Origin: Candidatus Altimarinota bacterium
GTDB taxonomy: Bacteria > Patescibacteriota > Gracilibacteria > UBA4473
Assembly (NCBI GenBank): GCA_965231215.1
Contig: OZ246423.1
Span: forward strand, 32,001 to 96,000
Direction: 5' to 3'
Length of the DNA: 64,000 bases
The translations under genes and the position numbers were made by a program. The stretch's first letter is position 1. Every line of letters begins with the position of its first letter. Positions 1 to 64,000 of the stretch are shown here, in pieces. The notes under the pieces are model-generated. The model was not told where the DNA came from, did no database searches, and saw only the letters and a program-made list of their open reading frames with translations.

Positions 1-944
1 AGTTGCGGATCAATGGAACCTAAAAAGTTTTTGGTATGTAAATATTTTTTATAAAGCTCCGAACCATTCACAAAAAACAATGCATTCTTAGGCACAAAAT
101 ACGCTAGATCCGGAATAGTTTTATTGGCTGATTTTAATACCGTATGATTTTCGTCATAGGCTTTTTCATGTATCAAGAATTTACTTTCCCACTGTAGCGC
201 CTCCCCTTCTAGCGCCAGGGTTCCTGCTAATTGAGGAATGGTTTCTCCTAACGCCTTAAACAGTGGTTTATAAACCTGCCAAGCATCAGAAGTGCCTATT
301 GGATCATCCCAGTCTTGCAAATTAGCGTATACAAACCCAAAAGTTTTTGTGGGTAAATCTTTGCGTAAATCTCTATACGGCTCAAAGTGTTTAAGCCTAT
401 TTTCTTGAGTCAGACTAGTCAGCAGCGTTTTTGGTGAATCAGCCCACAACAACCACCCTTTGTAAAACAAAAACGCTCTTTGAGAAGAAAACGCCGGTGT
501 ATAGATTTCACCTAAATCTGAATTTTGCACCTTCAGATCTTCTCCTTCCAGCGTGAAGGTTTCTAAAAAAGTTTTAGCCTTGGATTTACTTCGATATTTA
601 GCCGCAATAATGTACCGATTTTCCGGTAACATGATTAACGCCCCTTTTTTCCCAATCCAGGGTTTCAAATCTTTTAACGCAATAGACGCTCCCCCAAACA
701 TATTATTAGACAGGGACTCAATATGAGTTTGTCCCAATCGAGATTCTAAAAAATTCGCATTAGATCGACTTATATTAAGTTCTATATAAGCCAAAGCCTC
801 TTGCCCTATTAATCCTGGTAGTTGCGAATTGGTCGTACTCCACCACTGCCACATCGCCCCCAAAGCTCCAATTACAAATAACCCAAAACCCGCTAAAAAT
901 AAACGGTCATTTGGTATAGTTTCGTGGGTTTGGCGCGCCTTCAT
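1..944 (-). CDS. Membrane-anchored hypothetical protein (DUF3352-like), 3' end runs off the window
   Basis: Manual translation from ATG 944 gives MKARQTHETIPNDRLFLAGFGLFVIGALGAMWQWW...LAYIEL...DLKPWIGKKGALIMLP, with an N-terminal TM segment and a PW-x-G motif. Not in the ORF track, presumably because the stop lies beyond the window. Confidence 0.6.
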   Translation of the reverse strand, partial: MKARQTHETIPNDRLFLAGFGLFVIGALGAMWQWWSTTNSQLPGLIGQEALAYIELNISRSNANFLESRLGQTHIESLSNNMFGGASIALKDLKPWIGKKGALIMLPENRYIIAAKYRSKSKAKTFLETFTLEGEDLKVQNSDLGEIYTPAFSSQRAFLFYKGWLLWADSPKTLLTSLTQENRLKHFEPYRDLRKDLPTKTFGFVYANLQDWDDPIGTSDAWQVYKPLFKALGETIPQLAGTLALEGEALQWESKFLIHEKAYDENHTVLKSANKTIPDLAYFVPKNALFFVNGSELYKKYLHTKNFLGSIDPQ

Positions 945-1044
945 AAGTGCGGCGATCTTGGCAAAAATTAATGCAAAATGCAACTCAAATTTATATTTCT
1001 TAGGCATTTGGGTCTCCTTAAAATATTGTCCTAAAATCCCCTTT

Positions 1045-1207
1045 TGAAATAATTTTCTAAAAGTAGAGATGAGCTATACGTTAAAAAGGCCATATATCAT
1101 CGAGCGCAGCGAGTTTGGCTTTTTTAGAATGTGAATCGGGTGCTTTTAAAATTCTTTCAGTAGGAGGCCCTTTTTTGATTCGTTTTTTGGGCAAACAAAA
1201 AATGAAT
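1045..1207. repeat. Dispersed structured repeat family A, copy 1
   Basis: cgttaaaaa...gagcgcagcgagtttgg...tttag...ttttttgattcgttttttg...caaaaaatgaa. The same motifs occur at ~61320 and ~62230, and partly at ~33300. Confidence 0.6.
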
Positions 1208-1227
1208 AAACCTAAGAGGCCTACAAC

Positions 1228-1258
1228 AAAAAAGGCCAATCTGCACGATTGGCCTTTT
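1228..1258 (-). terminator. Rho-independent terminator
   Basis: aaaaggccaatc-tgcac-gattggcctttt hairpin with a T-tract on the minus strand, just after the stop of the pilin remnant. Confidence 0.7.
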
Positions 1259-1280
1259 AATAGATTTTATTAATTGAAAC

Positions 1281-1400
1281 TTATGCTCCAGATTCTCCAC
1301 TTCCACTGCTAGTAGCACCACTTAAACTATCAACAATACTTTGGAACACGGCTTGAATTTGCTCTCCCATAAGAGTCATAACCGCTACTACAAAGAGTTG
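1281..1400 (-). pseudogene. Flp/Fap-type pilin C-terminal remnant (5' half missing)
   Basis: Minus frame reads QLFVVAVMTLMGEQIQAVFQSIVDSLSGATSSGSGESGA*, typical of the second half of Flp pilins. There is an in-frame TAA just upstream and no in-frame G|xxxxEY prepilin motif. Confidence 0.5.
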
Positions 1401-1555
1401 AATTTTTTAAGCACTTCATAAATAACTTTGACCTTACTCCTGGAAGAGAACCCAATAAACTAATACTCAAAAGCACTTTCCATATTATGGTAATAGCTGA
1501 GGTAAAAGTTGGGCCATCAAAAAAACTAGAACTTTTAAGTTTTTATCCACTCTAA
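1382..1555 (+). pseudogene. C-terminal fragment of a small hypothetical protein
   Basis: Frame without a plausible 5' start: PLLQRVEFFKHFINNFDLTPGREPNKLILKSTFHIMVIAEVKVGPSKKLELLSFYPL*. Confidence 0.35.
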
Positions 1556-1689
1556 AAAAAAGAAATCCCCCCTGTATAGAGTTTTTCATCTACATTGAAC
1601 GGGAGGTTTCTATGGGTTCTAACAAGAACAAGATCATACTATAGAATCTAAGCCCAAAAGTCAATTTCTGGGCTTCAGATTAACTTCAT

Positions 1690-3990
1690 TTATTCAAACC
1701 TATTCTGTTTTTGTTCTCGCATCCAAAGCAGTCGATACAGGTTTTCTGAAACTCCAGCACGTAAGTGCTCTGCCCCTGGTGAGAAACTTGAGCCAGTTTC
1801 CTCAAGTAATCCTTTTTCTTTAGCGAGTTTCACGTACGGAGCAAACCAATGGGCTTTATCCACATCACTGTAAGGGTTTTGATCCACTTGGCTGGTATCA
1901 TAACCATATGATTCAAGAAGCATCTTTAAACTCTCAACTTTAGAAACTGACTTAGCTGGGCCAAATGTTCCATCTGGATATCCCTTTACCCAACCTTGAG
2001 CCTTGGCATAACATACAAACGGGGCAAACCACTCTGTACCCACATCAGGAAAGCAGTTAGAATACTGCGAACTATCTGGATTTAAGCCTTTCCCGGCTAC
2101 TAGTATTTTGAGCATTTCAGCTCTATTAACTGTTTTAGTTGGTTTAAAACTCCCATCTTCATATCCTTGGATAATTTTTTTTGTTTTGAGGTATTCTACG
2201 GCTTTATGGTTTTTATGAGATGTGTCTAAATCAGAAAAGATTTTTACTTTATTGGTTCGGCCATCCTGTAAGGCTCTATATCTTTCTTCTTTTTCTTTTT
2301 GAGCTTCTTGTGCGGCTTCTTTAGCATCTGGGTCACCTATGATCGTATTCTCTACACTAGACACTGGCTTAGGTGATTTAATCGAAGTATTACCTCTAAA
2401 GTTTGGTCGTTTATTTATTAAAACCGCACTATCGGGAACCGGTTTTTCAGGGGTACTGTAAAGTATTTCACCTCCCTTATTATGATAAACTTGATACTGG
2501 TGCTCATTTATAAATGCTTTATCAGTAGATTCAATCACTTCACCATTAACGATACCTTTATCGGCACTGCTTTTTATATGAAACACCTTCCAAATATCAT
2601 CTACGTTTGGGTCTCTGAAAGAATTTTGGAAGTTTGCCGTAACCTCTACTGTAACATCCTGTCCAGGTTTAACATCAATATGACTTGGGAACTTTAAACG
2701 ATACGTATGCCCAAATAGTCCGTCTGCACTTTTTGATGAACGAAGATATTTGGTTCCACTTTTGTAAAGTCCGGTAACACTTACATACTCTAGTGGAGCT
2801 GGAGTGTCTACCGCCAACCAAATTTCTTCAACCTTAACTGGTGCAGTTACAGCACTTAAGTTAATTTCCATAACCTGTGTAAAGTCAGCACCTTTAGCAA
2901 TTTTCTGTGGAATTTTTATAGCAGTAGATTCAACCTCTAGCACGTTCCCTCCACCTAAATGTGAAGACGCTCCACTAGCACCAGGTTCAAATTGGTATGC
3001 CTTAAGATAAAATCCGTTATCCGCTACAGTGTTCACACCAAAAGATGTACCAATTTCTGATCCAATAATGTCGTTAGAACTTTCCACTCTAAAGTTAATA
3101 GTTTTTCCATCTGTAGCAGGGGCTGTATCCCCTTTTAAAGAAAAAGTAATACTTTTACCATCTTCAATAATATAACCACCAGTTATACCATTATCTACAA
3201 CAAATGTAACTGTATCACCACTAACAATAGTATTGGCAGAAACCTGAAATCCTCCTGCATGAAGGGCTAGGTTTTTAAGATCTGTACCAAGTTTAGCCGT
3301 ACCCATACTTTTAAATTTTATAGATCTAAGTTCTACGTCTTTATTCGTACTAGATGCATTAGATAGACTAAACTGTCCAATCTCTACACCCTCTTGGCCT
3401 ACCCCTACATTAGTGTCTGCTCCAAGCGTTGCGAATCGAAGTTTAGTTGTTTGGTAATCTGCAATTTCCATTTCTTCTCCCTCAATAGGAAAATTACCAT
3501 TAACAGAAGCTGAAGTTCCAATATCGCTATTAGAAGCCAAAACAAACCGATTATGACTTCCAATGTTCTTATTCCCAGAAAGTTGAGCTACTAAATCTGC
3601 TAAAACAGTTTGTCCAGACGGAATGACAATAGGCGGATTAAAAGAGAGCTTTACCTCTTCTTGAGCATTATTTATTGAGCTACTTATTCCAGCCTTAAAT
3701 CCATTAACTTCAAGCCAGGCACTACTGAAGTCAGTTTTCTCACCTAAGCCTAATCTGGTAAATATCAAAGATGAAATTTTCACATCTGATCCGTTTCCCG
3801 CAGTTAGCTCAATAGTAGTAAAAGGTATGGCCGGAGAATCATAAGGAATATTAGTACCACGTGGAGTATCATTAGAAAGTGAGACATCTAAACTTGCAGC
3901 TGATACAATACTGGCACTTAGACCAACAAAGAGCATAAGTGCTAATGTAAATATTTTGTACCGGAAGTGGGTTTTTGTTTTTGATTTCAT
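1690..3990 (-). CDS. S-layer homology (SLH) domain surface protein
   Basis: Signal peptide, beta-rich Ig-like repeats and three C-terminal SLH motifs (FSDL...GYEDGSFKP...NRAE; FPDV...GYPDGTFGP; YSDVDKAHWFAPYV). Confidence 0.85.
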   Translation of the reverse strand: MKSKTKTHFRYKIFTLALMLFVGLSASIVSAASLDVSLSNDTPRGTNIPYDSPAIPFTTIELTAGNGSDVKISSLIFTRLGLGEKTDFSSAWLEVNGFKAGISSSINNAQEEVKLSFNPPIVIPSGQTVLADLVAQLSGNKNIGSHNRFVLASNSDIGTSASVNGNFPIEGEEMEIADYQTTKLRFATLGADTNVGVGQEGVEIGQFSLSNASSTNKDVELRSIKFKSMGTAKLGTDLKNLALHAGGFQVSANTIVSGDTVTFVVDNGITGGYIIEDGKSITFSLKGDTAPATDGKTINFRVESSNDIIGSEIGTSFGVNTVADNGFYLKAYQFEPGASGASSHLGGGNVLEVESTAIKIPQKIAKGADFTQVMEINLSAVTAPVKVEEIWLAVDTPAPLEYVSVTGLYKSGTKYLRSSKSADGLFGHTYRLKFPSHIDVKPGQDVTVEVTANFQNSFRDPNVDDIWKVFHIKSSADKGIVNGEVIESTDKAFINEHQYQVYHNKGGEILYSTPEKPVPDSAVLINKRPNFRGNTSIKSPKPVSSVENTIIGDPDAKEAAQEAQKEKEERYRALQDGRTNKVKIFSDLDTSHKNHKAVEYLKTKKIIQGYEDGSFKPTKTVNRAEMLKILVAGKGLNPDSSQYSNCFPDVGTEWFAPFVCYAKAQGWVKGYPDGTFGPAKSVSKVESLKMLLESYGYDTSQVDQNPYSDVDKAHWFAPYVKLAKEKGLLEETGSSFSPGAEHLRAGVSENLYRLLWMREQKQNRFE

Positions 3991-4052
3991 AGGAAATTAT
4001 GAGGGTTAAGAAAAATAATTATTGAAATGATAAAATTTAGAATAAATTTGAA

Positions 4053-4889
4053 TTATTGAGAAAGCGCTTTTCCCTTGGCCTCTTTCTCTGGAGTCCAAGG
4101 ATCAAGTTCAACACCCTCCTTTTCTCGAAGGAAATCTATAACCTTTTGTCTCCAATCAGTTCCATATTGTTCTACTGCAACTTCAGGCCAATATCTATTA
4201 TTTTCAATTTTCCAAATAAGCATGGGTTGCTCATCCACTTTTCCATTTACTAAGTTGACTGGCCCACCTCTATAATCAGCACCATTTTGCAATAAAATGT
4301 AAGCTTCATCCCAACTTGCCATATCAATGGGAGTATCACCTCGATTGTTCCTTTGCTCTTTATCTGCCCCGTGATCTAACAGGATTTGCAAGTTCTCAGT
4401 ACGATTCGAATTTAGCGCTTGGTATACCGGTGTCGGCCAAGAGGAATCATTATTAACTTCAAGTTCTAAATCTATGTTTGATTTATTTTCTAATATCATC
4501 TTTAAGTAACCTGAATCTATATACCTAGAGGCAAGATGTATTATAGCCCATCCATATTTACTATCATGCTGTGACACACTAGCCCCATTCTCAAGTAAAT
4601 ATTTAAAACTTTTTTTCTTTTCAGGCGTCTCTTTATTGGCTACAAAAAGCCAAAATAAAGGAGTCAAACCATCCTCACCTACAGTATTAACATCAACTCC
4701 AGAAGTTAGTAATTGTTCCATCTTTTCAGTATCTCCATTCGAAGCAGCATTACATAACTCTATTACTTTGGGGTCTTTAAAATATCTTTGAGCTTCTTGG
4801 TATTTAAAAACTGATTTATTACCACCACAAGCAGCTAAAACAAAACAAAAACTGAAAACAAAAATTACTTTAGTAAAACTTTTAAACAT
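4053..4889 (-). CDS. Ankyrin-repeat lipoprotein, putative immunity protein of the upstream lipase
   Basis: Lipobox LAAC and ankyrin repeats (GLTPLFW, GWAIIHLA, TPVYQA, GDTPID). Starts 4 nt after the stop of the lipase gene. Confidence 0.8.
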   Translation of the reverse strand: MFKSFTKVIFVFSFCFVLAACGGNKSVFKYQEAQRYFKDPKVIELCNAASNGDTEKMEQLLTSGVDVNTVGEDGLTPLFWLFVANKETPEKKKSFKYLLENGASVSQHDSKYGWAIIHLASRYIDSGYLKMILENKSNIDLELEVNNDSSWPTPVYQALNSNRTENLQILLDHGADKEQRNNRGDTPIDMASWDEAYILLQNGADYRGGPVNLVNGKVDEQPMLIWKIENNRYWPEVAVEQYGTDWRQKVIDFLREKEGVELDPWTPEKEAKGKALSQ

Positions 4890-4893
4890 ACTT

Positions 4894-7800
4894 TTAGTAG
4901 GTTATATGGTCAATGGTTCCTTTTAGTGCACTCAGTTTATCAGGAAGAAAGGCATAAGACCAATCTCCTCCATCGTAAACTTGCCTACCCAAAGCATCTG
5001 GAGCTAAGTCAAATTTAAGCTGAAAACGAGTTAAGATATCACCTCGAGTAATATAGTTAGTTATGTTACTAAAATCATTTGTAGTTAACTGTGCATTGGC
5101 AAGTGTATTCGCATGAACTCCAGCCGCATTAAACGTATAAGTCGGAGCCCCTGTTATAGCTCCAGCGGTAGCTGCTAATCCACCCCCTAGAGAGTGCCCC
5201 GTAATAATTAACTCTTGATTACCTATATTGTTGTTTATAGAATCCAATATATTTACAAGGCCTTCATACTGTCCTGTCTTAAAACCAAATCCTTGCCCCA
5301 TATTAGTAACCCAATCTTCAATATTTAACCCTGATCCAGAAAAAGCTAAAACTGTCTTTTGGCCATCAGAGTAAATACCAGCTTTTAACCCTGTCTGAGG
5401 ATCAACTAAATTAAACTCTTTTAATCCATAAAGACTAGCTTCCTGACGCTCAAATCCTTCTACCAAAAGTTGTTCTGGATTGCCAACTGCATGCGCAATT
5501 GCAGATGCCGTTTGTTTAGAAATATTATTACCAGATACTTCCGAAACAGGTATGGCTTCTGCTATTTGAACTAATTTTAGTTCTGCAGAATCAACAAAGT
5601 CAGTAAGATTAGAAATCGATTGTCCTAAATCATTCAAACTAGCCAACCAAAGAGACTCTTCTGATCTATTATCTAAAAGCTCTTTAGCTAAGTTTTTTAG
5701 TTCGGTAATTTCTCCTTCATCAGAAAAGTCACTAATTGTATAACTTCCTTCAATAATGCTTTTCATGGTGTCACCATACTTCAAACTATTTTCCATCATC
5801 CAAATTTCATTTCTTGCACCAAATTCCTGCATTTGCTTCACACTTAAAATTCCTCCGCCTACTCCAATATCAGCCACCAAAACACTATATGGAGCACGTC
5901 CAGCTTTCAAGTTAGCAATAATGTCTGATTTTATTTGTTCTTTTTCTGAAAGTTGATCTTGAGCCCAGTGATCAAATTCACTTTGTTCTAATTCTTTTTG
6001 ACTCTTTAATGCACTATTCTCTACAAGATTTTGATTATTCTGCACTAACACATCTTGTGCTTCTCTCCTTTCTCGCTCCGCCACCATCGCCTCTTCCAAA
6101 GTCTCCACATGCACGACTTGGGCCCGATGTTCATTGAGTTCCTGGATCAGTTCAGCTTCACGTTGTTCACTTCGCTGAGCTACAAGTTCTTTGGCTTTGG
6201 CAAAGTAGGTTGGGATAGCCGAGGCTATCTGTGCATATTCATCACTTAACCTTTTGTCTATAGCAGCAATACTAGCGGCATGCTTTTGGTTAAAGGCTAA
6301 TAAGTCCGCTTGGTATTGCACCACCTCTTGTTGACCATTAGTGATGTAACGCTCTAGTGCAGCTATTTTAGCTTCAGCATTTTTAATCTGAGTAGCTAAG
6401 AAACCTGGACGATCAGCATACAGTTCTTGGAGTTTTGGAATACCTTTACGTATTTTGGCAATTTCTCTTTGTTTAGCGGCGATAGTCCCATCTTGGTCTT
6501 CCAAGAAATTTCTGACTGTAGCCGTCATAACCGGTTCTTTGATGCCACTATCTGTAAAAAGATTACGTCTATCATTTTCTTTTTGCTGAGCGAGGAGTCT
6601 TTGTGCCTCTGCGGCAAAGGCGCTCTCGTTTCCGTAAGCACTTCGGTACGCCTCTTCTATAACGCGTCTTTGGTTGCGAGTAAGGCTGACTTGTAGTTCA
6701 GTTGAACCACTAGATGGTATGTAAGCGATTTGCTGTAGCTCAGAAAAATTTATGACCTGAATAGTTTCTTGGTTGGCTTGGGCTTTGATAGCTTCAGGCG
6801 TACCGTTAGTTACAAATTCATTCCGAGTCTGTGTCGCTTCTTTTTGTGCATTAGCCACCAAGGTTTCGGCCTCTTGCAGTACTTTTAGTTTTTGGTCGGC
6901 ATTTTCATAAGCCGCTTTAATTTTTTCATAACGAGCAATTTGTTCAGCAGTAAAGTTATCTTCTAAACTTTGCCCAAATTGTGCTTCCCATTCTGCTTCA
7001 CGAGCTGCAAAAAGGGTGGCTTCTTTTTCATTAATTTTGCGAATATACTCAGCTTTTGATTCACTATTATATAAAGTTCTAGAAAGCTTATACCATTCGT
7101 GGAGCTCAGCATCGTTTCGGTTTGGAACCGCTATTCGACGTTTGTAGGGATTTGTAGTTGGATACCATGATGATGCTTTGACATAAGCTGGAGGCAGTTC
7201 TCCCCTCATAACAGCATTATAGTTCGAAATTATTTGGCTTTGATAAGGATCTCGAGTCGGTAATTCCATAACACTATTCATCTCATCGATAGCTTTTTGT
7301 CTTATAGCTTCAAAGCCTATTTGTTCGTTTGTCTGCCCGTAAAGTTTGTAAAATTCTTTAGCTTTAGTTTGAGCCTCAACAAATTTATAAACCGGATCGC
7401 AACAGTATTGATCTCGATAATAAATAAGCCCAATATCAGCACCAACATCACTTTGAGTTACCTGAGACTCTGGGTCTGAGACAAAAAACTGGTGATAGTG
7501 CGCTAATTTTTCTAATCCTTTAGCTATATTATTTTCAAGTGATTGAATATTTGATTTGAGTTGTTCCTCTTCTCCCCATGTGCGATTACTCGACTGGTTT
7601 TGTATTTGTAAGTTTGCAAGTTCTGATTTCCAATTATGGAGCTGAGCAAAGGTGAATCTAGCATTTCGAGCATAAGGATGGTCACTATATTTTTCTATAA
7701 TCTTTAGAAAGTCTTTAATCTGGTGAATAGAAGATGTATATCGCTGTTTATAACTTTGCTTACGCTCATATAAATAGCTTTCGTTTTTGAGATCATCAAT

Positions 7801-9906
7801 CTGTTTTTTTAAATCGTTCAACGGGGCTCTTAACCGGGCCCGAGAAGCTTCAGCACTAAAATATCTATAAATGGAAAGCGTAGTACTACTTCTATTAACG
7901 GCTAAAGGACGGCCCCGCCTATCAGTAAAATGTCTATTCCAGTAACTCCAAAAAGCATTCCAATCTCCAGTTTTGGCTGCTTTAACAATAGGATCCGGAG
8001 ATGTCCCTACTCTAATAGTTGGGATAGATCTATAAGCTGTACTAGAAGTTATAACACTCAATTTTTTCTCATATTCATTTGTTAAAGTTTTAATAGTGTT
8101 TTCTCGCTGAATATGATCTGAATCAAGCGATAATTTAGTGAGGTTACTCTGGTATAGATGTTTTGCATTTTGTTCTTCTAAAAACTCAATCTGAGAATTT
8201 AGTTCACTTATCTGATCCGCATATTTTTTATCATAATTTTTTTGAATTTTTTGATTATCTAAATAACGAGTATCAAAAGGATATGGTACCCAACGACCAT
8301 AACGATCGTGCCTATACTTTATGTATCTCCCCCTAGAATCTTTCAAAACACCTTGAGCCGCATAAGCCTTATCTCTAAATACTTTAAAGTTAACAATATC
8401 TTTTTTTGCCTCTTTAAGTGTTTCTATTTGAGACTCCAGTTGTTGGATTTTAGCAAAGCCTTCTATTATTTTTGATTCAGCTAGATTTGCATCTGTATTT
8501 TTAGATTCTTGATTAATGAATGATTCCAACTCAGAGGCCGAAATCCTTGAAATAAGTTTTTCCAAAATCGCACCAAAATTCTCATTTTTCCGCTCTGATT
8601 GTTCTTTTAAATTTGATTGAACTTTTCCAGAAAGAGTGCCTAAATTTTTGAGCCAGTTGGTATTAGTTTGAACCACTTCATTTAACTTTTCCCATTGATT
8701 ATAAGCCGCATTCCAATAAGAAGAATAGTGGCTAACAACTTCACTTTGGGCTTTCCTATATTCAGTTCTGTATTGAGCAAGCCTTTTACCCGCATCAACA
8801 TAAGGCTGCCTCACTTTCTGATCCAAGCCTGGAAAACTTCCAAGGCGCCACTGTCTTTCCCATTGGTATTTAAGAGCTATTTGCATTCTCCAAATCGCAT
8901 AAGCATACCGCCGGCGTTGCCCTGAACTGGACACATAAGCATTAACTTTACTAAGCTTCAGTCTTTCGTTTTCTAGATAAGTCTGAACCTGAGCTCGAGA
9001 CATACTTCTAGCAGCTGTGAAAAGTTTATCTCTATATTTCCACTCTGACATAAACTCAGTCCTAAAATCAATATGCAGTGAAGGATCCAAAAAGTCATTA
9101 TAGACTTTTGGCCTTCCATCTGATCTTAACAAGTTTCTTGTTTCTAGAATTTCTTGATGCTTTTGATTCTCCAATTTTCTTAAAGGTTGATAATAAGCTC
9201 TTCTAAACTGAGACCAACTCTTATATTGAAGCCCATCCCAAATATTTCGAAAAAACCCTTCCATTTGTTTTTGAGAGTCATCCACTTGGTTTGCAGATCC
9301 ATATTTTTCTTGAATTTCTTTTCTCTTTCTCCAGAGCAAATATAGCCCAGCAATCGTCGCTCCTGCTCCAGGTAACCCTTTTTTCTTCGCCCAGTTTTCC
9401 CATTCGTCATTAGTAGACGGGACACTAGTAGTACCATTGGCAATATCAGTATCATTAAAAGTGGTTTCAAAAAGCGCTTCAACCGCTACCGAGTCCCCAC
9501 TGCGAAGTGAAGAAAGCTCTGCCTTCCGGCGTCTTCTCCAAACAGCATAAGCTCCAGCTAAAGCCGCACCAGTAGTTCCAAGCGTTTTAGCTAAAGCTTC
9601 CCAATCATCAACCAGCCTTCCATCTTTTAATTGTCCATAAGCCCCATCTATATCAAAGTTCTGACTAAAGTAATTTTGTACTATTTTATCTTCACTCAAC
9701 CGTTGAATCTCTGCCTGTTGCAGCGCCTGAAATTGAGCCAGAGTGGCCCCCCCTACCGATACTTCATAAGTAGTTCTTTCTCCAATCGTAGGATCATCAA
9801 AATCCTGCGCCCAAGCCTGGCTGACCGTTAGTGATAGAGGATTGATGGTAAACGCCAAAAAACACCAGATGAGCCAGTAACAATACCGAGATTCTTTTCT
9901 AGACAT
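4894..9906 (-). CDS. Giant (1670 aa) secreted coiled-coil protein with C-terminal alpha/beta-hydrolase lipase/phospholipase domain
   Basis: Sec-like signal peptide and long helical middle. C-terminus has VLAFSGS...DWVTN, GHSLGGGLA, TFNAAG, GDIL and a terminal DH (lipase_3/DUF2974-like triad). Confidence 0.8.
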   Translation of the reverse strand: MSRKESRYCYWLIWCFLAFTINPLSLTVSQAWAQDFDDPTIGERTTYEVSVGGATLAQFQALQQAEIQRLSEDKIVQNYFSQNFDIDGAYGQLKDGRLVDDWEALAKTLGTTGAALAGAYAVWRRRRKAELSSLRSGDSVAVEALFETTFNDTDIANGTTSVPSTNDEWENWAKKKGLPGAGATIAGLYLLWRKRKEIQEKYGSANQVDDSQKQMEGFFRNIWDGLQYKSWSQFRRAYYQPLRKLENQKHQEILETRNLLRSDGRPKVYNDFLDPSLHIDFRTEFMSEWKYRDKLFTAARSMSRAQVQTYLENERLKLSKVNAYVSSSGQRRRYAYAIWRMQIALKYQWERQWRLGSFPGLDQKVRQPYVDAGKRLAQYRTEYRKAQSEVVSHYSSYWNAAYNQWEKLNEVVQTNTNWLKNLGTLSGKVQSNLKEQSERKNENFGAILEKLISRISASELESFINQESKNTDANLAESKIIEGFAKIQQLESQIETLKEAKKDIVNFKVFRDKAYAAQGVLKDSRGRYIKYRHDRYGRWVPYPFDTRYLDNQKIQKNYDKKYADQISELNSQIEFLEEQNAKHLYQSNLTKLSLDSDHIQRENTIKTLTNEYEKKLSVITSSTAYRSIPTIRVGTSPDPIVKAAKTGDWNAFWSYWNRHFTDRRGRPLAVNRSSTTLSIYRYFSAEASRARLRAPLNDLKKQIDDLKNESYLYERKQSYKQRYTSSIHQIKDFLKIIEKYSDHPYARNARFTFAQLHNWKSELANLQIQNQSSNRTWGEEEQLKSNIQSLENNIAKGLEKLAHYHQFFVSDPESQVTQSDVGADIGLIYYRDQYCCDPVYKFVEAQTKAKEFYKLYGQTNEQIGFEAIRQKAIDEMNSVMELPTRDPYQSQIISNYNAVMRGELPPAYVKASSWYPTTNPYKRRIAVPNRNDAELHEWYKLSRTLYNSESKAEYIRKINEKEATLFAAREAEWEAQFGQSLEDNFTAEQIARYEKIKAAYENADQKLKVLQEAETLVANAQKEATQTRNEFVTNGTPEAIKAQANQETIQVINFSELQQIAYIPSSGSTELQVSLTRNQRRVIEEAYRSAYGNESAFAAEAQRLLAQQKENDRRNLFTDSGIKEPVMTATVRNFLEDQDGTIAAKQREIAKIRKGIPKLQELYADRPGFLATQIKNAEAKIAALERYITNGQQEVVQYQADLLAFNQKHAASIAAIDKRLSDEYAQIASAIPTYFAKAKELVAQRSEQREAELIQELNEHRAQVVHVETLEEAMVAERERREAQDVLVQNNQNLVENSALKSQKELEQSEFDHWAQDQLSEKEQIKSDIIANLKAGRAPYSVLVADIGVGGGILSVKQMQEFGARNEIWMMENSLKYGDTMKSIIEGSYTISDFSDEGEITELKNLAKELLDNRSEESLWLASLNDLGQSISNLTDFVDSAELKLVQIAEAIPVSEVSGNNISKQTASAIAHAVGNPEQLLVEGFERQEASLYGLKEFNLVDPQTGLKAGIYSDGQKTVLAFSGSGLNIEDWVTNMGQGFGFKTGQYEGLVNILDSINNNIGNQELIITGHSLGGGLAATAGAITGAPTYTFNAAGVHANTLANAQLTTNDFSNITNYITRGDILTRFQLKFDLAPDALGRQVYDGGDWSYAFLPDKLSALKGTIDHITY

Positions 9907-10156
9907 TATAGAGAGGGTTACAAAAATAGTGGACTGACTGTGGAGTCAGAAATTGGATTTTATTTTTGTTTTTGTGGACTATTGTTATGCATTTTGAATC
10001 ATTTTTGATCCATCTGCAAAACTTTTTTGATTTTGAAACTTTATTTTGATAATAAAGCTACTTTGAAATGTAAAATATTATTTGGATTACGCAAACCTGC
10101 TTTTTCATAAAAAATTAATTTTCAGAAATATTTACAAAAAATAATATAATGAGTTT

Positions 10157-10285
10157 ATGCTCCCAAAGAAACTCCAATCCCTCACACAAAAACACTTAGA
10201 AATTATAAAGAATTTTCAAGCTACCCAAAGCACGCTAGAAGCCGAATTCAAGCACAAAACCAAACCTAACGACACTTCACAATAA
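10157..10285 (+). CDS. Small 42-aa hypothetical protein, possibly leaderless
   Basis: MLPKKLQSLTQKHLEIIKNFQATQSTLEAEFKHKTKPNDTSQ*. TATAAT lies 6 nt before the ATG, and there is a TAATG overlap with the next gene. Confidence 0.5.
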   Translation: MLPKKLQSLTQKHLEIIKNFQATQSTLEAEFKHKTKPNDTSQ

Positions 10286-11466
10286 TGGTAAAGAAACCAG
10301 AAAAAAAGCTAGATAAATTACCAGACCGGTTAGCGGAAACTGGGAAAAGCCCTGAAACACTCAAAGATGATGTAGGGCGAGAAACCATAAAACAGATGTC
10401 GCGAATGGAACGAGTAGAAACTTTGGATATTCCACATGCAGCTCCCTTAGCTGCCTCATACCAATTACTAAATCAAATAGAATCTAGGCCACTCAACCAT
10501 ATGGCTCTACTTGCCCAATTAAACAAAATTGAAGATCCAAAAAAACGTGAAGTAATGACCTATATCTACATTCAGATGATAGGAAACCAACAAAATATTC
10601 AACAGATATTTCATGATGGAGTCAAAGATATTGCGGCTTTTGGTGAAGTGCCACAAGACATCATCTTTGCCGCCATGGATGCCGGAGAATTTGATGATAT
10701 GGAAAGTCTAGAAGAAATATTATCGGATGAATTCCGTGATCAAGAAAAGGCTTGGCAAACCTACATATACGATCAAAGAAAACCCCAAAACCTTCTCTGG
10801 ATGGATGCGGCCATGAGTGTTGAAGAAATGAAACGTCGTAAAAATTTACTCTGGAAAATACATCAGGAATATGCCACAGCGTCGGCCTCAGATAGAAAAG
10901 CCATGAAAGAAATGTTGATGAAGACTTTTGGTATAACCCATATTCCTACAGGCGCTACTGAATTTATAGATAAAATCTTTACCACCCAAACCAGTATGCA
11001 GCTAGAAGGTGCCGAGAGTGCCCTAGCTAGCATTATCCATCATGAGCAAGCGCCACGATTTGTAGAGGTTCAGGGAAAGGGAGAACAACCAGATGATTTT
11101 GAAGCGTTGCTCAAACTCATGGCACTGATGCACCACCTGCAACTAGAACTTGGGGATGAAGAATTCCAAGCCCTCACCGGGCAAATAGATGCGGTACTGG
11201 ACAAAGACAATGCCCTGAAACTCATGCAGAAACCTGAATTTCAGTCGGGAATGCAAATCAATCAGTTACCTGAAGCTATTAAAAAAAATCCAACTTTCAT
11301 GAAAGCGTTCCAAAAATTTCTTAAAAAATTACAACAATTTGCTCAAAAACAGGGGGTTTCTATAAAACCCCCTAATACCAATAGCGAAGGGGTAAAAGTA
11401 AAACTCCCCGCTACCCCGAACGACAGCTATAAATTTATCATTACCGATCCTGGGCTTTTGGTTTAA
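10285..11466 (+). CDS. Hypothetical helical protein
   Basis: 393-aa ORF with no recognised motif. Confidence 0.7.
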   Translation: MVKKPEKKLDKLPDRLAETGKSPETLKDDVGRETIKQMSRMERVETLDIPHAAPLAASYQLLNQIESRPLNHMALLAQLNKIEDPKKREVMTYIYIQMIGNQQNIQQIFHDGVKDIAAFGEVPQDIIFAAMDAGEFDDMESLEEILSDEFRDQEKAWQTYIYDQRKPQNLLWMDAAMSVEEMKRRKNLLWKIHQEYATASASDRKAMKEMLMKTFGITHIPTGATEFIDKIFTTQTSMQLEGAESALASIIHHEQAPRFVEVQGKGEQPDDFEALLKLMALMHHLQLELGDEEFQALTGQIDAVLDKDNALKLMQKPEFQSGMQINQLPEAIKKNPTFMKAFQKFLKKLQQFAQKQGVSIKPPNTNSEGVKVKLPATPNDSYKFIITDPGLLV

Positions 11467-11647
11467 AAAATATTCTGAATAAAGTTGAAATTTCCCAGTA
11501 AATGCTTATTTTTCCTTAGCTCTTAGTATATTTAGGGCTCCCATTAAAGCGGAGAGCGAAAGCGCGCTTTCATGGGAAGAGGAGATGATATGAAGCAAAC
11601 GCAGTTTTTATCCAGAAAAACGAAGTAAGCGAAGTCATCATCGACGA

Positions 11648-11724
11648 CGGGGTGTAGCTCAGTTGGCTAGAGTGCACGGTTTGGGACCGTGAGGCCGCAG
11701 GTTCGAGTCCTGTCTCCCCGACCA
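11648..11724 (+). tRNA. tRNA-Pro (TGG)
   Basis: cggggtgtagctcagttggctagagtgcacgg-tt-TGG-ga-ccgtg...gttcgagtcc...ccccgaCCA cloverleaf. Confidence 0.95.
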
Positions 11725-11933
11725 GAAAAAGTTTGGTATCCTTAGGATGGCAGACTTTTTCTTTTGGGTAAGACAAGCGAGCCCTAGAGGTCCCACACAA
11801 GCAAATCCAGTATTTGAGTGCGGTATCCTGGATTCAAACAAAAAGCCTCAGATTCCTCTCCAAAAAACAGAACATTAAAATCGTGAACCCAAATTTAAAA
11901 GGGGTAACTTAGGCATTTTCCCTAAACAAAATT

Positions 11934-12251
11934 TTACTTATTGCGTTCAACCATAGCTACAAGATCTTCTTTGGACTTTACCCCTACGGCTTCATCCACC
12001 ACTTCTCCATCACGGAAAACTTTAAGCGCTGGAATAGACATAACACCATATTCTGCGGCAAGTTCAGCCTCTTCATCTACATTAACTTTCATAATTTTGG
12101 CGCCTTCCCCTATCTCTTCAGCCAATTCATCAATGATAGGTGTGAGCATCTGGCAAGGTCCACACCAAGGAGCCCAAAAATCTATCAATACTACCTCTTG
12201 TGTGTTAAGAACTTCTGCTTCGAAATTGTCTTTTGTTGCGGCTTGAGCCAT
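11934..12251 (-). CDS. trxA: Thioredoxin
   Basis: DFWAPWCGPC active site, 105 aa. Confidence 0.95.
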   Translation of the reverse strand: MAQAATKDNFEAEVLNTQEVVLIDFWAPWCGPCQMLTPIIDELAEEIGEGAKIMKVNVDEEAELAAEYGVMSIPALKVFRDGEVVDEAVGVKSKEDLVAMVERNK

Positions 12252-12336
12252 GGTTTTAAAATTTAAGAAATATTATTTTGTAATCTGAAGTTTTTGAACC
12301 GCTCTTACAGTTTCTATTCTAATCCTATTCCTAGGA

Positions 12337-12963
12337 TTAGATCAAGCCAGTAGTGTTGTCTGTACTACCATTTTCTGGGCTCATAGAACTTTTAAGTGCC
12401 TCTAGCACCTTCAAACACTCTCGAGCTTGATCTGAATTTGGATCAATTTTAAGAGCCATTTTGAGGACTTCTTCCGCTTTTTCATACTGAATGGAATTCA
12501 TATAACAAACTCCGAGATCACACAGAATGTTTGGATCAAATGGGCTGAGATTTCTAGATCGTTCTAGGATAGAAATACCCTGTCCACGTCTATTAGAGTT
12601 GTAGACCGCCCAACCAAGACACCTTAGGATTTCTGGATGATTTGGAGCGATCTCATCAGCCTGCTTGAGTTCTTCTACAGAATTTTTCCAGTCTTCTTTA
12701 ATAGAAAACAGGAATCCCAATAAATAATGTGCGTTTGAAGACTTTGAATTAAGTTCAATAGCCCGGAGAAGGGCTTTTTGTGCCTTCAGGCTTTCACGCA
12801 TACTGAGATAGTTATCTCCTAGTTCTTCATAAGCTTCTGTACATCCTGGTTCTTCTAAAATAATAGTCTGTAAAAGTTTAATGGCTTCTTCACAGTTGCC
12901 TTCATTTTTGAGCTCTTCAGCTTTTTGAAGCATAGCAATAATTCCTTCTTCGTATGGGAGCAT
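12337..12963 (-). CDS. Tetratricopeptide repeat protein
   Basis: Repeated TPR pattern (AYEELG, AHYLLG, ILRCLG, ILCDLG...IDP). Confidence 0.85.
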   Translation of the reverse strand: MLPYEEGIIAMLQKAEELKNEGNCEEAIKLLQTIILEEPGCTEAYEELGDNYLSMRESLKAQKALLRAIELNSKSSNAHYLLGFLFSIKEDWKNSVEELKQADEIAPNHPEILRCLGWAVYNSNRRGQGISILERSRNLSPFDPNILCDLGVCYMNSIQYEKAEEVLKMALKIDPNSDQARECLKVLEALKSSMSPENGSTDNTTGLI

Positions 12964-13032
12964 GTTTTTTAAGATTATTAGTCACTTATTATAAGTAAAA
13001 ACGACGAATTTACAACTTCCGGAAACCCAGAA

Positions 13033-13911
13033 TTATTGTAAAGATACAAAATCTAAAAGGGCTTCTTTTACAGGCTTACTTTCCTTTTTTAGGGCAAAGT
13101 GAATAGTCGCCTTAAGAAAACCAAGTTTATCACCAGTATCAAACCGCTCACCCTCTAAAATTCGCCCCATAATTTCACCCCCAGATTCTAGGTGAGATTC
13201 AAACGCATTGGCCAAGCGGATCTCTCCGTCAGGGCTTGGTTTACAGGTTTTTAGCTTTTTCCAGATGTCTGGGGTTAGGATGTATTTCCCAATTACCCCC
13301 AAATCTGAAGGCGCTTCTGCTGGTTTTGGTTTTTCTACAAATCGACTGACTAATCCATAAGCGTCAGATTTAGTCTTATAATCTACAACTCCGTATTGAC
13401 TGATTCGTTCTTCTGGAACTTGTTCAAGCAGTACCACTGAATCCCCCGTTTCTTCATAGACTTCCATCATCTGCTGTACGGCGTTTTTCCCTCCTTGATT
13501 ATCTACTAAATCATCTCCAAACAGCACTACTACAGGTTCATCTTCGGCTACTAAGCTTTCGGCGCAGAGCAGAGCATGCCCATCCCCTTTTGGTTTTGGC
13601 TGACGTACATAAATGAAATTAGCCATATCAGATATCTTTTGTACCATTTCTAATTCCTTGGTTTTCCCTTTTTGTTCTAAGCTATGTTCTAGCTCAAAGT
13701 TGGCATCAAAATGGTCTTCAATCGCTCTTTTCGTCCGTCCTGTTACAATAATAATATCCTCAATCCCAGCGTCTATAGCTTCCTCTACAATATACTGAAT
13801 TGCTGGGGTATCAAAAACCGGCAACATTTCCTTTGGTTGAGCCTTGGTCGCTGGAAGAAAACGAGTACCAAATCCGGCCACTGGAAGAATTGCTTTTTTA
13901 ATTTTTTTCAT
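13033..13911 (-). CDS. galU: UTP--glucose-1-phosphate uridylyltransferase
   Basis: KAILPVAGFGTRFLPATKAQPKEMLP and FVEKP motifs. Confidence 0.93.
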   Translation of the reverse strand: MKKIKKAILPVAGFGTRFLPATKAQPKEMLPVFDTPAIQYIVEEAIDAGIEDIIIVTGRTKRAIEDHFDANFELEHSLEQKGKTKELEMVQKISDMANFIYVRQPKPKGDGHALLCAESLVAEDEPVVVLFGDDLVDNQGGKNAVQQMMEVYEETGDSVVLLEQVPEERISQYGVVDYKTKSDAYGLVSRFVEKPKPAEAPSDLGVIGKYILTPDIWKKLKTCKPSPDGEIRLANAFESHLESGGEIMGRILEGERFDTGDKLGFLKATIHFALKKESKPVKEALLDFVSLQ

Positions 13912-13989
13912 GTGTTTTGAGTGTAAAGGTTAGAGGTTTATAAGGCTAATATTATTTTAATACTAACTTAATATTTATAAAAAAGATCA

Positions 13990-14093
13990 GAAATCAATAT
14001 TTCGAGGAAGCTAAAAAATTTTGAAAGGAGTGTACTAATCTATGTACACATTTGAAAAATTTTTGTTGCTGAAAAAGAAATTTAAAGTTTTTC
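13990..14093. repeat. Palindromic intergenic repeat family B, copy 1
   Basis: cgaggaagctaaaaaattttgaaaggagtgtac...gtacacatttgaaaaatttttg long imperfect hairpin, with similar architecture at ~36910. Confidence 0.45.
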
Positions 14094-14098
14094 ATTTT

Positions 14099-14485
14099 TT
14101 AGAGAAAGCCTGTTACCTGGCTTTGTAAATCAATAAGTTTTGGAGCAATAAACACCAAAACCATCGCTACAAAAGTTAACATAAAGGCCATAACCGAAAA
14201 GATTTTACGTTTATCAAAAATAATCCCCAAAAAGCTCACCGCCAAATTAAACAAAATTAAAAGTAAGATCGAAAAGAAAAGCAGCTTCGCCAAAAGGATC
14301 AAAAATGAATTATCGCTTAATGCTGGAATATCATCATTAGCCTGAGATTTCAGCGCTAATAAAAACAAAAACAACAACACCCCTTGAAACAAAATCAGAG
14401 GCGAAAGCAAGAAAGAAAAAACCCCAAAAGAGAATCCTAACCGAAAAGTCTTTTTGACCACTGGAACTGAAGTAGTTTCTGTCAT
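14099..14485 (-). CDS. Hypothetical membrane protein (about 3 TM)
   Basis: Highly hydrophobic ORF starting 3 nt after the eno stop. Confidence 0.65.
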   Translation of the reverse strand: MTETTSVPVVKKTFRLGFSFGVFSFLLSPLILFQGVLLFLFLLALKSQANDDIPALSDNSFLILLAKLLFFSILLLILFNLAVSFLGIIFDKRKIFSVMAFMLTFVAMVLVFIAPKLIDLQSQVTGFL

Positions 14486-14488
14486 ATT

Positions 14489-15718
14489 TTAGAGTTGTTC
14501 CGAAATTCTAAGAAGTTGGTTGTATTTACAGATTCGTTCTGACCGACTGAGGGAGCCGGTTTTGATCTGTCCAGCGTTGGTCCCTACGGCTAGGTCAGCA
14601 ATAAAGCTATCTTCTGTTTCGCCTGAACGGTGTGAGATAACAGTGGTAAACCCATTTTCTTTGGCCAGCCGGATGGTCTCAAAGGTTTCTGTCAGAGATC
14701 CAATTTGGTTCACCTTAATCAGAATAGAGTTACATAGTTTTTGATCTATTCCCATTTGGAGGCGTTTTTTATTCGTTACCAACAAGTCATCTCCAACAAG
14801 TTGAATCTCCTCACCAAAGACCTCTTGCATTTTTTGGAAGCCTTCAAAGTCATCTTCCCCGTGTGAGTCTTCTAGTGATTCAATAGGGAAATCTGCAAAC
14901 ATTTTTCCGTAATAATCCACCAATTCCTGACTGGTAAGTGCATCGCCATCAATCTCGTATTTTCCGTCTTTAAAAAATTCAGAAGCCGCTGCATCCATCG
15001 CAATTCGTACTTCATTCCCACACCCGTAACCCGCTTTTTCTATCGCTTCACAGATAACAGAAAGTGCGCCCTTAACCCGGGCTAGATGCGGAGCAAATCC
15101 GCCTTCGTCTCCCACACTAGTAACCTGGCCTTGTTCAGACAAAATCTTTTTGAGTACATGAAAAATTTCAGAACCCGCTCTGAGGTTGTCTTCAAATTTC
15201 CCCAAATCGGGAAAGACCATAAACTCTTGAATCGCTAACCCTGAATCAGCATGTGATCCTCCGTTAATAATATTCATCATTGGGCGAGGGAGACTCGCCT
15301 CATCTGATCCAAAAATATTTTGGATATGTTTCCATAAAGGAATCCCCTGCTGTACAGCCGCAAGTCTACAAGCGGCCAGCGAAACTCCTAAAATAGCATT
15401 AGCTCCAAGTTCAGTTTTATTCTCCGTTCCATCTAGTTCTAACATTTTTGTGTCCAAGGCCGTCTGATCTTTTGGGTTCATGCCTATTACCGCTGGAGCG
15501 ATTTTATCATTCACATTAGCAATGGCTTTAAGCACGCCTTTTCCATGATACCGAGATTTATCACCATCTCTAAGTTCGAGCGCCTCATGCACCCCCGTAG
15601 AGGCGCCACTTGGAACACAGGCCTGAACGGTATTCTCACCATCTGAAATTTCTACCTCCACGGTAGGATTCCCTCTGGAATCAAGAATCTCACGAGCTTT
15701 AACGGATTTGATTGTCAT
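14489..15718 (-). CDS. eno: Enolase
   Basis: [40 protein letters not shown] and QIKTGS motifs. Confidence 0.97.
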
Positions 15719-15730
15719 AATATAAATAGA

Positions 15731-16360
15731 TTAATTATTAGAACTAAGCGCCAATTTTAGACCAAAGGCTACTAAAATAGCGCCAAATACTTTGTCTAAA
15801 AGAGGGGTTATAGAAATGAACCGCGTTTGAATTCGAGGAATAGTCAACACTAAAGCCACTAAACTGAACCATACAAAAGTTACCAAAAATATTAGTAGAG
15901 CCGCCACCATCAATACCCACGCTGGAGTTTCTGGAGTAATAACTAAAGTAAAGACTCCTAAGAAATATAAGGTCGCCTTTGGATTTAAAAGATTGGTAAT
16001 GACCCCCACCTTCCAGGCATTAAAATTAGACAGGGCTTTATATCTCTGCTTTGTATCAGCCATTTCAAACTTACGGTTATTTATAAGCGCCATCGCCCCT
16101 AAATACATGAGATATCCAGCCCCTAATAGTTTTACCATAGTAAAGAGGAGTACTGATTGGCTAATAATTACCGCTAATCCCAACAAGCAATAGGCAATGT
16201 GCACTAAACAGCCACTCGCAAAACCTAGAGCCGTAAAAATTCCGGCCTTTCTGCCTGATTGCATGGTATTTTTCACCGACACTACAAAATCTGGTCCAGG
16301 ACTCATTACAGCCAATGCGTGAATTACTATCAGCCCGGCCAAAAAGAGTAATATTTCCAT
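15731..16360 (-). CDS. LysE/RhtB family transporter
   Basis: SPGPDF, GAGYLMYLG and NLLNPKATLYF motifs. Confidence 0.9.
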   Translation of the reverse strand: MEILLFLAGLIVIHALAVMSPGPDFVVSVKNTMQSGRKAGIFTALGFASGCLVHIAYCLLGLAVIISQSVLLFTMVKLLGAGYLMYLGAMALINNRKFEMADTKQRYKALSNFNAWKVGVITNLLNPKATLYFLGVFTLVITPETPAWVLMVAALLIFLVTFVWFSLVALVLTIPRIQTRFISITPLLDKVFGAILVAFGLKLALSSNN

Positions 16361-16401
16361 ATTTTTTTGTAATTGGTCTGATTTTAACCGAAAATGACCC
16401 T

Positions 16402-17763
16402 GTGAAAAAATATTTTATCGTGGTTTTGGTACTTCTTTTTTCTGGGAGCATACTACAGGCTCAGGAAGATGTTTTACGATCCAGAGAAAGTGTGGAAGTC
16501 AAAAACGGAAAAATAGTTAGAACCGGGGTTTTGGCCGATAACGATGGAGTGCTATTTGTGGAGTTTATTGCAGGAGATTTTGTGGTTAAAAGAGCCGACA
16601 CAGAGCGATGTCTTAAACTTACTCGCAAAGATTTTCAACGCAGAAGCTGTATCAACACCCTCGCTCTAGAAGAGTATGAAGGTGAAGTTCTTGCTCCTGT
16701 CATATTAGACAAACCAGACAAGGCCCCTCGAGCTAGAATGCGAGAAATCATTACCTTTGAAATGATCGTAGACACTAATGATGAAGTCTTCTTTGTCGAT
16801 AGGTACACCATCATGCATCCATCAGAAAGACTCCGACAAGGAATCCGATTTGGTGACCTAGAACCGGGCAATAGCGGCGCTCAAGTCCTAATGCGAATCT
16901 TTAACGAGGATGAAATTGGCCAGCCTTCACTTTGGTTTTATAACACCGATGAAAACCGATGGCGAGAAATCGGAGGCATCCTCACCGATAGTGCTGAACC
17001 AGATGTAAAGATTTTTTCAGCCATTATTGCCCGAACCGGTCTCTACACCATTTGGGACGCCAATCCTCCGCCGACCTTTTCCCCAAACTTCCCGATTGAT
17101 GAGATTGAGCTAGCCGAGGAATCGCCTTTCCCAAGTGTAGAAATACCAACTCAAGAAGGGAACTTTATTGAGGAAGACATAGATGGGAGTACTATCCCAG
17201 GAGTAGACGAATTCAAAAGCAGTGCTAACACGCCTCCCGAAACCGAAACCGAAGAACTTGGAACTTTTGGAGAACGAACCAATAACCATTTAGAGCTCCC
17301 AGATTTTGTAAAAGAAAACTTCTTAAACCCAGACGGAACCCCTGTGGGAAGTGAACAAGAAATTGTCGTACCATCACTTGATGGCGGCGCTTCTACCACC
17401 CCAGAAACTGGAACCGATCAACCCGTCAACCCAAACCAAATAACCCCAAACACCTTCACTCCCCCAAATACCGAAGAAACTGGTAACAATCCTAATATTC
17501 CAGTTATTACCACTGAAAATACACCACAAAATACAGGGGAATCCAATACTAATGCTCTTCCCTCTGGGAATTTAATTGAATCACAAATCTCAGACAGCCT
17601 CCAAAGTGCGGCTCCGCTACTCCAGGCAAACTCTTTTTCTAACTTTGGAGAAACCCTTCCTGTAACTGGCCGCAAAGAAGACTTCAAATTTCCGTGGCTA
17701 ATTGTAGTGGTTTTAGCCCTTATTGGAGGGAGTTTAATGATTGCTTTCCAAAAGAAATATTAG
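16402..17763 (+). CDS. Surface protein with LPXTG sortase-type sorting signal
   Basis: The GTG start at 16402 gives signal peptide MKKYFIVVLVLLFSGSILQA. A Pro/Thr/Asn/Glu-rich stalk is followed by LPVTG, a hydrophobic helix and KKY. Confidence 0.75.
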   Translation: MKKYFIVVLVLLFSGSILQAQEDVLRSRESVEVKNGKIVRTGVLADNDGVLFVEFIAGDFVVKRADTERCLKLTRKDFQRRSCINTLALEEYEGEVLAPVILDKPDKAPRARMREIITFEMIVDTNDEVFFVDRYTIMHPSERLRQGIRFGDLEPGNSGAQVLMRIFNEDEIGQPSLWFYNTDENRWREIGGILTDSAEPDVKIFSAIIARTGLYTIWDANPPPTFSPNFPIDEIELAEESPFPSVEIPTQEGNFIEEDIDGSTIPGVDEFKSSANTPPETETEELGTFGERTNNHLELPDFVKENFLNPDGTPVGSEQEIVVPSLDGGASTTPETGTDQPVNPNQITPNTFTPPNTEETGNNPNIPVITTENTPQNTGESNTNALPSGNLIESQISDSLQSAAPLLQANSFSNFGETLPVTGRKEDFKFPWLIVVVLALIGGSLMIAFQKKY

Positions 17764-17767
17764 TGTT

Positions 17768-17881
17768 TGTCATTGCAGGCGAACTCAATCCCTATTTCAA
17801 TAGGAAGCGTGGCAATCTAATTCCAATTTCCAAAAAGGGCTTTGTGATTAAACAAAAAGTGACTTCTGCCTCGCATTGACA
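17768..17881. repeat. Degenerate REP-like palindrome (gtcattgc...gcgtggcaatc...cgcattgac)
   Basis: Terminal inverted repeat gtcattgc/gcattgac with an internal gcgtggcaatct motif. Confidence 0.4.
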
Positions 17882-17904
17882 TAGAATTTTTAACATAAAA
17901 AGTA

Positions 17905-17933
17905 TTGACTGACATCTTAATAAAATGTATAAT
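17905..17933 (+). promoter_or_regulatory. Sigma-70 promoter
   Basis: TTGACT-N17-TATAAT upstream of ATG 17961. Confidence 0.7.
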
Positions 17934-17960
17934 AAATACTATTTAAAATTTTTGTCAAAA

Positions 17961-18947
17961 ATGTCGAGAACAAATACTGAAATACTAGATCAAGCAGAAG
18001 TAAAAAAACTGGCTCGGTACCTCAATGAAAAACCTAAAATGGTGATCCTCCCACATGCTAATCCTGATGGAGACGCCCTAGGGGCCGCACTAGGACTCTA
18101 TGCGGGGCTCAAACAAGCTGGATACGACGTGGATGTTGCGTGCCTAGATGGATGCCCAGAACCCTTTCAGTTTCTGACCCATGCTGAGGAAGTCCAAACT
18201 GATTTTGAGGAAGAGGCCTATGATGCTGTTATCTTTGTAGATTGTGGGAATAAAAAAATGACTAAATTTCATGAGTCAAAACCACGAATCCATTCTAATG
18301 ATATGGTAAAGATTAATATTGATCATCACCCATCAAACGATGCCTTTGGTGAAATTAATTTTGTCATTACCAATGTGGCTTCATCAACTATGATTATTTA
18401 CAAAATACTAGAAGCTCTGGAACATAAAATTACCCCCAATGTAGCCACCGCCCTCATTACCGGGATCTACACAGATACCGGAGGGTTTATGCATCAAAAC
18501 ACCACTCCCCTTACCTACAAGTTTGCCAGTGAGCTGATTCGGTTAGGAGCCAACCCTCAAGCTATTGCTCAGAATATCTTTCACAAATATGAGTTCCGAA
18601 CCCTAAAACTCTGGGGAAAAGTACTCCAGAATCTACACGTCACCAAAGAAGGAGCGGCTATTGTAGGCGTAGAAAAGAAAGACTACGAAGCTCTAGGATG
18701 TGATAGGTCAGACCTAGCTGGAGTTATAGACTTTATTAATTCCATGCCCGAAGCGCAATACTCGGTGATGCTTTCTGAAGACGACAAAGGCAATGTAAAA
18801 GCTTCACTCCGAACTCGTAAAGATGATGTAGACGTAAAAGCTCTCGCTGAACAGTTTGGCGGAGGAGGTCATATTAAAGCTTCTGGATTTACCATCCCAG
18901 GTGGACGACTAGAAAAAGAAGTAAAATGGAAAATAGTCCAAGACTAA
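17961..18947 (+). CDS. nrnA: DHH-family oligoribonuclease/pAp phosphatase (NrnA-like)
   Basis: HANPDGDALG, VDCG, IDHH, TDTGGF and GGGGH motifs. Start moved to 17961 because a promoter lies inside the longer ORF. Confidence 0.85.
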   Translation: MSRTNTEILDQAEVKKLARYLNEKPKMVILPHANPDGDALGAALGLYAGLKQAGYDVDVACLDGCPEPFQFLTHAEEVQTDFEEEAYDAVIFVDCGNKKMTKFHESKPRIHSNDMVKINIDHHPSNDAFGEINFVITNVASSTMIIYKILEALEHKITPNVATALITGIYTDTGGFMHQNTTPLTYKFASELIRLGANPQAIAQNIFHKYEFRTLKLWGKVLQNLHVTKEGAAIVGVEKKDYEALGCDRSDLAGVIDFINSMPEAQYSVMLSEDDKGNVKASLRTRKDDVDVKALAEQFGGGGHIKASGFTIPGGRLEKEVKWKIVQD

Positions 18948-18948
18948 G

Positions 18949-19296
18949 ATGGAACCCAAAATCACTAAAGCTTCTCTCCTCAAAACGATTCAAGTCATCT
19001 TAAATCAGAGTGATTTTTTGCCCCAGAAAGAAATCTTTGAAAAAGCTAAAAAATGCAATAAAGCAACCCTCCAGAACCTCACTATCATTCTCTATCGAGC
19101 ACTTCAACAAGAGCGAAATATGGAGGATAAAGATAAAATCGATATGGCCAAAGCCATCATTAAATTTTTTGGAGAAAAAAAACGTATTTTTCAAAAAGCC
19201 CAAAAAGAATGGATTTCAATTCAAGAACAAAAAACAGAAGCATCAGAAAGTTTAGCCGAGGCCAAACTCCTTAATGAAATTAATCAGCAAGACTAA
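18949..19296 (+). CDS. Small helical protein, probable distant paralog of 52678/54627/62471
   Basis: IL..S..L N-terminus and acidic E..E...AE..LL.E C-terminus. TAATG overlap with the next gene. Confidence 0.65.
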   Translation: MEPKITKASLLKTIQVILNQSDFLPQKEIFEKAKKCNKATLQNLTIILYRALQQERNMEDKDKIDMAKAIIKFFGEKKRIFQKAQKEWISIQEQKTEASESLAEAKLLNEINQQD

Positions 19297-19856
19297 TGCA
19301 TAAACATCCTTACGGTACCGCTGATTATTACACTCATAAATTAGAAAATCCCAACACTCCAAAAGGCGAAGTTTTGAGCATCATTGGACGCATGGAACGA
19401 ACCGCCAAAGCCAAAGGAAGAGTAGCATTAAAAAAAGTTTTTGATGCCACCCCAGGCGTAAAAATAGAAGGCAACAAGGAAGCTAAAGCGTTTTTGGAAG
19501 AATGGGACAGCGCCATAGATGAGGCCGCACAAAAAGCGATTGAAGCCTATGTAAATGGCCGAAACCCAAAGGTATATGGTCAACAGAAAACGACCCTTAA
19601 TCGCAAGGTTCCAACCTCAATCGCACTCTTTGGGCTCTGCGCTACCACTGATAAAGTATTTAGTATGGCCTTAGATGTCAGTACCGCCAAACTCAGTAAA
19701 CCAGGAACCTGGGTCAAAAGTCTAGCTGATAATACTGGACGTGATATTGATGACCCTACGGCTAGAGACGTAGCTATAAAAGAAATTATGCACTGGGCAG
19801 CCCAAAATGATAGAACCAGTAAAGGGTTTGATCCACGAGTACAGATGAATGCCTAA
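19296..19856 (+). CDS. Hypothetical protein
   Basis: 186-aa ORF translationally coupled to 18949. Confidence 0.65.
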   Translation: MHKHPYGTADYYTHKLENPNTPKGEVLSIIGRMERTAKAKGRVALKKVFDATPGVKIEGNKEAKAFLEEWDSAIDEAAQKAIEAYVNGRNPKVYGQQKTTLNRKVPTSIALFGLCATTDKVFSMALDVSTAKLSKPGTWVKSLADNTGRDIDDPTARDVAIKEIMHWAAQNDRTSKGFDPRVQMNA

Positions 19857-20659
19857 GCCGTCGTTCTTGTCTTATTAGAACACGATTCTATCATACTTTT
19901 TACACCATCTACAATGACCTCAGGTGGTACAAAAACTTTGCTTCCTAATGGATTAGCAGACTCTTTTCCCTCTAACTTTTTCCGAGAATCAAATCCATCA
20001 CTAACCATGATAATCTCAGCATCAGTAAACTTCGCCTTTCTCATACACCGATAATCAGAAATTTCATCCCCTAAAGCCACTATTTGTTGTACTCGCCTTA
20101 ATACCTTCGCTCTAATTATTTTGAATTTTTCAGTCTTCTTTTCCCTAGGCTCTACCGTTTCAATTTTTATCTTCTTCATTTCACAAGAGGTAAGATCACT
20201 TCGCAAAAGCACCTTTCTAATAGTGGATTTGGGATTTGGCAAAGCACTTCGACTCAAGATAATGATTTCATGGTTTTCGGCTAAAAGTGATTTCCAAAAC
20301 TCAGCTAACTCCGGTTTAAGTTTCCCTTCACTAAGGTACACCTCCTCAACAGCACGGCGTAAGTTTTCTCTCTGATCAACAATTTTTTTTACGTGTCGAG
20401 CAAAAGCTAAAGGCCTTCTACTTTTTTTCTTATTTCTAAACCCCAAGTATTTAAATAACTTCCAAGCTGTACAAAATCTTTCTTTATCTCCAATTTCTAT
20501 TCCAAGAGCCTTGTACCCTTTTGCAATAAGCGGAAAGCTATCAACTGAAGTTCCATCAAAGTCAAAAATGAAAGCTGTTGGGGTCACTTCTAGGGGTTCT
20601 TGCGCAGAAAGATTGGGCACCTCTTTATTGCTTCCAGGATCTTCATTCAAATCGTTCAT
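19853..20659 (-). CDS. HAD-superfamily hydrolase
   Basis: FDFDGTSVDS motif I, LSRS motif II and GDEISD motif IV. Confidence 0.8.
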   Translation of the reverse strand: MNDLNEDPGSNKEVPNLSAQEPLEVTPTAFIFDFDGTSVDSFPLIAKGYKALGIEIGDKERFCTAWKLFKYLGFRNKKKSRRPLAFARHVKKIVDQRENLRRAVEEVYLSEGKLKPELAEFWKSLLAENHEIIILSRSALPNPKSTIRKVLLRSDLTSCEMKKIKIETVEPREKKTEKFKIIRAKVLRRVQQIVALGDEISDYRCMRKAKFTDAEIIMVSDGFDSRKKLEGKESANPLGSKVFVPPEVIVDGVKSMIESCSNKTRTTA

Positions 20660-20800
20660 ATAATTGTAATAACAAGCTCCTCACTTGAAAGGAAATTTTA
20701 TAGTTTTTTACAACAAAAATAAGTAAAATTTGTTATATTTTCATCGCTTTACAAAAACCTCTGAATCTCCATACTAGTAGAGATTTTTTTTATCAATTTT

Positions 20801-21412
20801 ATGCAAAACCTCATTACCGATATCTTAAAAAAACAACTCACCGAAAAATTTTACCAGCAAGCTAGTTCTAGCCTAAAAACTGATAACAAAGGGGCTAAAA
20901 GTTTAGTAGATTCAGCCCTTCCAGTGCTTCTAAAAGGAATAGCCAAAAACAATAGTAAAAAAGGTGGCGCCGAAGCTCTACTTGCAGCTGTAAGTAAAAA
21001 ACACGACGGAGGTATCTTTGATCACCTAGAAACCCTCACTAAAAATCCAGAAAAAGGAGAAGGAAAAGGCATCTTAAAACATGTTTTAGGCACTACAGAA
21101 AAAGAGGTAGAACAAGTTTTGGCCGAAAGCACCGGCACCTCTAAAACCGATAGTAAAAAAATTATGATGATGCTGGCTCCAATGGTGATGGGCGCTATCG
21201 GAAAAGCCCAAAAATCAGGCAAACTAGATGCTAAAAAAATTACAACTCTGATTCAAGATCTCAGCCAAGACCAAAAAATGGGCAATCTGTCTACCAATAA
21301 TTTAGCTCTTAAATTTTTGGATAAAGACCGTGATGGAGATTACAAAGATGATCTAATGCAGATGTTTATTGCCTGGATCATTAAGCTCTTCACTGGAGGC
21401 AGCAAAAGGTAA
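20801..21412 (+). CDS. DUF937 family protein
   Basis: ALPVLLKG, HDGGI, G.GILKHVLG, LAPMVMG and LDKDRDGD motifs. Confidence 0.8.
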   Translation: MQNLITDILKKQLTEKFYQQASSSLKTDNKGAKSLVDSALPVLLKGIAKNNSKKGGAEALLAAVSKKHDGGIFDHLETLTKNPEKGEGKGILKHVLGTTEKEVEQVLAESTGTSKTDSKKIMMMLAPMVMGAIGKAQKSGKLDAKKITTLIQDLSQDQKMGNLSTNNLALKFLDKDRDGDYKDDLMQMFIAWIIKLFTGGSKR

Positions 21413-21583
21413 AACTAATACCCAATATCAAGAGGCTTTGTGCCATCTCTCGCCGTGATAAGGCCTGCATTACACAACACAAACTTGTACAAGTAGCACA
21501 CTCAGTCTGACCGGTAAAGAGCGTTTCTTTAGGTTTTATAAAGCAATTAAATAACCTTTTCTATTATTAGAAAATCAACTTAT

Positions 21584-22240
21584 CTATTGAGGGATCAACA
21601 TCACACTTCCACTAATCCGCTGATCAAAAGATTGACCCGTATTAGTATCAAAAAAAGTGGGGCCTTGACCCAAGTTCCATGTAATTAATTTACCAGCAGA
21701 TTTATCATAAATAGATCGCCATTCATAGTTAATCCAACAGGAGCCAGGCTCGTCCCCTTTCCAGGCTGGTTGGCCCACTTTAAGTGTGTAAATTTCTTTA
21801 TTTTTTTTAATCGGATCTAACCCCTCAAGCCAGCAATCTTCACCAAATTTTTGGTCAATGACCTCTTCGAGTTGTGCCATGTCTATATTTTCCTGAACGA
21901 CGAAATGAAAGGTTTTGTCCCTAACTATTTCAAAAATATTTACATCATCTTTAATCCTTAAATACGGTTCCATATTAGTTTCTGGCCAGTGTAGAACAAC
22001 CAGTGGACCAAAATCACTCACTCGTAATTCTCCCCCCATTACGGTTTTAGGAAACTCAAAAGCGATCCCTAAACGATTATTAACATAGGCACTCCAGATT
22101 TCATCTTGAGGTTCAGTATTAGAGGCTTGACGCTCTGTTTGTCTTTCAGATTCATCTCCCTCTTTTTCAATATCAATGCCTGAATTCACACTCCCACAAC
22201 CAACCAAAACAAAGATCAGAAGCAGTAATAATTTTTGCAT
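21584..22240 (-). CDS. Hypothetical lipoprotein
   Basis: Lipobox LVGC and W..Y.N..LG..FEFP pattern. Confidence 0.7.
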   Translation of the reverse strand: MQKLLLLLIFVLVGCGSVNSGIDIEKEGDESERQTERQASNTEPQDEIWSAYVNNRLGIAFEFPKTVMGGELRVSDFGPLVVLHWPETNMEPYLRIKDDVNIFEIVRDKTFHFVVQENIDMAQLEEVIDQKFGEDCWLEGLDPIKKNKEIYTLKVGQPAWKGDEPGSCWINYEWRSIYDKSAGKLITWNLGQGPTFFDTNTGQSFDQRISGSVMLIPQ

Positions 22241-22252
22241 CCAAAAATATAT

Positions 22253-23470
22253 CTATTGAGTCAGTTTCCCAATATCCAACAGCGGTATCCCGCTATCTGG
22301 TAGCACACCCCATTTAATTTGCGGAGACATTTTCTCTACAAATTGAAGCTGAATTACCTCTGGACTATCGGCTAAAGCCTCTCCTTTTAGGCGAATAGAC
22401 TCAGCTTCAGCTTCGGCTTCAATAATGGTTTTTTCTTTTCGGATTTCAGCTTCTTGTTTTTCAAACTCAGCTTTTTCAATTTTTTGCTGAGCGATTTGTT
22501 TTTCCTCAATCGCACTCAGATAGGACTGACTAAACCCAATATGTCGAATCAAAACATCCCCCAAAACAATATTTTTATTGCCAAAGTTTTGCTCTAATGT
22601 CGTTTCAATTTCTTGTTCCATTTTTTGTCGAGTGGCTTCGTTATACAATTCTTTAGAGGTAAATCCTGTTACTTTTTCACGGGTAATAGATCGCGCCGCA
22701 GGTCGTACAACTTTGTCTACATATCCAAGACCAATGGATTTATAAATCACACTCGCACTATCACCATCTATTTGAAATTGCACGGTAAGATCAACCGTCA
22801 CTCTTTGACCATCTTTTGTCAGAGCATCAATAGAATTGTTTCGACCTCCCTGTTGTATAGCGTACTGACGAATGGCCGATTCACTACTATTAACCAAGCT
22901 TTGAAGCTGGAGCGTTTTAGTGTTATTTACCATGTCGGCTTCACTCAAATGAGTAGACATCGTGTAAGTTTGCAGACGTGTATTCATCATAATCACACTC
23001 TGCCAAAAAGGAATTTTTAGGTGAATCCCTTCATCTAGTTCTTGTTCTATCACCCCTCTTCCCCTATCAAATAGAACCCCTACATGTCCAGCTGGAACAT
23101 TTACAAAACCATCCATAATAACCAGTATTATAGCGGTAACTAAAACAAATATTGGAAGTAGTTTAGTGGTGAAAAAGTGTTTCATAGGGATAGGGGGTAA
23201 AGAAAAATTTTGAGGTTTTTGTTTAGCTCCAAAGACTGAAGCTTTCTTCTTTTCAACATTAATAACATTGGAACTAGTGTCAAACAAGGCGTTAAAGAGC
23301 CCTTCTAGATCTTCATTTCTAAAGGCTTTCAAAACCCCCTGCAAATATTTTGGATTTTTAAATAGATAAAACCCAAATCCCAATACCACAAAAATAAAAA
23401 AGTTTTGAGTAAAAGCCATCACAAGAATGACAAGCAGAATAACAGGTGCCCAGAACTGTATTTTTTTCAT
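22253..23470 (-). CDS. SPFH/prohibitin (band 7) membrane protein
   Basis: VPAGHVGV, GIHLKIPF, LTKDGQ and AIEEKQIAQQ motifs, with an extra N-terminal TM region. Confidence 0.88.
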   Translation of the reverse strand: MKKIQFWAPVILLVILVMAFTQNFFIFVVLGFGFYLFKNPKYLQGVLKAFRNEDLEGLFNALFDTSSNVINVEKKKASVFGAKQKPQNFSLPPIPMKHFFTTKLLPIFVLVTAIILVIMDGFVNVPAGHVGVLFDRGRGVIEQELDEGIHLKIPFWQSVIMMNTRLQTYTMSTHLSEADMVNNTKTLQLQSLVNSSESAIRQYAIQQGGRNNSIDALTKDGQRVTVDLTVQFQIDGDSASVIYKSIGLGYVDKVVRPAARSITREKVTGFTSKELYNEATRQKMEQEIETTLEQNFGNKNIVLGDVLIRHIGFSQSYLSAIEEKQIAQQKIEKAEFEKQEAEIRKEKTIIEAEAEAESIRLKGEALADSPEVIQLQFVEKMSPQIKWGVLPDSGIPLLDIGKLTQ

Positions 23471-23572
23471 GTCTTAAAAAATAGGGAAAATAAATTTTTT
23501 GTCACACCAACTTTACAGCCGCATTCTAAAAACTTTCAAGAAAAATTAAAAGAAACCATTCAATTTTAAAAA

Positions 23573-26110
23573 TTACTGAAACTCCAATCCTCCTTTACCC
23601 GCTTTAACTTCAATCTTTTTAGCCGACAATGTGGCCTCTAACAATTTTAGAGCGAGTGGGTTCAGTAGTTCTCTTTCAATCGCACGTTTGAGTGGACGAG
23701 CGCCAAAGGCTGGATCAAAGCCCTCTGTAACCAAGTATTCCTTAGCTGATTTATCAAAGGTGATTGTTATATCTTGATTTTCTTTGAGACGAGCCATGAC
23801 TTGATTGAGCTGAAGTTCTAAAATTTCTTGAATGTGTTTTTTACCCAACGCATGAAACCCAATTATTTCATCTAACCGGTTCAAAAACTCTGGACGAAAA
23901 AATGAAGTAAGCTCCTCGCGCATTTTTTTCTCCGGGGGCAAAGCTTCACCGGTGAACATTTCGGCCAAAAGGTTTGAGGTAAAAATAATGATTGTATTTT
24001 TGAAGTTTACTTTTCGCCCTTTGCTATCGGTTACATGACCATCATCCAAAATTTGTAAGAAAATATTAAAGACATCTCTATGAGCCTTTTCTATTTCATC
24101 AAAAAGCAAAACTGAATACGGACGACGACGAACTTTGTCTGTGAGTTGCCCTCCTTCATCATGTCCAATATATCCTGGAGGCGCTCCAATGAGTTTAGCC
24201 ACGGAGTGAGATTCCATGTACTCAGACATATCAAACCGTAGCATAGCCTCTTCTGAATCAAATAAAATTTCGGATACACTTTTAGCCATCTCCGTCTTGC
24301 CTACGCCGGTCGGCCCCAAAAACAGGAACGAACCAATAGGTCTGTTTTCTGCCGCTAATCCGGCTCTATTTCTACGGATAGCATTAGATACAGCACTAAT
24401 GGCTTTTTCTTGTCCTATCAATCTTTGTCCTAAACTTTGCTCTAGATGTCCCAAGCGTTCTGATTCTTTTTCCGTTAGTTTAGTCGCAGGAATACCGGTC
24501 CACTTGGCAATAATTTCAGCAATGTCATTCTCGGTGATTTCTTCACGAAGGAGTTTATGTTCGCCTTTAGAGTGAAGAGATTCTAAAGCCGTTTCAAGGT
24601 TTGGGATTTCACCATGACGCAGCTCTGCAGCTCGGGCAAAATTAGCATTTTTCTCAGCCGTTTCAGCTTCAAATTTAAGGACATCTAGACGCTCTTTGAT
24701 CTCAGAAATTTTATCAACAGATTCTTTTTCTAATCGCCATTCAGCCTCAAATTTTTTAAGGTCTTCTTTAAGATCAGCAATCTGTTTCTCTACTTCATTG
24801 AGTCGTTCCGGTTTAGTATTTTCTTTTTTGAGGGCGGCCTTTTCAATCTCTAAAGTAAGCACTTGTTTTTTGAGATCGGCAATTGATTCTGGCTCTGATT
24901 CTATTTCCAGTTTCAGTTTACTCATAGACTCATCAATCAGATCAATCGCTTTATCTGGCAACTTTCTATCTGGGAGATACCGCATCGATAAATTCACCGC
25001 CGCGATTAAAGCATCATCGGTAATGCGTACTCCATGATGAAGCTCATATTTTTCACGAATTCCGCGTAAGATGGCTAGGGCTTCTTCAAAGTTGGGTTCT
25101 TCTACTGGAACCGGTTGAAACCTCCGTTCAAGCGCCGCGTCTTTTTCAATATATTTTCGGTATTCATTTAGAGTTGTAGCTCCAACGCAGTGTAAAGCGC
25201 CTCGAGCAAGGGCTGGTTTCAAGATATTACCAGCATCCATAGCTCCTTCAGCGCTTCCGGCTCCAACGATAGTATGGAGTTCATCTATAAAAAGAATAAT
25301 TTTTCCTTCGGCTTTTTCGATCGCTTTGAGAACATTCTTTAATCGATCTTCAAACTCCCCTCGATACTTGGCTCCGGCTACCATTGACGCTAAGTCTAAG
25401 GAAAGCACTCTTTTCTTTTTGAGTGATTCTGGTACTTCTCCCTGAAAAATTTTCACAGCTAAGCCTTCAGCAATAGCGGTTTTACCGACTCCAGGATCTC
25501 CGACCAGGCACGGGTTATTTTTGGTTCGACGAGATAAAATCTGAATCGTTCGACGGATTTCTTCGTCCCGTCCAATAATAGGATCAATTTTTCCTTTCTC
25601 GGCTAAGGCGGTGTAATCAATACAGTATTTTTCAAGCGCTTTGAGTTTTTCATGGCCGTCCGAAGAATCTATTTTTTCTCCCTGACGAAGATCTTCAATA
25701 GTTTTCTTCAAATCTTTTTGATTTATACCGGCCGCTTGTAACACAGCCTTAGCGGTAGAATTCACATCAAATACTGCCAGCAAAATATGATCAATTGCTA
25801 AGTATTCATCTTTAAATTTAGTCTGCCATCTTTCGGCCCCTCTTATAGTTTGGCTAAAATCAGATGAAGGCTGACGAACGCCCCCTTCTACTTTGGCTAA
25901 ATTTTGAACTTTTTGAGCAATTTCTGATTTGATGTTATTTGAATCAACTCCAAGTTTGGCCAGGATTTGATGTACAAACGAATTTTCATCACTCAACACA
26001 GCCAGTAACCAGTGCTCTACTTCAATATTAGCAGCCCCAAAATCGTCTGCTAGTTTTTGAGTATTAACGATACTTTCTGCGGCAGCCGTAGTCCATTTAT
26101 CAAAGTTCAT
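23573..26110 (-). CDS. clpB: ATP-dependent chaperone ClpB
   Basis: Two AAA+ modules ([16 protein letters not shown]), Clp N-domain and coiled-coil M domain. Confidence 0.95.
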
Positions 26111-26121
26111 CTTAAAGAAAT

Positions 26122-26373
26122 TTATTTATATTGAGCTAAAAAAACATTTCCCTCCTTAGTGAATGGTCTATCTCTTAATGCATTTTCTTTTAAGTGACGG
26201 ATTTCAGAAGCCCTCTTTTTTGGATTATTAACAAACAAAAGCTTAATATTATTTTTCGAAAAAGGATTCTCGACTTCCATATGACCAAAGTTAAAAATGA
26301 AACCCCAAAAAGTCTGCCTAATCTCAAAACTTTCGACGAAATCTGCATGCACAACTGGCTTAGTAAATACCAT
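26122..26373 (-). CDS. Small bacterial PH-domain-like protein co-transcribed with clpB
   Basis: [15 protein letters not shown]...L.FV.NP pattern. First ORF after the CIRCE promoter. Confidence 0.55.
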
Positions 26374-26388
26374 GTTAATTTTTCATTT

Positions 26389-26415
26389 TTAGCAGTCTTA
26401 TTATATGAGTGCTAA
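26389..26415. promoter_or_regulatory. CIRCE element (HrcA operator)
   Basis: TTAGCAgTC-N9-GAGTGCTAA, one mismatch from consensus, upstream of clpB. Confidence 0.9.
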
Positions 26416-26428
26416 ATTATTTTGTCAA
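26400..26428 (-). promoter_or_regulatory. Consensus sigma-70 promoter of the clpB operon
   Basis: Minus-strand TTGACA-N17-TATAAT, with the -10 inside the CIRCE spacer. Confidence 0.85.
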
Positions 26429-26497
26429 AATTAGTCATTCATAAATTTTTAATTTTGAGTCTACATAGATAGAATGTTAATAGAATAAAAAACAAAC

Positions 26498-27586
26498 ATG
26501 CCACCAGCTAAACCTTACATGTCATCGGGAGCCGTACACAGCATCTTCCTCTTTGGAGTGATTGGGATTTTATTAATTTTGACCTTCCTTCTGCTCTCCC
26601 CTTTTCTGACTACCGTTTTTATGGCCGCCATTGTGGCAACTGGAGTCATGCCATTAGTAGATTTTTTAATAGAAAAACGAAAGTGGAATAGGATAGTAGC
26701 CGTTCTAGGGAGTTTTGTAGGAATTATTTTACTCATTTTGGTTCCTGTAACACTACTCGTAGCCTCTTTAGTGGGAGAATCTCTAGTTGTTTCACAAAAA
26801 TTGTTGCAAATGTCGACTGGCTTCCAGGGAAAATTTGAAGCCTTCTTAATGCAGAACGAACTTATTCAAAAAAGATTTCCATTTATCATAGACAAAATAA
26901 ATTTTGAAAATTTTGCTATCGTTACCGGTGATGTAGCGGGAAAACTCAGTGGAACGCTTATTAAATCCGTAGCCGGACTTATTAAGCATATTTCTATTAT
27001 TGTATTACATGCCGTCATATTTTTATTCGCCCTTTGTTATTTCCTCCTCGATGGGAAAAAAATTGTAAAATATATAAAAAAACTGCTTCCCCTTTCCACA
27101 AATCAAAAAACAGAACTTTTCAGAAAAATAAAAGACCTTATGCATGCCATTATTTTTGGGATGTTTGGAGCGGCATTAGCCCAAGGTATAGTATTGGGAA
27201 TAGGGCTAGCCATAGCCGGCATTGAGAATGCTATCTTCTGGGCAGCCGTAGCCACACTACTCGCCCCTATCCCCTATATTGGAATTGGAATTGTGTGGAT
27301 TCCAACTGTCGCCTGGTTATTTATGAATGGAACTTACGGAACCGCTATTTTCTTACTCGCCTGGTGTCTTATTTTTGTAGTCAATATCGATAATATTGTG
27401 AAGCCCCTTATCATTGGGTCACGAAGTATGCTCCATCCATTTGCAATCATGCTGGTAATTTTTGGAGGGATTCTGTCTTTTGGATTTAAAGGACTCATTT
27501 TTGGTCCGCTTATTCTAACTCTACTATTTGCCTTCCTTCATATATACGAATTGGAATACGTGGATAAAAAAGCTCCAAAAATATAA
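26498..27586 (+). CDS. AI-2E family transporter (PerM/YdiK-like)
   Basis: YFLLDGKKI, IPYIG, DNIVKPLIIG and GLIFGP motifs. Confidence 0.9.
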   Translation: MPPAKPYMSSGAVHSIFLFGVIGILLILTFLLLSPFLTTVFMAAIVATGVMPLVDFLIEKRKWNRIVAVLGSFVGIILLILVPVTLLVASLVGESLVVSQKLLQMSTGFQGKFEAFLMQNELIQKRFPFIIDKINFENFAIVTGDVAGKLSGTLIKSVAGLIKHISIIVLHAVIFLFALCYFLLDGKKIVKYIKKLLPLSTNQKTELFRKIKDLMHAIIFGMFGAALAQGIVLGIGLAIAGIENAIFWAAVATLLAPIPYIGIGIVWIPTVAWLFMNGTYGTAIFLLAWCLIFVVNIDNIVKPLIIGSRSMLHPFAIMLVIFGGILSFGFKGLIFGPLILTLLFAFLHIYELEYVDKKAPKI

Positions 27587-27660
27587 TCTCAAGCCTCTTA
27601 TTTTCCCTTCATCAAATTAGGAGGTTAAACCAATTCAACTTTTGGTTAGCACAGAAAATA

Positions 27661-28542
27661 CTAAGAGTCCAAAGTATAGAGTTTACCTTTAAATCCCTTA
27701 GACTGCCAAATTTGGCCCTGAGGACTCACTAACAGAGCTTCTAAATCATCTGTTTTTTTGGTAAAAGCCTGAGCTTCTTCAAACCCCATAACAAAAAGGG
27801 CGGTACTCATAGCATCACAAAAAGCCCCAGAGTGATTCGATTGGACATAGACTGATTTCATTCGATCAGCCGGCTTTTGGTTTTTGATGTCTATAAGGTG
27901 ATGAAACTGTCTCCAAGCTCTACGACTAGGAGAAGAACTACAGGCAAAAAAATTATCAAGCACTGTTTCGCCTATAACTTTTTCATTCGTACGAGGATCT
28001 TCAAAATAAATTTTCCAAGGCCCAGTTGCATCTTCACCTTTAGCATAGATATCGCCGCCTCCATTAATGAAGTAATTTTTCACCCCAGCCTCATGCAATA
28101 TTGTTCGGGTCTGATCTAAAAAATAACCTTTCCCAAAACAACCAAAATCTATAGGGGCACTAATCTTAACCTCACAACTCTCTGGATGTAGTGCTATATC
28201 GCCTAAAGCTCCAAAGTCCTTCTTAGGCCTAAGACTATAATGTTCATCATAACCCCAAGCATCTAAAGTAGACTTAACGGTGCAGTCTATAATTCCACCT
28301 GTCTGAATTTTAAAATTTTGCGCCATTTGGCAGAGTTCAAAAAACTCAGGATCAATATGAGTCCAGGTATCTAAATTTTGATTTAGCTGTGAGAGTTTTG
28401 AAGTTGCAATAAACCGAGAATAATCCTGTTCAATACGATCGGCCTCCCTAAACACTAGGTCTAACATCGCTTTTGACTCAGCTTCAAATCTTACATAAAT
28501 CTGAGTCCCCAAATATTCGGCTTGATGGAAAAAATAAGGCAT
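27661..28542 (-). CDS. apbE: FAD:protein FMN transferase
   Basis: SRF..S.LS.LN, IDFGCFGKGY, NGGGDI, HHLID and DAMSTALFV motifs. No signal peptide is visible. Confidence 0.85.
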   Translation of the reverse strand: MPYFFHQAEYLGTQIYVRFEAESKAMLDLVFREADRIEQDYSRFIATSKLSQLNQNLDTWTHIDPEFFELCQMAQNFKIQTGGIIDCTVKSTLDAWGYDEHYSLRPKKDFGALGDIALHPESCEVKISAPIDFGCFGKGYFLDQTRTILHEAGVKNYFINGGGDIYAKGEDATGPWKIYFEDPRTNEKVIGETVLDNFFACSSSPSRRAWRQFHHLIDIKNQKPADRMKSVYVQSNHSGAFCDAMSTALFVMGFEEAQAFTKKTDDLEALLVSPQGQIWQSKGFKGKLYTLDS

Positions 28543-28654
28543 AGCTATTCCTTTTCCCTAAAAACTCTCCAAATCAGTTCAGGCCCCCATTCCACTCCGG
28601 CCTCATAAGGAACTATTAGTAAAAGGGGGAAACTTTTTGATCTCATAGTAATAT

Positions 28655-29131
28655 TTAAGCTTCAACCCTAAGTTGAGATAGAGCGTCATTAAATCCAGTT
28701 GAAGTTAGGGAAGATCCATTGACCACACTTGGGAGGTCTTGTATTTCTGAAATATTTTTCCCAATAACAAAATCACCGGCTTTCCCTTCATAAAGTACTT
28801 GGTACTCTCGACTCGTTTTATGCTGAGGATTACCCTGGAGGCTAAAGGCACTAATAACGCCCTCTTGAACTGTAAAACTAACCGTCATTTCAGTCTCTCC
28901 TTTTGGAGTGCCATAATTCGTAGCATAGGAAAATGTGCCAGAAACTCCGGTTGATTCTGTTGTAACTTCCACAGGAGGTTCTTGACTGACAGGTAATTCA
29001 GTTTCTTCAGTTGCAGTAGTTTCTGTTTCTCCTGTTGTTGAAGATGGAGTTGGTAGTGTTGTTCCCTCTTTATCACAACCAGCCACCACTAAAAGCCCTA
29101 CAAACAGAAGCCAGTTTCGTGTTTTTCTCAT
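28655..29131 (-). CDS. FMN-binding-domain lipoprotein (likely ApbE substrate)
   Basis: Lipobox VAGC, Thr/Glu linker and C-terminal VNGSSLTS.GF..AL resembling the [S/T]GA[S/T] flavinylation motif. Adjacent to apbE. Confidence 0.7.
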   Translation of the reverse strand: MRKTRNWLLFVGLLVVAGCDKEGTTLPTPSSTTGETETTATEETELPVSQEPPVEVTTESTGVSGTFSYATNYGTPKGETEMTVSFTVQEGVISAFSLQGNPQHKTSREYQVLYEGKAGDFVIGKNISEIQDLPSVVNGSSLTSTGFNDALSQLRVEA

Positions 29132-29228
29132 TGATTAAAATATAAAAATTTCAACCCGCATACTAGATGAACCTAGGCTAAAAGTAAAACGAAAACTTGC
29201 TCCAAAAACAATGACCGCTAAAATCTCT

Positions 29229-29342
29229 TGGCGCTCTTAACCAAATTCAAAGCCGAGAACATAAGCGCACTTTTAATCTGGAAGGCAAGCGTTCATAGAG
29301 CCAGGTAATACCTGGACAGAGTAAAGGCCTATGATGCGCCAA
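29229..29342 (+). ncRNA. Candidate structured ncRNA of unknown class
   Basis: The ends pair (ttggcgc/gcgccaa), with internal ccaggt-aat-acctgg and catag/ctatg stems. It begins just after a TTGCTC-N16-TAAAAT promoter. Confidence 0.45.
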
Positions 29343-29356
29343 ATCAATAACTACAA

Positions 29357-29441
29357 GCCCAGGTGGCGGAACTGGTAGACGCGCACGACTCAAAATCGTG
29401 TTCCGCAAGGAGTGAGGGTTCGATTCCCTCCCTGGGCACCA
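29357..29441 (+). tRNA. tRNA-Leu (CAA)
   Basis: gcccaggtggcggaactggtagacgcgcacga-ct-CAA-aa-tcgtg, long variable arm, gttcgatt and encoded CCA. Confidence 0.95.
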
Positions 29442-29534
29442 TCACCAATACAATCCTCCTTTATGAAGGTTTTTATTTGTGATTTTTTCACGACAGTGAA
29501 AACAAGCAAGGCAAGTATTCCCCCCTAAAATACC

Positions 29535-30623
29535 TTATTTTTTTTCTATTTTTGGTTGTGCTTTTTTAGTCTCTACTGTTTGAGCTTCAGATTTTGGTGG
29601 ATTAGCCGCATAAGCTAGGTTCTCAGGTTTCAAATCTTCAGCTGAATATCCGGCATAAGCTGGGTTAAAATCTGGTTTAACATTAGCAGCTTCAAGCAAG
29701 TTTCGATCATACGGATCAAGAGAGAGCGTTCTGATAGGGAATGGAATAGTAATTCCCGCATCATCAAACCCTTGTTTGATGTATTGAATTACTTCTGACT
29801 GGATACTCCACCATCTTACGGTTGATTCAATCCAGAACCGCACCTCGATCAAAATAGCTGAATCACCAAACTCTAAGGTCAAAGCCTCTGGATGAGGTTC
29901 TGGCACAACTTGAGGATGTTTTTTGACAGCGGCTAAGGCCGTTTCAATAGCATAAGGCAAAGGCGTTGAGTAATGCACTCCCACTTGGACTGAAATACGA
30001 CGGAAACTATTGGCCGTAAGGTTTTGTACCACTTCGGTTAGCATATCCGCATTAGGGATAATCAAACTTGTACCATCAAAGGCTTGAACTTCAGTTACCC
30101 GCATTTCCATATTGGTAATACGGCCAAGCTTTCCGTTTATATTAATAATATCATCAATCTTAAACTTCTTTTGGGTCAAGATTACCATTCCCCCAATAAT
30201 ATTGGCGAGAAGGTCTCTAAAAGCAAAACCCAGTCCCAAAGAAAGGGGCCCCATAACCCAGGTCAGGTCAATTCCTACAATACTAAAAGCAATAACGCCT
30301 CCTAAAATAATAATCGTAAAGAAAACCGCCCGTTCGATAAGCAGAATTACCTCTTTATGCATTTCGTACTTTCGACGTTTCATAATACGCCCGGCCACAA
30401 TTTTAGCGGCAAAGAAAGCAATAAAGATAAAGATCAAAAAGAGAAAAATAGCAATCCCCCATTTCACAATCTCACCCCAAACTCCAAATCCACTAAGCCA
30501 ACCATCATCATTATTGTTGTTATTGGCTAGTACGGTCCCTAGCGGCAAAAAAACCGCTCCCAAAGCCAGGTTTAACTGTACTCTAAGCCATTTAATTTGG
30601 GTTTGAAGGGTATTTTTCAACAT
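29535..30623 (-). CDS. Small-conductance mechanosensitive channel (MscS family)
   Basis: LGLGFAFRDLLANIIGG, IIPNA, F.DSAI and GITIPFP motifs. Confidence 0.9.
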   Translation of the reverse strand: MLKNTLQTQIKWLRVQLNLALGAVFLPLGTVLANNNNNDDGWLSGFGVWGEIVKWGIAIFLFLIFIFIAFFAAKIVAGRIMKRRKYEMHKEVILLIERAVFFTIIILGGVIAFSIVGIDLTWVMGPLSLGLGFAFRDLLANIIGGMVILTQKKFKIDDIININGKLGRITNMEMRVTEVQAFDGTSLIIPNADMLTEVVQNLTANSFRRISVQVGVHYSTPLPYAIETALAAVKKHPQVVPEPHPEALTLEFGDSAILIEVRFWIESTVRWWSIQSEVIQYIKQGFDDAGITIPFPIRTLSLDPYDRNLLEAANVKPDFNPAYAGYSAEDLKPENLAYAANPPKSEAQTVETKKAQPKIEKK

Positions 30624-30748
30624 TAAAATTCGAAAAAAATCCCCTAATTATACCAAAAAATAAAGGGCTTTACAATACTTAGTTAGCCAAAAAGTCTTAA
30701 AAACGAGAAGCACGAACAAAGCAAAAACCCACAGTTTTCCAAGTATCT

Positions 30749-32317
30749 TTAATATTTCTGGGCTCTTTCAGCATAAGATAAAATTTCTAATTCAGAAATA
30801 TCAGAAATTTGAGTCATACTTCGTGCCAAAAGCTTTGATAATTGGAGGTTTGTAAGCAGTGGAATATTTCTATCGACAGCTTTACGACGGATTAAATATC
30901 CATCAGAGATTTCTTCATGAGAAAACCTATTTGAGGTGTTTATAACCAGTCCTACCTCTTTATCCTCAATCATGTCTACCACGTTGGGATGGGCTCCAGA
31001 AGAAACTTTATGAACCATCTCACATTCATATCCATTGTCTTGTAAAAATTTGGCAGTGTTCTCAGTCCCTACAAAGCCAAACCCAAGACGGTAGAATTTT
31101 TTGGCAATAGGCAAAAAATTCGCTTTGTCTTTAATGGTTCCAAGCGTTACCAAAATCTTGGTTCCTTTCTCTGGCAGAGAAAATCCAATTGAGATCATAC
31201 TTTTTAAAAATGCTTCTTCCATCGTATCTCCAAAACAAGCCACTTCTCCAGTAGAGCTCATCTCTACGCCTAGGTTTGGATCAGCATTTTTGAGTCGAGA
31301 AAAAGAAAACTGTGCCGCTTTAAGCCCTACCGATTGAACTTCCAATGGGTTTTTTTCCTGTGGCTTGAGGGTTTCTCCCATCCAAATTCGTGTCGCAATA
31401 TCAATGAAATTTTGACTTAAAACTTTAGAAGCAAAAGGAAAACTCCGGCTGGCTCTTAGGTTGCATTCAATCACTTTAATTTCATTTTCTCGCGCCAAAA
31501 ACTGGATATTGAATGGTCCCGAAATATTTAGCCTTTTAGCTAATTTATTAGCAATTTGCCGAACTCTTCGCACCGTTTCTAAGTAGAGGTTTTGAGGAGG
31601 CAAAACAATCGTAGCATCTCCTGAGTGTACTCCAGCATTTTCAATATGTTCAGCAATAGCGGAGACAATAATTTCACCGTTTTGAGCCACTCCATCAAAT
31701 TCAATTTCCTTAGCGTTATCCAAAAATTTACTAATCACTACAGAACTTTTAGTCGTTCCTACCGCTGACTTTAGGTAACTTTCTAACATATCATGATCCA
31801 TCGCCACCGCCATAGCCGCTCCTGAAAGGACAAAACTTGGCCGGACTAAAACAGGGTAACCCACTTCATCAGCAAAACGGTAAGCCTCTTTTAGGTTTTC
31901 AAAGCTGGCCCAAGCTGGCTGATCAATTCCTAACTCATCACAAAGTGCTGAAAATTTTTCTCTGTCTTCACAAGCTTCCACAGACTCGACCGGGGTTCCT
32001 ATCAGATTTACTCCAAATTTATCCAACTCTACCGCCAAATTTTGCGCAATTTGCCCTCCCGTAGAAAAAATTACTCCATCCGGTTGTTCTTTATTATATA
32101 CGTCTAACACCCGTTCAAGAGTGAGTTCCTCAAAGTACAACCTATCGCATTCATCAAAATCAGTAGAGACGGTCTCTGGATTAGAATTAATAAAAATTGT
32201 TTCGTGCCCTAAACGTTTCAGTGTACGCAAAACCTGCACTCCACACCAATCAAATTCGACAGAACTACCAATACAATACGGGCCAGAACCAAGGATGAGA
32301 ATCTTTTTTTTCTTCAT
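30749..32317 (-). CDS. carB: Carbamoyl-phosphate synthase large chain, C-terminal half only (CarB2-like)
   Basis: LGSGPYCIGSSVEFDW, NPETVSTD, VRPSFVLSG, AGVHSGD, NLRASRS and a C-terminal MGS domain. It is 522 aa rather than ~1070. Confidence 0.88.
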   Translation of the reverse strand: MKKKKILILGSGPYCIGSSVEFDWCGVQVLRTLKRLGHETIFINSNPETVSTDFDECDRLYFEELTLERVLDVYNKEQPDGVIFSTGGQIAQNLAVELDKFGVNLIGTPVESVEACEDREKFSALCDELGIDQPAWASFENLKEAYRFADEVGYPVLVRPSFVLSGAAMAVAMDHDMLESYLKSAVGTTKSSVVISKFLDNAKEIEFDGVAQNGEIIVSAIAEHIENAGVHSGDATIVLPPQNLYLETVRRVRQIANKLAKRLNISGPFNIQFLARENEIKVIECNLRASRSFPFASKVLSQNFIDIATRIWMGETLKPQEKNPLEVQSVGLKAAQFSFSRLKNADPNLGVEMSSTGEVACFGDTMEEAFLKSMISIGFSLPEKGTKILVTLGTIKDKANFLPIAKKFYRLGFGFVGTENTAKFLQDNGYECEMVHKVSSGAHPNVVDMIEDKEVGLVINTSNRFSHEEISDGYLIRRKAVDRNIPLLTNLQLSKLLARSMTQISDISELEILSYAERAQKY

Positions 32318-32604
32318 TTTTTCGACTTGTTAAGTGTTTCAGTGTTAAAATCAGAGTATACTTTTCCTTCTGGCTCCACTGCCAATTGCCCAAAAAGCAA
32401 TTCGCTGGATTTTTTTTGTATTTCTAAAAAATATTTTTGACCAACTACCTCCTTTTTAACTATGAATCTTTTTATATCAACCACTTTTATCTGACCTAAA
32501 ATTACTGGATTTTTTGAATTCATTGGATTCCTAATCTTTTCATTTTTTACAATTTTCTCCTTTAATTCATTCCATTGATCCAAAAGTTTAGTAACAAAGT
32601 CCAT
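32314..32604 (-). CDS. Hypothetical protein
   Basis: 96-aa ORF with an ATGA overlap into the carB half. It is the only credible gene in the window seen to end in TGA. Confidence 0.5.
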   Translation of the reverse strand: MDFVTKLLDQWNELKEKIVKNEKIRNPMNSKNPVILGQIKVVDIKRFIVKKEVVGQKYFLEIQKKSSELLFGQLAVEPEGKVYSDFNTETLNKSKK

Positions 32605-32673
32605 TTCCAGAAGATTTTACAAAAAAAATTTTTGGAGTGAAAATGATTTTTAGCAAAAATTATTTAGAGCTCA

Positions 32674-33105
32674 TTATTCAAACAACGCCAAAGATTCATA
32701 AGGATCGTTTTTCAAAGATTCTAAACGAGATTGTAAATTCCCTACATGTAACTCAAGTTTATGCCCATCAGGATCTAAAAAATAAAATGAATCACCTTCA
32801 CTTCTATTCTTTTTAAATTCAGTAACTCTAGCCGTTCTTAGTCTTTTAACTATAATTGGAAAATTTTCAGGAGAAACGGTAAATGCATAATGCGTGTAGC
32901 TACCTCTTTCTTCTAAATTAAGTGTATTATTGTCCAAACTCAGACAAACCCAGAGCCCTCCTAACTCTAAATAAGCTCCACTTTCCCAACGAGCTTTTAA
33001 TTGTGCGTTGAGCAAGTCTTCATAAAAATTCACAGATTTATCTACGTCACTAACCGCTAAGGTTAAATGATTAAAGCCTTCAATCAATGATGATTTTATT
33101 TCCAT
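32674..33105 (-). CDS. fosA: FosA-family fosfomycin resistance glutathione transferase (VOC superfamily)
   Basis: NHLTLAVSD, W..GAYL..G.LW.CLSLD, YTHYAF and KNRSEGDSFYFLDPDGHKLELHVGNLQSRL motifs. Confidence 0.8.
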   Translation of the reverse strand: MEIKSSLIEGFNHLTLAVSDVDKSVNFYEDLLNAQLKARWESGAYLELGGLWVCLSLDNNTLNLEERGSYTHYAFTVSPENFPIIVKRLRTARVTEFKKNRSEGDSFYFLDPDGHKLELHVGNLQSRLESLKNDPYESLALFE

Positions 33106-33352
33106 AATGTAGAATAATTCTCCCCATCTAAAACGATTCCGTCAAAAAAATACTGAGATTCCGTATAAATTTTGAAATGAACTAAAGACGGGAAAAAACC
33201 AAGATCCCACTCCGAGTTATCAATCTAAAATTTAAACTTGAAGATTTCAAGTTTGCAAAATTTGGAAATCAAAGTTATTTTTTTAGAAATTGTTTCATAG
33301 AGGGTTTTTTTTGGGTTCGTTTTTTGATCACATAAAAAATGAACACACACAT

Positions 33353-34138
33353 ATGAATTTTGAAAAAATTACTTCAGCCCAAAACCCCAAAATCAAACAC
33401 GTAAAGCGTTTAAGCCACTCTGTAAAGGACCGCAAGAAGGAAGGCCAAACTATTTTAGATGGATTTCACCTTATACAAGAAGCGTGTCAAAAAGGGTTTG
33501 AAGACCAAATTGAATTTATGGTGATTACTGAAAAATTCAAAGGGGCTTTAGAATTCAAATCTTTAACACCAGTCCAACCGGTATTAGAAATCCCAGAAAG
33601 TCTAATGACGACCATTGCCCCTACTAAATCCCCTAGTGGAATCTTAGCCGTCTTTAATATTCCCAAAACCCCTCCTATACAAACCCCCAAAGCCATTGTG
33701 TGTATAGACCAAATACAAGATCCAGGGAATCTGGGTACTATCTTGAGAAGTTGTACTGCCACTGGCGTTGTGAATGTTTATTGTAGCCCAGGCACTGTAG
33801 AGGTGTGGTCTCCAAAAGTATTACGAGCTGCTATGGGCGCTCATTTTTATGTTCATATCCAAGAAAATTCAAACCTATCAGAGGCGCTTAGAGACTTTAA
33901 AGGAAATATCTATGGCACCTTTATGAACGGAAATACGAACCTCTTTAATACCCCATTTGAAATCCCTTCAGCTTTTGTCCTAGGCAACGAAGGCCAAGGT
34001 ATTTCTAAGGAAGTTGAAGCCGTTTGCACTCATAAACTTTCAATCCCTATGCACAATAATTTTGAAAGTCTCAATGTAGCTACTTCTGCTACGGTGTGTC
34101 TGTATGAGTTTTACCGACAAACCGGTCAAGTCGATTAA
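33353..34138 (+). CDS. TrmH/SpoU family RNA methyltransferase
   Basis: ITS.QNP, QDPGNLGTILR, GNEGQG and ESLNV motifs. Start reassigned to ATG 33353. Confidence 0.9.
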   Translation: MNFEKITSAQNPKIKHVKRLSHSVKDRKKEGQTILDGFHLIQEACQKGFEDQIEFMVITEKFKGALEFKSLTPVQPVLEIPESLMTTIAPTKSPSGILAVFNIPKTPPIQTPKAIVCIDQIQDPGNLGTILRSCTATGVVNVYCSPGTVEVWSPKVLRAAMGAHFYVHIQENSNLSEALRDFKGNIYGTFMNGNTNLFNTPFEIPSAFVLGNEGQGISKEVEAVCTHKLSIPMHNNFESLNVATSATVCLYEFYRQTGQVD

Positions 34139-35027
34139 TTTTATACATTTCACAAAAACTTTTCACTTTCTCGCTGTATGGAGCTTTAAAGCTCAGCGTG
34201 TTTTTTGAACCTACAAAAATTTTCCCCATAATCAAAAAATGTAATCGCTCCCCTATGATGTACTCTGCATTTTGAAAAGCTGAGATACATTCCTTTTTGT
34301 TTTTAGGGGTCCAGACCTTTCCTGGGAAATTTTTAGGAACAAAGTTTTTATCCCCTGGCTGAAACGGTACATACACAAATTCATAGCCTTTTAAATTATT
34401 CAAAGCCAAATTCCAAATAGCTGCATCAATATCAGAAAGCGCGTTAAACAAGACTACTTTTTGTACCTTTGGTGGAAATTTTTGGGATTTATCTAGGGAA
34501 ACTAAAACACGATCTTGGGTAACCTCAAAATTCCTGATTCCCCATTCACGCAAAGCCAAAGCTGACCGGTCATCCCGAACCGAGATATAATCAACTCGTG
34601 AAAACACATACTTCGCACACCACTTAGACGCCCATCCAAGATGAGAATCTACCCCTTGATACTCCATTAGGATGGGGGCTTTCGGGCACAAATACTGACA
34701 CCACCTAAAGACCACATACCACAAAAAACACGCTCTGAATTTAATGGCAAAAAGCCCCCCCCCTACAAACACAATTTTATCCACTCTTTCTCTCAGTGAG
34801 TAAATCTGCTTTCGGTAATTTTTATCCCTCAAAAACTTCCAAAAACTTCTCACCGCTGTTGGCGGCATTAAAGAGGTCTGAAATCTCCCCTCACAAAAAG
34901 TTCTAGACCCCTCAGGGTTAGTGGTCATCACGATAGGATCATTATAGCTCTCCAGCGCTGAAGCAAGAATCATCTCATCCCCAATATTGCCCGCTCCAAA
35001 GTTTCCTATCAGTAGTGTTTTTGGCAT
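34089..35027 (-). CDS. Polysaccharide pyruvyl transferase (CsaB-like)
   Basis: GNFGAGNIGDE, GGGLF, ISVRD..S, RLH and YSEKV motifs. Confidence 0.82.
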   Translation of the reverse strand: MPKTLLIGNFGAGNIGDEMILASALESYNDPIVMTTNPEGSRTFCEGRFQTSLMPPTAVRSFWKFLRDKNYRKQIYSLRERVDKIVFVGGGLFAIKFRACFLWYVVFRWCQYLCPKAPILMEYQGVDSHLGWASKWCAKYVFSRVDYISVRDDRSALALREWGIRNFEVTQDRVLVSLDKSQKFPPKVQKVVLFNALSDIDAAIWNLALNNLKGYEFVYVPFQPGDKNFVPKNFPGKVWTPKNKKECISAFQNAEYIIGERLHFLIMGKIFVGSKNTLSFKAPYSEKVKSFCEMYKINRLDRFVGKTHTDTP

Positions 35028-35207
35028 TGATACAATTTTCTATACAAATAATAAATTTTGCAACCCTAAAGGATTGATCCATCTATTTTCTAAAGATTGT
35101 ATAAGCTTTGTTTCAAAATTCTGAAAACACACACAACATTTAAAACTTAATAAAATTTCAACTTTAAAAGAGTTTAGGTTAAAATAACATTAAATTTTTT
35201 TTATTTT

Positions 35208-35459
35208 GTGCCAAATCCTATGCAAAAATTACATCGGTCAGCTCACAAAAAAAATAACAAAAAACAAAATCCTTTTTATCTAGATCCCAATGCACAAGCC
35301 GTAATCACAGCGTGCGAAAGTCTCGGTCTAGATCCCTACAATATTGAAGTGTCAAAAAAAGATCAGAACGTTCAACAAATCTGTCACAAAGCACTAGAGA
35401 ACATTGGCGTTATGCCTGACTCTACAATCCAAATCCTAGAACGACTAAAAAAAGCATAA
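35208..35459 (+). CDS. Hypothetical protein
   Basis: 83-aa ORF abutting the next gene. Confidence 0.45.
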   Translation: MPNPMQKLHRSAHKKNNKKQNPFYLDPNAQAVITACESLGLDPYNIEVSKKDQNVQQICHKALENIGVMPDSTIQILERLKKA

Positions 35460-35460
35460 A

Positions 35461-35925
35461 TTGACAAAACAAAGAAAAAATAATAAAAAGATAAAGATGA
35501 GATTTATTTATTATATGGAAAACACTGGCGGCGGGTTTAATAGTGGTGGAGACCACCGCTCTCCTAAAGATATACCCGATTATATAGGTATGGGAGAAAG
35601 CCATTTTAAAAAAATATCAGAAGACAATGCTCGTTTAATAAAAGAGGTTTTAGAAGACAAGATTGCAAAAAATTTTCCTGAAACCTTATCCAGAATTACA
35701 CCTTTAGAATCAACTATAAACAGGCTTATCCATGAAGCCTTAGGGGGCCCCAAAAGTTTAACTGAATCTATACGCGATCAAATTCAAAAAACTATTCGGA
35801 CACCAGAACATAATATTGAAAAGATTATATCAGACGCTAAAAAAACTACAGGCATGGCAAGCCATTTTGTAGCCTATATGGTGGCGTATTTTTTACATGA
35901 AATGTCCAAAACTAAAAAATCCTAA
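35461..35925 (+). CDS. Hypothetical protein with RFIY N-terminal motif
   Basis: 154-aa ORF, with an alternative ATG start at 35497 (MRFIYY). Confidence 0.55.
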   Translation: MTKQRKNNKKIKMRFIYYMENTGGGFNSGGDHRSPKDIPDYIGMGESHFKKISEDNARLIKEVLEDKIAKNFPETLSRITPLESTINRLIHEALGGPKSLTESIRDQIQKTIRTPEHNIEKIISDAKKTTGMASHFVAYMVAYFLHEMSKTKKS

Positions 35926-36896
35926 TACAAATAATCCCGCTTGTTTTGGTTATGTTCTTCTAAAGTTCTACCAAAGTGAATCTGTCCAGTAGGATCATGC
36001 AGGTAATAATAGAACTCGGTATCTACCGGGTAAGTAGCAGCTTTTAGAGATTCTAGTCCAGGATTAGAAATGGCGGTTGGCGGCAACCCTAATTTTCGAC
36101 GAGTATTATAGGGTGAATCTGTTTCAAAATCAGCTGCATAAAGGGGACCTTTCCAGTCATTTTTTTCATATCGAGTGGTCGCATCTATACCTAAAGGAAT
36201 GCCTTCATCCAGGCGTTTCCAGATAACCCCAGAAATTTTTTGTTTTTCTTCATAACTATCCCCAAAAGCTTCACGCTCAATCATAGAAGCCACTATCACT
36301 ACGGCCTCTAGACTTCTACCATTTTTATTAATATCAGCTTTAAGCGCGGCTATTTTTTGCTGAAACGTTTTATAGAGTTGGGCAATAAAACGTTTAGAGG
36401 TAAACCCCTCATACGCAACAAAATAGGTAGAAGGAAACAAATATCCCTCCAAAGTAGGAATTCTGAATCCTAAATCACACTGGTTTACACATGCGTTAAA
36501 GGCCCCTACTTCAGTTAACCCTTTTTTGGCTAGAAGGGAGTCAATCTGATCTACCGTATAGCCTTCTGGAATAGTAATTTTGATTTCGGCAGAGCGCCCA
36601 TTTTGTAATACTTCAACTAACTCAGAAAAAGTAAGGTTTTTTTGCAGAATATATTCTCCTGCCTGAAGTTTATTCCCCAGCCCTTGATAGGTCACAAACC
36701 AACGAAAAACCAAAGGATCGGCAATAAGTTCTTTGTCTTCTAATATTTGGACAATACGCTTCAGGCTACTGCCTGGTTTGATTTCAACTGGCACACGAGC
36801 GGTAGAATCAGAATTGGGTCTATCCCAGTGATATAAAACTCTACCACCAAAGTAGAGACAAGCCAGCAATAAAACAAAAACTAAATACTTTTTCAT
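35922..36896 (-). CDS. mltG: Endolytic transglycosylase MltG
   Basis: ITIPEG, LEGYLFP.TY, ASMIERE, SPYNT..GLPPTAISNPG and YYYLH motifs. Confidence 0.93.
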   Translation of the reverse strand: MKKYLVFVLLLACLYFGGRVLYHWDRPNSDSTARVPVEIKPGSSLKRIVQILEDKELIADPLVFRWFVTYQGLGNKLQAGEYILQKNLTFSELVEVLQNGRSAEIKITIPEGYTVDQIDSLLAKKGLTEVGAFNACVNQCDLGFRIPTLEGYLFPSTYFVAYEGFTSKRFIAQLYKTFQQKIAALKADINKNGRSLEAVVIVASMIEREAFGDSYEEKQKISGVIWKRLDEGIPLGIDATTRYEKNDWKGPLYAADFETDSPYNTRRKLGLPPTAISNPGLESLKAATYPVDTEFYYYLHDPTGQIHFGRTLEEHNQNKRDYLY

Positions 36897-36909
36897 TGAT
36901 TGTTGTGAG

Positions 36910-37038
36910 ACAAAAATTTCTTACAAATTATTTTGGACGAGGCCGTAAGAAAAAATTTTAATGAGCAATAATAGTATTACCTATTGTGAATGAATTTTTT
37001 TGAGAATAACAAAGCCCAAGATTATTTGCAGGAATTTT
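36910..37038. repeat. Palindromic intergenic repeat family B, copy 2
   Basis: gacgaggc...aaaaatttt...gagcaata...tattgtga...aatttttt...aacaaagc imperfect hairpin. Confidence 0.4.
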
Positions 37039-37039
37039 A

Positions 37040-37327
37040 CTACATTCCCATACCTCCCATAATGTGTTTCATCTTTTCAGCCGCTACTTGTTGCGCTTTT
37101 TTGAAGGCTTTATTACAAGCTTCCATAAAAGATTTTTCAAGTTTTCGCGGATCAGACAAGATAGCCTCATCTAGGATTTCTACTTTTACAATTTCTTGCT
37201 CTCCCGTAACGGTTACTTTTACACCGCTAGCCTCAGAAAAGATGTGAGTATTAGCGAGCTCTTTTTTAATTTTTTTAGCTTCTTTTTGGAGCTTGTACAT
37301 GTCTCCCATTTGTCCGAACATTCCCAT
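37040..37327 (-). CDS. YbaB/EbfC nucleoid-associated protein
   Basis: GVKVTVTGEQEI pattern, 95 aa, Met/Gly-rich ends. Confidence 0.88.
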   Translation of the reverse strand: MGMFGQMGDMYKLQKEAKKIKKELANTHIFSEASGVKVTVTGEQEIVKVEILDEAILSDPRKLEKSFMEACNKAFKKAQQVAAEKMKHIMGGMGM

Positions 37328-37403
37328 GATTTTTGTAGGTTAGATTTTAAACAATTCGCCCTCATAGTAATCCCCTCTTTTTTTTTGTAAAATTTTGTGA
37401 TGA

Positions 37404-39374
<1,971 letters not shown>

Positions 39375-39379
39375 AAAGC

Positions 39380-39530
39380 ACGGGTTGAAACCTAAGGTTT
39401 CCCCCGTGAGCCCCCTTCCTGAAAATATATTATTTAATTAATGAGTGAGTTTAAGGTCTCGTGGTTTCCTTAAACGAACGAATACAAATTTCAGGGGGAT
39501 AACATAAGGGGGAGCATCCCCCTTATGACA
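39380..39530. repeat. Intergenic repeat family C, copy 1 (also acts as a terminator region)
   Basis: Shares aggtctcgtggttt and a ggata...ggg..ccc hairpin with 46225-46305. Confidence 0.5.
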
Positions 39531-40394
39531 CTAATCTACATCAAATATCTGCCTCAATACTCCATCCACTATTTTATATTGGAAGCGTTTGTTTTTACTC
39601 TCAAAGTCTCTTTTTACAAAAGAAATCATAGTCTGATCAGCTATATAACGGATTCTTAAATTTTCTTCAAAAACTCCACGAAGTGCAGGATCAAACTGGT
39701 ATTTAATATTTTTCTCTTCACAAAAAGAGATCATATTAAGCGTATGTTCATAGGCATCACACTGAATCATACAGTTTACTTTGTGCTTCTTACAGGCTGC
39801 ATCTAGCCGATCTAACTTTCCAAGGATAGTAGAACCCTTTATAGTTTTATGCAGCCCATAGGGATCAATTACTCCTACGATATGATGAGGCGCATAAGGA
39901 TTTTTATCTATAGCTTCTATGAGTTTTGCAGCTACTGGGTTAGCTCCGATAATAAGCGTTTGATAGAGAAACAAATTTCGAGACTTTTGCCACATTAATA
40001 AAAATCGGAAAACCCACTGACTTATTAGTAGAAAGCTTACCCCAAAGACAATAATATAAATATTAATCAGACGAGAAAAAAACAGTTCCTGATTAAAGAA
40101 ATAGATAATCACCAAAAAACTACTGGCAATAATTCCTCCACACAAAATTAAAGCCAGATCAAAAAACACTCGTTTCCCAGACCTTGGGGGGATTCTGTAG
40201 TATTTTGCAAATCCAAGAAACCCGATCCAAGTAAGGGTAGCTAAAATACTAGCATAAGCATAAGGGGTAAAATCAAAGTCCGTTGAAAATATCCACCCTA
40301 CTCTCACAAAATAGGCCAAAAAGAATGCCCCCAAAACCCCTAATATATCTATCAGAATATGTAGTGTTCGCAAAATTATCCAGTGTTTAAGCAT
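39531..40394 (-). CDS. Protein resembling the N-terminal TM + CoA-binding part of priming sugar transferases (WcaJ/CpsE-like), lacking the catalytic domain
   Basis: Four TM helices and TLIIGA...IVGVID...ILGKLD.L. It ends at KIVDGVLRQIFD, where the Bac_transf domain would begin. Confidence 0.65.
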   Translation of the reverse strand: MLKHWIILRTLHILIDILGVLGAFFLAYFVRVGWIFSTDFDFTPYAYASILATLTWIGFLGFAKYYRIPPRSGKRVFFDLALILCGGIIASSFLVIIYFFNQELFFSRLINIYIIVFGVSFLLISQWVFRFLLMWQKSRNLFLYQTLIIGANPVAAKLIEAIDKNPYAPHHIVGVIDPYGLHKTIKGSTILGKLDRLDAACKKHKVNCMIQCDAYEHTLNMISFCEEKNIKYQFDPALRGVFEENLRIRYIADQTMISFVKRDFESKNKRFQYKIVDGVLRQIFDVD

Positions 40395-40420
40395 AAGCGA
40401 TCTTATTGTACTAAAGATAA

Positions 40421-40455
40421 AAAAAAACTCGAGACTGAAATTGCCTCGAGTTTTT
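40421..40455. terminator. Rho-independent terminator
   Basis: aaaaaactcgag...ctcgagttttt hairpin. Confidence 0.7.
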
Positions 40456-40476
40456 GTTTAAAACTTTTTAAAGCGT

Positions 40477-43400
40477 TTATTTTGGTGCAGCAGCACCATC
40501 ATTTCCATCATTTCCATCTCCATCATTTCCATCTTTATTATGAACTAGCACTCCATCAGCATAAAAAGTATGGTATTGAGACACTTTACTAAGATTATAC
40601 GTTTGAACTTCACCTTCAACGTAGTCAACAGATTTGAGTTCTACCGATCCTTCTAAGAGTTGAATTACATCCCCAATCTCTAGCATAGCCACGCCGAGTT
40701 GATGATCTTCCTCTGTTTTTTGTGGATCAAGCGAAGCCCAAGTCTGAGTCCCATCTGCCTTAGTTACGTATACTGGATGCTCTGAAGTAACTCGTAAAAG
40801 ATCATTGTTGAATTTGTAGTATCCTTCCCTTACTGGTGTTTCAAGTTTCAAGACTTGTGCCATAACAGTTTCACCATTTTTTTCGTTATAAGCCAGAACT
40901 TCATCTCCCAATATTATGTCTTCAATCTTTTTAATACTCTGGTCTGCCATCGTAATTTTGGTTCCAGCGGGAAAACAACAAGGTTCAGGTTTTGGACGTT
41001 TACGTGGTGTACACGGTTCACGAGTATCCTCTGCAGGTCCAAGAGGCTTTCCATTTTTGAACTTTCTTTCCCACCAAGTTTTTGTTCGTCTACTACAAAA
41101 CCTTGCATATTTAATTTTATCATCTTTTTTTTCTTTAGGCTTACTAGGCTTACTAGTTTTCTTGGGACATTCGACACCAGTACTAATCCATTTCCCCCAT
41201 GATCCCCAAGTACCTTTGCGAGTTTTACAACGAGTTCTTTTGCACCAGAAACCATTTCTACAAACTCGTTGTGTTTGACAAACTCGACCTTTTCTCCGAA
41301 CTTCTTTAGTTTTTGGTTTTTTAGAAGTTTTTGGTTTTTTAGAAACTCTTTTAACGACTTCTACTCTTGATTTTTTAGAAACTCTTTTAACGACTCTTGG
41401 TTTTCTGGGTTTTACTGGTTTTGGACTAGAGTATGGCGCTCCGTATTTTTCAAGGGGGATAACAATAAGGTTTCCTTCACATCCATTATCCATTTGAGCA
41501 ACCAACATAGTCACTCCATTTCTTCGTGAAATAGTCACGTTTTTAAGGGTAAAGTCTCCAGCTGTTTCCAAACTCATATCATTCCATCTATCTCCTTTCC
41601 CCGTTAAAACATGAAGCCGTTTTCCAGCAATACTACCGTATTCTTTTCCCCCGATCGTAATTGCACCATTTTTAAGCCATTCTCCAACACTTGCTGTCGT
41701 TCCTCGGTTCATATCTCTTTCTAGACCAGCTTTAGAGTTCGGGCCTTGTAGCGATTGAGCGGCTCCAAGAAGCCCTCGTTCAACAAAGTAACTTCTGGTA
41801 TCTCTTCCTTTGGCTTGAGCAATAGCTTTCTTAACCACTACATTATTGTTTAATTGTTCCATTATTTTTACCATGAGCGCTTGAGCTTCTGGCGTAGCCC
41901 CTATTCCCATTTTTTCTACTCGATATACAAGATATTGAGCGACTCGATTACGCCCATCAAGGCCACCAGCTTGATCAAGTCTTGTCATAGCTGCTAGACC
42001 ATCAATGTCTTTAACTCCTGCGGTCGTAATAAGGCTATCAATTTTAGCTTTAGTAGCCGCTGGAATATTTTCACTACTTCGGGCAATAACCACTTCTGTT
42101 TCATATTTTTCTAGAATTTTGGCTAATCTTCCATCTTTTCCAGCGGTCTTGATAGCCTCACGAGTTTTCGGCCCAATTTTGGCGTCTACACCTCCCGTAT
42201 CAAGACCTTCTTTATTAAGTTCTTTTTGTACAAATTTAATAAATTCTGTACGTTTTGGTCCTCGCATAAGACTGACCCTGCTTTTAAAATCAGCAAGCGT
42301 TACATCTCCGTATTCAATTTTTTCAGTGGTTGGAGCGACCGTATCTACTTGATCTTTAGTCGTAGGAGTAGTAGTATCTACTGGATTGACTTTAGTAGTG
42401 TCATTTCCAAGTTTCTCAGTAATCCTTTGGATAGCGGCTTCTACAGCTGCACGGGTTTTTTTGCCAACTTTACCATCGATATCATCGGCCTCATTCCCAG
42501 AATCACTTAGTTTAAATCCTTGTTCTCGGAGCCATCTTTGAGCTTCTTTCACAGAACCTTCTGTTGGAAGCTCTTTAATGCCTTTTAGTTCTTCTAGTTT
42601 TTCTTTTAGTTTTTCTTTTGGAGTATTCTTGAGATATTCATCAAAATTCCCTCCTGTACTTACTACTTCAGAAGCCACTGCACCAGAACCTTCTAAGGTT
42701 TTAATAGCGGCTTCAAGTTGAGTAATCCATTCAAAGTTATAATACTCTACTTCAGGGAAATCTTTTTGTTTATCAGCGCTTAGACTATTATATCCCTCTT
42801 GATAAGCTTCAAGAGCTGCTTTAAGTTCCGCTACATCGGCACTTACTACCTTAACATTTTCTTCGTTAATTATATTTTGAATAACCACACGCTTCTTTGC
42901 GTCTACTCTTGTATATTTTTTCAAAAGTTCTTGTGAGAGGTCAATAAGTTTATTCTCAATATTTTTAATATTTTTAACATTTTTTATAATTTCATCCGAT
43001 TCATAGGCATCAATTTTTTCTTTTAGTGGTAGCAGTTCCGTTAGTACAGAAAAAGAATCAAGCTGAGAATCCTTAAATTCTCCATTAGCCAAATTAAAAG
43101 CCACAATCGCATTATAAGCCTCTTGATAAAGAAACTTAGCTGTTTTAATATTGTCTTTATGAATTTTTTCCAAAAATTTATCTTGAGTAGCTTTTATTTG
43201 TTTTTCAGCCTCTCCTCTCAAGGTTTGAAGTTCTTCAAGCTTTTCTTTTGGAATTTCTGATCTATCTCTACTATCACTCGGAGTTGCCTCTTTAAATTCT
43301 GATGCCTTGGCAGAGATAGAAAAAATACTTTTTCTCTCTTCTGCAAACTTAGCTTCTTCGTGAAGTTTTTCAGTTTCTAGTTGTAGAAAGGTCTGTAGTT

Positions 43401-43716
43401 CTTTAAGGTTCTTAAATCCTAATGCTTCAAATTCTTTTCGAGTTAGTAACACGTCTTGATCTGGCATCCAGGAACGATCAAAGCTAATTTTGATATTAGA
43501 AGTCCCTGATTCACGAGAAACAGTCACACCAGAATTTCCAGACCAATCATCTACATCTAAATTTTTAAGGTCTACTAGTTCTCTAATCCGATCTAATAAA
43601 TTATTCCGAGCTTCTTGACCCCCTGGAGTTACTTCTTGGCCAGATTCATGACCTGAGTCTAGAGTTTTGAAAATAAATTTAGTACCCTCGAAATCGGCAT
43701 TGCATAGAAATTTCAT
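40477..43716 (-). CDS. Large protein with two peptidoglycan-binding (PG_binding_1-like) motifs, a Cys/Lys/Arg-rich region and a C-terminal Hint domain
   Basis: VKEAQRWL..G...DGKVGKKTRAAV and VQKELN..G...DAKIGPKTREAI; Hint CFPAGTKITMAD...VTSEHP...TYNL...FYADGVLVHN. Confidence 0.8.
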   Translation of the reverse strand: MKFLCNADFEGTKFIFKTLDSGHESGQEVTPGGQEARNNLLDRIRELVDLKNLDVDDWSGNSGVTVSRESGTSNIKISFDRSWMPDQDVLLTRKEFEALGFKNLKELQTFLQLETEKLHEEAKFAEERKSIFSISAKASEFKEATPSDSRDRSEIPKEKLEELQTLRGEAEKQIKATQDKFLEKIHKDNIKTAKFLYQEAYNAIVAFNLANGEFKDSQLDSFSVLTELLPLKEKIDAYESDEIIKNVKNIKNIENKLIDLSQELLKKYTRVDAKKRVVIQNIINEENVKVVSADVAELKAALEAYQEGYNSLSADKQKDFPEVEYYNFEWITQLEAAIKTLEGSGAVASEVVSTGGNFDEYLKNTPKEKLKEKLEELKGIKELPTEGSVKEAQRWLREQGFKLSDSGNEADDIDGKVGKKTRAAVEAAIQRITEKLGNDTTKVNPVDTTTPTTKDQVDTVAPTTEKIEYGDVTLADFKSRVSLMRGPKRTEFIKFVQKELNKEGLDTGGVDAKIGPKTREAIKTAGKDGRLAKILEKYETEVVIARSSENIPAATKAKIDSLITTAGVKDIDGLAAMTRLDQAGGLDGRNRVAQYLVYRVEKMGIGATPEAQALMVKIMEQLNNNVVVKKAIAQAKGRDTRSYFVERGLLGAAQSLQGPNSKAGLERDMNRGTTASVGEWLKNGAITIGGKEYGSIAGKRLHVLTGKGDRWNDMSLETAGDFTLKNVTISRRNGVTMLVAQMDNGCEGNLIVIPLEKYGAPYSSPKPVKPRKPRVVKRVSKKSRVEVVKRVSKKPKTSKKPKTKEVRRKGRVCQTQRVCRNGFWCKRTRCKTRKGTWGSWGKWISTGVECPKKTSKPSKPKEKKDDKIKYARFCSRRTKTWWERKFKNGKPLGPAEDTREPCTPRKRPKPEPCCFPAGTKITMADQSIKKIEDIILGDEVLAYNEKNGETVMAQVLKLETPVREGYYKFNNDLLRVTSEHPVYVTKADGTQTWASLDPQKTEEDHQLGVAMLEIGDVIQLLEGSVELKSVDYVEGEVQTYNLSKVSQYHTFYADGVLVHNKDGNDGDGNDGNDGAAAPK

Positions 43717-43894
43717 GAATATTTAAATCAAAAAATCTGACAATTATATCACAAAAAAATAAAAATAACAAATGAAAATTTCTACCTCCTTTATACAAAC
43801 ACTTGTTAAAAGCTTCAAAGAATTTAATAAACCCCCAAAGCTAAGACAATTTTATGTCAAAAATAATCTACACAAAGAATTCCCTTTCAATAAT

Positions 43895-44428
43895 CTACGG
43901 CACAATATTCAACCACACAAAGTCAGTCCAATCACCTCCTGAAACCCCCTCTGAACCAGTCGCACAATTCATAGAAGTCACATTTTTGGCCTGATTTATA
44001 GCTCCCTGTGTACCATCAAAAATAAATCCAGCTCCCCCAGTTCCCGTATCATTTTCTTTCTTCGTAATAATAATAAATTCTTCGTTATTAGCCACTCTTG
44101 CCTGATATCCATAAAGGTAACAGTGCCCATCAGTAAATTCTGGAAGATTATAATCTTGGTTATCCATCCGAGACTTAAAATCACTTACCGTTACCAGATC
44201 CAGGGCTCCAAAAATTCCATCCCCATCTAAATCAGCAAAGTTAACCTGGTCTGAGATAAATTCATCAGATTTAATAATAATAGTCGCATTCCTAATGACA
44301 CTCAACCGAGAAGCATCATTAGCACTAAAAACATGGTTATGAAACGTAGCTACCCCCATTGATGAAAGGATTCCCGTAATCACAATGGTCACCAGCAACT
44401 CTACAAGTGTAAATCCCCTTTTAATCAT
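43895..44428 (-). CDS. Type IV pilin-like protein
   Basis: Prepilin motif KRG|FTLVELLVTIVI. Start placed at ATG 44428. Confidence 0.88.
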   Translation of the reverse strand: MIKRGFTLVELLVTIVITGILSSMGVATFHNHVFSANDASRLSVIRNATIIIKSDEFISDQVNFADLDGDGIFGALDLVTVSDFKSRMDNQDYNLPEFTDGHCYLYGYQARVANNEEFIIITKKENDTGTGGAGFIFDGTQGAINQAKNVTSMNCATGSEGVSGGDWTDFVWLNIVP

Positions 44429-44468
44429 TACGCAGATTTTACACACATATTAACATAAAACAAGTTCA

Positions 44469-44501
44469 AAAAAAAAGCGGCTCCCAAAAGGAAACCGCTT
44501 T
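44469..44501 (-). terminator. Rho-independent terminator between the pilin genes
   Basis: aaagcgg...ccgcttt stem with an A-tract on the plus strand. Confidence 0.65.
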
Positions 44502-44524
44502 TAGATTTAAACAATAATTTTAAA

Positions 44525-45052
44525 TTATTCGTTCAAAATTTGAATATCATAGGTAGCTACAGAGTTAATAGTTCCTGAACCAGCTGTACTTTCTGTAACG
44601 TTAACAATACCGCCTGTTCCATCACATAGAGTATCAGCCGTGATATCAGCCACAGCTCCGGCTGTACCATCAACAATGGGTGTTCCGCTGTTTTCTTCAC
44701 TACAAGTAAAGAAAGCAAACTGGTCAGCACCGTTGTTTACGTAAACGTAAGTGTACCCAGTAGTACTAGCCGCCGGCACAGAGTATCCTCCTTCGCTGAA
44801 GAGAGTCCCTTCAACCGATCCAGCGGTAGTCGTGTCTCCTTCGGCAATATCGAAGCTAGTAATAGTATTAACTGCACGGGCAGTTTTAAGAAGCGTAGCC
44901 ATGTTTCGAATGGCAGCTTGTCGTTCTGAATCACGAGCTTTCTTGAAGTAACCAGAGAAAGTCGCAACAGAGATAGTTGCTAGGATACCGATGATCACGA
45001 TAACCACGAGCAACTCAATAAGGGTGAATCCTTTTTTTGCTTGTGTTTGCAT
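44525..45052 (-). CDS. Type IV pilin (probable major pilin)
   Basis: KKG|FTLIELLVVIVIIGILA...KARDSER, a C-terminal Cys pair and its own terminator. Confidence 0.92.
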   Translation of the reverse strand: MQTQAKKGFTLIELLVVIVIIGILATISVATFSGYFKKARDSERQAAIRNMATLLKTARAVNTITSFDIAEGDTTTAGSVEGTLFSEGGYSVPAASTTGYTYVYVNNGADQFAFFTCSEENSGTPIVDGTAGAVADITADTLCDGTGGIVNVTESTAGSGTINSVATYDIQILNE

Positions 45053-45197
45053 TTTTGCTAAAGGTTAAAAAATAGCGAATCGATATTAGCTTCTAGTTAA
45101 GCTTTAGTGCAAATAATTTGTACAAAAAAAAATTGCCTCAAAACACATTTGTGGTCTAGATTAACATTACTTTATACCGCTAGATGCAAAATTCAGG

Positions 45198-46172
45198 TTA
45201 AATCTCTTTAAGCGCTGCTTGTATCCCAGCCTCAAAATCAGTTATTTGAATGTCTAAAGTCTGACCAGTCATTATTTGATAGAGCTCTAGATATTTTTCA
45301 GCCGCCTGTAAGCGAATTTCATTTGTCATAAAGTCCTTTGGGTTTTGATCATTATTGTCTACATCGTATCCAGCTCCAACCAACATCCGTCTGACAAACT
45401 CTTTATCCAAGCTCACTGGCTCTTTTCCTGCCTCAAAAAGATCTAGATAGGTATCCGCAATCCAATACCGAGAAGAGTCAGGCGTATGTACTTCATCAAT
45501 AACAATCAAATCCCCTTCTAGCGTAAGGCCCATTTCATATTTAGTATCTACTAATATTAACCCTTGTGCAGCCGCTAAGGCTTGCCCATGAGCAAACATT
45601 TTTAGAGCATAGCTTTCTGCCTGAGCATAGATTTCTTCACTCACCAAGCCTTCTTGTATTATTTCTTTCCGAGAAATATTTCTATCATGCCCTATTTCTG
45701 GTTTGGTTGTGGGGGTAAGAATAGGTTTAGGAAAAATTTGGTTTTTCACCATGCCTTCTGGCATCTCGATCCCTGAGATCATTCGATTATTATTTTTATA
45801 GGCATACCAAGCCGAAGTCGTCGTAGTACCTGTAAGGTAACCTCTTACAATAATCTCTATAGGGAGTGGCTTCGCGTTTTTTACGACAGAAACATTAGGA
45901 TGCGGTACCGCTATAAGGTGATGTGGCACCCCAATATCATCAAGTTTCCCAAACCACCAAGCCGCAATCTGGTTTAACACCTGTCCTTTAAAAGGAACCG
46001 TTCCTAGAATAAAATCAAAAGCCGAAATTCTATCAGTTACTACAATGGCCCGAGCCTGATCATTCATTATAAAACTTTCCCTCACCTTGCCAGAATGATG
46101 TCCTTGGTGTTCATCAAAATCAATACTATCAATTACAAAATCCAACGCAGCCGGATCAATGTGAGTCATCAT
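45198..46172 (-). CDS. purC: SAICAR synthetase
   Basis: GKVRE, TDRISAFD, KGQVLN, E.IVRGY.TG, TPTTK, DTKYE.G, DEVHTPDSSRYW and LDKEFVR motifs. Confidence 0.93.
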   Translation of the reverse strand: MMTHIDPAALDFVIDSIDFDEHQGHHSGKVRESFIMNDQARAIVVTDRISAFDFILGTVPFKGQVLNQIAAWWFGKLDDIGVPHHLIAVPHPNVSVVKNAKPLPIEIIVRGYLTGTTTTSAWYAYKNNNRMISGIEMPEGMVKNQIFPKPILTPTTKPEIGHDRNISRKEIIQEGLVSEEIYAQAESYALKMFAHGQALAAAQGLILVDTKYEMGLTLEGDLIVIDEVHTPDSSRYWIADTYLDLFEAGKEPVSLDKEFVRRMLVGAGYDVDNNDQNPKDFMTNEIRLQAAEKYLELYQIMTGQTLDIQITDFEAGIQAALKEI

Positions 46173-46224
46173 GCGATATTATGCTGATTTTTCCCAAAAT
46201 TAAAATATAAAAACCGTTATCAAG

Positions 46225-46305
46225 CTTCAGGTCTCGTGGTTTTTTTGAGCTGAAATAACACCTAATTAGAGGGATAGTCCGTGAAAGGGACACTCCCCTT
46301 TCACA
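46225..46305. repeat. Intergenic repeat family C, copy 2
   Basis: caggtctcgtggttt...ggatag...gtgaaaggg...ccctttcac hairpin. Confidence 0.5.
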
Positions 46306-46308
46306 CTA

Positions 46309-46797
46309 CTACGCTACTTTCAAAATTTCATAATCAAAGCTTCCTCCTGGAGCTTCTACTTTTACTTTCTCTTTGGCTTTTTTCCCTAAGATAGCCGCTC
46401 CCACGGGTGATTCATTTGAGATTTTATGCGCCATAGGATCGGCTTCTGTAGATCCTACAATTGTGTATTCATGTTTCTCCTTGTCCCCTTTTCTCTGAAG
46501 CGTCACGGTTGAACCAATTTGGATCAGTCCTTTTTCACTTTCTGATTCTTCAATAATCTCCGCATTTTTAACCTGCTCTTCTAGTTCAAGAATTCGTCCC
46601 TCAATAAAGGCCTGTTGATTTTTGGCCTCATCATACTCTGAATTCTCTGAAAGATCCCCATAAGAAATAGCCTCTGCCAATCTATCAGAAACCTCTTTAC
46701 GACCATCGGTCTTGAGGTAATCCAGTTCTTCTTGTAATTTTTTAAGACCTTCTTTGGTCAATAATACTTTCTGTTTGTTATCGTCTTGAGCCGCCAT
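46309..46797 (-). CDS. greA: Transcription elongation factor GreA
   Basis: GDLSENSEYDEAK and ISNESPVG motifs. Confidence 0.95.
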   Translation of the reverse strand: MAAQDDNKQKVLLTKEGLKKLQEELDYLKTDGRKEVSDRLAEAISYGDLSENSEYDEAKNQQAFIEGRILELEEQVKNAEIIEESESEKGLIQIGSTVTLQRKGDKEKHEYTIVGSTEADPMAHKISNESPVGAAILGKKAKEKVKVEAPGGSFDYEILKVA

Positions 46798-46951
46798 AAA
46801 GTAAAGTGGTTAGTGTTCGAATTTGCTAATGAAAAACCTTTTCCTATAGCTGAAAAAACTTATCGAGTTTTCAGCAAAAAGCAAATTTAAAAATAACGGA
46901 AAATGCCCCCACAAAATCTAAACCTTAAAATCATTAGCTCATTAGCAGTGC

Positions 46952-48247
46952 TTAGGCCGTCTCGTCTTCAGAAAAAGAAAAATTATCGTTGGCAGACTTA
47001 GTCGTTACGTTTACATATGACGGGTAAAGCTCTGACAAGCTCTTTTTATAAATATTTGGATGTTCTTCTGAAATCTTCATAGACATCGGGTGAGTTCTGA
47101 GTTTTTCAAGTACCTTCGCTTCAATTTGCCGAATACGCTCACGTGTTACATTAAACTCCTTCCCTACTTCTTCCAGCGTATGCGGTACTCCATCATCTAG
47201 CCCAAATCTCATTTTAATAATTTTTTGTTCTCGCGGAGAAAGGTATTGAAGCAGATCAGAAATATTTTCTTTAATCATCTGTCGGTGAGCCGTTTCAAAT
47301 GGAGAAAGGGCTCCCTCATCTTCAATAAAGTCTCCCAGCTTAGAATCTTCTTCAGAGCCCACTGGAGATTCAAGCGATACAATATCTTGAGAGATTTTGA
47401 GGATGTGATTTACCTTTTTGAGGTCCAGATCCATTTCGGCCGCAATTTCTTCTGGCAGAGGTTCTCTCCCCAATTCTTGTTGAAGTCGTCGTTGAGTATG
47501 CGTGAGTTTATTAATAGTCTCCACCATATGCACCGGAATCCGGATCGTTCTAGCCTGATCCGCAATAGCTCTTGTAATCGCCTGACGAATCCACCACGTC
47601 GCATATGTAGAAAACTTAAACCCTTTAGTATAATCAAACTTTTCTACCGCACGAAGAAGACCAAAATTTCCTTCCTGCATGAGGTCTAAAAAAGGCAATC
47701 CTCTTCCAATATACCGTTTAGCAATAGACACCACTAAACGCAGGTTTGATTCAGCTAATTTCTGTTTGGCTGATAGATCTCCTTTTTCAATTCGTTTAGC
47801 CAAATCTACTTCTTCTTGGGCCGTCAAAAGCGGGATACGCCCAATCTCATTCAGATACATTCGCACTGAATCATTGGAAATCTCAGAAAGATCCACAAAC
47901 GTATTTTCATCCTCTTCCTCCCCTTCTTCTGCTTCTTCTGCCTTAAGATCTTGCTCTGTAGGCTCTACATCTTCAATAGTTACTTTTACTGCTACATCGT
48001 CTTCTCCTTTTTTGGCTTTAGCTTCCATTCGCTCACGCCAAATTTTTTCCTCTTTTACATCAATTACTTCAACCCCTAGATCCAAAAAGAGTTCATAGAG
48101 CTCATCCAGAAGCAAAAGGTTTTCTTCTACATTCGGCACCACTTTCATAAGCTCTTGTTCAGTGATGAACTTCTGATCCCGACCTTTAGCTACTAACTGT
48201 TGTACTGGTTCTGGGAATTTTTCGATACGTTTTTGGAACTTAGACAT
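46952..48247 (-). CDS. rpoD: RNA polymerase primary sigma factor
   Basis: [51 protein letters not shown] and TRERIRQIE motifs. Confidence 0.95.
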
Positions 48248-48304
48248 TAATGTTGGAATATGAGATGTATAATCATCGACACAAAATCGACAAATAAAAA
48301 GTGT

Positions 48305-49345
48305 TTAAAATTGCGATAGGAAAGCTTTTTTGTTGGAAGACAAATGACGGATATCTTCAATTCCGTATTTCATCATAACCAGCCTGGTCAACCCAAAACC
48401 AAAGGCAAACCCTTGGTATTCATTGGGGTCAACATCACTATTGCTTAGGACATTGGGGTGCACCATTCCAGCTCCACAGAACTCTAGCCATCGGCCATAT
48501 TCTTGGCCATCTTTGGTATATTCCCACCAAATATCTACTTCTAATCCTGGCTCTACAAAGGGGAAATAACCTGGTCGGATTCTTACTTTAATCTCTTTTT
48601 CAAATACAGCTGAAAGCATTACTTCTAAAACCCCTTTCAGGTGAGCTATAGAAATATCTTTATCCACCATAAGCCCCTCTACCTGATAAAACATAGCATC
48701 ATGAGTCGCATCAATGGATTCATTCCGAAACACTCTTCCAGGAGCAATAATCCGGATAGGCGCCCCTTTCTCTAACATCTTTCTTACCTGTAGGTTTGAG
48801 GTATGAGTCCTCAAGACCGAATTTTTATGCGAATCAGAAGCCTGACTCGAAACAAAGAAAGTATCCTGCATATCTCGAGCCGGATGTGTCGGTGGAATAT
48901 TGAGTGCATCAAAATTATGCCATTCGGTTTCTACCTCTGGTCCGTCAGCAATTTCAAACCCCATTCCAGTAAAGATCTGCTCTACCTTTTGCTGAATTGC
49001 TGACATCGGGTGAATCGCTCCTTTATTAGCTGGCAAAGACTTCGTCACATCAATCCAGTCCTGCGCTAATTGCGCATTCATTTCAGCCTGGCGCATTTCA
49101 GATTGGAGACGCTCAAACTCCGTTTCTGTATTTAATTTTAATTGCTGTAGTTTAGGTCCAATTTCTTTTTTTTCTTCAGGAGTACAATTTTTCAATTCGC
49201 TAAAAAGACCATTAAATGGAGATTTTTTCCCCAGGTAGTTTTGATGAAAAATCTGAAGATCAGAAATAACAGAAAGACCTGTAAACGCTTTTTGGATTTC
49301 TCCCTCAAGTGCGGAAATTTTTTGTATAAGGTCTTTTAATGACAT
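48305..49345 (-). CDS. pheS: Phenylalanine--tRNA ligase alpha subunit
   Basis: HPARDMQDTF, LRTHTS, YFPFVEP and GFAFGFG motifs. Confidence 0.95.
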   Translation of the reverse strand: MSLKDLIQKISALEGEIQKAFTGLSVISDLQIFHQNYLGKKSPFNGLFSELKNCTPEEKKEIGPKLQQLKLNTETEFERLQSEMRQAEMNAQLAQDWIDVTKSLPANKGAIHPMSAIQQKVEQIFTGMGFEIADGPEVETEWHNFDALNIPPTHPARDMQDTFFVSSQASDSHKNSVLRTHTSNLQVRKMLEKGAPIRIIAPGRVFRNESIDATHDAMFYQVEGLMVDKDISIAHLKGVLEVMLSAVFEKEIKVRIRPGYFPFVEPGLEVDIWWEYTKDGQEYGRWLEFCGAGMVHPNVLSNSDVDPNEYQGFAFGFGLTRLVMMKYGIEDIRHLSSNKKAFLSQF

Positions 49346-49515
49346 CTAAATATTTTGAGACAAAAAAACAAAAATTTGCTTTTTATAAAAAAATCGTGTA
49401 AAGTATTGGGATTTAACGCTAAAAGTCAAAAAATTAAGTACATAAACTTTTAAGGGTTAAACTAATAAAAAACATGAGCCCATTAGCCAAATACAAAAAC
49501 TAAAACACTAAAAAA

Positions 49516-50808
49516 ATGAGTCTCAATTTCAACTTCGGTCTCAAAGGAAAAAATGACGATAGTACTGTCGCCCAAGACGACGGCGCAACTCCCGTAACAG
49601 ATCCTGTAGTAGATCCTAATGCTGGTACTGATCCAGCCGGAGGACAACCTGTAGGAGATGATATTACTATTAATGTAACAGACGCCCCAAGTTTAAGCGA
49701 TGACTCTAGTATTCAAATTACTTCAGAAGAACCAGTTCAAGCTCCAGTAGTGCAAGAAGCTCCGGTAGCTCCAGTGGCCCCCGTAGCAGATCCTTTTGCG
49801 ACTCCTACTGCCACAGAAGCTACTACCGTAGCAATCGAACCAAGTCTAACAACTCCAGAAACAGCAGCGGCTCCTGTAGCTGACCCCTTTGCTGCGCCTG
49901 CTCCAGTTACACAAGAAGCCGCACCAAATCCTTTTGAAGCTCCTCAACCCGTTGCCCCTGCCGCTGAAATAGCTCCGGTTGAAAATCCTTTTGCTACTGA
50001 AACTCCCGCTGAAACCGCCGCTCCAGCATCTATAGCTGAAGCCCCTATCCCTGAGGCAACAGCGCCAGTAGAAGCGGCACCAGTAGCTGAGGCTGCCGGC
50101 ACAGAAAATACTAACGCTGATTTTAGTTTTAATCCTTTTGGTGACACTCCACCAGCCGCTGAAGAAACCTCCACCCTAGTGGAGCCTGTGGCTGAAGCCC
50201 CTGTGGTTGAAGCTGTCGCTGAAACTCCGGCTCCAGTTGAAGAAACCGTTACTCCAGTTGCTGAAGAATCTACAGGGTTCGGAGACCTCCTTGCCGATTC
50301 TACTCCTGAAGCAGCCGCAGGTACTGCCGCTGCCACTAGTACACAAGATGACGCCGTAGTTGCTGATGATACAACCGTTAATAATGAGGTAGCTGTAAAT
50401 CCATTCGAAGATAATAATACTTCAACGGTACAATCAGACGACAACTTTGCAGAGGAAGATTACGATGAAGATTACAGTGAGGAAGAGTATGAAGAGGTAG
50501 ATCCTTTAAATTCTCTTACAAGTATTAAGTCTGAGATTGAAATGTTTGTAGAAATGCACACTCAAAACATTAAGGACTACGAATCTCAAATTGAAGTACT
50601 AAAAGCCAACATCAAATCTGAGAAAGAACTTCTAAAAGGAAAAAAAGCTGAATTTAGAGATATGCTTCACGAAATTGAAGGTCTAACTGGAGATTTTGAA
50701 GATTCCTCTGAAAAACCAAAAAAGAAACGAAGACGGAAATCTAAATCTAAATCCCACACAGACGCTCCAGCCGAAACCTCAAATTATGAGGAGGAAGCTG
50801 AAGCCTAA
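49516..50808 (+). CDS. Acidic Pro/Ala/Thr-rich disordered protein with NPF/DPF repeats and a C-terminal coiled coil
   Basis: 430-aa low-complexity ORF with repeated [ND]PF and a heptad region near the C-terminus. Confidence 0.75.
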   Translation: MSLNFNFGLKGKNDDSTVAQDDGATPVTDPVVDPNAGTDPAGGQPVGDDITINVTDAPSLSDDSSIQITSEEPVQAPVVQEAPVAPVAPVADPFATPTATEATTVAIEPSLTTPETAAAPVADPFAAPAPVTQEAAPNPFEAPQPVAPAAEIAPVENPFATETPAETAAPASIAEAPIPEATAPVEAAPVAEAAGTENTNADFSFNPFGDTPPAAEETSTLVEPVAEAPVVEAVAETPAPVEETVTPVAEESTGFGDLLADSTPEAAAGTAAATSTQDDAVVADDTTVNNEVAVNPFEDNNTSTVQSDDNFAEEDYDEDYSEEEYEEVDPLNSLTSIKSEIEMFVEMHTQNIKDYESQIEVLKANIKSEKELLKGKKAEFRDMLHEIEGLTGDFEDSSEKPKKKRRRKSKSKSHTDAPAETSNYEEEAEA

Positions 50809-50840
50809 TGTTTCGGCTTTGTCGCAAACAAGCAAACAAT

Positions 50841-50869
50841 AAAAAAGCTCCACCAAGGTGGAGCTTTTT
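50841..50869. terminator. Bidirectional terminator
   Basis: aaaaagctccacc-aa-ggtggagcttttt between convergent genes. Confidence 0.8.
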
Positions 50870-50966
50870 AATCTCAATCTAGAGAAGTGTTAGATCCTTC
50901 GATTTAGCATCAAGTGCCTGACTCAGGATAATTTGACCAACCGCTAGCAAGCTTGCTGGGGTTCAA

Positions 50967-51242
50967 TTAGTTAACAGCTTCTTTTAGGTTTTTACCAGCT
51001 TTGAAAGTAGGCACTTTAGAAGCTGGGATTTTAATTTTTTGAGATGGGTTTTGTGGATTTACCCCAGTACGAGCAGCTCGATGAGATACTTTAAAAGTAC
51101 CGAAACCAGTGATAGTTACTTGTTCACCGTTAGTAAGTTCACCAGTAACTGTATCAATAAAAGCTTCAAGAGCGTCTCCAGCAGCTTTTTTAGTGAGACC
51201 AGCTCGATTTGCAATAGCGGTAATTAGATCACCTTTTGACAT
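50967..51242 (-). CDS. hup: HU DNA-binding protein
   Basis: GFGTF...R.G.NP...PTFKAGK.LKEAV motifs. Confidence 0.95.
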   Translation of the reverse strand: MSKGDLITAIANRAGLTKKAAGDALEAFIDTVTGELTNGEQVTITGFGTFKVSHRAARTGVNPQNPSQKIKIPASKVPTFKAGKNLKEAVN

Positions 51243-51547
51243 GATAAATGTGGGTTAAGAAATATTGCGCTGAAATTCTAATCGTGTGTTTAGCCCTTTG
51301 GCAAGGCAATTTTAGAGAAAATAATGTTACCAAAAATAAAAATTATTTTATTTTAATATTTAGAAAGATAAAAATTGTGAGAGCCTTGTATACAAAAAGG
51401 CTACAAGAATATTGCCCTAAATGGTTCTTAGTTCAGCCTCCATTGGGACCTATGATATAGGCGCTTTATTAACCCCATTTCCAGCATAATAACGCCGCTC
51501 ACTAGCATTCTTCAAACTCTTTTTAAAAGGGTTTAATATTCATAAAA

Positions 51548-52390
51548 CTAAGCTATAGATTGTCCCAAAATAGCCGCAGCACGTTTGTAATCGGCCATTT
51601 TCAAATGAACCCCATCACTACGGTTGCGCATACCTTGGTATGGATTCACAAATTGAATACCCGATTCTTGAGCCAGAGCTGCATACTGTTGATTAAGCGC
51701 ATTAACCGCTCCCTGCTTCCCTCCTTTAACCATAGGCGGAACCGCTACAAGTGTGATTTGAACCCCATTAGATTTTGCAATTTCAATAGCTCTCTTGGCA
51801 TGAGCCACTGCCTGGCTCGCTCCATCAGCCATAATATTGTTAGTTCCAAAACACCAGAAACAGTGTCCAGGTAGGTTTCCAGAGCGTGCATCTTGCTCTA
51901 ACTGAGCAAGCCCAAATGAGCTCGTCGCCCCATTTTTGGCTGATGATGATTGCTCCCCCAATCCGCGAGCATGAGAATCTCCATAAATCCTCGCCTCGCT
52001 TAATTTTGCTCTAGCTTTTTTCTCCTCAGGACCATTCATTTTTGGGATATTTTTACCTGAAACCGTTTTATCTTTTGTATTTTTAACACTTGGTCCAGCA
52101 TTTGTAGTATTGCCTAAAGCGGTAGAGGTATTTGAGTCTGAATTAGCCTTTCTACCAGTAAGCATAGCCATAAGATTTCTTAGCATTTCCCCTAAACTTC
52201 CTAAACTTGACCCAAGCCCTTCAAACTCTTTTCCCGCCTCTCCCTTTAAAGCTTCTCTTATAACTGGCGCTTTTCCAGAGCGAACAAGCCTCCTCCCTAG
52301 CGTATGTATTTTAGTGGGAGAAATCTCATCTCCAGTGGGGATTAGGGAGTCTATAGTACTTTTAAAATCTGGGTTTTGACGGAGAGCCAT
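51548..52390 (-). CDS. SGNH/GDSL hydrolase-domain protein
   Basis: Blocks YGDSH, NG, FGTNN and DGVH, preceded by an amphipathic helix (LGEMLRNLMAMLTG) and a polar linker. Confidence 0.8.
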   Translation of the reverse strand: MALRQNPDFKSTIDSLIPTGDEISPTKIHTLGRRLVRSGKAPVIREALKGEAGKEFEGLGSSLGSLGEMLRNLMAMLTGRKANSDSNTSTALGNTTNAGPSVKNTKDKTVSGKNIPKMNGPEEKKARAKLSEARIYGDSHARGLGEQSSSAKNGATSSFGLAQLEQDARSGNLPGHCFWCFGTNNIMADGASQAVAHAKRAIEIAKSNGVQITLVAVPPMVKGGKQGAVNALNQQYAALAQESGIQFVNPYQGMRNRSDGVHLKMADYKRAAAILGQSIA

Positions 52391-52402
52391 TATAAAAAAA
52401 TT

Positions 52403-52675
52403 TTAAGAAAAAATTTGCTTTACTCTTTCTAAAGCGTTTGGTTTTTTAGATTTTCTTTTGAGCAAAGAAGCTATCTGAGTTTCCTGACGCTGAAAAGTTT
52501 CTAAAAAATCAGGGAAAATCTTTTTAGTAAAGGCTTTAACTGGGCCTTTAGCAATGGGTAAACGGTCAAATATTTGAGGAAGTTTAACACTCCCTGCATT
52601 AAAAAAATTTTCCCAAGGATTTTGAGTCACTTTAGTAAATTTTTTTGGAATACTTAAAAATTGTTCTTTAACCAT
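52403..52675 (-). CDS. Small basic hypothetical protein
   Basis: 90-aa ORF tightly packed between 52678 and 51548. Confidence 0.55.
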   Translation of the reverse strand: MVKEQFLSIPKKFTKVTQNPWENFFNAGSVKLPQIFDRLPIAKGPVKAFTKKIFPDFLETFQRQETQIASLLKRKSKKPNALERVKQIFS

Positions 52676-52677
52676 GG

Positions 52678-52992
52678 CTAAAGGGTAGATAACATATCAT
52701 CAAGTTCTTGTTCTGCACTGGATATTTCCTTAATACGGATTTTTTCTTCCTCTTCTACAATCCGTTTAAGGGCTTCGTGAATAGCCATATTTTCTAAGTC
52801 GGCAAAAAAGTGAGGGTTTTTCTCTAAGATTTTCCTAAAAAGATCCGTTTGTTTTTCATCCATTTGCCGCAAAATAGGCAAAATTTCAGCCTGAGTTTGG
52901 TTGTCGGCTTCCATTACCTGGATTTTAATATCCTTCGCCAGAAACAAGTTTCTGGACAGTAGCTCTTCGATTTCGTTAATAATTTCACTCAT
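52678..52992 (-). CDS. Small helical protein, paralog of 54627
   Basis: EIEELLSRNL..IL..D.KQT...ILEKNPHFF..LE aligns with 54627 (EILELLNRNL..IL..DQKQT...ILKEDPYFF..LE). Confidence 0.8.
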   Translation of the reverse strand: MSEIINEIEELLSRNLFLAKDIKIQVMEADNQTQAEILPILRQMDEKQTDLFRKILEKNPHFFADLENMAIHEALKRIVEEEEKIRIKEISSAEQELDDMLSTL

Positions 52993-53064
52993 AATATCTT
53001 CTTATTGTAACACAAAAAACACTTTTTTTCTAGTGAAAAATAATTCAGTACAACATAAAAAAAA

Positions 53065-53093
53065 TTTACAAAACAATAAAAAGGTGCTATTAT
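53065..53093 (+). promoter_or_regulatory. Sigma-70 promoter (divergent region)
   Basis: TTTACA-N17-TATTAT with extended TG. The opposite strand has TGtTACAAT before ATG 52992. Confidence 0.55.
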
Positions 53094-53112
53094 TATCAGA
53101 AATAAAAATAAC

Positions 53113-54540
53113 ATGACTAAAGAAAAAAGAAATCAACCTAAAGCTGCTCCTGCAAAAAAACCTTCAAAAAAGGTAGGTGTAAAAAAAGAAGTAGCCAGAG
53201 CCGCTAAAGGCCCGGCTAGAGGAAAACTAAGGAGAATAGTTCGAATGAATCCAGATGAAAAAAAGTTAGCTGGAACCCTTAGCCTAAAACTTAAGAAAGG
53301 TAAGAGAGAAGGCAAACCTTTAGTGCTAGCCCAAGCTCGAACAGGCAAAAAAGACGTCGTAGAAAGAACAGAGAAAGCTAAAGTTGAAAAACCTTTAAGC
53401 GCTGAAAAAGCTACTTCTGTTTTTAGAGAGCCAGAAAGTAAAATTGTTACTAACCCCGACATAGAGGAAGCGGTAGTAAAAAGTTTTAAAGAAGATTCTT
53501 TTGAAACTAAGGGGCTTACTGAAGCTGAAATTAAAAGCGAAGTTGAAGACCGGGTTATCAGAGCCAAAGCCGAACAAATAGGTGAAAGAGTTCTTATCCC
53601 TGGTAAAGAAGGCAAACCAGGCATGACTGAAGGTCAATACATTGAAAAACTAGCAAAAGACCATGATATAGACCCAAATACACTGCTTATTGCTCGAGCA
53701 AAAAACCAAGCAGGAATAGGCGCAGAAGTAGACAAAGAAAATACTATCACAGACCCTGAAGCTTACAAACAATCGCTTGAAACCTTTGCTCAAAATTTCA
53801 AAAAAGCGCAAGACTATATTGCTGCTAATAAAGACCTAATAGCCCAAAACCCAGATATTCAGGCTAGAGCTATGGCTATATTACAAGGCAAAGACCCAAA
53901 TGATCTATCACCAGAAGCTCAAGCAAAACTAAGAACCCAAATCGCAACAGACGAAAGACTTGGAGAACAGTTTTCTACTCTCAATCGAATGACCACTGGA
54001 AATACTTCTTCACTCAATAATATCGGAAGTGGGATTGGAACTGTATCTCTAGATCCAGCTGATCTAAACGCTACTCCCCCACTTGATCAAAAAAAATACG
54101 CCCCTGGTAGCGCTGAAGCTCAACAGCTTTTTGCCAAAGCTGCAAGAGACAACGGCATGCCAGAAGAATGGGGCAAATCACCAGGACTTCATTCTGTACT
54201 GGGAAAAGAATCAGGGGGAATTGTCGGAAGACTCAACTATACATTCAAAGCTGTAGCTAAAAGAATGGGAACTTCAGTTGACGATCCTAAATTTGTAGGT
54301 TGGGTACACGGAAAACTACGATCTGGAGCCTCTGCTAAAGATTTCGGAATCCGTTCAACCGCTACAGGACTAGGACAACTGCTTATTGGGAACGTAAAAA
54401 AACACTACCCAGGTGGGATCAGCGAAATTGGGAAACCCGAAGGTGAGGCAGCAGGAATGCTGGCTTACATGAAGTCCCGTTATGGCACTCCTGACAATGC
54501 GGCTGCCAAGTATGGAAAAATGGGGCACGAAGGGTACTAA
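53113..54540 (+). CDS. Putative effector with C-terminal lytic transglycosylase (SLT/GH23-like) domain
   Basis: C-terminus has LF..AA...G.P..W...KESGG...STATGLGQL...GMLAYMKSRYG. Also carries the shared DIDPNTLL scaffold. Confidence 0.75.
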   Translation: MTKEKRNQPKAAPAKKPSKKVGVKKEVARAAKGPARGKLRRIVRMNPDEKKLAGTLSLKLKKGKREGKPLVLAQARTGKKDVVERTEKAKVEKPLSAEKATSVFREPESKIVTNPDIEEAVVKSFKEDSFETKGLTEAEIKSEVEDRVIRAKAEQIGERVLIPGKEGKPGMTEGQYIEKLAKDHDIDPNTLLIARAKNQAGIGAEVDKENTITDPEAYKQSLETFAQNFKKAQDYIAANKDLIAQNPDIQARAMAILQGKDPNDLSPEAQAKLRTQIATDERLGEQFSTLNRMTTGNTSSLNNIGSGIGTVSLDPADLNATPPLDQKKYAPGSAEAQQLFAKAARDNGMPEEWGKSPGLHSVLGKESGGIVGRLNYTFKAVAKRMGTSVDDPKFVGWVHGKLRSGASAKDFGIRSTATGLGQLLIGNVKKHYPGGISEIGKPEGEAAGMLAYMKSRYGTPDNAAAKYGKMGHEGY

Positions 54541-54588
54541 AAAACATCTAAAAAACAGACTTTAAGGCTTTATTTTAAAGCCTATTTG

Positions 54589-54597
54589 TGATATAAT
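54589..54597 (+). promoter_or_regulatory. Extended -10 promoter of the 54627-60959 unit
   Basis: TGaTATAAT 29 nt upstream of ATG 54627. Confidence 0.55.
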
Positions 54598-54626
54598 TGG
54601 GAATCATTTTTCTATTTTTTTGATCA

Positions 54627-54950
54627 ATGGACGCCCTTAAACAGGAAATTTTGGAACTTTTGAACCGAAATCTGGTAATTAGCCCAGAGGTAAGAGAGGA
54701 ACTAGTACAAAATCTAGAAAGCCTTTCTGAACCAAAAATTAAAAAAATTTTGGTAATTCTACGTGACGCAGATCAAAAACAAACCCAAGCTCTAGAAGAA
54801 ATCTTAAAAGAAGACCCCTATTTCTTCCACAAGCTAGAACATGTAATTCTAGAAACAATGGAAGATGAATTTGAAAAACAAGAAATTATTGAACACGAAG
54901 TGGCAGAAAAAGAATTAGAAAATGACCTAGCTAACTTTTCAAAAAAATAA
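54627..54950 (+). CDS. Small helical protein, paralog of 52678
   Basis: Aligns with 52678. First gene of a tightly packed five-gene run. Confidence 0.8.
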   Translation: MDALKQEILELLNRNLVISPEVREELVQNLESLSEPKIKKILVILRDADQKQTQALEEILKEDPYFFHKLEHVILETMEDEFEKQEIIEHEVAEKELENDLANFSKK

Positions 54951-54960
54951 CATATAAAAC

Positions 54961-56001
54961 ATGAAATTTCATTTAAACCGGCTATCGGAGATTGATCCCC
55001 AATTCTGCTATAAATTCAATGAAAAAGCTCCTCATCCTGGAACACGAAGAGAGAATAACGAAAAAAATGAGAATAGAGCTAAAAAGGTCAAGTCTGATCC
55101 AGAGTCACCAGAAAACATTGGAAAAAAATTAGACCAAATTGGGCACTCTACAAACGATATGCCAGATTTTGTAAAAGGGCCAGCAAAACAAAAACTACAA
55201 AAAACTGTATGCCAAGCATGTAAAGGAAAGATAGATTCTGGTAGTTTAGATAAAGCAATTCATGAAATAGCAACAGATGGAAGCCCAACTGAACAACCTG
55301 GGCAAAGTAAAGAAGGACAAGAAAAACCTCCAGAAGCATTAAGTAAAGCTCAAAAAGAAGAAATCAAAAAATATTTAGAAGCAAAACTAAAAGAGGTCGA
55401 AAACTTAAAAAAGAAGTACGAACAATATAGAACTAAAGGAGAGATCGACAAAAATGATCCAGGTGAAATAGAGATGGAAAAACGCTTCCAAAAAGCAAAG
55501 ACTTCTTTTAATAGTGCATTAAGTGATGTTAATAATTTTCCAGAAAAAGAGGGAGCAGAAAGCAACTCAAATCAAAGTGATGCAGTAGCAACTGGAAAAG
55601 AAGCTCTAGGAAAAAAAGAAGGAGCTGAAGTTGATGCATGGCTTAGATCAAAAGGTGTTGAATGGAATAGTGCAAAAGATCCTTGGTGTGCTGTTTTTAT
55701 ATCAGCCTCAACAGGTACAGATGTAACTAACGGAGTTCAAGCTGGAGCATTAAATCTACCAAAAGCTGCCGGAGGGAAAGAGATTGCTATGTCTGAAGTA
55801 AAAGGCAAAGCAACCTTAAGTGGGAATAGCTCAAATACAGTTAGATCTGGACGTGTAGAAGGCTTCACAAAAGCTTATGAATTAAAAGATGGAACTAAAG
55901 TAGTAACTAAAGAAAGAGGTGATCCTGGAAGTGGAAAAGGACATATAGAAATGGTAGATGAAGGTGGTGAGGCAGGTGAAGCTACTACTAGCATGGCCTA
56001 A
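54961..56001 (+). CDS. Putative effector with rearranged TIGR02594/CHAP-like Cys-His peptidase domain
   Basis: ALGKKE...DPWCAVFI...RGDPGSGKGHIE in the C-terminus; N-terminal MKF...QFCYK. Confidence 0.6.
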   Translation: MKFHLNRLSEIDPQFCYKFNEKAPHPGTRRENNEKNENRAKKVKSDPESPENIGKKLDQIGHSTNDMPDFVKGPAKQKLQKTVCQACKGKIDSGSLDKAIHEIATDGSPTEQPGQSKEGQEKPPEALSKAQKEEIKKYLEAKLKEVENLKKKYEQYRTKGEIDKNDPGEIEMEKRFQKAKTSFNSALSDVNNFPEKEGAESNSNQSDAVATGKEALGKKEGAEVDAWLRSKGVEWNSAKDPWCAVFISASTGTDVTNGVQAGALNLPKAAGGKEIAMSEVKGKATLSGNSSNTVRSGRVEGFTKAYELKDGTKVVTKERGDPGSGKGHIEMVDEGGEAGEATTSMA

Positions 56002-56009
56002 ATAAAACA

Positions 56010-57545
56010 ATGTCAGAAACACCAAAAGGGTATGAAAGAAGTAAAGTTCACGGTGATATCACCGCAGGACTAGAACAGCTAAACGGTGACTACCTCAAAA
56101 ACGAGATGAAATGGGGACGTCTTTCTGGTTCTGAATACGCCCAACATCACGGGATTGAAGTAAAAGAAAAACTACCTCAAGCCACCTTTGATAAAGTCTG
56201 GAACAAACGAATAAACAGCCAACCTACGGCTAAAAAAGATATTGCTGACTTCAATGGTTTTTATATTAATCCAGAATTCAAAAAAGAAATCTGGAATCGA
56301 ATTGAACATACCTTTGATAGTCAAAAATTTCTTTTGGATCAGGCTTTTGCCTCTGAAAATGCAGACTTTGAAAAAACCCTCAAAGACCTCAAAGAACAAC
56401 TTCAAAAAGAAAACAAATCTCCAAAAGAAATTACTGGATCTCTCAATGCCAAAAGAGAAGATCTCATTGCCCAAAAACAGAAAACTCCGGAAGAAAGACA
56501 AGCGTTAATAGATCAAAAATTCCCAGGGAAAAAAGCTCAAGAATCAGTAGAAAAAGAAGTGCTTAGACGAATTGAAGAACACGCTAAAAGACTCAAACTT
56601 GATAGTCTTCATGACAGCAATAACTTAGGATTAAAAGGCAAAGAGGGCGGAGAGCTTAGTGAAGCTGACTATCTAGATGCCATCGCTAAAGATAAAAAAA
56701 TTGATCCTGATGTGCTTTTGGCCGCCAGAACTATGAATCTAGGAGGCTTTGGATTGGATCAAGATTTAGGAAAATTCAAAAACGCAGAAGCATACAAAAA
56801 ACACGTAGAAGAATTTGTGAACCGAATGGAAGAAGCCAAAAAGCTAAAATCGACAGACCCAGCTCAGCTTCTAGAGTTCCTCAAAACTGGTAAAAAACCA
56901 TCTACTACTACCAATAATACCGAAGCAGCGCCCCAAAGACGACAAATCAATACTCTCTGGGACCTTATTAAACTCCTCTTAGAATTTATTAGCGGAGGCG
57001 AGGAAGGAAACTTTGATTTCTTAGGTAACAATAACGGAAGTGACTATGTCAACGGAATTAACTACAACCAAACGCCTAAAAATGCCGATGGACGAGCTAC
57101 TCCAGAATTTGCCAGAAAAGCTGCAGAAAAAGCCTCAGGAAAAGGACAAGCTATACTCAACACCGCTCTAGGAGAGCTAAATACCCATGAAGTTCGAAAT
57201 AGTGGCAGAGTAAGAGAATATCATAAATCTGTATTCGCTAGAGGGGCTTCACCAACGGGTACCCCTTGGTGTGGCTCTTTTGTAAGTTGGGTACTACAAA
57301 AAAATGGAGTTAACGCCAAAACGGCTTCATCTAGAGCTTTTTTAGGCATGGGACAAGCCGTTTCCTCTTCTCAAGCTCAACCAGGAGATATCGTAGTTGT
57401 AGCTAGAGGTGGTGGTGGTCATGTTGGATTTTTTATTGGGTGGGATCCAAAAGGAAAACCTATTATTGTAGGAGGAAACCAAGGCAATAAAGTTTCTATC
57501 AAAACCGAACGGCGAACCTTACTTGGGATAAGACGAATCGGATAA
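56010..57545 (+). CDS. Putative effector with C-terminal TIGR02594/CHAP (NlpC/P60 superfamily) peptidoglycan peptidase
   Basis: A.GEL..HE, TPWCGSFVSWVL, PGDIVV..RG.GGHVGFF and GGNQGNKV motifs. Carries the shared scaffold KIDPDVLL...GFGL. Confidence 0.85.
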   Translation: MSETPKGYERSKVHGDITAGLEQLNGDYLKNEMKWGRLSGSEYAQHHGIEVKEKLPQATFDKVWNKRINSQPTAKKDIADFNGFYINPEFKKEIWNRIEHTFDSQKFLLDQAFASENADFEKTLKDLKEQLQKENKSPKEITGSLNAKREDLIAQKQKTPEERQALIDQKFPGKKAQESVEKEVLRRIEEHAKRLKLDSLHDSNNLGLKGKEGGELSEADYLDAIAKDKKIDPDVLLAARTMNLGGFGLDQDLGKFKNAEAYKKHVEEFVNRMEEAKKLKSTDPAQLLEFLKTGKKPSTTTNNTEAAPQRRQINTLWDLIKLLLEFISGGEEGNFDFLGNNNGSDYVNGINYNQTPKNADGRATPEFARKAAEKASGKGQAILNTALGELNTHEVRNSGRVREYHKSVFARGASPTGTPWCGSFVSWVLQKNGVNAKTASSRAFLGMGQAVSSSQAQPGDIVVVARGGGGHVGFFIGWDPKGKPIIVGGNQGNKVSIKTERRTLLGIRRIG

Positions 57546-57549
57546 AAAT

Positions 57550-59235
57550 ATGAAGTTTATATATCAACAGAAACTAAAAACAAACTATCGGTTTATCTAT
57601 CAAGAAAAACCGGAAGATAGCCCTGAAGAAAACAACAACAAAGAAAATCTAAATGATGTCATAGAAGACATAGAAGCTTTCTTAGCTGAAAAAACTAAGA
57701 CAAAAAAAAATACACCACTTCCAGACGAATTAGTTCAGCGATTTATAGAAGCTTCAAAAGGTTCAAAAGTGGAAGACTTAGCAAAACTTATTACTGACCC
57801 AAAAATAGGTAGAGGAAAAGAAAGAGTTGAATATGTCATTAAACGACAAAAATTTGAAGAAGCCTGGAAAAAACTTTCTGAAAAGACTGATAGTGTAAAA
57901 ATAAACCCAGAACTCAAAAACCAAGAAACCGCTCGAATTATGCATGAAGTTATAAGCGGTATTTCTTTAGATGAATTTAATGATCCTGCAAAGCTTGAAA
58001 AAGCTATAAAAAACACCATTGCCAATGAAAGGGTAAAAGAATTCAATCAAACCAGGGCCGACAACGGTGAAAAAATTAATCCTGCAACAGATATTGATGA
58101 AAATGGAAAAATTAAAACCCCAACCCTTGCTGATAAAATTGCTGAGGTAGCTAAAAAACACAAACTAGATAGTCACCTACTTGCGCGTAGTGCCGCGTTA
58201 AACTTTGATAATTTTGGTTTAGATAAAGATGGGAATATACTATCAGAACATCATGGTGAGATTTTTGAAAAAAACCTAGAATCTCTAGCTAAAAAAATTA
58301 AAGAAACAATGAAAAAAACTGACATAGACCCAAAGAAGGCAGAAGAATTAAAGAAAAAACTTGGTTCTAACCCAACTCAACAACAAATCAACAACGCTAC
58401 TGACCAAGCAGTTTCTAGCTACAGTGGTGACAAACCAAGAACTCTCTGGGATTTGATTCAGGCTTTATTAGAATTCGCTAACATGGGGATTGGTGGGCGG
58501 AATCCTAACGATAAAACTCACGGCACTGTAAATGCTGGCCCAAATAGAGTCAGGTATGACCAAGGAACAGCCAGAAATCTGGACGCAGCGTATGAAAAAC
58601 TACAAAAAATAGATCCCAAAACCAATGAGCTTAAACTCAGTGATCAGTGGAAAGAAAAGCTAACGGCTAAATTTGGTGGTCAAATTGAATCCGTCACCAA
58701 TTACCTCAAAAAATTTCCAACCAAATGGCAGGGAGCCGGAGCCGAGTTTTTATTCAAACTAGGGCGTATTCCTGCAGACAATAAAACTATTGGGATTGCC
58801 AACGTTAAAGGGGGAATGGCCTTAGCTGTATACCCAGACGGAAAAGTCCATGAATTCCCTATTATTATTGGGAAAAACGGATACTCAGATGGAGCCAGAT
58901 CCGGTGACAAAAAAAGTAATCTTAGACGTATTCAAACCATCGTAGGTGGAAAACTTGTAGGGCGAGGTCAAGATGCCAGCAAAACCGGTTCTAGAACCGT
59001 TGTTGGAGCTGCCTTATATAGCAAAGAAGAGGCTCATACTGGAAAATGGTGGCACGGAGTAGCTGATAACCGTATAGCCGGACGCCGTGGGCGAACCTGG
59101 GGATGTATTGGTGCCAAACAAGAACATATTCAAATGATGGCTCGTACCATGCTTAAAAAAGGTTCTGACGGTAAGGTTCAAGGAGGATACCTGTACCATG
59201 TAGATAGTTACGAAGGAGCCCCTAATAAAGTCTAA
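57550..59235 (+). CDS. Putative effector with C-terminal YkuD-like L,D-transpeptidase/carboxypeptidase domain
   Basis: EFPIIIGKNG...GDKK...WWHG...RTWGCIG (His...Thr-x-Gly-Cys motif). Carries the shared scaffold KLDSHLL...NFGL. Confidence 0.72.
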   Translation: MKFIYQQKLKTNYRFIYQEKPEDSPEENNNKENLNDVIEDIEAFLAEKTKTKKNTPLPDELVQRFIEASKGSKVEDLAKLITDPKIGRGKERVEYVIKRQKFEEAWKKLSEKTDSVKINPELKNQETARIMHEVISGISLDEFNDPAKLEKAIKNTIANERVKEFNQTRADNGEKINPATDIDENGKIKTPTLADKIAEVAKKHKLDSHLLARSAALNFDNFGLDKDGNILSEHHGEIFEKNLESLAKKIKETMKKTDIDPKKAEELKKKLGSNPTQQQINNATDQAVSSYSGDKPRTLWDLIQALLEFANMGIGGRNPNDKTHGTVNAGPNRVRYDQGTARNLDAAYEKLQKIDPKTNELKLSDQWKEKLTAKFGGQIESVTNYLKKFPTKWQGAGAEFLFKLGRIPADNKTIGIANVKGGMALAVYPDGKVHEFPIIIGKNGYSDGARSGDKKSNLRRIQTIVGGKLVGRGQDASKTGSRTVVGAALYSKEEAHTGKWWHGVADNRIAGRRGRTWGCIGAKQEHIQMMARTMLKKGSDGKVQGGYLYHVDSYEGAPNKV

Positions 59236-59237
59236 AC

Positions 59238-60959
59238 ATGAAAAATCTAAAAAATCGATTCCAGATTCAGACAAAATTTATTTTTAAACAAAGTGCTACA
59301 GGCCCTGAAACTTCAACCGATACCCCGGAAAAAGCGAACCAAGAAGAGGCTATCCGTAGAGCCTTGGAAAAACATGCTTTAGAAAAAGATTCTGGAAAAC
59401 CTAAAATTTCTGACGAAGATATTAATGCCGGAATCGCTAAATTCATTGCCCTCTTTGAAAATGATAAAATTGATAAAATTGATGAGAAAAAAATTCCTGA
59501 ACTTATAGTAAAAGCGGTCAAAGCCAATGGGAAAGCTAGTGACGTACCGGAATTAGATACCCTTATTAAGAAGGTTATATCTATAAAAAAGCAACAAGTC
59601 TACGAGGCTAAACTCAAAGCTAAATTTGAGCACCCTAAAATGCATGTTTCTTCTGAACTCATGCAGCAAGCCCACCAGGCTGTAATAAAAGGAGATCCGG
59701 ATCTTCCACAAGCCACAATTGAGCAACTAATGGATGCTGAAGGTGACGTGGATAAAATCGATCCAAAATATAAAGACCTTAACCCCGAAGATTTCCTTAA
59801 AAATAAGGAATACATAAAACTTTTAGAGGAAAAAGTATTAGCACTAAAACTTCAAGCCCTTACTGAAAACCGAATAACACTACCAAACAAAACAGAAAAT
59901 AATGAAAAAACCGAAGCTGAAATTATCACCGGAATAGCCACAACTTTTGGCGTAGATCCAGAACTTTTGATGAACTACAGAGTGAGAAACACTGACGGAT
60001 TCGGTCTTAACTTTGAAAACGTAGAAGAGCAAGATGTAAAAAAATACATCGAAGAAATTGAGGCTGCAGCTTATAATCTCAAACAAGCCAAAGCTAAAGA
60101 AGAAAAAAAACAAACTGAACTTGAGCAGCTTATAAAAACTAAACCTAAAAATCCGACTGAAACTATTAAAAAAATAAAAGAACTCAGCAAAGATTTAAAT
60201 TTGGGAAAAGATAAAGATAAAGTAAATGATAAAAGTACCCAGATAGGCCAATCTGTGACACAAGCCAGAGAAGGATATAAAGATGAATTCTATTCACTTT
60301 ATGATTTTATAATGGATCTCTTAAATGCTGTTGGGTATCGTCCAGGCAAGGAAAAACCAAAACAAAAAGAAGGTGAAAGCAATGCTGACTATCAAAAAAG
60401 GCTTGAAGACTGGCAAAAAAAGCAAAAAACAAAACAAACTAACTACCGAAACAATTGGTCTTCTCAGCCCAATTCACCCGCTGATACTAAAGGAATTGAA
60501 GCTCCAAACGGAAGTGCCGTACAAAAGGCTATCGCTGCCGCTAATGCCGGGAATATATTAGGGGCAAAACACTGTACTGATTGGGTTTCTAAAGTATACG
60601 GTGTGAGTGTTCATAGTCTCAGAAAAGTACAATTTTCTGGCGCCACAAATAAACATGGAGACTTTGTAACCAAAGTAGGACGTGGTACAGGACTTGCTGG
60701 TAACGGTGGAGCGAGTGTAGAAGATATTAACAAAATGCCAGCAGGAACCCATATTATGATTGACCATTGTCGAGGTGGGTCTTGTGGCCAAGGAAAAACC
60801 CATAGTGCTATTCTTCTAGAACAACCTTCAAATGGAAAAGCTCGAGTGGCCAGTTATCCAGGGGGAGGAAAAAAACCAAGAATTGAAAACTACACCTTTA
60901 GCCAAAACGGATCTGGAAATTCTAAAAGAGTCATCCGAGCTCATTACCCTCCTTCCTAA
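59238..60959 (+). CDS. Putative effector with C-terminal NlpC/P60-like Cys-His amidase/peptidase domain
   Basis: HCTDWVSKVY...PAGTHIMI...THSAIL. Carries the shared scaffold GVDPELL...GFGL. Confidence 0.65.
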   Translation: MKNLKNRFQIQTKFIFKQSATGPETSTDTPEKANQEEAIRRALEKHALEKDSGKPKISDEDINAGIAKFIALFENDKIDKIDEKKIPELIVKAVKANGKASDVPELDTLIKKVISIKKQQVYEAKLKAKFEHPKMHVSSELMQQAHQAVIKGDPDLPQATIEQLMDAEGDVDKIDPKYKDLNPEDFLKNKEYIKLLEEKVLALKLQALTENRITLPNKTENNEKTEAEIITGIATTFGVDPELLMNYRVRNTDGFGLNFENVEEQDVKKYIEEIEAAAYNLKQAKAKEEKKQTELEQLIKTKPKNPTETIKKIKELSKDLNLGKDKDKVNDKSTQIGQSVTQAREGYKDEFYSLYDFIMDLLNAVGYRPGKEKPKQKEGESNADYQKRLEDWQKKQKTKQTNYRNNWSSQPNSPADTKGIEAPNGSAVQKAIAAANAGNILGAKHCTDWVSKVYGVSVHSLRKVQFSGATNKHGDFVTKVGRGTGLAGNGGASVEDINKMPAGTHIMIDHCRGGSCGQGKTHSAILLEQPSNGKARVASYPGGGKKPRIENYTFSQNGSGNSKRVIRAHYPPS

Positions 60960-61264
60960 AAATTTTGACTTAAAACCTGAGCAATAATGGCTCTATCATC
61001 ATCTTCAGCCACCTTATTAGGACGCTGAAAACCACATTTTTCACATACGTGTACAATCCTGTCAGGCAACCCTGATTTTAATTCAATTCTAACAGGTCTC
61101 ATAATTCCACCGCAATTAGCCGCCCTATCCCCTGGGTTAATATCTACATGTTTAGAACACAAACACTTTATGCAGTGATTTCTGCACGTTCCCCTAGCGG
61201 GAGGGTTGTAAGTCCCGCACACCTCACAGATAAACGCGTCATTGTTATGAGTAAACTTTTTCAT
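60956..61264 (-). CDS. RNHCP domain protein
   Basis: F.CEVCG...CRNHCIKCL.SKHVD..PGDR...CGG.M motifs. Confidence 0.88.
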   Translation of the reverse strand: MKKFTHNNDAFICEVCGTYNPPARGTCRNHCIKCLCSKHVDINPGDRAANCGGIMRPVRIELKSGLPDRIVHVCEKCGFQRPNKVAEDDDRAIIAQVLSQNF

Positions 61265-61319
61265 ATTTTAATAAAACTTCCTTAAATAGCCCGTTAATAT
61301 TATTTTATCAGAAAAAATC

Positions 61320-61458
61320 ACGAAATACTCGTTAAAAAAAGCATGCCTCAGGGAGCGAAGCGACTTTGGTTTTTTTAGAGTTTGAGTGAATATTTTTCTT
61401 AAAATAATATTTAGGGGGGATCTTTTTTGCCTTCTTTTTGGCCATGCAAAAAATGAAC
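61320..61458. repeat. Dispersed structured repeat family A, copy 2
   Basis: cgttaaaaaaagc...ggagcgaagcgactttggtttttttag...ttttttgccttctttttg...caaaaaatgaac. Confidence 0.6.
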
Positions 61459-61473
61459 ACTATAATAAAAACT

Positions 61474-62193
61474 GTGAAATCTACCAAAATCCTTGGCATA
61501 CGAATAGATCAACTCAGCAAAACTGAAGTGAAAAAAAAGGTTGAAGGTTTTTTACACTCAAAATCCTTTCACCATATAGCCACGGTCAATCCAGAATTTT
61601 TGGTTGAAGCACAAAAAAATAATCAATTCAAAAAAATACTAAACACTACAGCACTAAACGTTTGTGATGGTTTTGGAATCACTCTATGGACAAAAATTTT
61701 ATACAAAAAAGAAATTCCTCGAATCACGGGGGTAGAACTAGCTGAACTTATCTGCAAACTCGCCGAAAAAAATAAAAAATCAGTCTATTTTTTAGGAGGT
61801 TTTGGGGTGGCGAAAAAAGCGGCCAAAACCATGAAAACACAATTCCCAAAACTCATTATTGCCGGAAGTGAAGACGGCAATAAAACCAAATTGAACAAAA
61901 AAATTATTCAATCAAAACCAGATATTATTCTCGTGGCTTTTGGCGCTCCAGCCCAAGAATTTTGGATTAAAAAATTTCACAAAGACATCCCTTCTTTACG
62001 CCTAGCCATAGGTATTGGAGGCACTTTTGATTTTTGGGCTGGGAAAGTAGCACGTGCCCCACAATTAATGCAGCGTCTAGGTCTAGAGTGGTGTTGGCGA
62101 CTCATACTACAACCCAAAACACGCGGAAAACGCATCTATAATGCCGTCATGAAGTTCTCAGCCCTCACACTAAAAGAAAAATTTTATAAGTAA
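61474..62193 (+). CDS. WecB/TagA/CpsF family glycosyltransferase
   Basis: TVNPE, DGFG, RITGVEL, VAFGAPAQEFW, GIGGTFDF, RAP and GLEW motifs. The GTG start lies 7 nt after TATAAT. Confidence 0.9.
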   Translation: MKSTKILGIRIDQLSKTEVKKKVEGFLHSKSFHHIATVNPEFLVEAQKNNQFKKILNTTALNVCDGFGITLWTKILYKKEIPRITGVELAELICKLAEKNKKSVYFLGGFGVAKKAAKTMKTQFPKLIIAGSEDGNKTKLNKKIIQSKPDIILVAFGAPAQEFWIKKFHKDIPSLRLAIGIGGTFDFWAGKVARAPQLMQRLGLEWCWRLILQPKTRGKRIYNAVMKFSALTLKEKFYK

Positions 62194-62229
62194 ATCTGCT
62201 TTTCGATTGCTTCTGTCTTATTTTGTCAA

Positions 62230-62368
62230 AACCATAGAGTGAAAGTTCCGTTAAAAATTCTCAACTGTTTGAGCAAAGCGAGTTTTGAGGATTTAGAAAG
62301 TAAGCTCTAATGGTTTCAAAATGGCACATCACCATCTACCTTTTTGGTTCTTTTCGCAAAAAGAAACA
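62230..62368. repeat. Dispersed structured repeat family A, copy 3
   Basis: cgttaaaaattc...gagcaaagcgagtttt...tttag...tttttggttcttttcgcaaaaagaaac. Confidence 0.55.
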
Positions 62369-62470
62369 ATAACTCTTTACCAAGCAAAAAATGAAATTTA
62401 CTTCTAACCAACAGGTAAAATTTTATCCTACATCATACTTTGGACAAGCCAGAGTATTAAAATAGAGAGA

Positions 62471-62995
62471 TTAAACGTTATCCAACTCTGAAAGAATGTC
62501 TTCTTCATCTTGAACCTCTTGAGCTTGTTGTTGGGCTTCCCTAGCTTTTAGTTGGGCCTGCTGAGCCGCTCTTTTGTCAGCCATAATTTTTGCTTTCCGT
62601 GCGGCTTCTACAGGATCTACAGGTGGTTTCTTCCCATATTTAGCATCAATCTCCGCTAGTTTTTTTCGTTCTCGAGACAAGATATCCCTGAGTTTTTCTA
62701 CCTGTTGCGCATTCATTACCTCTGTAAGGTTAAACCAGTATTGCCTTTCTTCATCTTTCATAGACTCAGAACGCATAATGTAATCAACCAACTCTACATC
62801 ATTTTTAAGCAACGCCTCTGGGATCCGGAAATCTTGCAGGGTTTTACCTGATGGAGTTTTAATTTCTGCAGGATTAATAGCCGCCGCTACTTGTCCACCT
62901 CCCCCTTGTCCTTGCGAGGTTTGAGCCACAGGTGCACCTCCAGTGTGCACTTGTTTATTTTGAGGGTTGTTTCCAGCAGGATTAGTTTGATTCAT
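62471..62995 (-). CDS. Hypothetical helical protein related to the small helical family
   Basis: LVDYIMRSESM..EERQYWF...Q..KLR.IL..E core and EEDILSELDNV tail. TGcTATAAT lies 8 nt before the ATG. Confidence 0.75.
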   Translation of the reverse strand: MNQTNPAGNNPQNKQVHTGGAPVAQTSQGQGGGGQVAAAINPAEIKTPSGKTLQDFRIPEALLKNDVELVDYIMRSESMKDEERQYWFNLTEVMNAQQVEKLRDILSRERKKLAEIDAKYGKKPPVDPVEAARKAKIMADKRAAQQAQLKAREAQQQAQEVQDEEDILSELDNV

Positions 62996-63028
62996 ATCAG
63001 TGTATTATAGCAGATTTTTATAAAATTT

Positions 63029-64000
63029 TTAACTATTTTCTTCTTTGAGCCACTTAAAGAATTCTTGAGCATTATTAACTTCTTTTTTCCAGAAACCAAA
63101 GGCCAAAGAACTTCCTTGTATAACAAAGCCACTTCCAGATTTACGCACTGCGTTCTCTTCGTTATCAATATCTCCAGTAAAATCCCACCACCATGAGTGG
63201 TCTAATTCCGCAGCAAAGTTTCTCATATCTTGACCTGTCATTTGATATCCATTCCAAAAGCTGCTATCAAGTTCTAAAAGAGATTTAAAAGCTGGTGAAA
63301 TGCCTTCTTGTCCAAAGAGTTCTGGCGGGAAGAATTTAATATTATCAAAATCAAATTTATCTTTGTGAGTATCAAAATCTTTTATATAGTTACCAATTTT
63401 TTCAGAATCAATACTTTTGAAAGCTTCTTCAATAAGGCCTACATCAGCTTTCATTTCTTCAATAGCGGCATGTAATTTCTGTGGAGACAAATCATCATAG
63501 TTAAAATGCATTCTATCCCCGTACATATCTAATTGATCTAACCCACTAAGATGAACTGCCGTACCTCCAGCAAGCGCTGCTAAAAAAGCTGGCCAGCTCA
63601 CCAAAGCTGCACCAAAACCAAGAGTCGCAACTCCAGCTCCAGCACCAGCCCCAACAGCCTCTACCCACATATCGCCAATATAGTTTTGAAGATCATAACT
63701 CATAGTAAAACCACTATCAGTAAATTCAACATTAAACCCTGCACCTCCATCTTGATCACCAACATTTTCGGCTAAAGCGTGTAAATCAACAATATCAATC
63801 CCCTTAGTAAAAAGTGGGTAGTATTTTGGGTCATTCCCAAAAGATTGTGTGATTTTCTCTATAGCTTTGATATCTGCATCAGTCTCAACCTTAAATGGTT
63901 TTCCATTTCGAGTAATATTAAATGAATTCGGTTTGCCAGCTTTCTCTACTTTTTCTTTAAGGCCATTCAGTATTTTATCAGCTTTAGTTTTATCTTCTGG
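63029..64000 (-). CDS. 3' part of a larger protein with a Gly/Ala-rich hydrophobic hairpin
   Basis: The frame of ORF 63029-63703 stays open to 64000 (manual translation) and contains AVGAGAGAGVATLGFGAALVSWPAFLAALAGG. Confidence 0.7.
   Translation of the reverse strand, partial: PEDKTKADKILNGLKEKVEKAGKPNSFNITRNGKPFKVETDADIKAIEKITQSFGNDPKYYPLFTKGIDIVDLHALAENVGDQDGGAGFNVEFTDSGFTMSYDLQNYIGDMWVEAVGAGAGAGVATLGFGAALVSWPAFLAALAGGTAVHLSGLDQLDMYGDRMHFNYDDLSPQKLHAAIEEMKADVGLIEEAFKSIDSEKIGNYIKDFDTHKDKFDFDNIKFFPPELFGQEGISPAFKSLLELDSSFWNGYQMTGQDMRNFAAELDHSWWWDFTGDIDNEENAVRKSGSGFVIQGSSLAFGFWKKEVNNAQEFFKWLKEENS

Follow-up and report, generated by a model that had tools for sequence, protein, structure and literature searches.

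We found a conserved N-terminal tag of ~20 residues on proteins encoded in this stretch of DNA and elsewhere in the same genome. The tag is real, starts at residue 1, and is modular; that is, it is joined to unrelated C-terminal domains. Its layout is M-K-[NFK]-[LIF]-[FY], then 7-10 residues, then [KR]-[FYW]-[IVC]-[FYW]-[QK], with a linker rich in P, G, E, and D after it. Because it is a strictly N-terminal, modular element on Sec-less proteins whose recognisable domains are wall-active, we read it as a putative non-Sec targeting signal. Judging from sequence comparisons, we put at about 0.5 the probability that it is a lineage-specific export or targeting tag by which proteins leave the cytoplasm independently of Sec. 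The source genome (G000; 1.33 Mb, single contig) has 12-13 clear copies, four of them within the window (the whole 64,000-nucleotide stretch analysed). There are about a dozen tagged proteins per genome in the family, ~1% of the proteome. The tags, the tagged genes, and their neighbours in the window are as follows.

35497-35514, plus strand: short form M-RFIYY, doubtful, read from an ATG inside ORF 35461-35925, whose own start is TTG (profile E=12)
40477-43716, minus strand: tagged 1079-aa protein with two PG_binding_1 repeats, a K/R/C-rich stretch, and a C-terminal Hint domain (Pfam)
43666-43716, minus strand: tag MKFLCNADFEGTKFIFK of the 1079-aa protein (profile E=9e-8)
51548-52390, minus strand: untagged GDSL-like protein, 280 aa (Pfam Lipase_GDSL_2 2e-7, just under the curated cut-off)
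52678-52992, minus strand: small acidic helical protein at the head of the hydrolase cluster, a paralogue of 54627-54950 (no Pfam match)
53113-54540, plus strand: untagged paralogue, 475 aa, with a basic N-terminus and no signal peptide
54627-54950, plus strand: the other small helical paralogue, immediately ahead of the tagged gene at 54961 (no Pfam match)
54961-55014, plus strand: tag MKFHLNRLSEIDPQFCYK of a 346-aa protein (profile E=4.4e-9)
54961-56001, plus strand: tagged 346-aa protein, C-terminal domain unmatched (no Pfam, NCBIfam, or PDB match)
56010-57545, plus strand: untagged paralogue, 511 aa, with a CHAP/NlpC-P60 domain and no signal peptide (Pfam CHAP 5.4e-9, TIGR02594 2.2e-22)
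57550-57606, plus strand: tag MKFIYQQKLKTNYRFIYQE of a 561-aa protein (profile E=5.9e-10)
57550-59235, plus strand: tagged 561-aa protein, with a central module common to the untagged paralogues 56010 and 53113 (no Pfam match)
59238-59288, plus strand: tag MKNLKNRFQIQTKFIFK of a 573-aa protein (profile E=1.3e-9)
59238-60959, plus strand: tagged 573-aa protein, C-terminal domain unmatched (no Pfam, NCBIfam, or PDB match)

The four ATG-initiated proteins that start at 43716 (minus strand), 54961, 57550, and 59238 read exactly as the original prediction gave them. It had also placed a fifth copy at 35461, which is doubtful: a TTG start is needed to bring the motif to residue 14, and the ORF is not among the profile matches listed at E<=1. 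From the internal ATG at 35497, RFIYY makes up residues 2-6 of the product. In another genome (G010), a glucosaminidase ORF begins with a similar short form, MKFIYREMPG. The motif had been said to be missing from the proteins at 53113, 56010, and 51548, and their N-termini agree: these three genes are in the same cluster as tagged genes, and their products have neither the tag nor a signal peptide, which counts against the export reading.

The starts of the tagged ORFs are well fixed. M1 is an ATG in 32 of 33 tagged ORFs. Of the 33, 31 are preceded by an in-frame stop within 13 codons, and 29 offer no other start codon upstream of M1. We trust the position of the tag because of these ATG starts and nearby stops. 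In a position table of 46 anchored sequences, the aromatic core was 13-17 residues past M1 in every one and was followed by Q or K, then E or Q, then P, G, E, or D. The table bears out the earlier placement of the motif at residues 13-18 with a P/E/G/S-rich linker behind it. When the tagged glucosaminidase protein was modelled with AlphaFold2 from an alignment of 8 sequences, the mean pLDDT was 60.8 and residues 1-35 were unstructured (pLDDT ~32). The original prediction had proposed a short beta-strand, and this model gives the tag region no confident structure. The best explanation of the tag's form is a short linear motif in a predicted disordered N-terminus, with a flexible P/G/E/D linker behind.

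The tag is almost confined to one family of Patescibacteria. A tag profile gave 111 matches in 34 of the 43 genomes of this family at E<=0.05. At the same threshold, the sister families gave 21 weak matches in 20 of 358 genomes, and ~18 genomes were expected by chance. Nearly all of the family matches begin at profile position 1, compared to 1 of the 21 outside the family; that one (in G128) is plausibly a true member. A search of 1.84 billion representative proteins returned 11 matches at E<=0.001, nearly all of them training sequences; the 34-position profile is too short for a library of this size. Two non-training matches that we fetched, a repeat protein and a small repetitive ORF, were judged unrelated. 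A word-based homologue search with the tagged glucosaminidase protein found only the protein itself, and we found no description of the tag in the literature.

It is very improbable that the tag arose by chance from AT-rich codon bias, or that it is a nucleotide-level signal (a translation enhancer or leader RNA) read as protein. Chance would be helped by a genome of 36-41% G+C and by 'MK' starts, which are common in all bacteria. The regular expression of the original prediction had 26 matches in 1222 crude G000 ORFs. Of these, 13 were within the first 30 residues (~10-fold enriched), and 4 of the 13, as chance would produce, were unrelated proteins (a MurC-like enzyme, a coupling protein, and two membrane or short ORFs). 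An unbiased enrichment of 3- and 4-mers at N-termini did not recover the tag and was dominated by signal-peptide and pilin words. However, the sister-family genomes are of similar composition and were at chance level only. In addition, the tag is conserved by residue and not by codon, as in AAATTTATTTTC, CGGTTTATCTAT, and CAATTCTGCTAT, and no Rfam family was found at the tagged 5' ends; the sole Rfam matches in the window were two tRNAs.

At the protein level, the tag is retained on carriers that otherwise diverge. It persists over at least 20 genera, and the remainder of the proteins falls to 27% identity or becomes undetectable. For example, the G004 homologue of 57550 retains the tag (MKKLFLYPQNSISRFVYQETGPED) despite 27% overall identity. 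These observations, the differing codons, and the presence of the tag on unrelated domains all argue against the notion that it is the functionless, inherited N-terminus of one expanding gene family, spread by paralogy or 5'-end gene conversion. Inheritance of this kind would fit the tandem arrays in which many tagged genes lie, and 57550, 56010, and 53113 are indeed paralogues that fall in one BLAST cluster (57550 against the 56010 region, E=4.3e-10). Yet 53113 and 56010 have lost the tag and kept the shared module, and we consider this explanation improbable.

The domains that could be recognised point outward. Among 39 tagged proteins, Pfam found Muramidase (2), PG_binding_1 (2), Glucosaminidase (1), SLT (1), LysM (1), GDSL (1), and Hint (1), all of them wall-related or extracytoplasmic. 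Roughly 30 of the 39 have no recognisable domain, and 'wall-active' thus describes a minority. Peptidoglycan domains had been assigned to four of the five proteins in the window; Pfam confirmed a wall domain in one, 40477-43716 (PG_binding_1, 2.8e-11). This protein also matched Hint-type models (Hint at 1.8e-6, under the curated cut-off, and AXH, Hom_end_hint, Vint, and PT-HINT) and has no hydrophobic segment. The proteins at 54961, 57550, and 59238, whole or as C-terminal parts, had no match in Pfam, NCBIfam, or PDB sequences. A YkuD-like assignment for 57550, and a CHAP/NlpC-like one for 54961 and 59238, came from short motifs and is not supported: the YkuD and NlpC/P60 profiles gave no match. 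The 54961-56001 protein shares with the CHAP protein at 56010 only the word PWC..F.S (BLASTP E=0.043), and AlphaFold2 gave no usable fold for the C-terminal domain of 57550 (3-sequence alignment, pLDDT 33). Two longer GDSL proteins of the same cluster, from two sister species (L066_5678 and L067_15292), are tagged. The small helical proteins belong to a family of seven members at four loci in two genera. Some tagged proteins are tiny (54-69 aa) and have an orthologue in another genus.

The original prediction had considered that the motif might be equally frequent on the N-termini of cytoplasmic housekeeping proteins. We found no cytoplasmic housekeeping family among the 39 tagged proteins scanned with Pfam or among the 13 carriers in G000. 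With the sister families at chance level as well, this check did not refute the export reading. The absence of cytoplasmic enzymes also counts against an intracellular role, in which the tag might mark proteins for degradation or for chaperone binding, so that harmful or expensive ones stay rare or unfolded up to the time of use. Basic-hydrophobic-basic cores resemble protease and chaperone recognition motifs, and the core of the tag, K/R-F-I/V-F/Y-K/Q, places a hydrophobic patch between basic flanks within an N-terminus predicted to be disordered. Such a role would also agree with our not finding a tag-specific export machine. However, one would look for a general degron on a varied set of proteins, and the carriers with known domains act on peptidoglycan, outside the membrane. 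We regard an intracellular role as unlikely.

The tag lacks the hallmarks of the known export signals with which we compared it. It had been described as lacking a hydrophobic h-region, and this proved correct. There is no 19-residue Kyte-Doolittle window >=1.6 in 29 of 33 tagged proteins, and 39% of 1056 G000 ORFs have one. The best 11-residue window in the first 45 residues of tagged proteins was at most 1.76 and mostly below 1. The 46 anchored sequences have no A-x-A column for Sec (type I) cleavage, no R-R column for Tat, and no invariant Cys for a lipobox (Cys is a minority residue at the middle core position, 6/46). Gly is common 4-9 residues past the core (15/46 at +8) and is not fixed, as it would be in a double-glycine leader, and PF03412, the C39 peptidase domain of the associated transporters, was unmatched in G000 (99.3% complete). 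The tagged proteins lack the type IV prepilin (class III) signal; the true pilins in the window, 43895-44446 and 44525-45052, bear it (GFTLVELLV and GFTLIELLV). For type VII secretion, we found no EssC-like multi-FtsK ATPase in G000, which has one FtsK_SpoIIIE ORF (782 aa), and the tag is not predicted to be helical.

Sec signals are in ordinary use in G000, where signal peptides or anchors are present on four M23 peptidases and one YkuD protein. Sec signal peptides also have variants, including YSIRK and KxYKxGKxW. Like a Sec-type signal peptide, the tag begins at residue 1 with M-K and stands ahead of the mature domains of wall-active enzymes. Unlike one, it has no h-region or A-x-A, and its core has three hydrophobic residues only. 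Of the proposal that the motif is an export signal, the conserved, strictly N-terminal, modular element on Sec-less proteins with cell-wall-active recognisable domains stands as observed; export itself, and any cleavage of the motif, remain predictions from sequence.

The glucosaminidases count both for and against an export signal. In the family, 6 of 7 glucosaminidase ORFs carry tag variants, and in the sister families 5 of 22 have hydrophobic N-termini in its place, which favours export. The other 17 of the 22 have neither a hydrophobic N-terminus nor the tag, so export of such enzymes across the class seems to be independent of the tag. These 17 enzymes favour a post-export retention or docking handle, with export by other, class-wide means. 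On this view, the exposed tag would attach to something on the surface and so keep hydrolases at the site of contact; candidate partners are a wall polymer, an S-layer, a VirB2-like or type IV pilus, and the giant operon protein described below. The long flexible linker behind the tag is tether-like, and 40477-43716 adjoins the two pilin genes. But a handle would not need to be at residue 1, where the tag is in 46 of 46 sequences, and the tiny tagged proteins hold little else to tether. A handle therefore seems rather unlikely, if less so than a role inside the cell.

If the tag is an export signal, a type-IV-secretion-like apparatus is the candidate machine, to which we would assign about half of the probability given to export. 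The original prediction of an unidentified secretion route gained a genetic link to a type-IV-secretion-like operon, and this link is circumstantial. The conserved operon has four genes, encoding a ~175-aa protein with two TM segments, a 550-950-aa protein, a multi-TM protein, and a giant protein of 1400-2030 aa. The multi-TM protein (seven predicted TM segments) is present in 42 of the 43 family genomes, including genomes without tag-profile matches. One of 20 orthologues matched Pfam TrbL/VirB6 (PF04610; 7.9e-5), and in 26 of the 30 nearest ESM Atlas clusters 13-19% of the members carry TrbL_3; the TrbL-like protein profile found nothing relevant among PDB sequences. G000 also has VirB4 (P-loop_TraG, 6.4e-26) and three coupling-protein (T4CP) homologues, one of them 3.8 kb from the tagged pair 425304/428201.

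In G000, as in 12 of the 20 further genomes inspected, the multi-TM gene is followed directly downstream by the gene for the giant protein. The N-termini of the giant proteins are mostly MKFL followed by an aromatic triad, a divergent form of the tag. They match the tag profile weakly (E 0.18-6.6 for 3 of 13). When the 1222 genes of G000 were ranked by a profile made from 12 giant N-termini alone, the top 20 included 5 of the 11 tag proteins that had been defined independently, compared to 0.18 expected, and no single E-value was significant. In two genomes of another family (f24), we found no tag-like element common to hydrolases and the large protein of the operon.

The search for a dedicated partner gave mostly negative results. 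The 175-aa operon protein was rejected as a family-specific partner since it is class-wide (302 of 401 genomes), and no partner confined to the tag-bearing family was found. Complex prediction of the tag with this membrane protein gave 'no answer' (score 0.00 in two runs), which is no evidence either way. At 20 loci, the tagged genes were scattered among housekeeping genes and had no recurrent neighbour; the only clusters were polynucleotide-phosphorylase-like housekeeping genes and the helical pair in two genera, with no candidate machine adjoining.

A survey of Patescibacteria T4SS (PMC12102498), in the portions available, favours such a route. It reports VirB4, VirB3/PrgI-like, VirB6-like, VirB2-like, and coupling proteins as widespread in Patescibacteria, and peptidase and lysozyme homologues downstream of virB4 as essential for epibiotic growth of Ca. 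S. epibionticum. The description of that monoderm-type system in those portions includes no substrate signal or shared N-terminal motif. VirB6 is given there as undetectable in Gracilibacteria, 'suggesting extreme sequence divergence', and the multi-TM operon protein may be the missing component.

We imagine the following. The tag would mark soluble Sec-less proteins, many of them peptidoglycan hydrolases or binders, for Sec-independent exit. A cytoplasmic receptor would read the exposed tag and pass the unfolded substrate to the channel of an apparatus that comprises VirB4, the TrbL/VirB6-like channel protein, and the three coupling-protein homologues. The hydrolases would then act on the wall of the cell itself or on that of a host cell. 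It is possible, and we suggest it tentatively, that the tag is the substrate-recognition signal of the family's divergent monoderm-type T4SS and defines the whole set of effectors that these ultrasmall bacteria would deliver onto or into host cells.

Type IV signals are generally C-terminal or internal, and the X-Tfes, effectors of the bacteria-killing T4SS of Xanthomonadales, include peptidoglycan hydrolases. Known signals at those positions count against a type IV route (PMC8740702, in the part available). As that source describes them, X-Tfes are likewise unrelated effectors with one conserved recognition element, XVIPCD, and their system has a type IV coupling protein, of which G000 has three homologues. 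The tag is N-terminal, ~20 residues long, predicted to be unstructured, and found in a monoderm-type Patescibacterium. XVIPCD, in contrast, folds as a domain of ~120 residues at the C-terminus, has conserved motifs and a Gln-rich tail, and binds the all-alpha domain of VirD4 (PMC8740702).

There are also N-terminal precedents. Like the tag, the marker domains LXG (type VII) and MIX, FIX, and RIX (type VI) of polymorphic effectors precede diverse C-terminal enzymatic domains and define the substrates of one system. Unlike the short linear motif described here, each of these domains is folded, spans roughly 100-200 residues, and belongs with T7SS or T6SS machinery.

Little has been established on the ways in which Patescibacteria (CPR) attack host bacteria, attach to them, and feed on them. 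T4SS genes are widespread among them and essential in the one species tested, and no substrate or signal has so far been defined. With the tag, candidate effectors can be listed at once for 34 genomes, with wall-degrading enzymes among the recognisable members, and a receptor search gains a peptide bait. It may explain why most glucosaminidase-type wall enzymes of the class have no Sec signal. If the tag is a portable export signal, cargo could be sent out of these bacteria. If it is a T4SS signal, it would be the first of that kind to take the form of a short linear motif at the N-terminus, and it would give an effector set from sequence alone, about a dozen per genome, including wall hydrolases, a Hint-domain protein, giant proteins, and tiny peptides.

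We found that four proteins encoded in the window, named by their start positions, begin with variants of an element of about 20 residues (the tag), whose core resembles [KRQ]F[IC][FY] and which had been proposed as a novel export signal. The four N-termini were identical to those in the original prediction.

43716, minus strand (40477-43716), ATG start: MKFLCNADFEGT-KFIFK
54961, ATG start: MKFHLNRLSEIDP-QFCYK
57550, ATG start: MKFIYQQKLKTNY-RFIYQ
59238, ATG start: MKNLKNRFQIQT-KFIFK

As predicted, the motif was absent from 53113, 56010 and 51548. A fifth proposed carrier, 35461, is doubtful: its start codon is TTG, an alternative ATG at 35497 gives MRFIYY with the motif at residues 2-6, and profiles gave it no support (E=12 with the tag profile; not among the matches at E<=1 in a later search). 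Peptidoglycan domains had been assigned to four of the five proteins. Profile searches found them in 40477-43716 and not in 54961, 57550 or 59238, which had no identifying domain match.

Of 48 collected tag sequences, 46 could be anchored on the aromatic core, giving the consensus M-K-[N/F/K]-L-[F/Y]-[Q/K]-x-[A/S]-[S]-x-x-(N)-T-[K/R]-F-[I/V/C]-[F/Y/W]-[Q/K]-[E/Q], with 13-17 residues (mode 14) from M1 to the core F. The polar linker of the original prediction is present as P/G/E/D-rich positions after the consensus, often with G-P-E/D 5-10 residues downstream. Among 33 tagged ORFs, 32 start with ATG, 31 have an in-frame stop no more than 13 codons upstream, and 29 have no alternative start upstream. 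The codons for KFIF, RFIY and QFCY differ, so conservation is at the residue level, and Rfam gave no RNA family at the tag 5' ends. A homologue of 57550 in genome G004 has kept the tag (MKKLFLYPQNSISRFVYQETGPED) at 27% overall identity.

The tag matched none of the known signal classes compared with it (Sec, Tat, lipobox, prepilin, double-glycine, LXG, XVIPCD), and no Pfam or NCBIfam model matches the region. In an AlphaFold2 model of one full-length carrier, made from an eight-sequence alignment, residues 1-35 had no structure (pLDDT ~32) and were undocked on the protein body; this predicted disorder, in a model of low overall confidence (60.8), is compatible with, and weakly suggests, a short linear motif. 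Less probably, the tag is an intracellular stability or chaperone signal. The disordered context with its linker, the lack of Sec features and the restriction to one lineage favor a targeting tag.

The expression [KRQ]F[IC][FY] occurred 26 times in 1222 ORFs called in this genome (G000) with a crude longest-ORF caller, and 13 of these occurrences were within residues 1-30, an enrichment of about tenfold. Of these 13 proteins, four are unrelated (one MurC-like enzyme, one homologue of coupling proteins and two ORFs that are membrane or short), indicating that the expression is loose. We therefore used profiles, the first made from six N-termini and the last, after iteration, from 68 seeds. The six-sequence and iterated profiles found further copies elsewhere in G000, the first seven below at the exact start of an ORF (coordinates of contig G000:C1):

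112545, 553 aa, Pfam Glucosaminidase
265818, minus strand, 54 aa
425304, 943 aa
428201, 711 aa
787533, 150 aa
1289269, minus strand, 193 aa
1291491, minus strand, 732 aa
1233132, 1774 aa, added by the 68-seed profile
1064617, 1635 aa, added by the 68-seed profile

With the 68-seed profile, clear carriers in G000 total 13. In the 54-aa ORF (265654-265818, minus strand), the tag precedes an acidic tail (EDEEDWEDEDY). A 64-aa orthologue occurs in a second genus (locus L012, genome G009), and the ORF probably encodes a genuine, very small tagged protein.

A 33-sequence profile (A3) at E<=0.05 gave 111 matches in 34 of the 43 genomes of this family (f1), nearly all starting at profile position 1. 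The other families of the class gave 21 matches in 20 of 358 genomes (~18 genomes expected by chance), and one of the 21, in G128, started at position 1; this match (MKELFNTLSNISQFFIEKRFVYFESGPG) is probably a true outlier. Matches in sister families are thus at chance level: their AT-rich N-termini do not yield the motif, and the compositional explanation raised with the original prediction fails.

We found no hydrophobic segment anywhere in 29 of 33 carriers; 39% of G000 ORFs have one. Pfam matches in 39 carriers were to Muramidase (2), PG_binding_1 (2), Glucosaminidase, SLT, LysM and GDSL (1 each), and Hint-type models (one protein), with none to a cytoplasmic housekeeping family and ~30 of the 39 without any match. 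Four M23 peptidases and a YkuD protein of G000 have signal peptides or membrane anchors of the ordinary type. Thus, Sec export of wall enzymes is normal in this organism, and the tagged proteins form a class apart. Less probably, the shared N-terminus is a surface docking handle or reflects mere paralogy; its strict position and its modular spread over unrelated domains, the recognizable ones including wall-active domains, favor a targeting tag. Against targeting, paralogues with neither tag nor signal are found within the same cluster. A central module is common to 57550 and the CHAP protein 56010.

Several other features were observed. The tagged protein 40477-43716 (minus strand, 1079 aa) has PG-binding repeats, a K/R/C/W-rich stretch of ~150 residues and a C-terminal Hint domain, with GNDGD repeats at the C-terminus and no toxin domain downstream of Hint; in its layout the protein is reminiscent of a polymorphic toxin without its tip. 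Six hydrolase-cluster proteins (window 53113-60959; G000 112545 and 1289293) have a central word, A..[HK]..DP.LL.A......FG[LA], that in sequence recalls the start of lytic-transglycosylase domains and lacks the catalytic Glu-Ser. At the head of the cluster is a divergently arranged pair of ~105-aa acidic helical paralogues (window 52678-52992, minus; 54627-54950, plus) that share NL.L...NP.FF, are kept in two genera (L066, L067, L068) and have no Pfam match; possible roles are as chaperones, regulators or immunity proteins. A 1670-aa protein (window 4894-9906, minus) combines long coiled-coil-like repeats with a signal-like segment at its N-terminus and a lipase-type motif (GHSLGG) at its C-terminus.

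G000 is a single contig of 1,326,059 bp, 99.3% complete, with 36-41% G+C, and the window covers 32001-96000 of G000:C1. The window reads well with table 11, in-frame TGA is frequent in conserved ORFs of relatives within the class, and the closest ESM Atlas clusters carry the label Minisyncoccota; together these observations point to a Patescibacteria/CPR genome of a standard-code family (f1) in a class that includes recoded lineages. The code of f1 is standard. Glucosaminidase ORFs of f22, f11 and f30 (L089-L096, L104, L107, L111) contain 3-11 in-frame TGA, and with table 25 these ORFs are read without a break.

Six of seven glucosaminidase-domain ORFs in f1 start with a tag variant (e.g., MNHFYNTFRKTHDWGCFVYQ, MKNFFQFNTNTSGTFLFLEG); the exception, in G051, lacks both tag and signal. 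In other families (L089-L118), five of 22 have a hydrophobic N-terminus and 17 have no signal peptide or anchor, and N-termini are kept within a family (f22, MA[HN]PE[IL].V...; f24 and f14, MA.P...P...). Wall hydrolases that lack a signal seem to characterize the class as a whole, and f1 adds a defined tag to them. This supports a non-Sec route. It also indicates that the tag is dispensable for such a route, and that sister families do without it counts against targeting.

Tagged genes are frequently in tandem arrays and otherwise amid housekeeping genes. At 20 loci in 20 genomes, the only recurrent neighbor was the small helical pair, in two genera, and no f1-specific partner was found, a further point against targeting. 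G000 has no C39 peptidase exporter, a single FtsK-family protein, five T2SSE-type ATPases and a 786-aa VirB4 homologue (P-loop_TraG, 6.4e-26). Other candidate components are (G000:C1):

418427-421486, minus strand, coupling-protein homologue (VirD4/TraG-type)
532884-535337, minus strand, coupling-protein homologue (VirD4/TraG-type)
859518-862022, plus strand, coupling-protein homologue (VirD4/TraG-type)
1227934-1238456, outside the window, operon for 175-aa two-TM, 803-aa, 659-aa seven-TM and 1774-aa proteins

The tagged pair 425304/428201 is 3.8 kb from one coupling-protein homologue. One such homologue adjoins three small signal-peptide proteins, putatively VirB2-like, and a T2SSE-family ATPase (538093-539229). 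The region 769568-771199, possibly a VirB4 locus that has been broken or split, holds a small putative PrgI-like membrane ORF and a 244-aa ORF that resembles a VirB4 N-terminal domain; next, in a different frame, comes a 159-aa ORF that contains a tag-like start internally (MIKKNYRFIYFYRPPSGEE).

The operon is our best lead, the strongest machine candidate for the tagged proteins. Its four genes are kept in orthologous loci L119-L138 (~175-aa two-TM, 550-950-aa, seven-TM TrbL/VirB6-like and 1400-2030-aa giant proteins). The seven-TM protein is present in 42 of 43 f1 genomes; Pfam TrbL/VirB6 matched one of 20 orthologues (7.9e-5), of the 30 named ESM Atlas clusters closest to it, 26 carry TrbL_3, in only 13-19% of members, and a PDB sequence search was empty. 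A giant-protein orthologue (1050-2030 aa) directly follows the seven-TM gene in G000, where it begins MKFLPLFTHSKRTDDSARFLAFAG, and in 12 of the 20 further genomes examined. Giant-protein N-termini are mostly tag-like (MKFLRSRFCADPALEKYIFQED, MKFLRDQYLLPENDWKSRVIFM, MKFITNTFRNVESDQWGRFVFM), the second gene is often tag-like at its start too (MKFLFSQISNFKRSLSEGRFVFEN), and tag-like operon N-termini extend to genera that were empty in the tag profile search. The giant-protein N-termini are divergent: A3 scores three of 13 at E<10. A profile of the 12 non-G000 giant-protein N-termini placed five of 11 independently defined G000 carriers in the top 20 of 1222 genes (0.18 expected), with no significant E-value. 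The 175-aa protein, which has an invariant W..A.DYHPH.RG motif, occurs once per genome in 302 of 401 class genomes; in one recoded relative its gene is beside a putative VirB4-N-terminus-like ORF and a putative VirB2-like small two-TM ORF. A survey of Patescibacteria T4SSs reports that VirB6 could not be detected in Gracilibacteria, a result it describes as 'suggesting extreme sequence divergence', and that hydrolases adjoining virB4 are essential in the single species tested (PMC12102498).

That the tag recurs on the giant protein of an operon of secretion type also favors targeting, and we give a probability of roughly 0.5 to a Sec-independent export or targeting tag. A type-IV-like apparatus is the most likely route, itself a tentative and rather improbable proposal. 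A receptor in the cytoplasm (by analogy, one of the coupling proteins) would recognize the basic-aromatic core, which is exposed, and the substrate would then be handed over unfolded to a VirB4/TrbL-like channel. Counting against this route, we know of no type IV signal that is N-terminal. The closest known parallel in logic is XVIPCD of antibacterial Xanthomonadales T4SS effectors, which is folded, C-terminal and ~120 residues long, whereas the tag is an N-terminal peptide of ~20 residues (PMC8740702). The motif was undescribed in the literature searched, on Patescibacteria/CPR, Gracilibacteria, Absconditabacteria and Peregrinibacteria secretion, effectors and signal peptides, and on XVIPCD. 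The tag would be a targeting element common to a group of effector-like proteins, which is a known kind of element.
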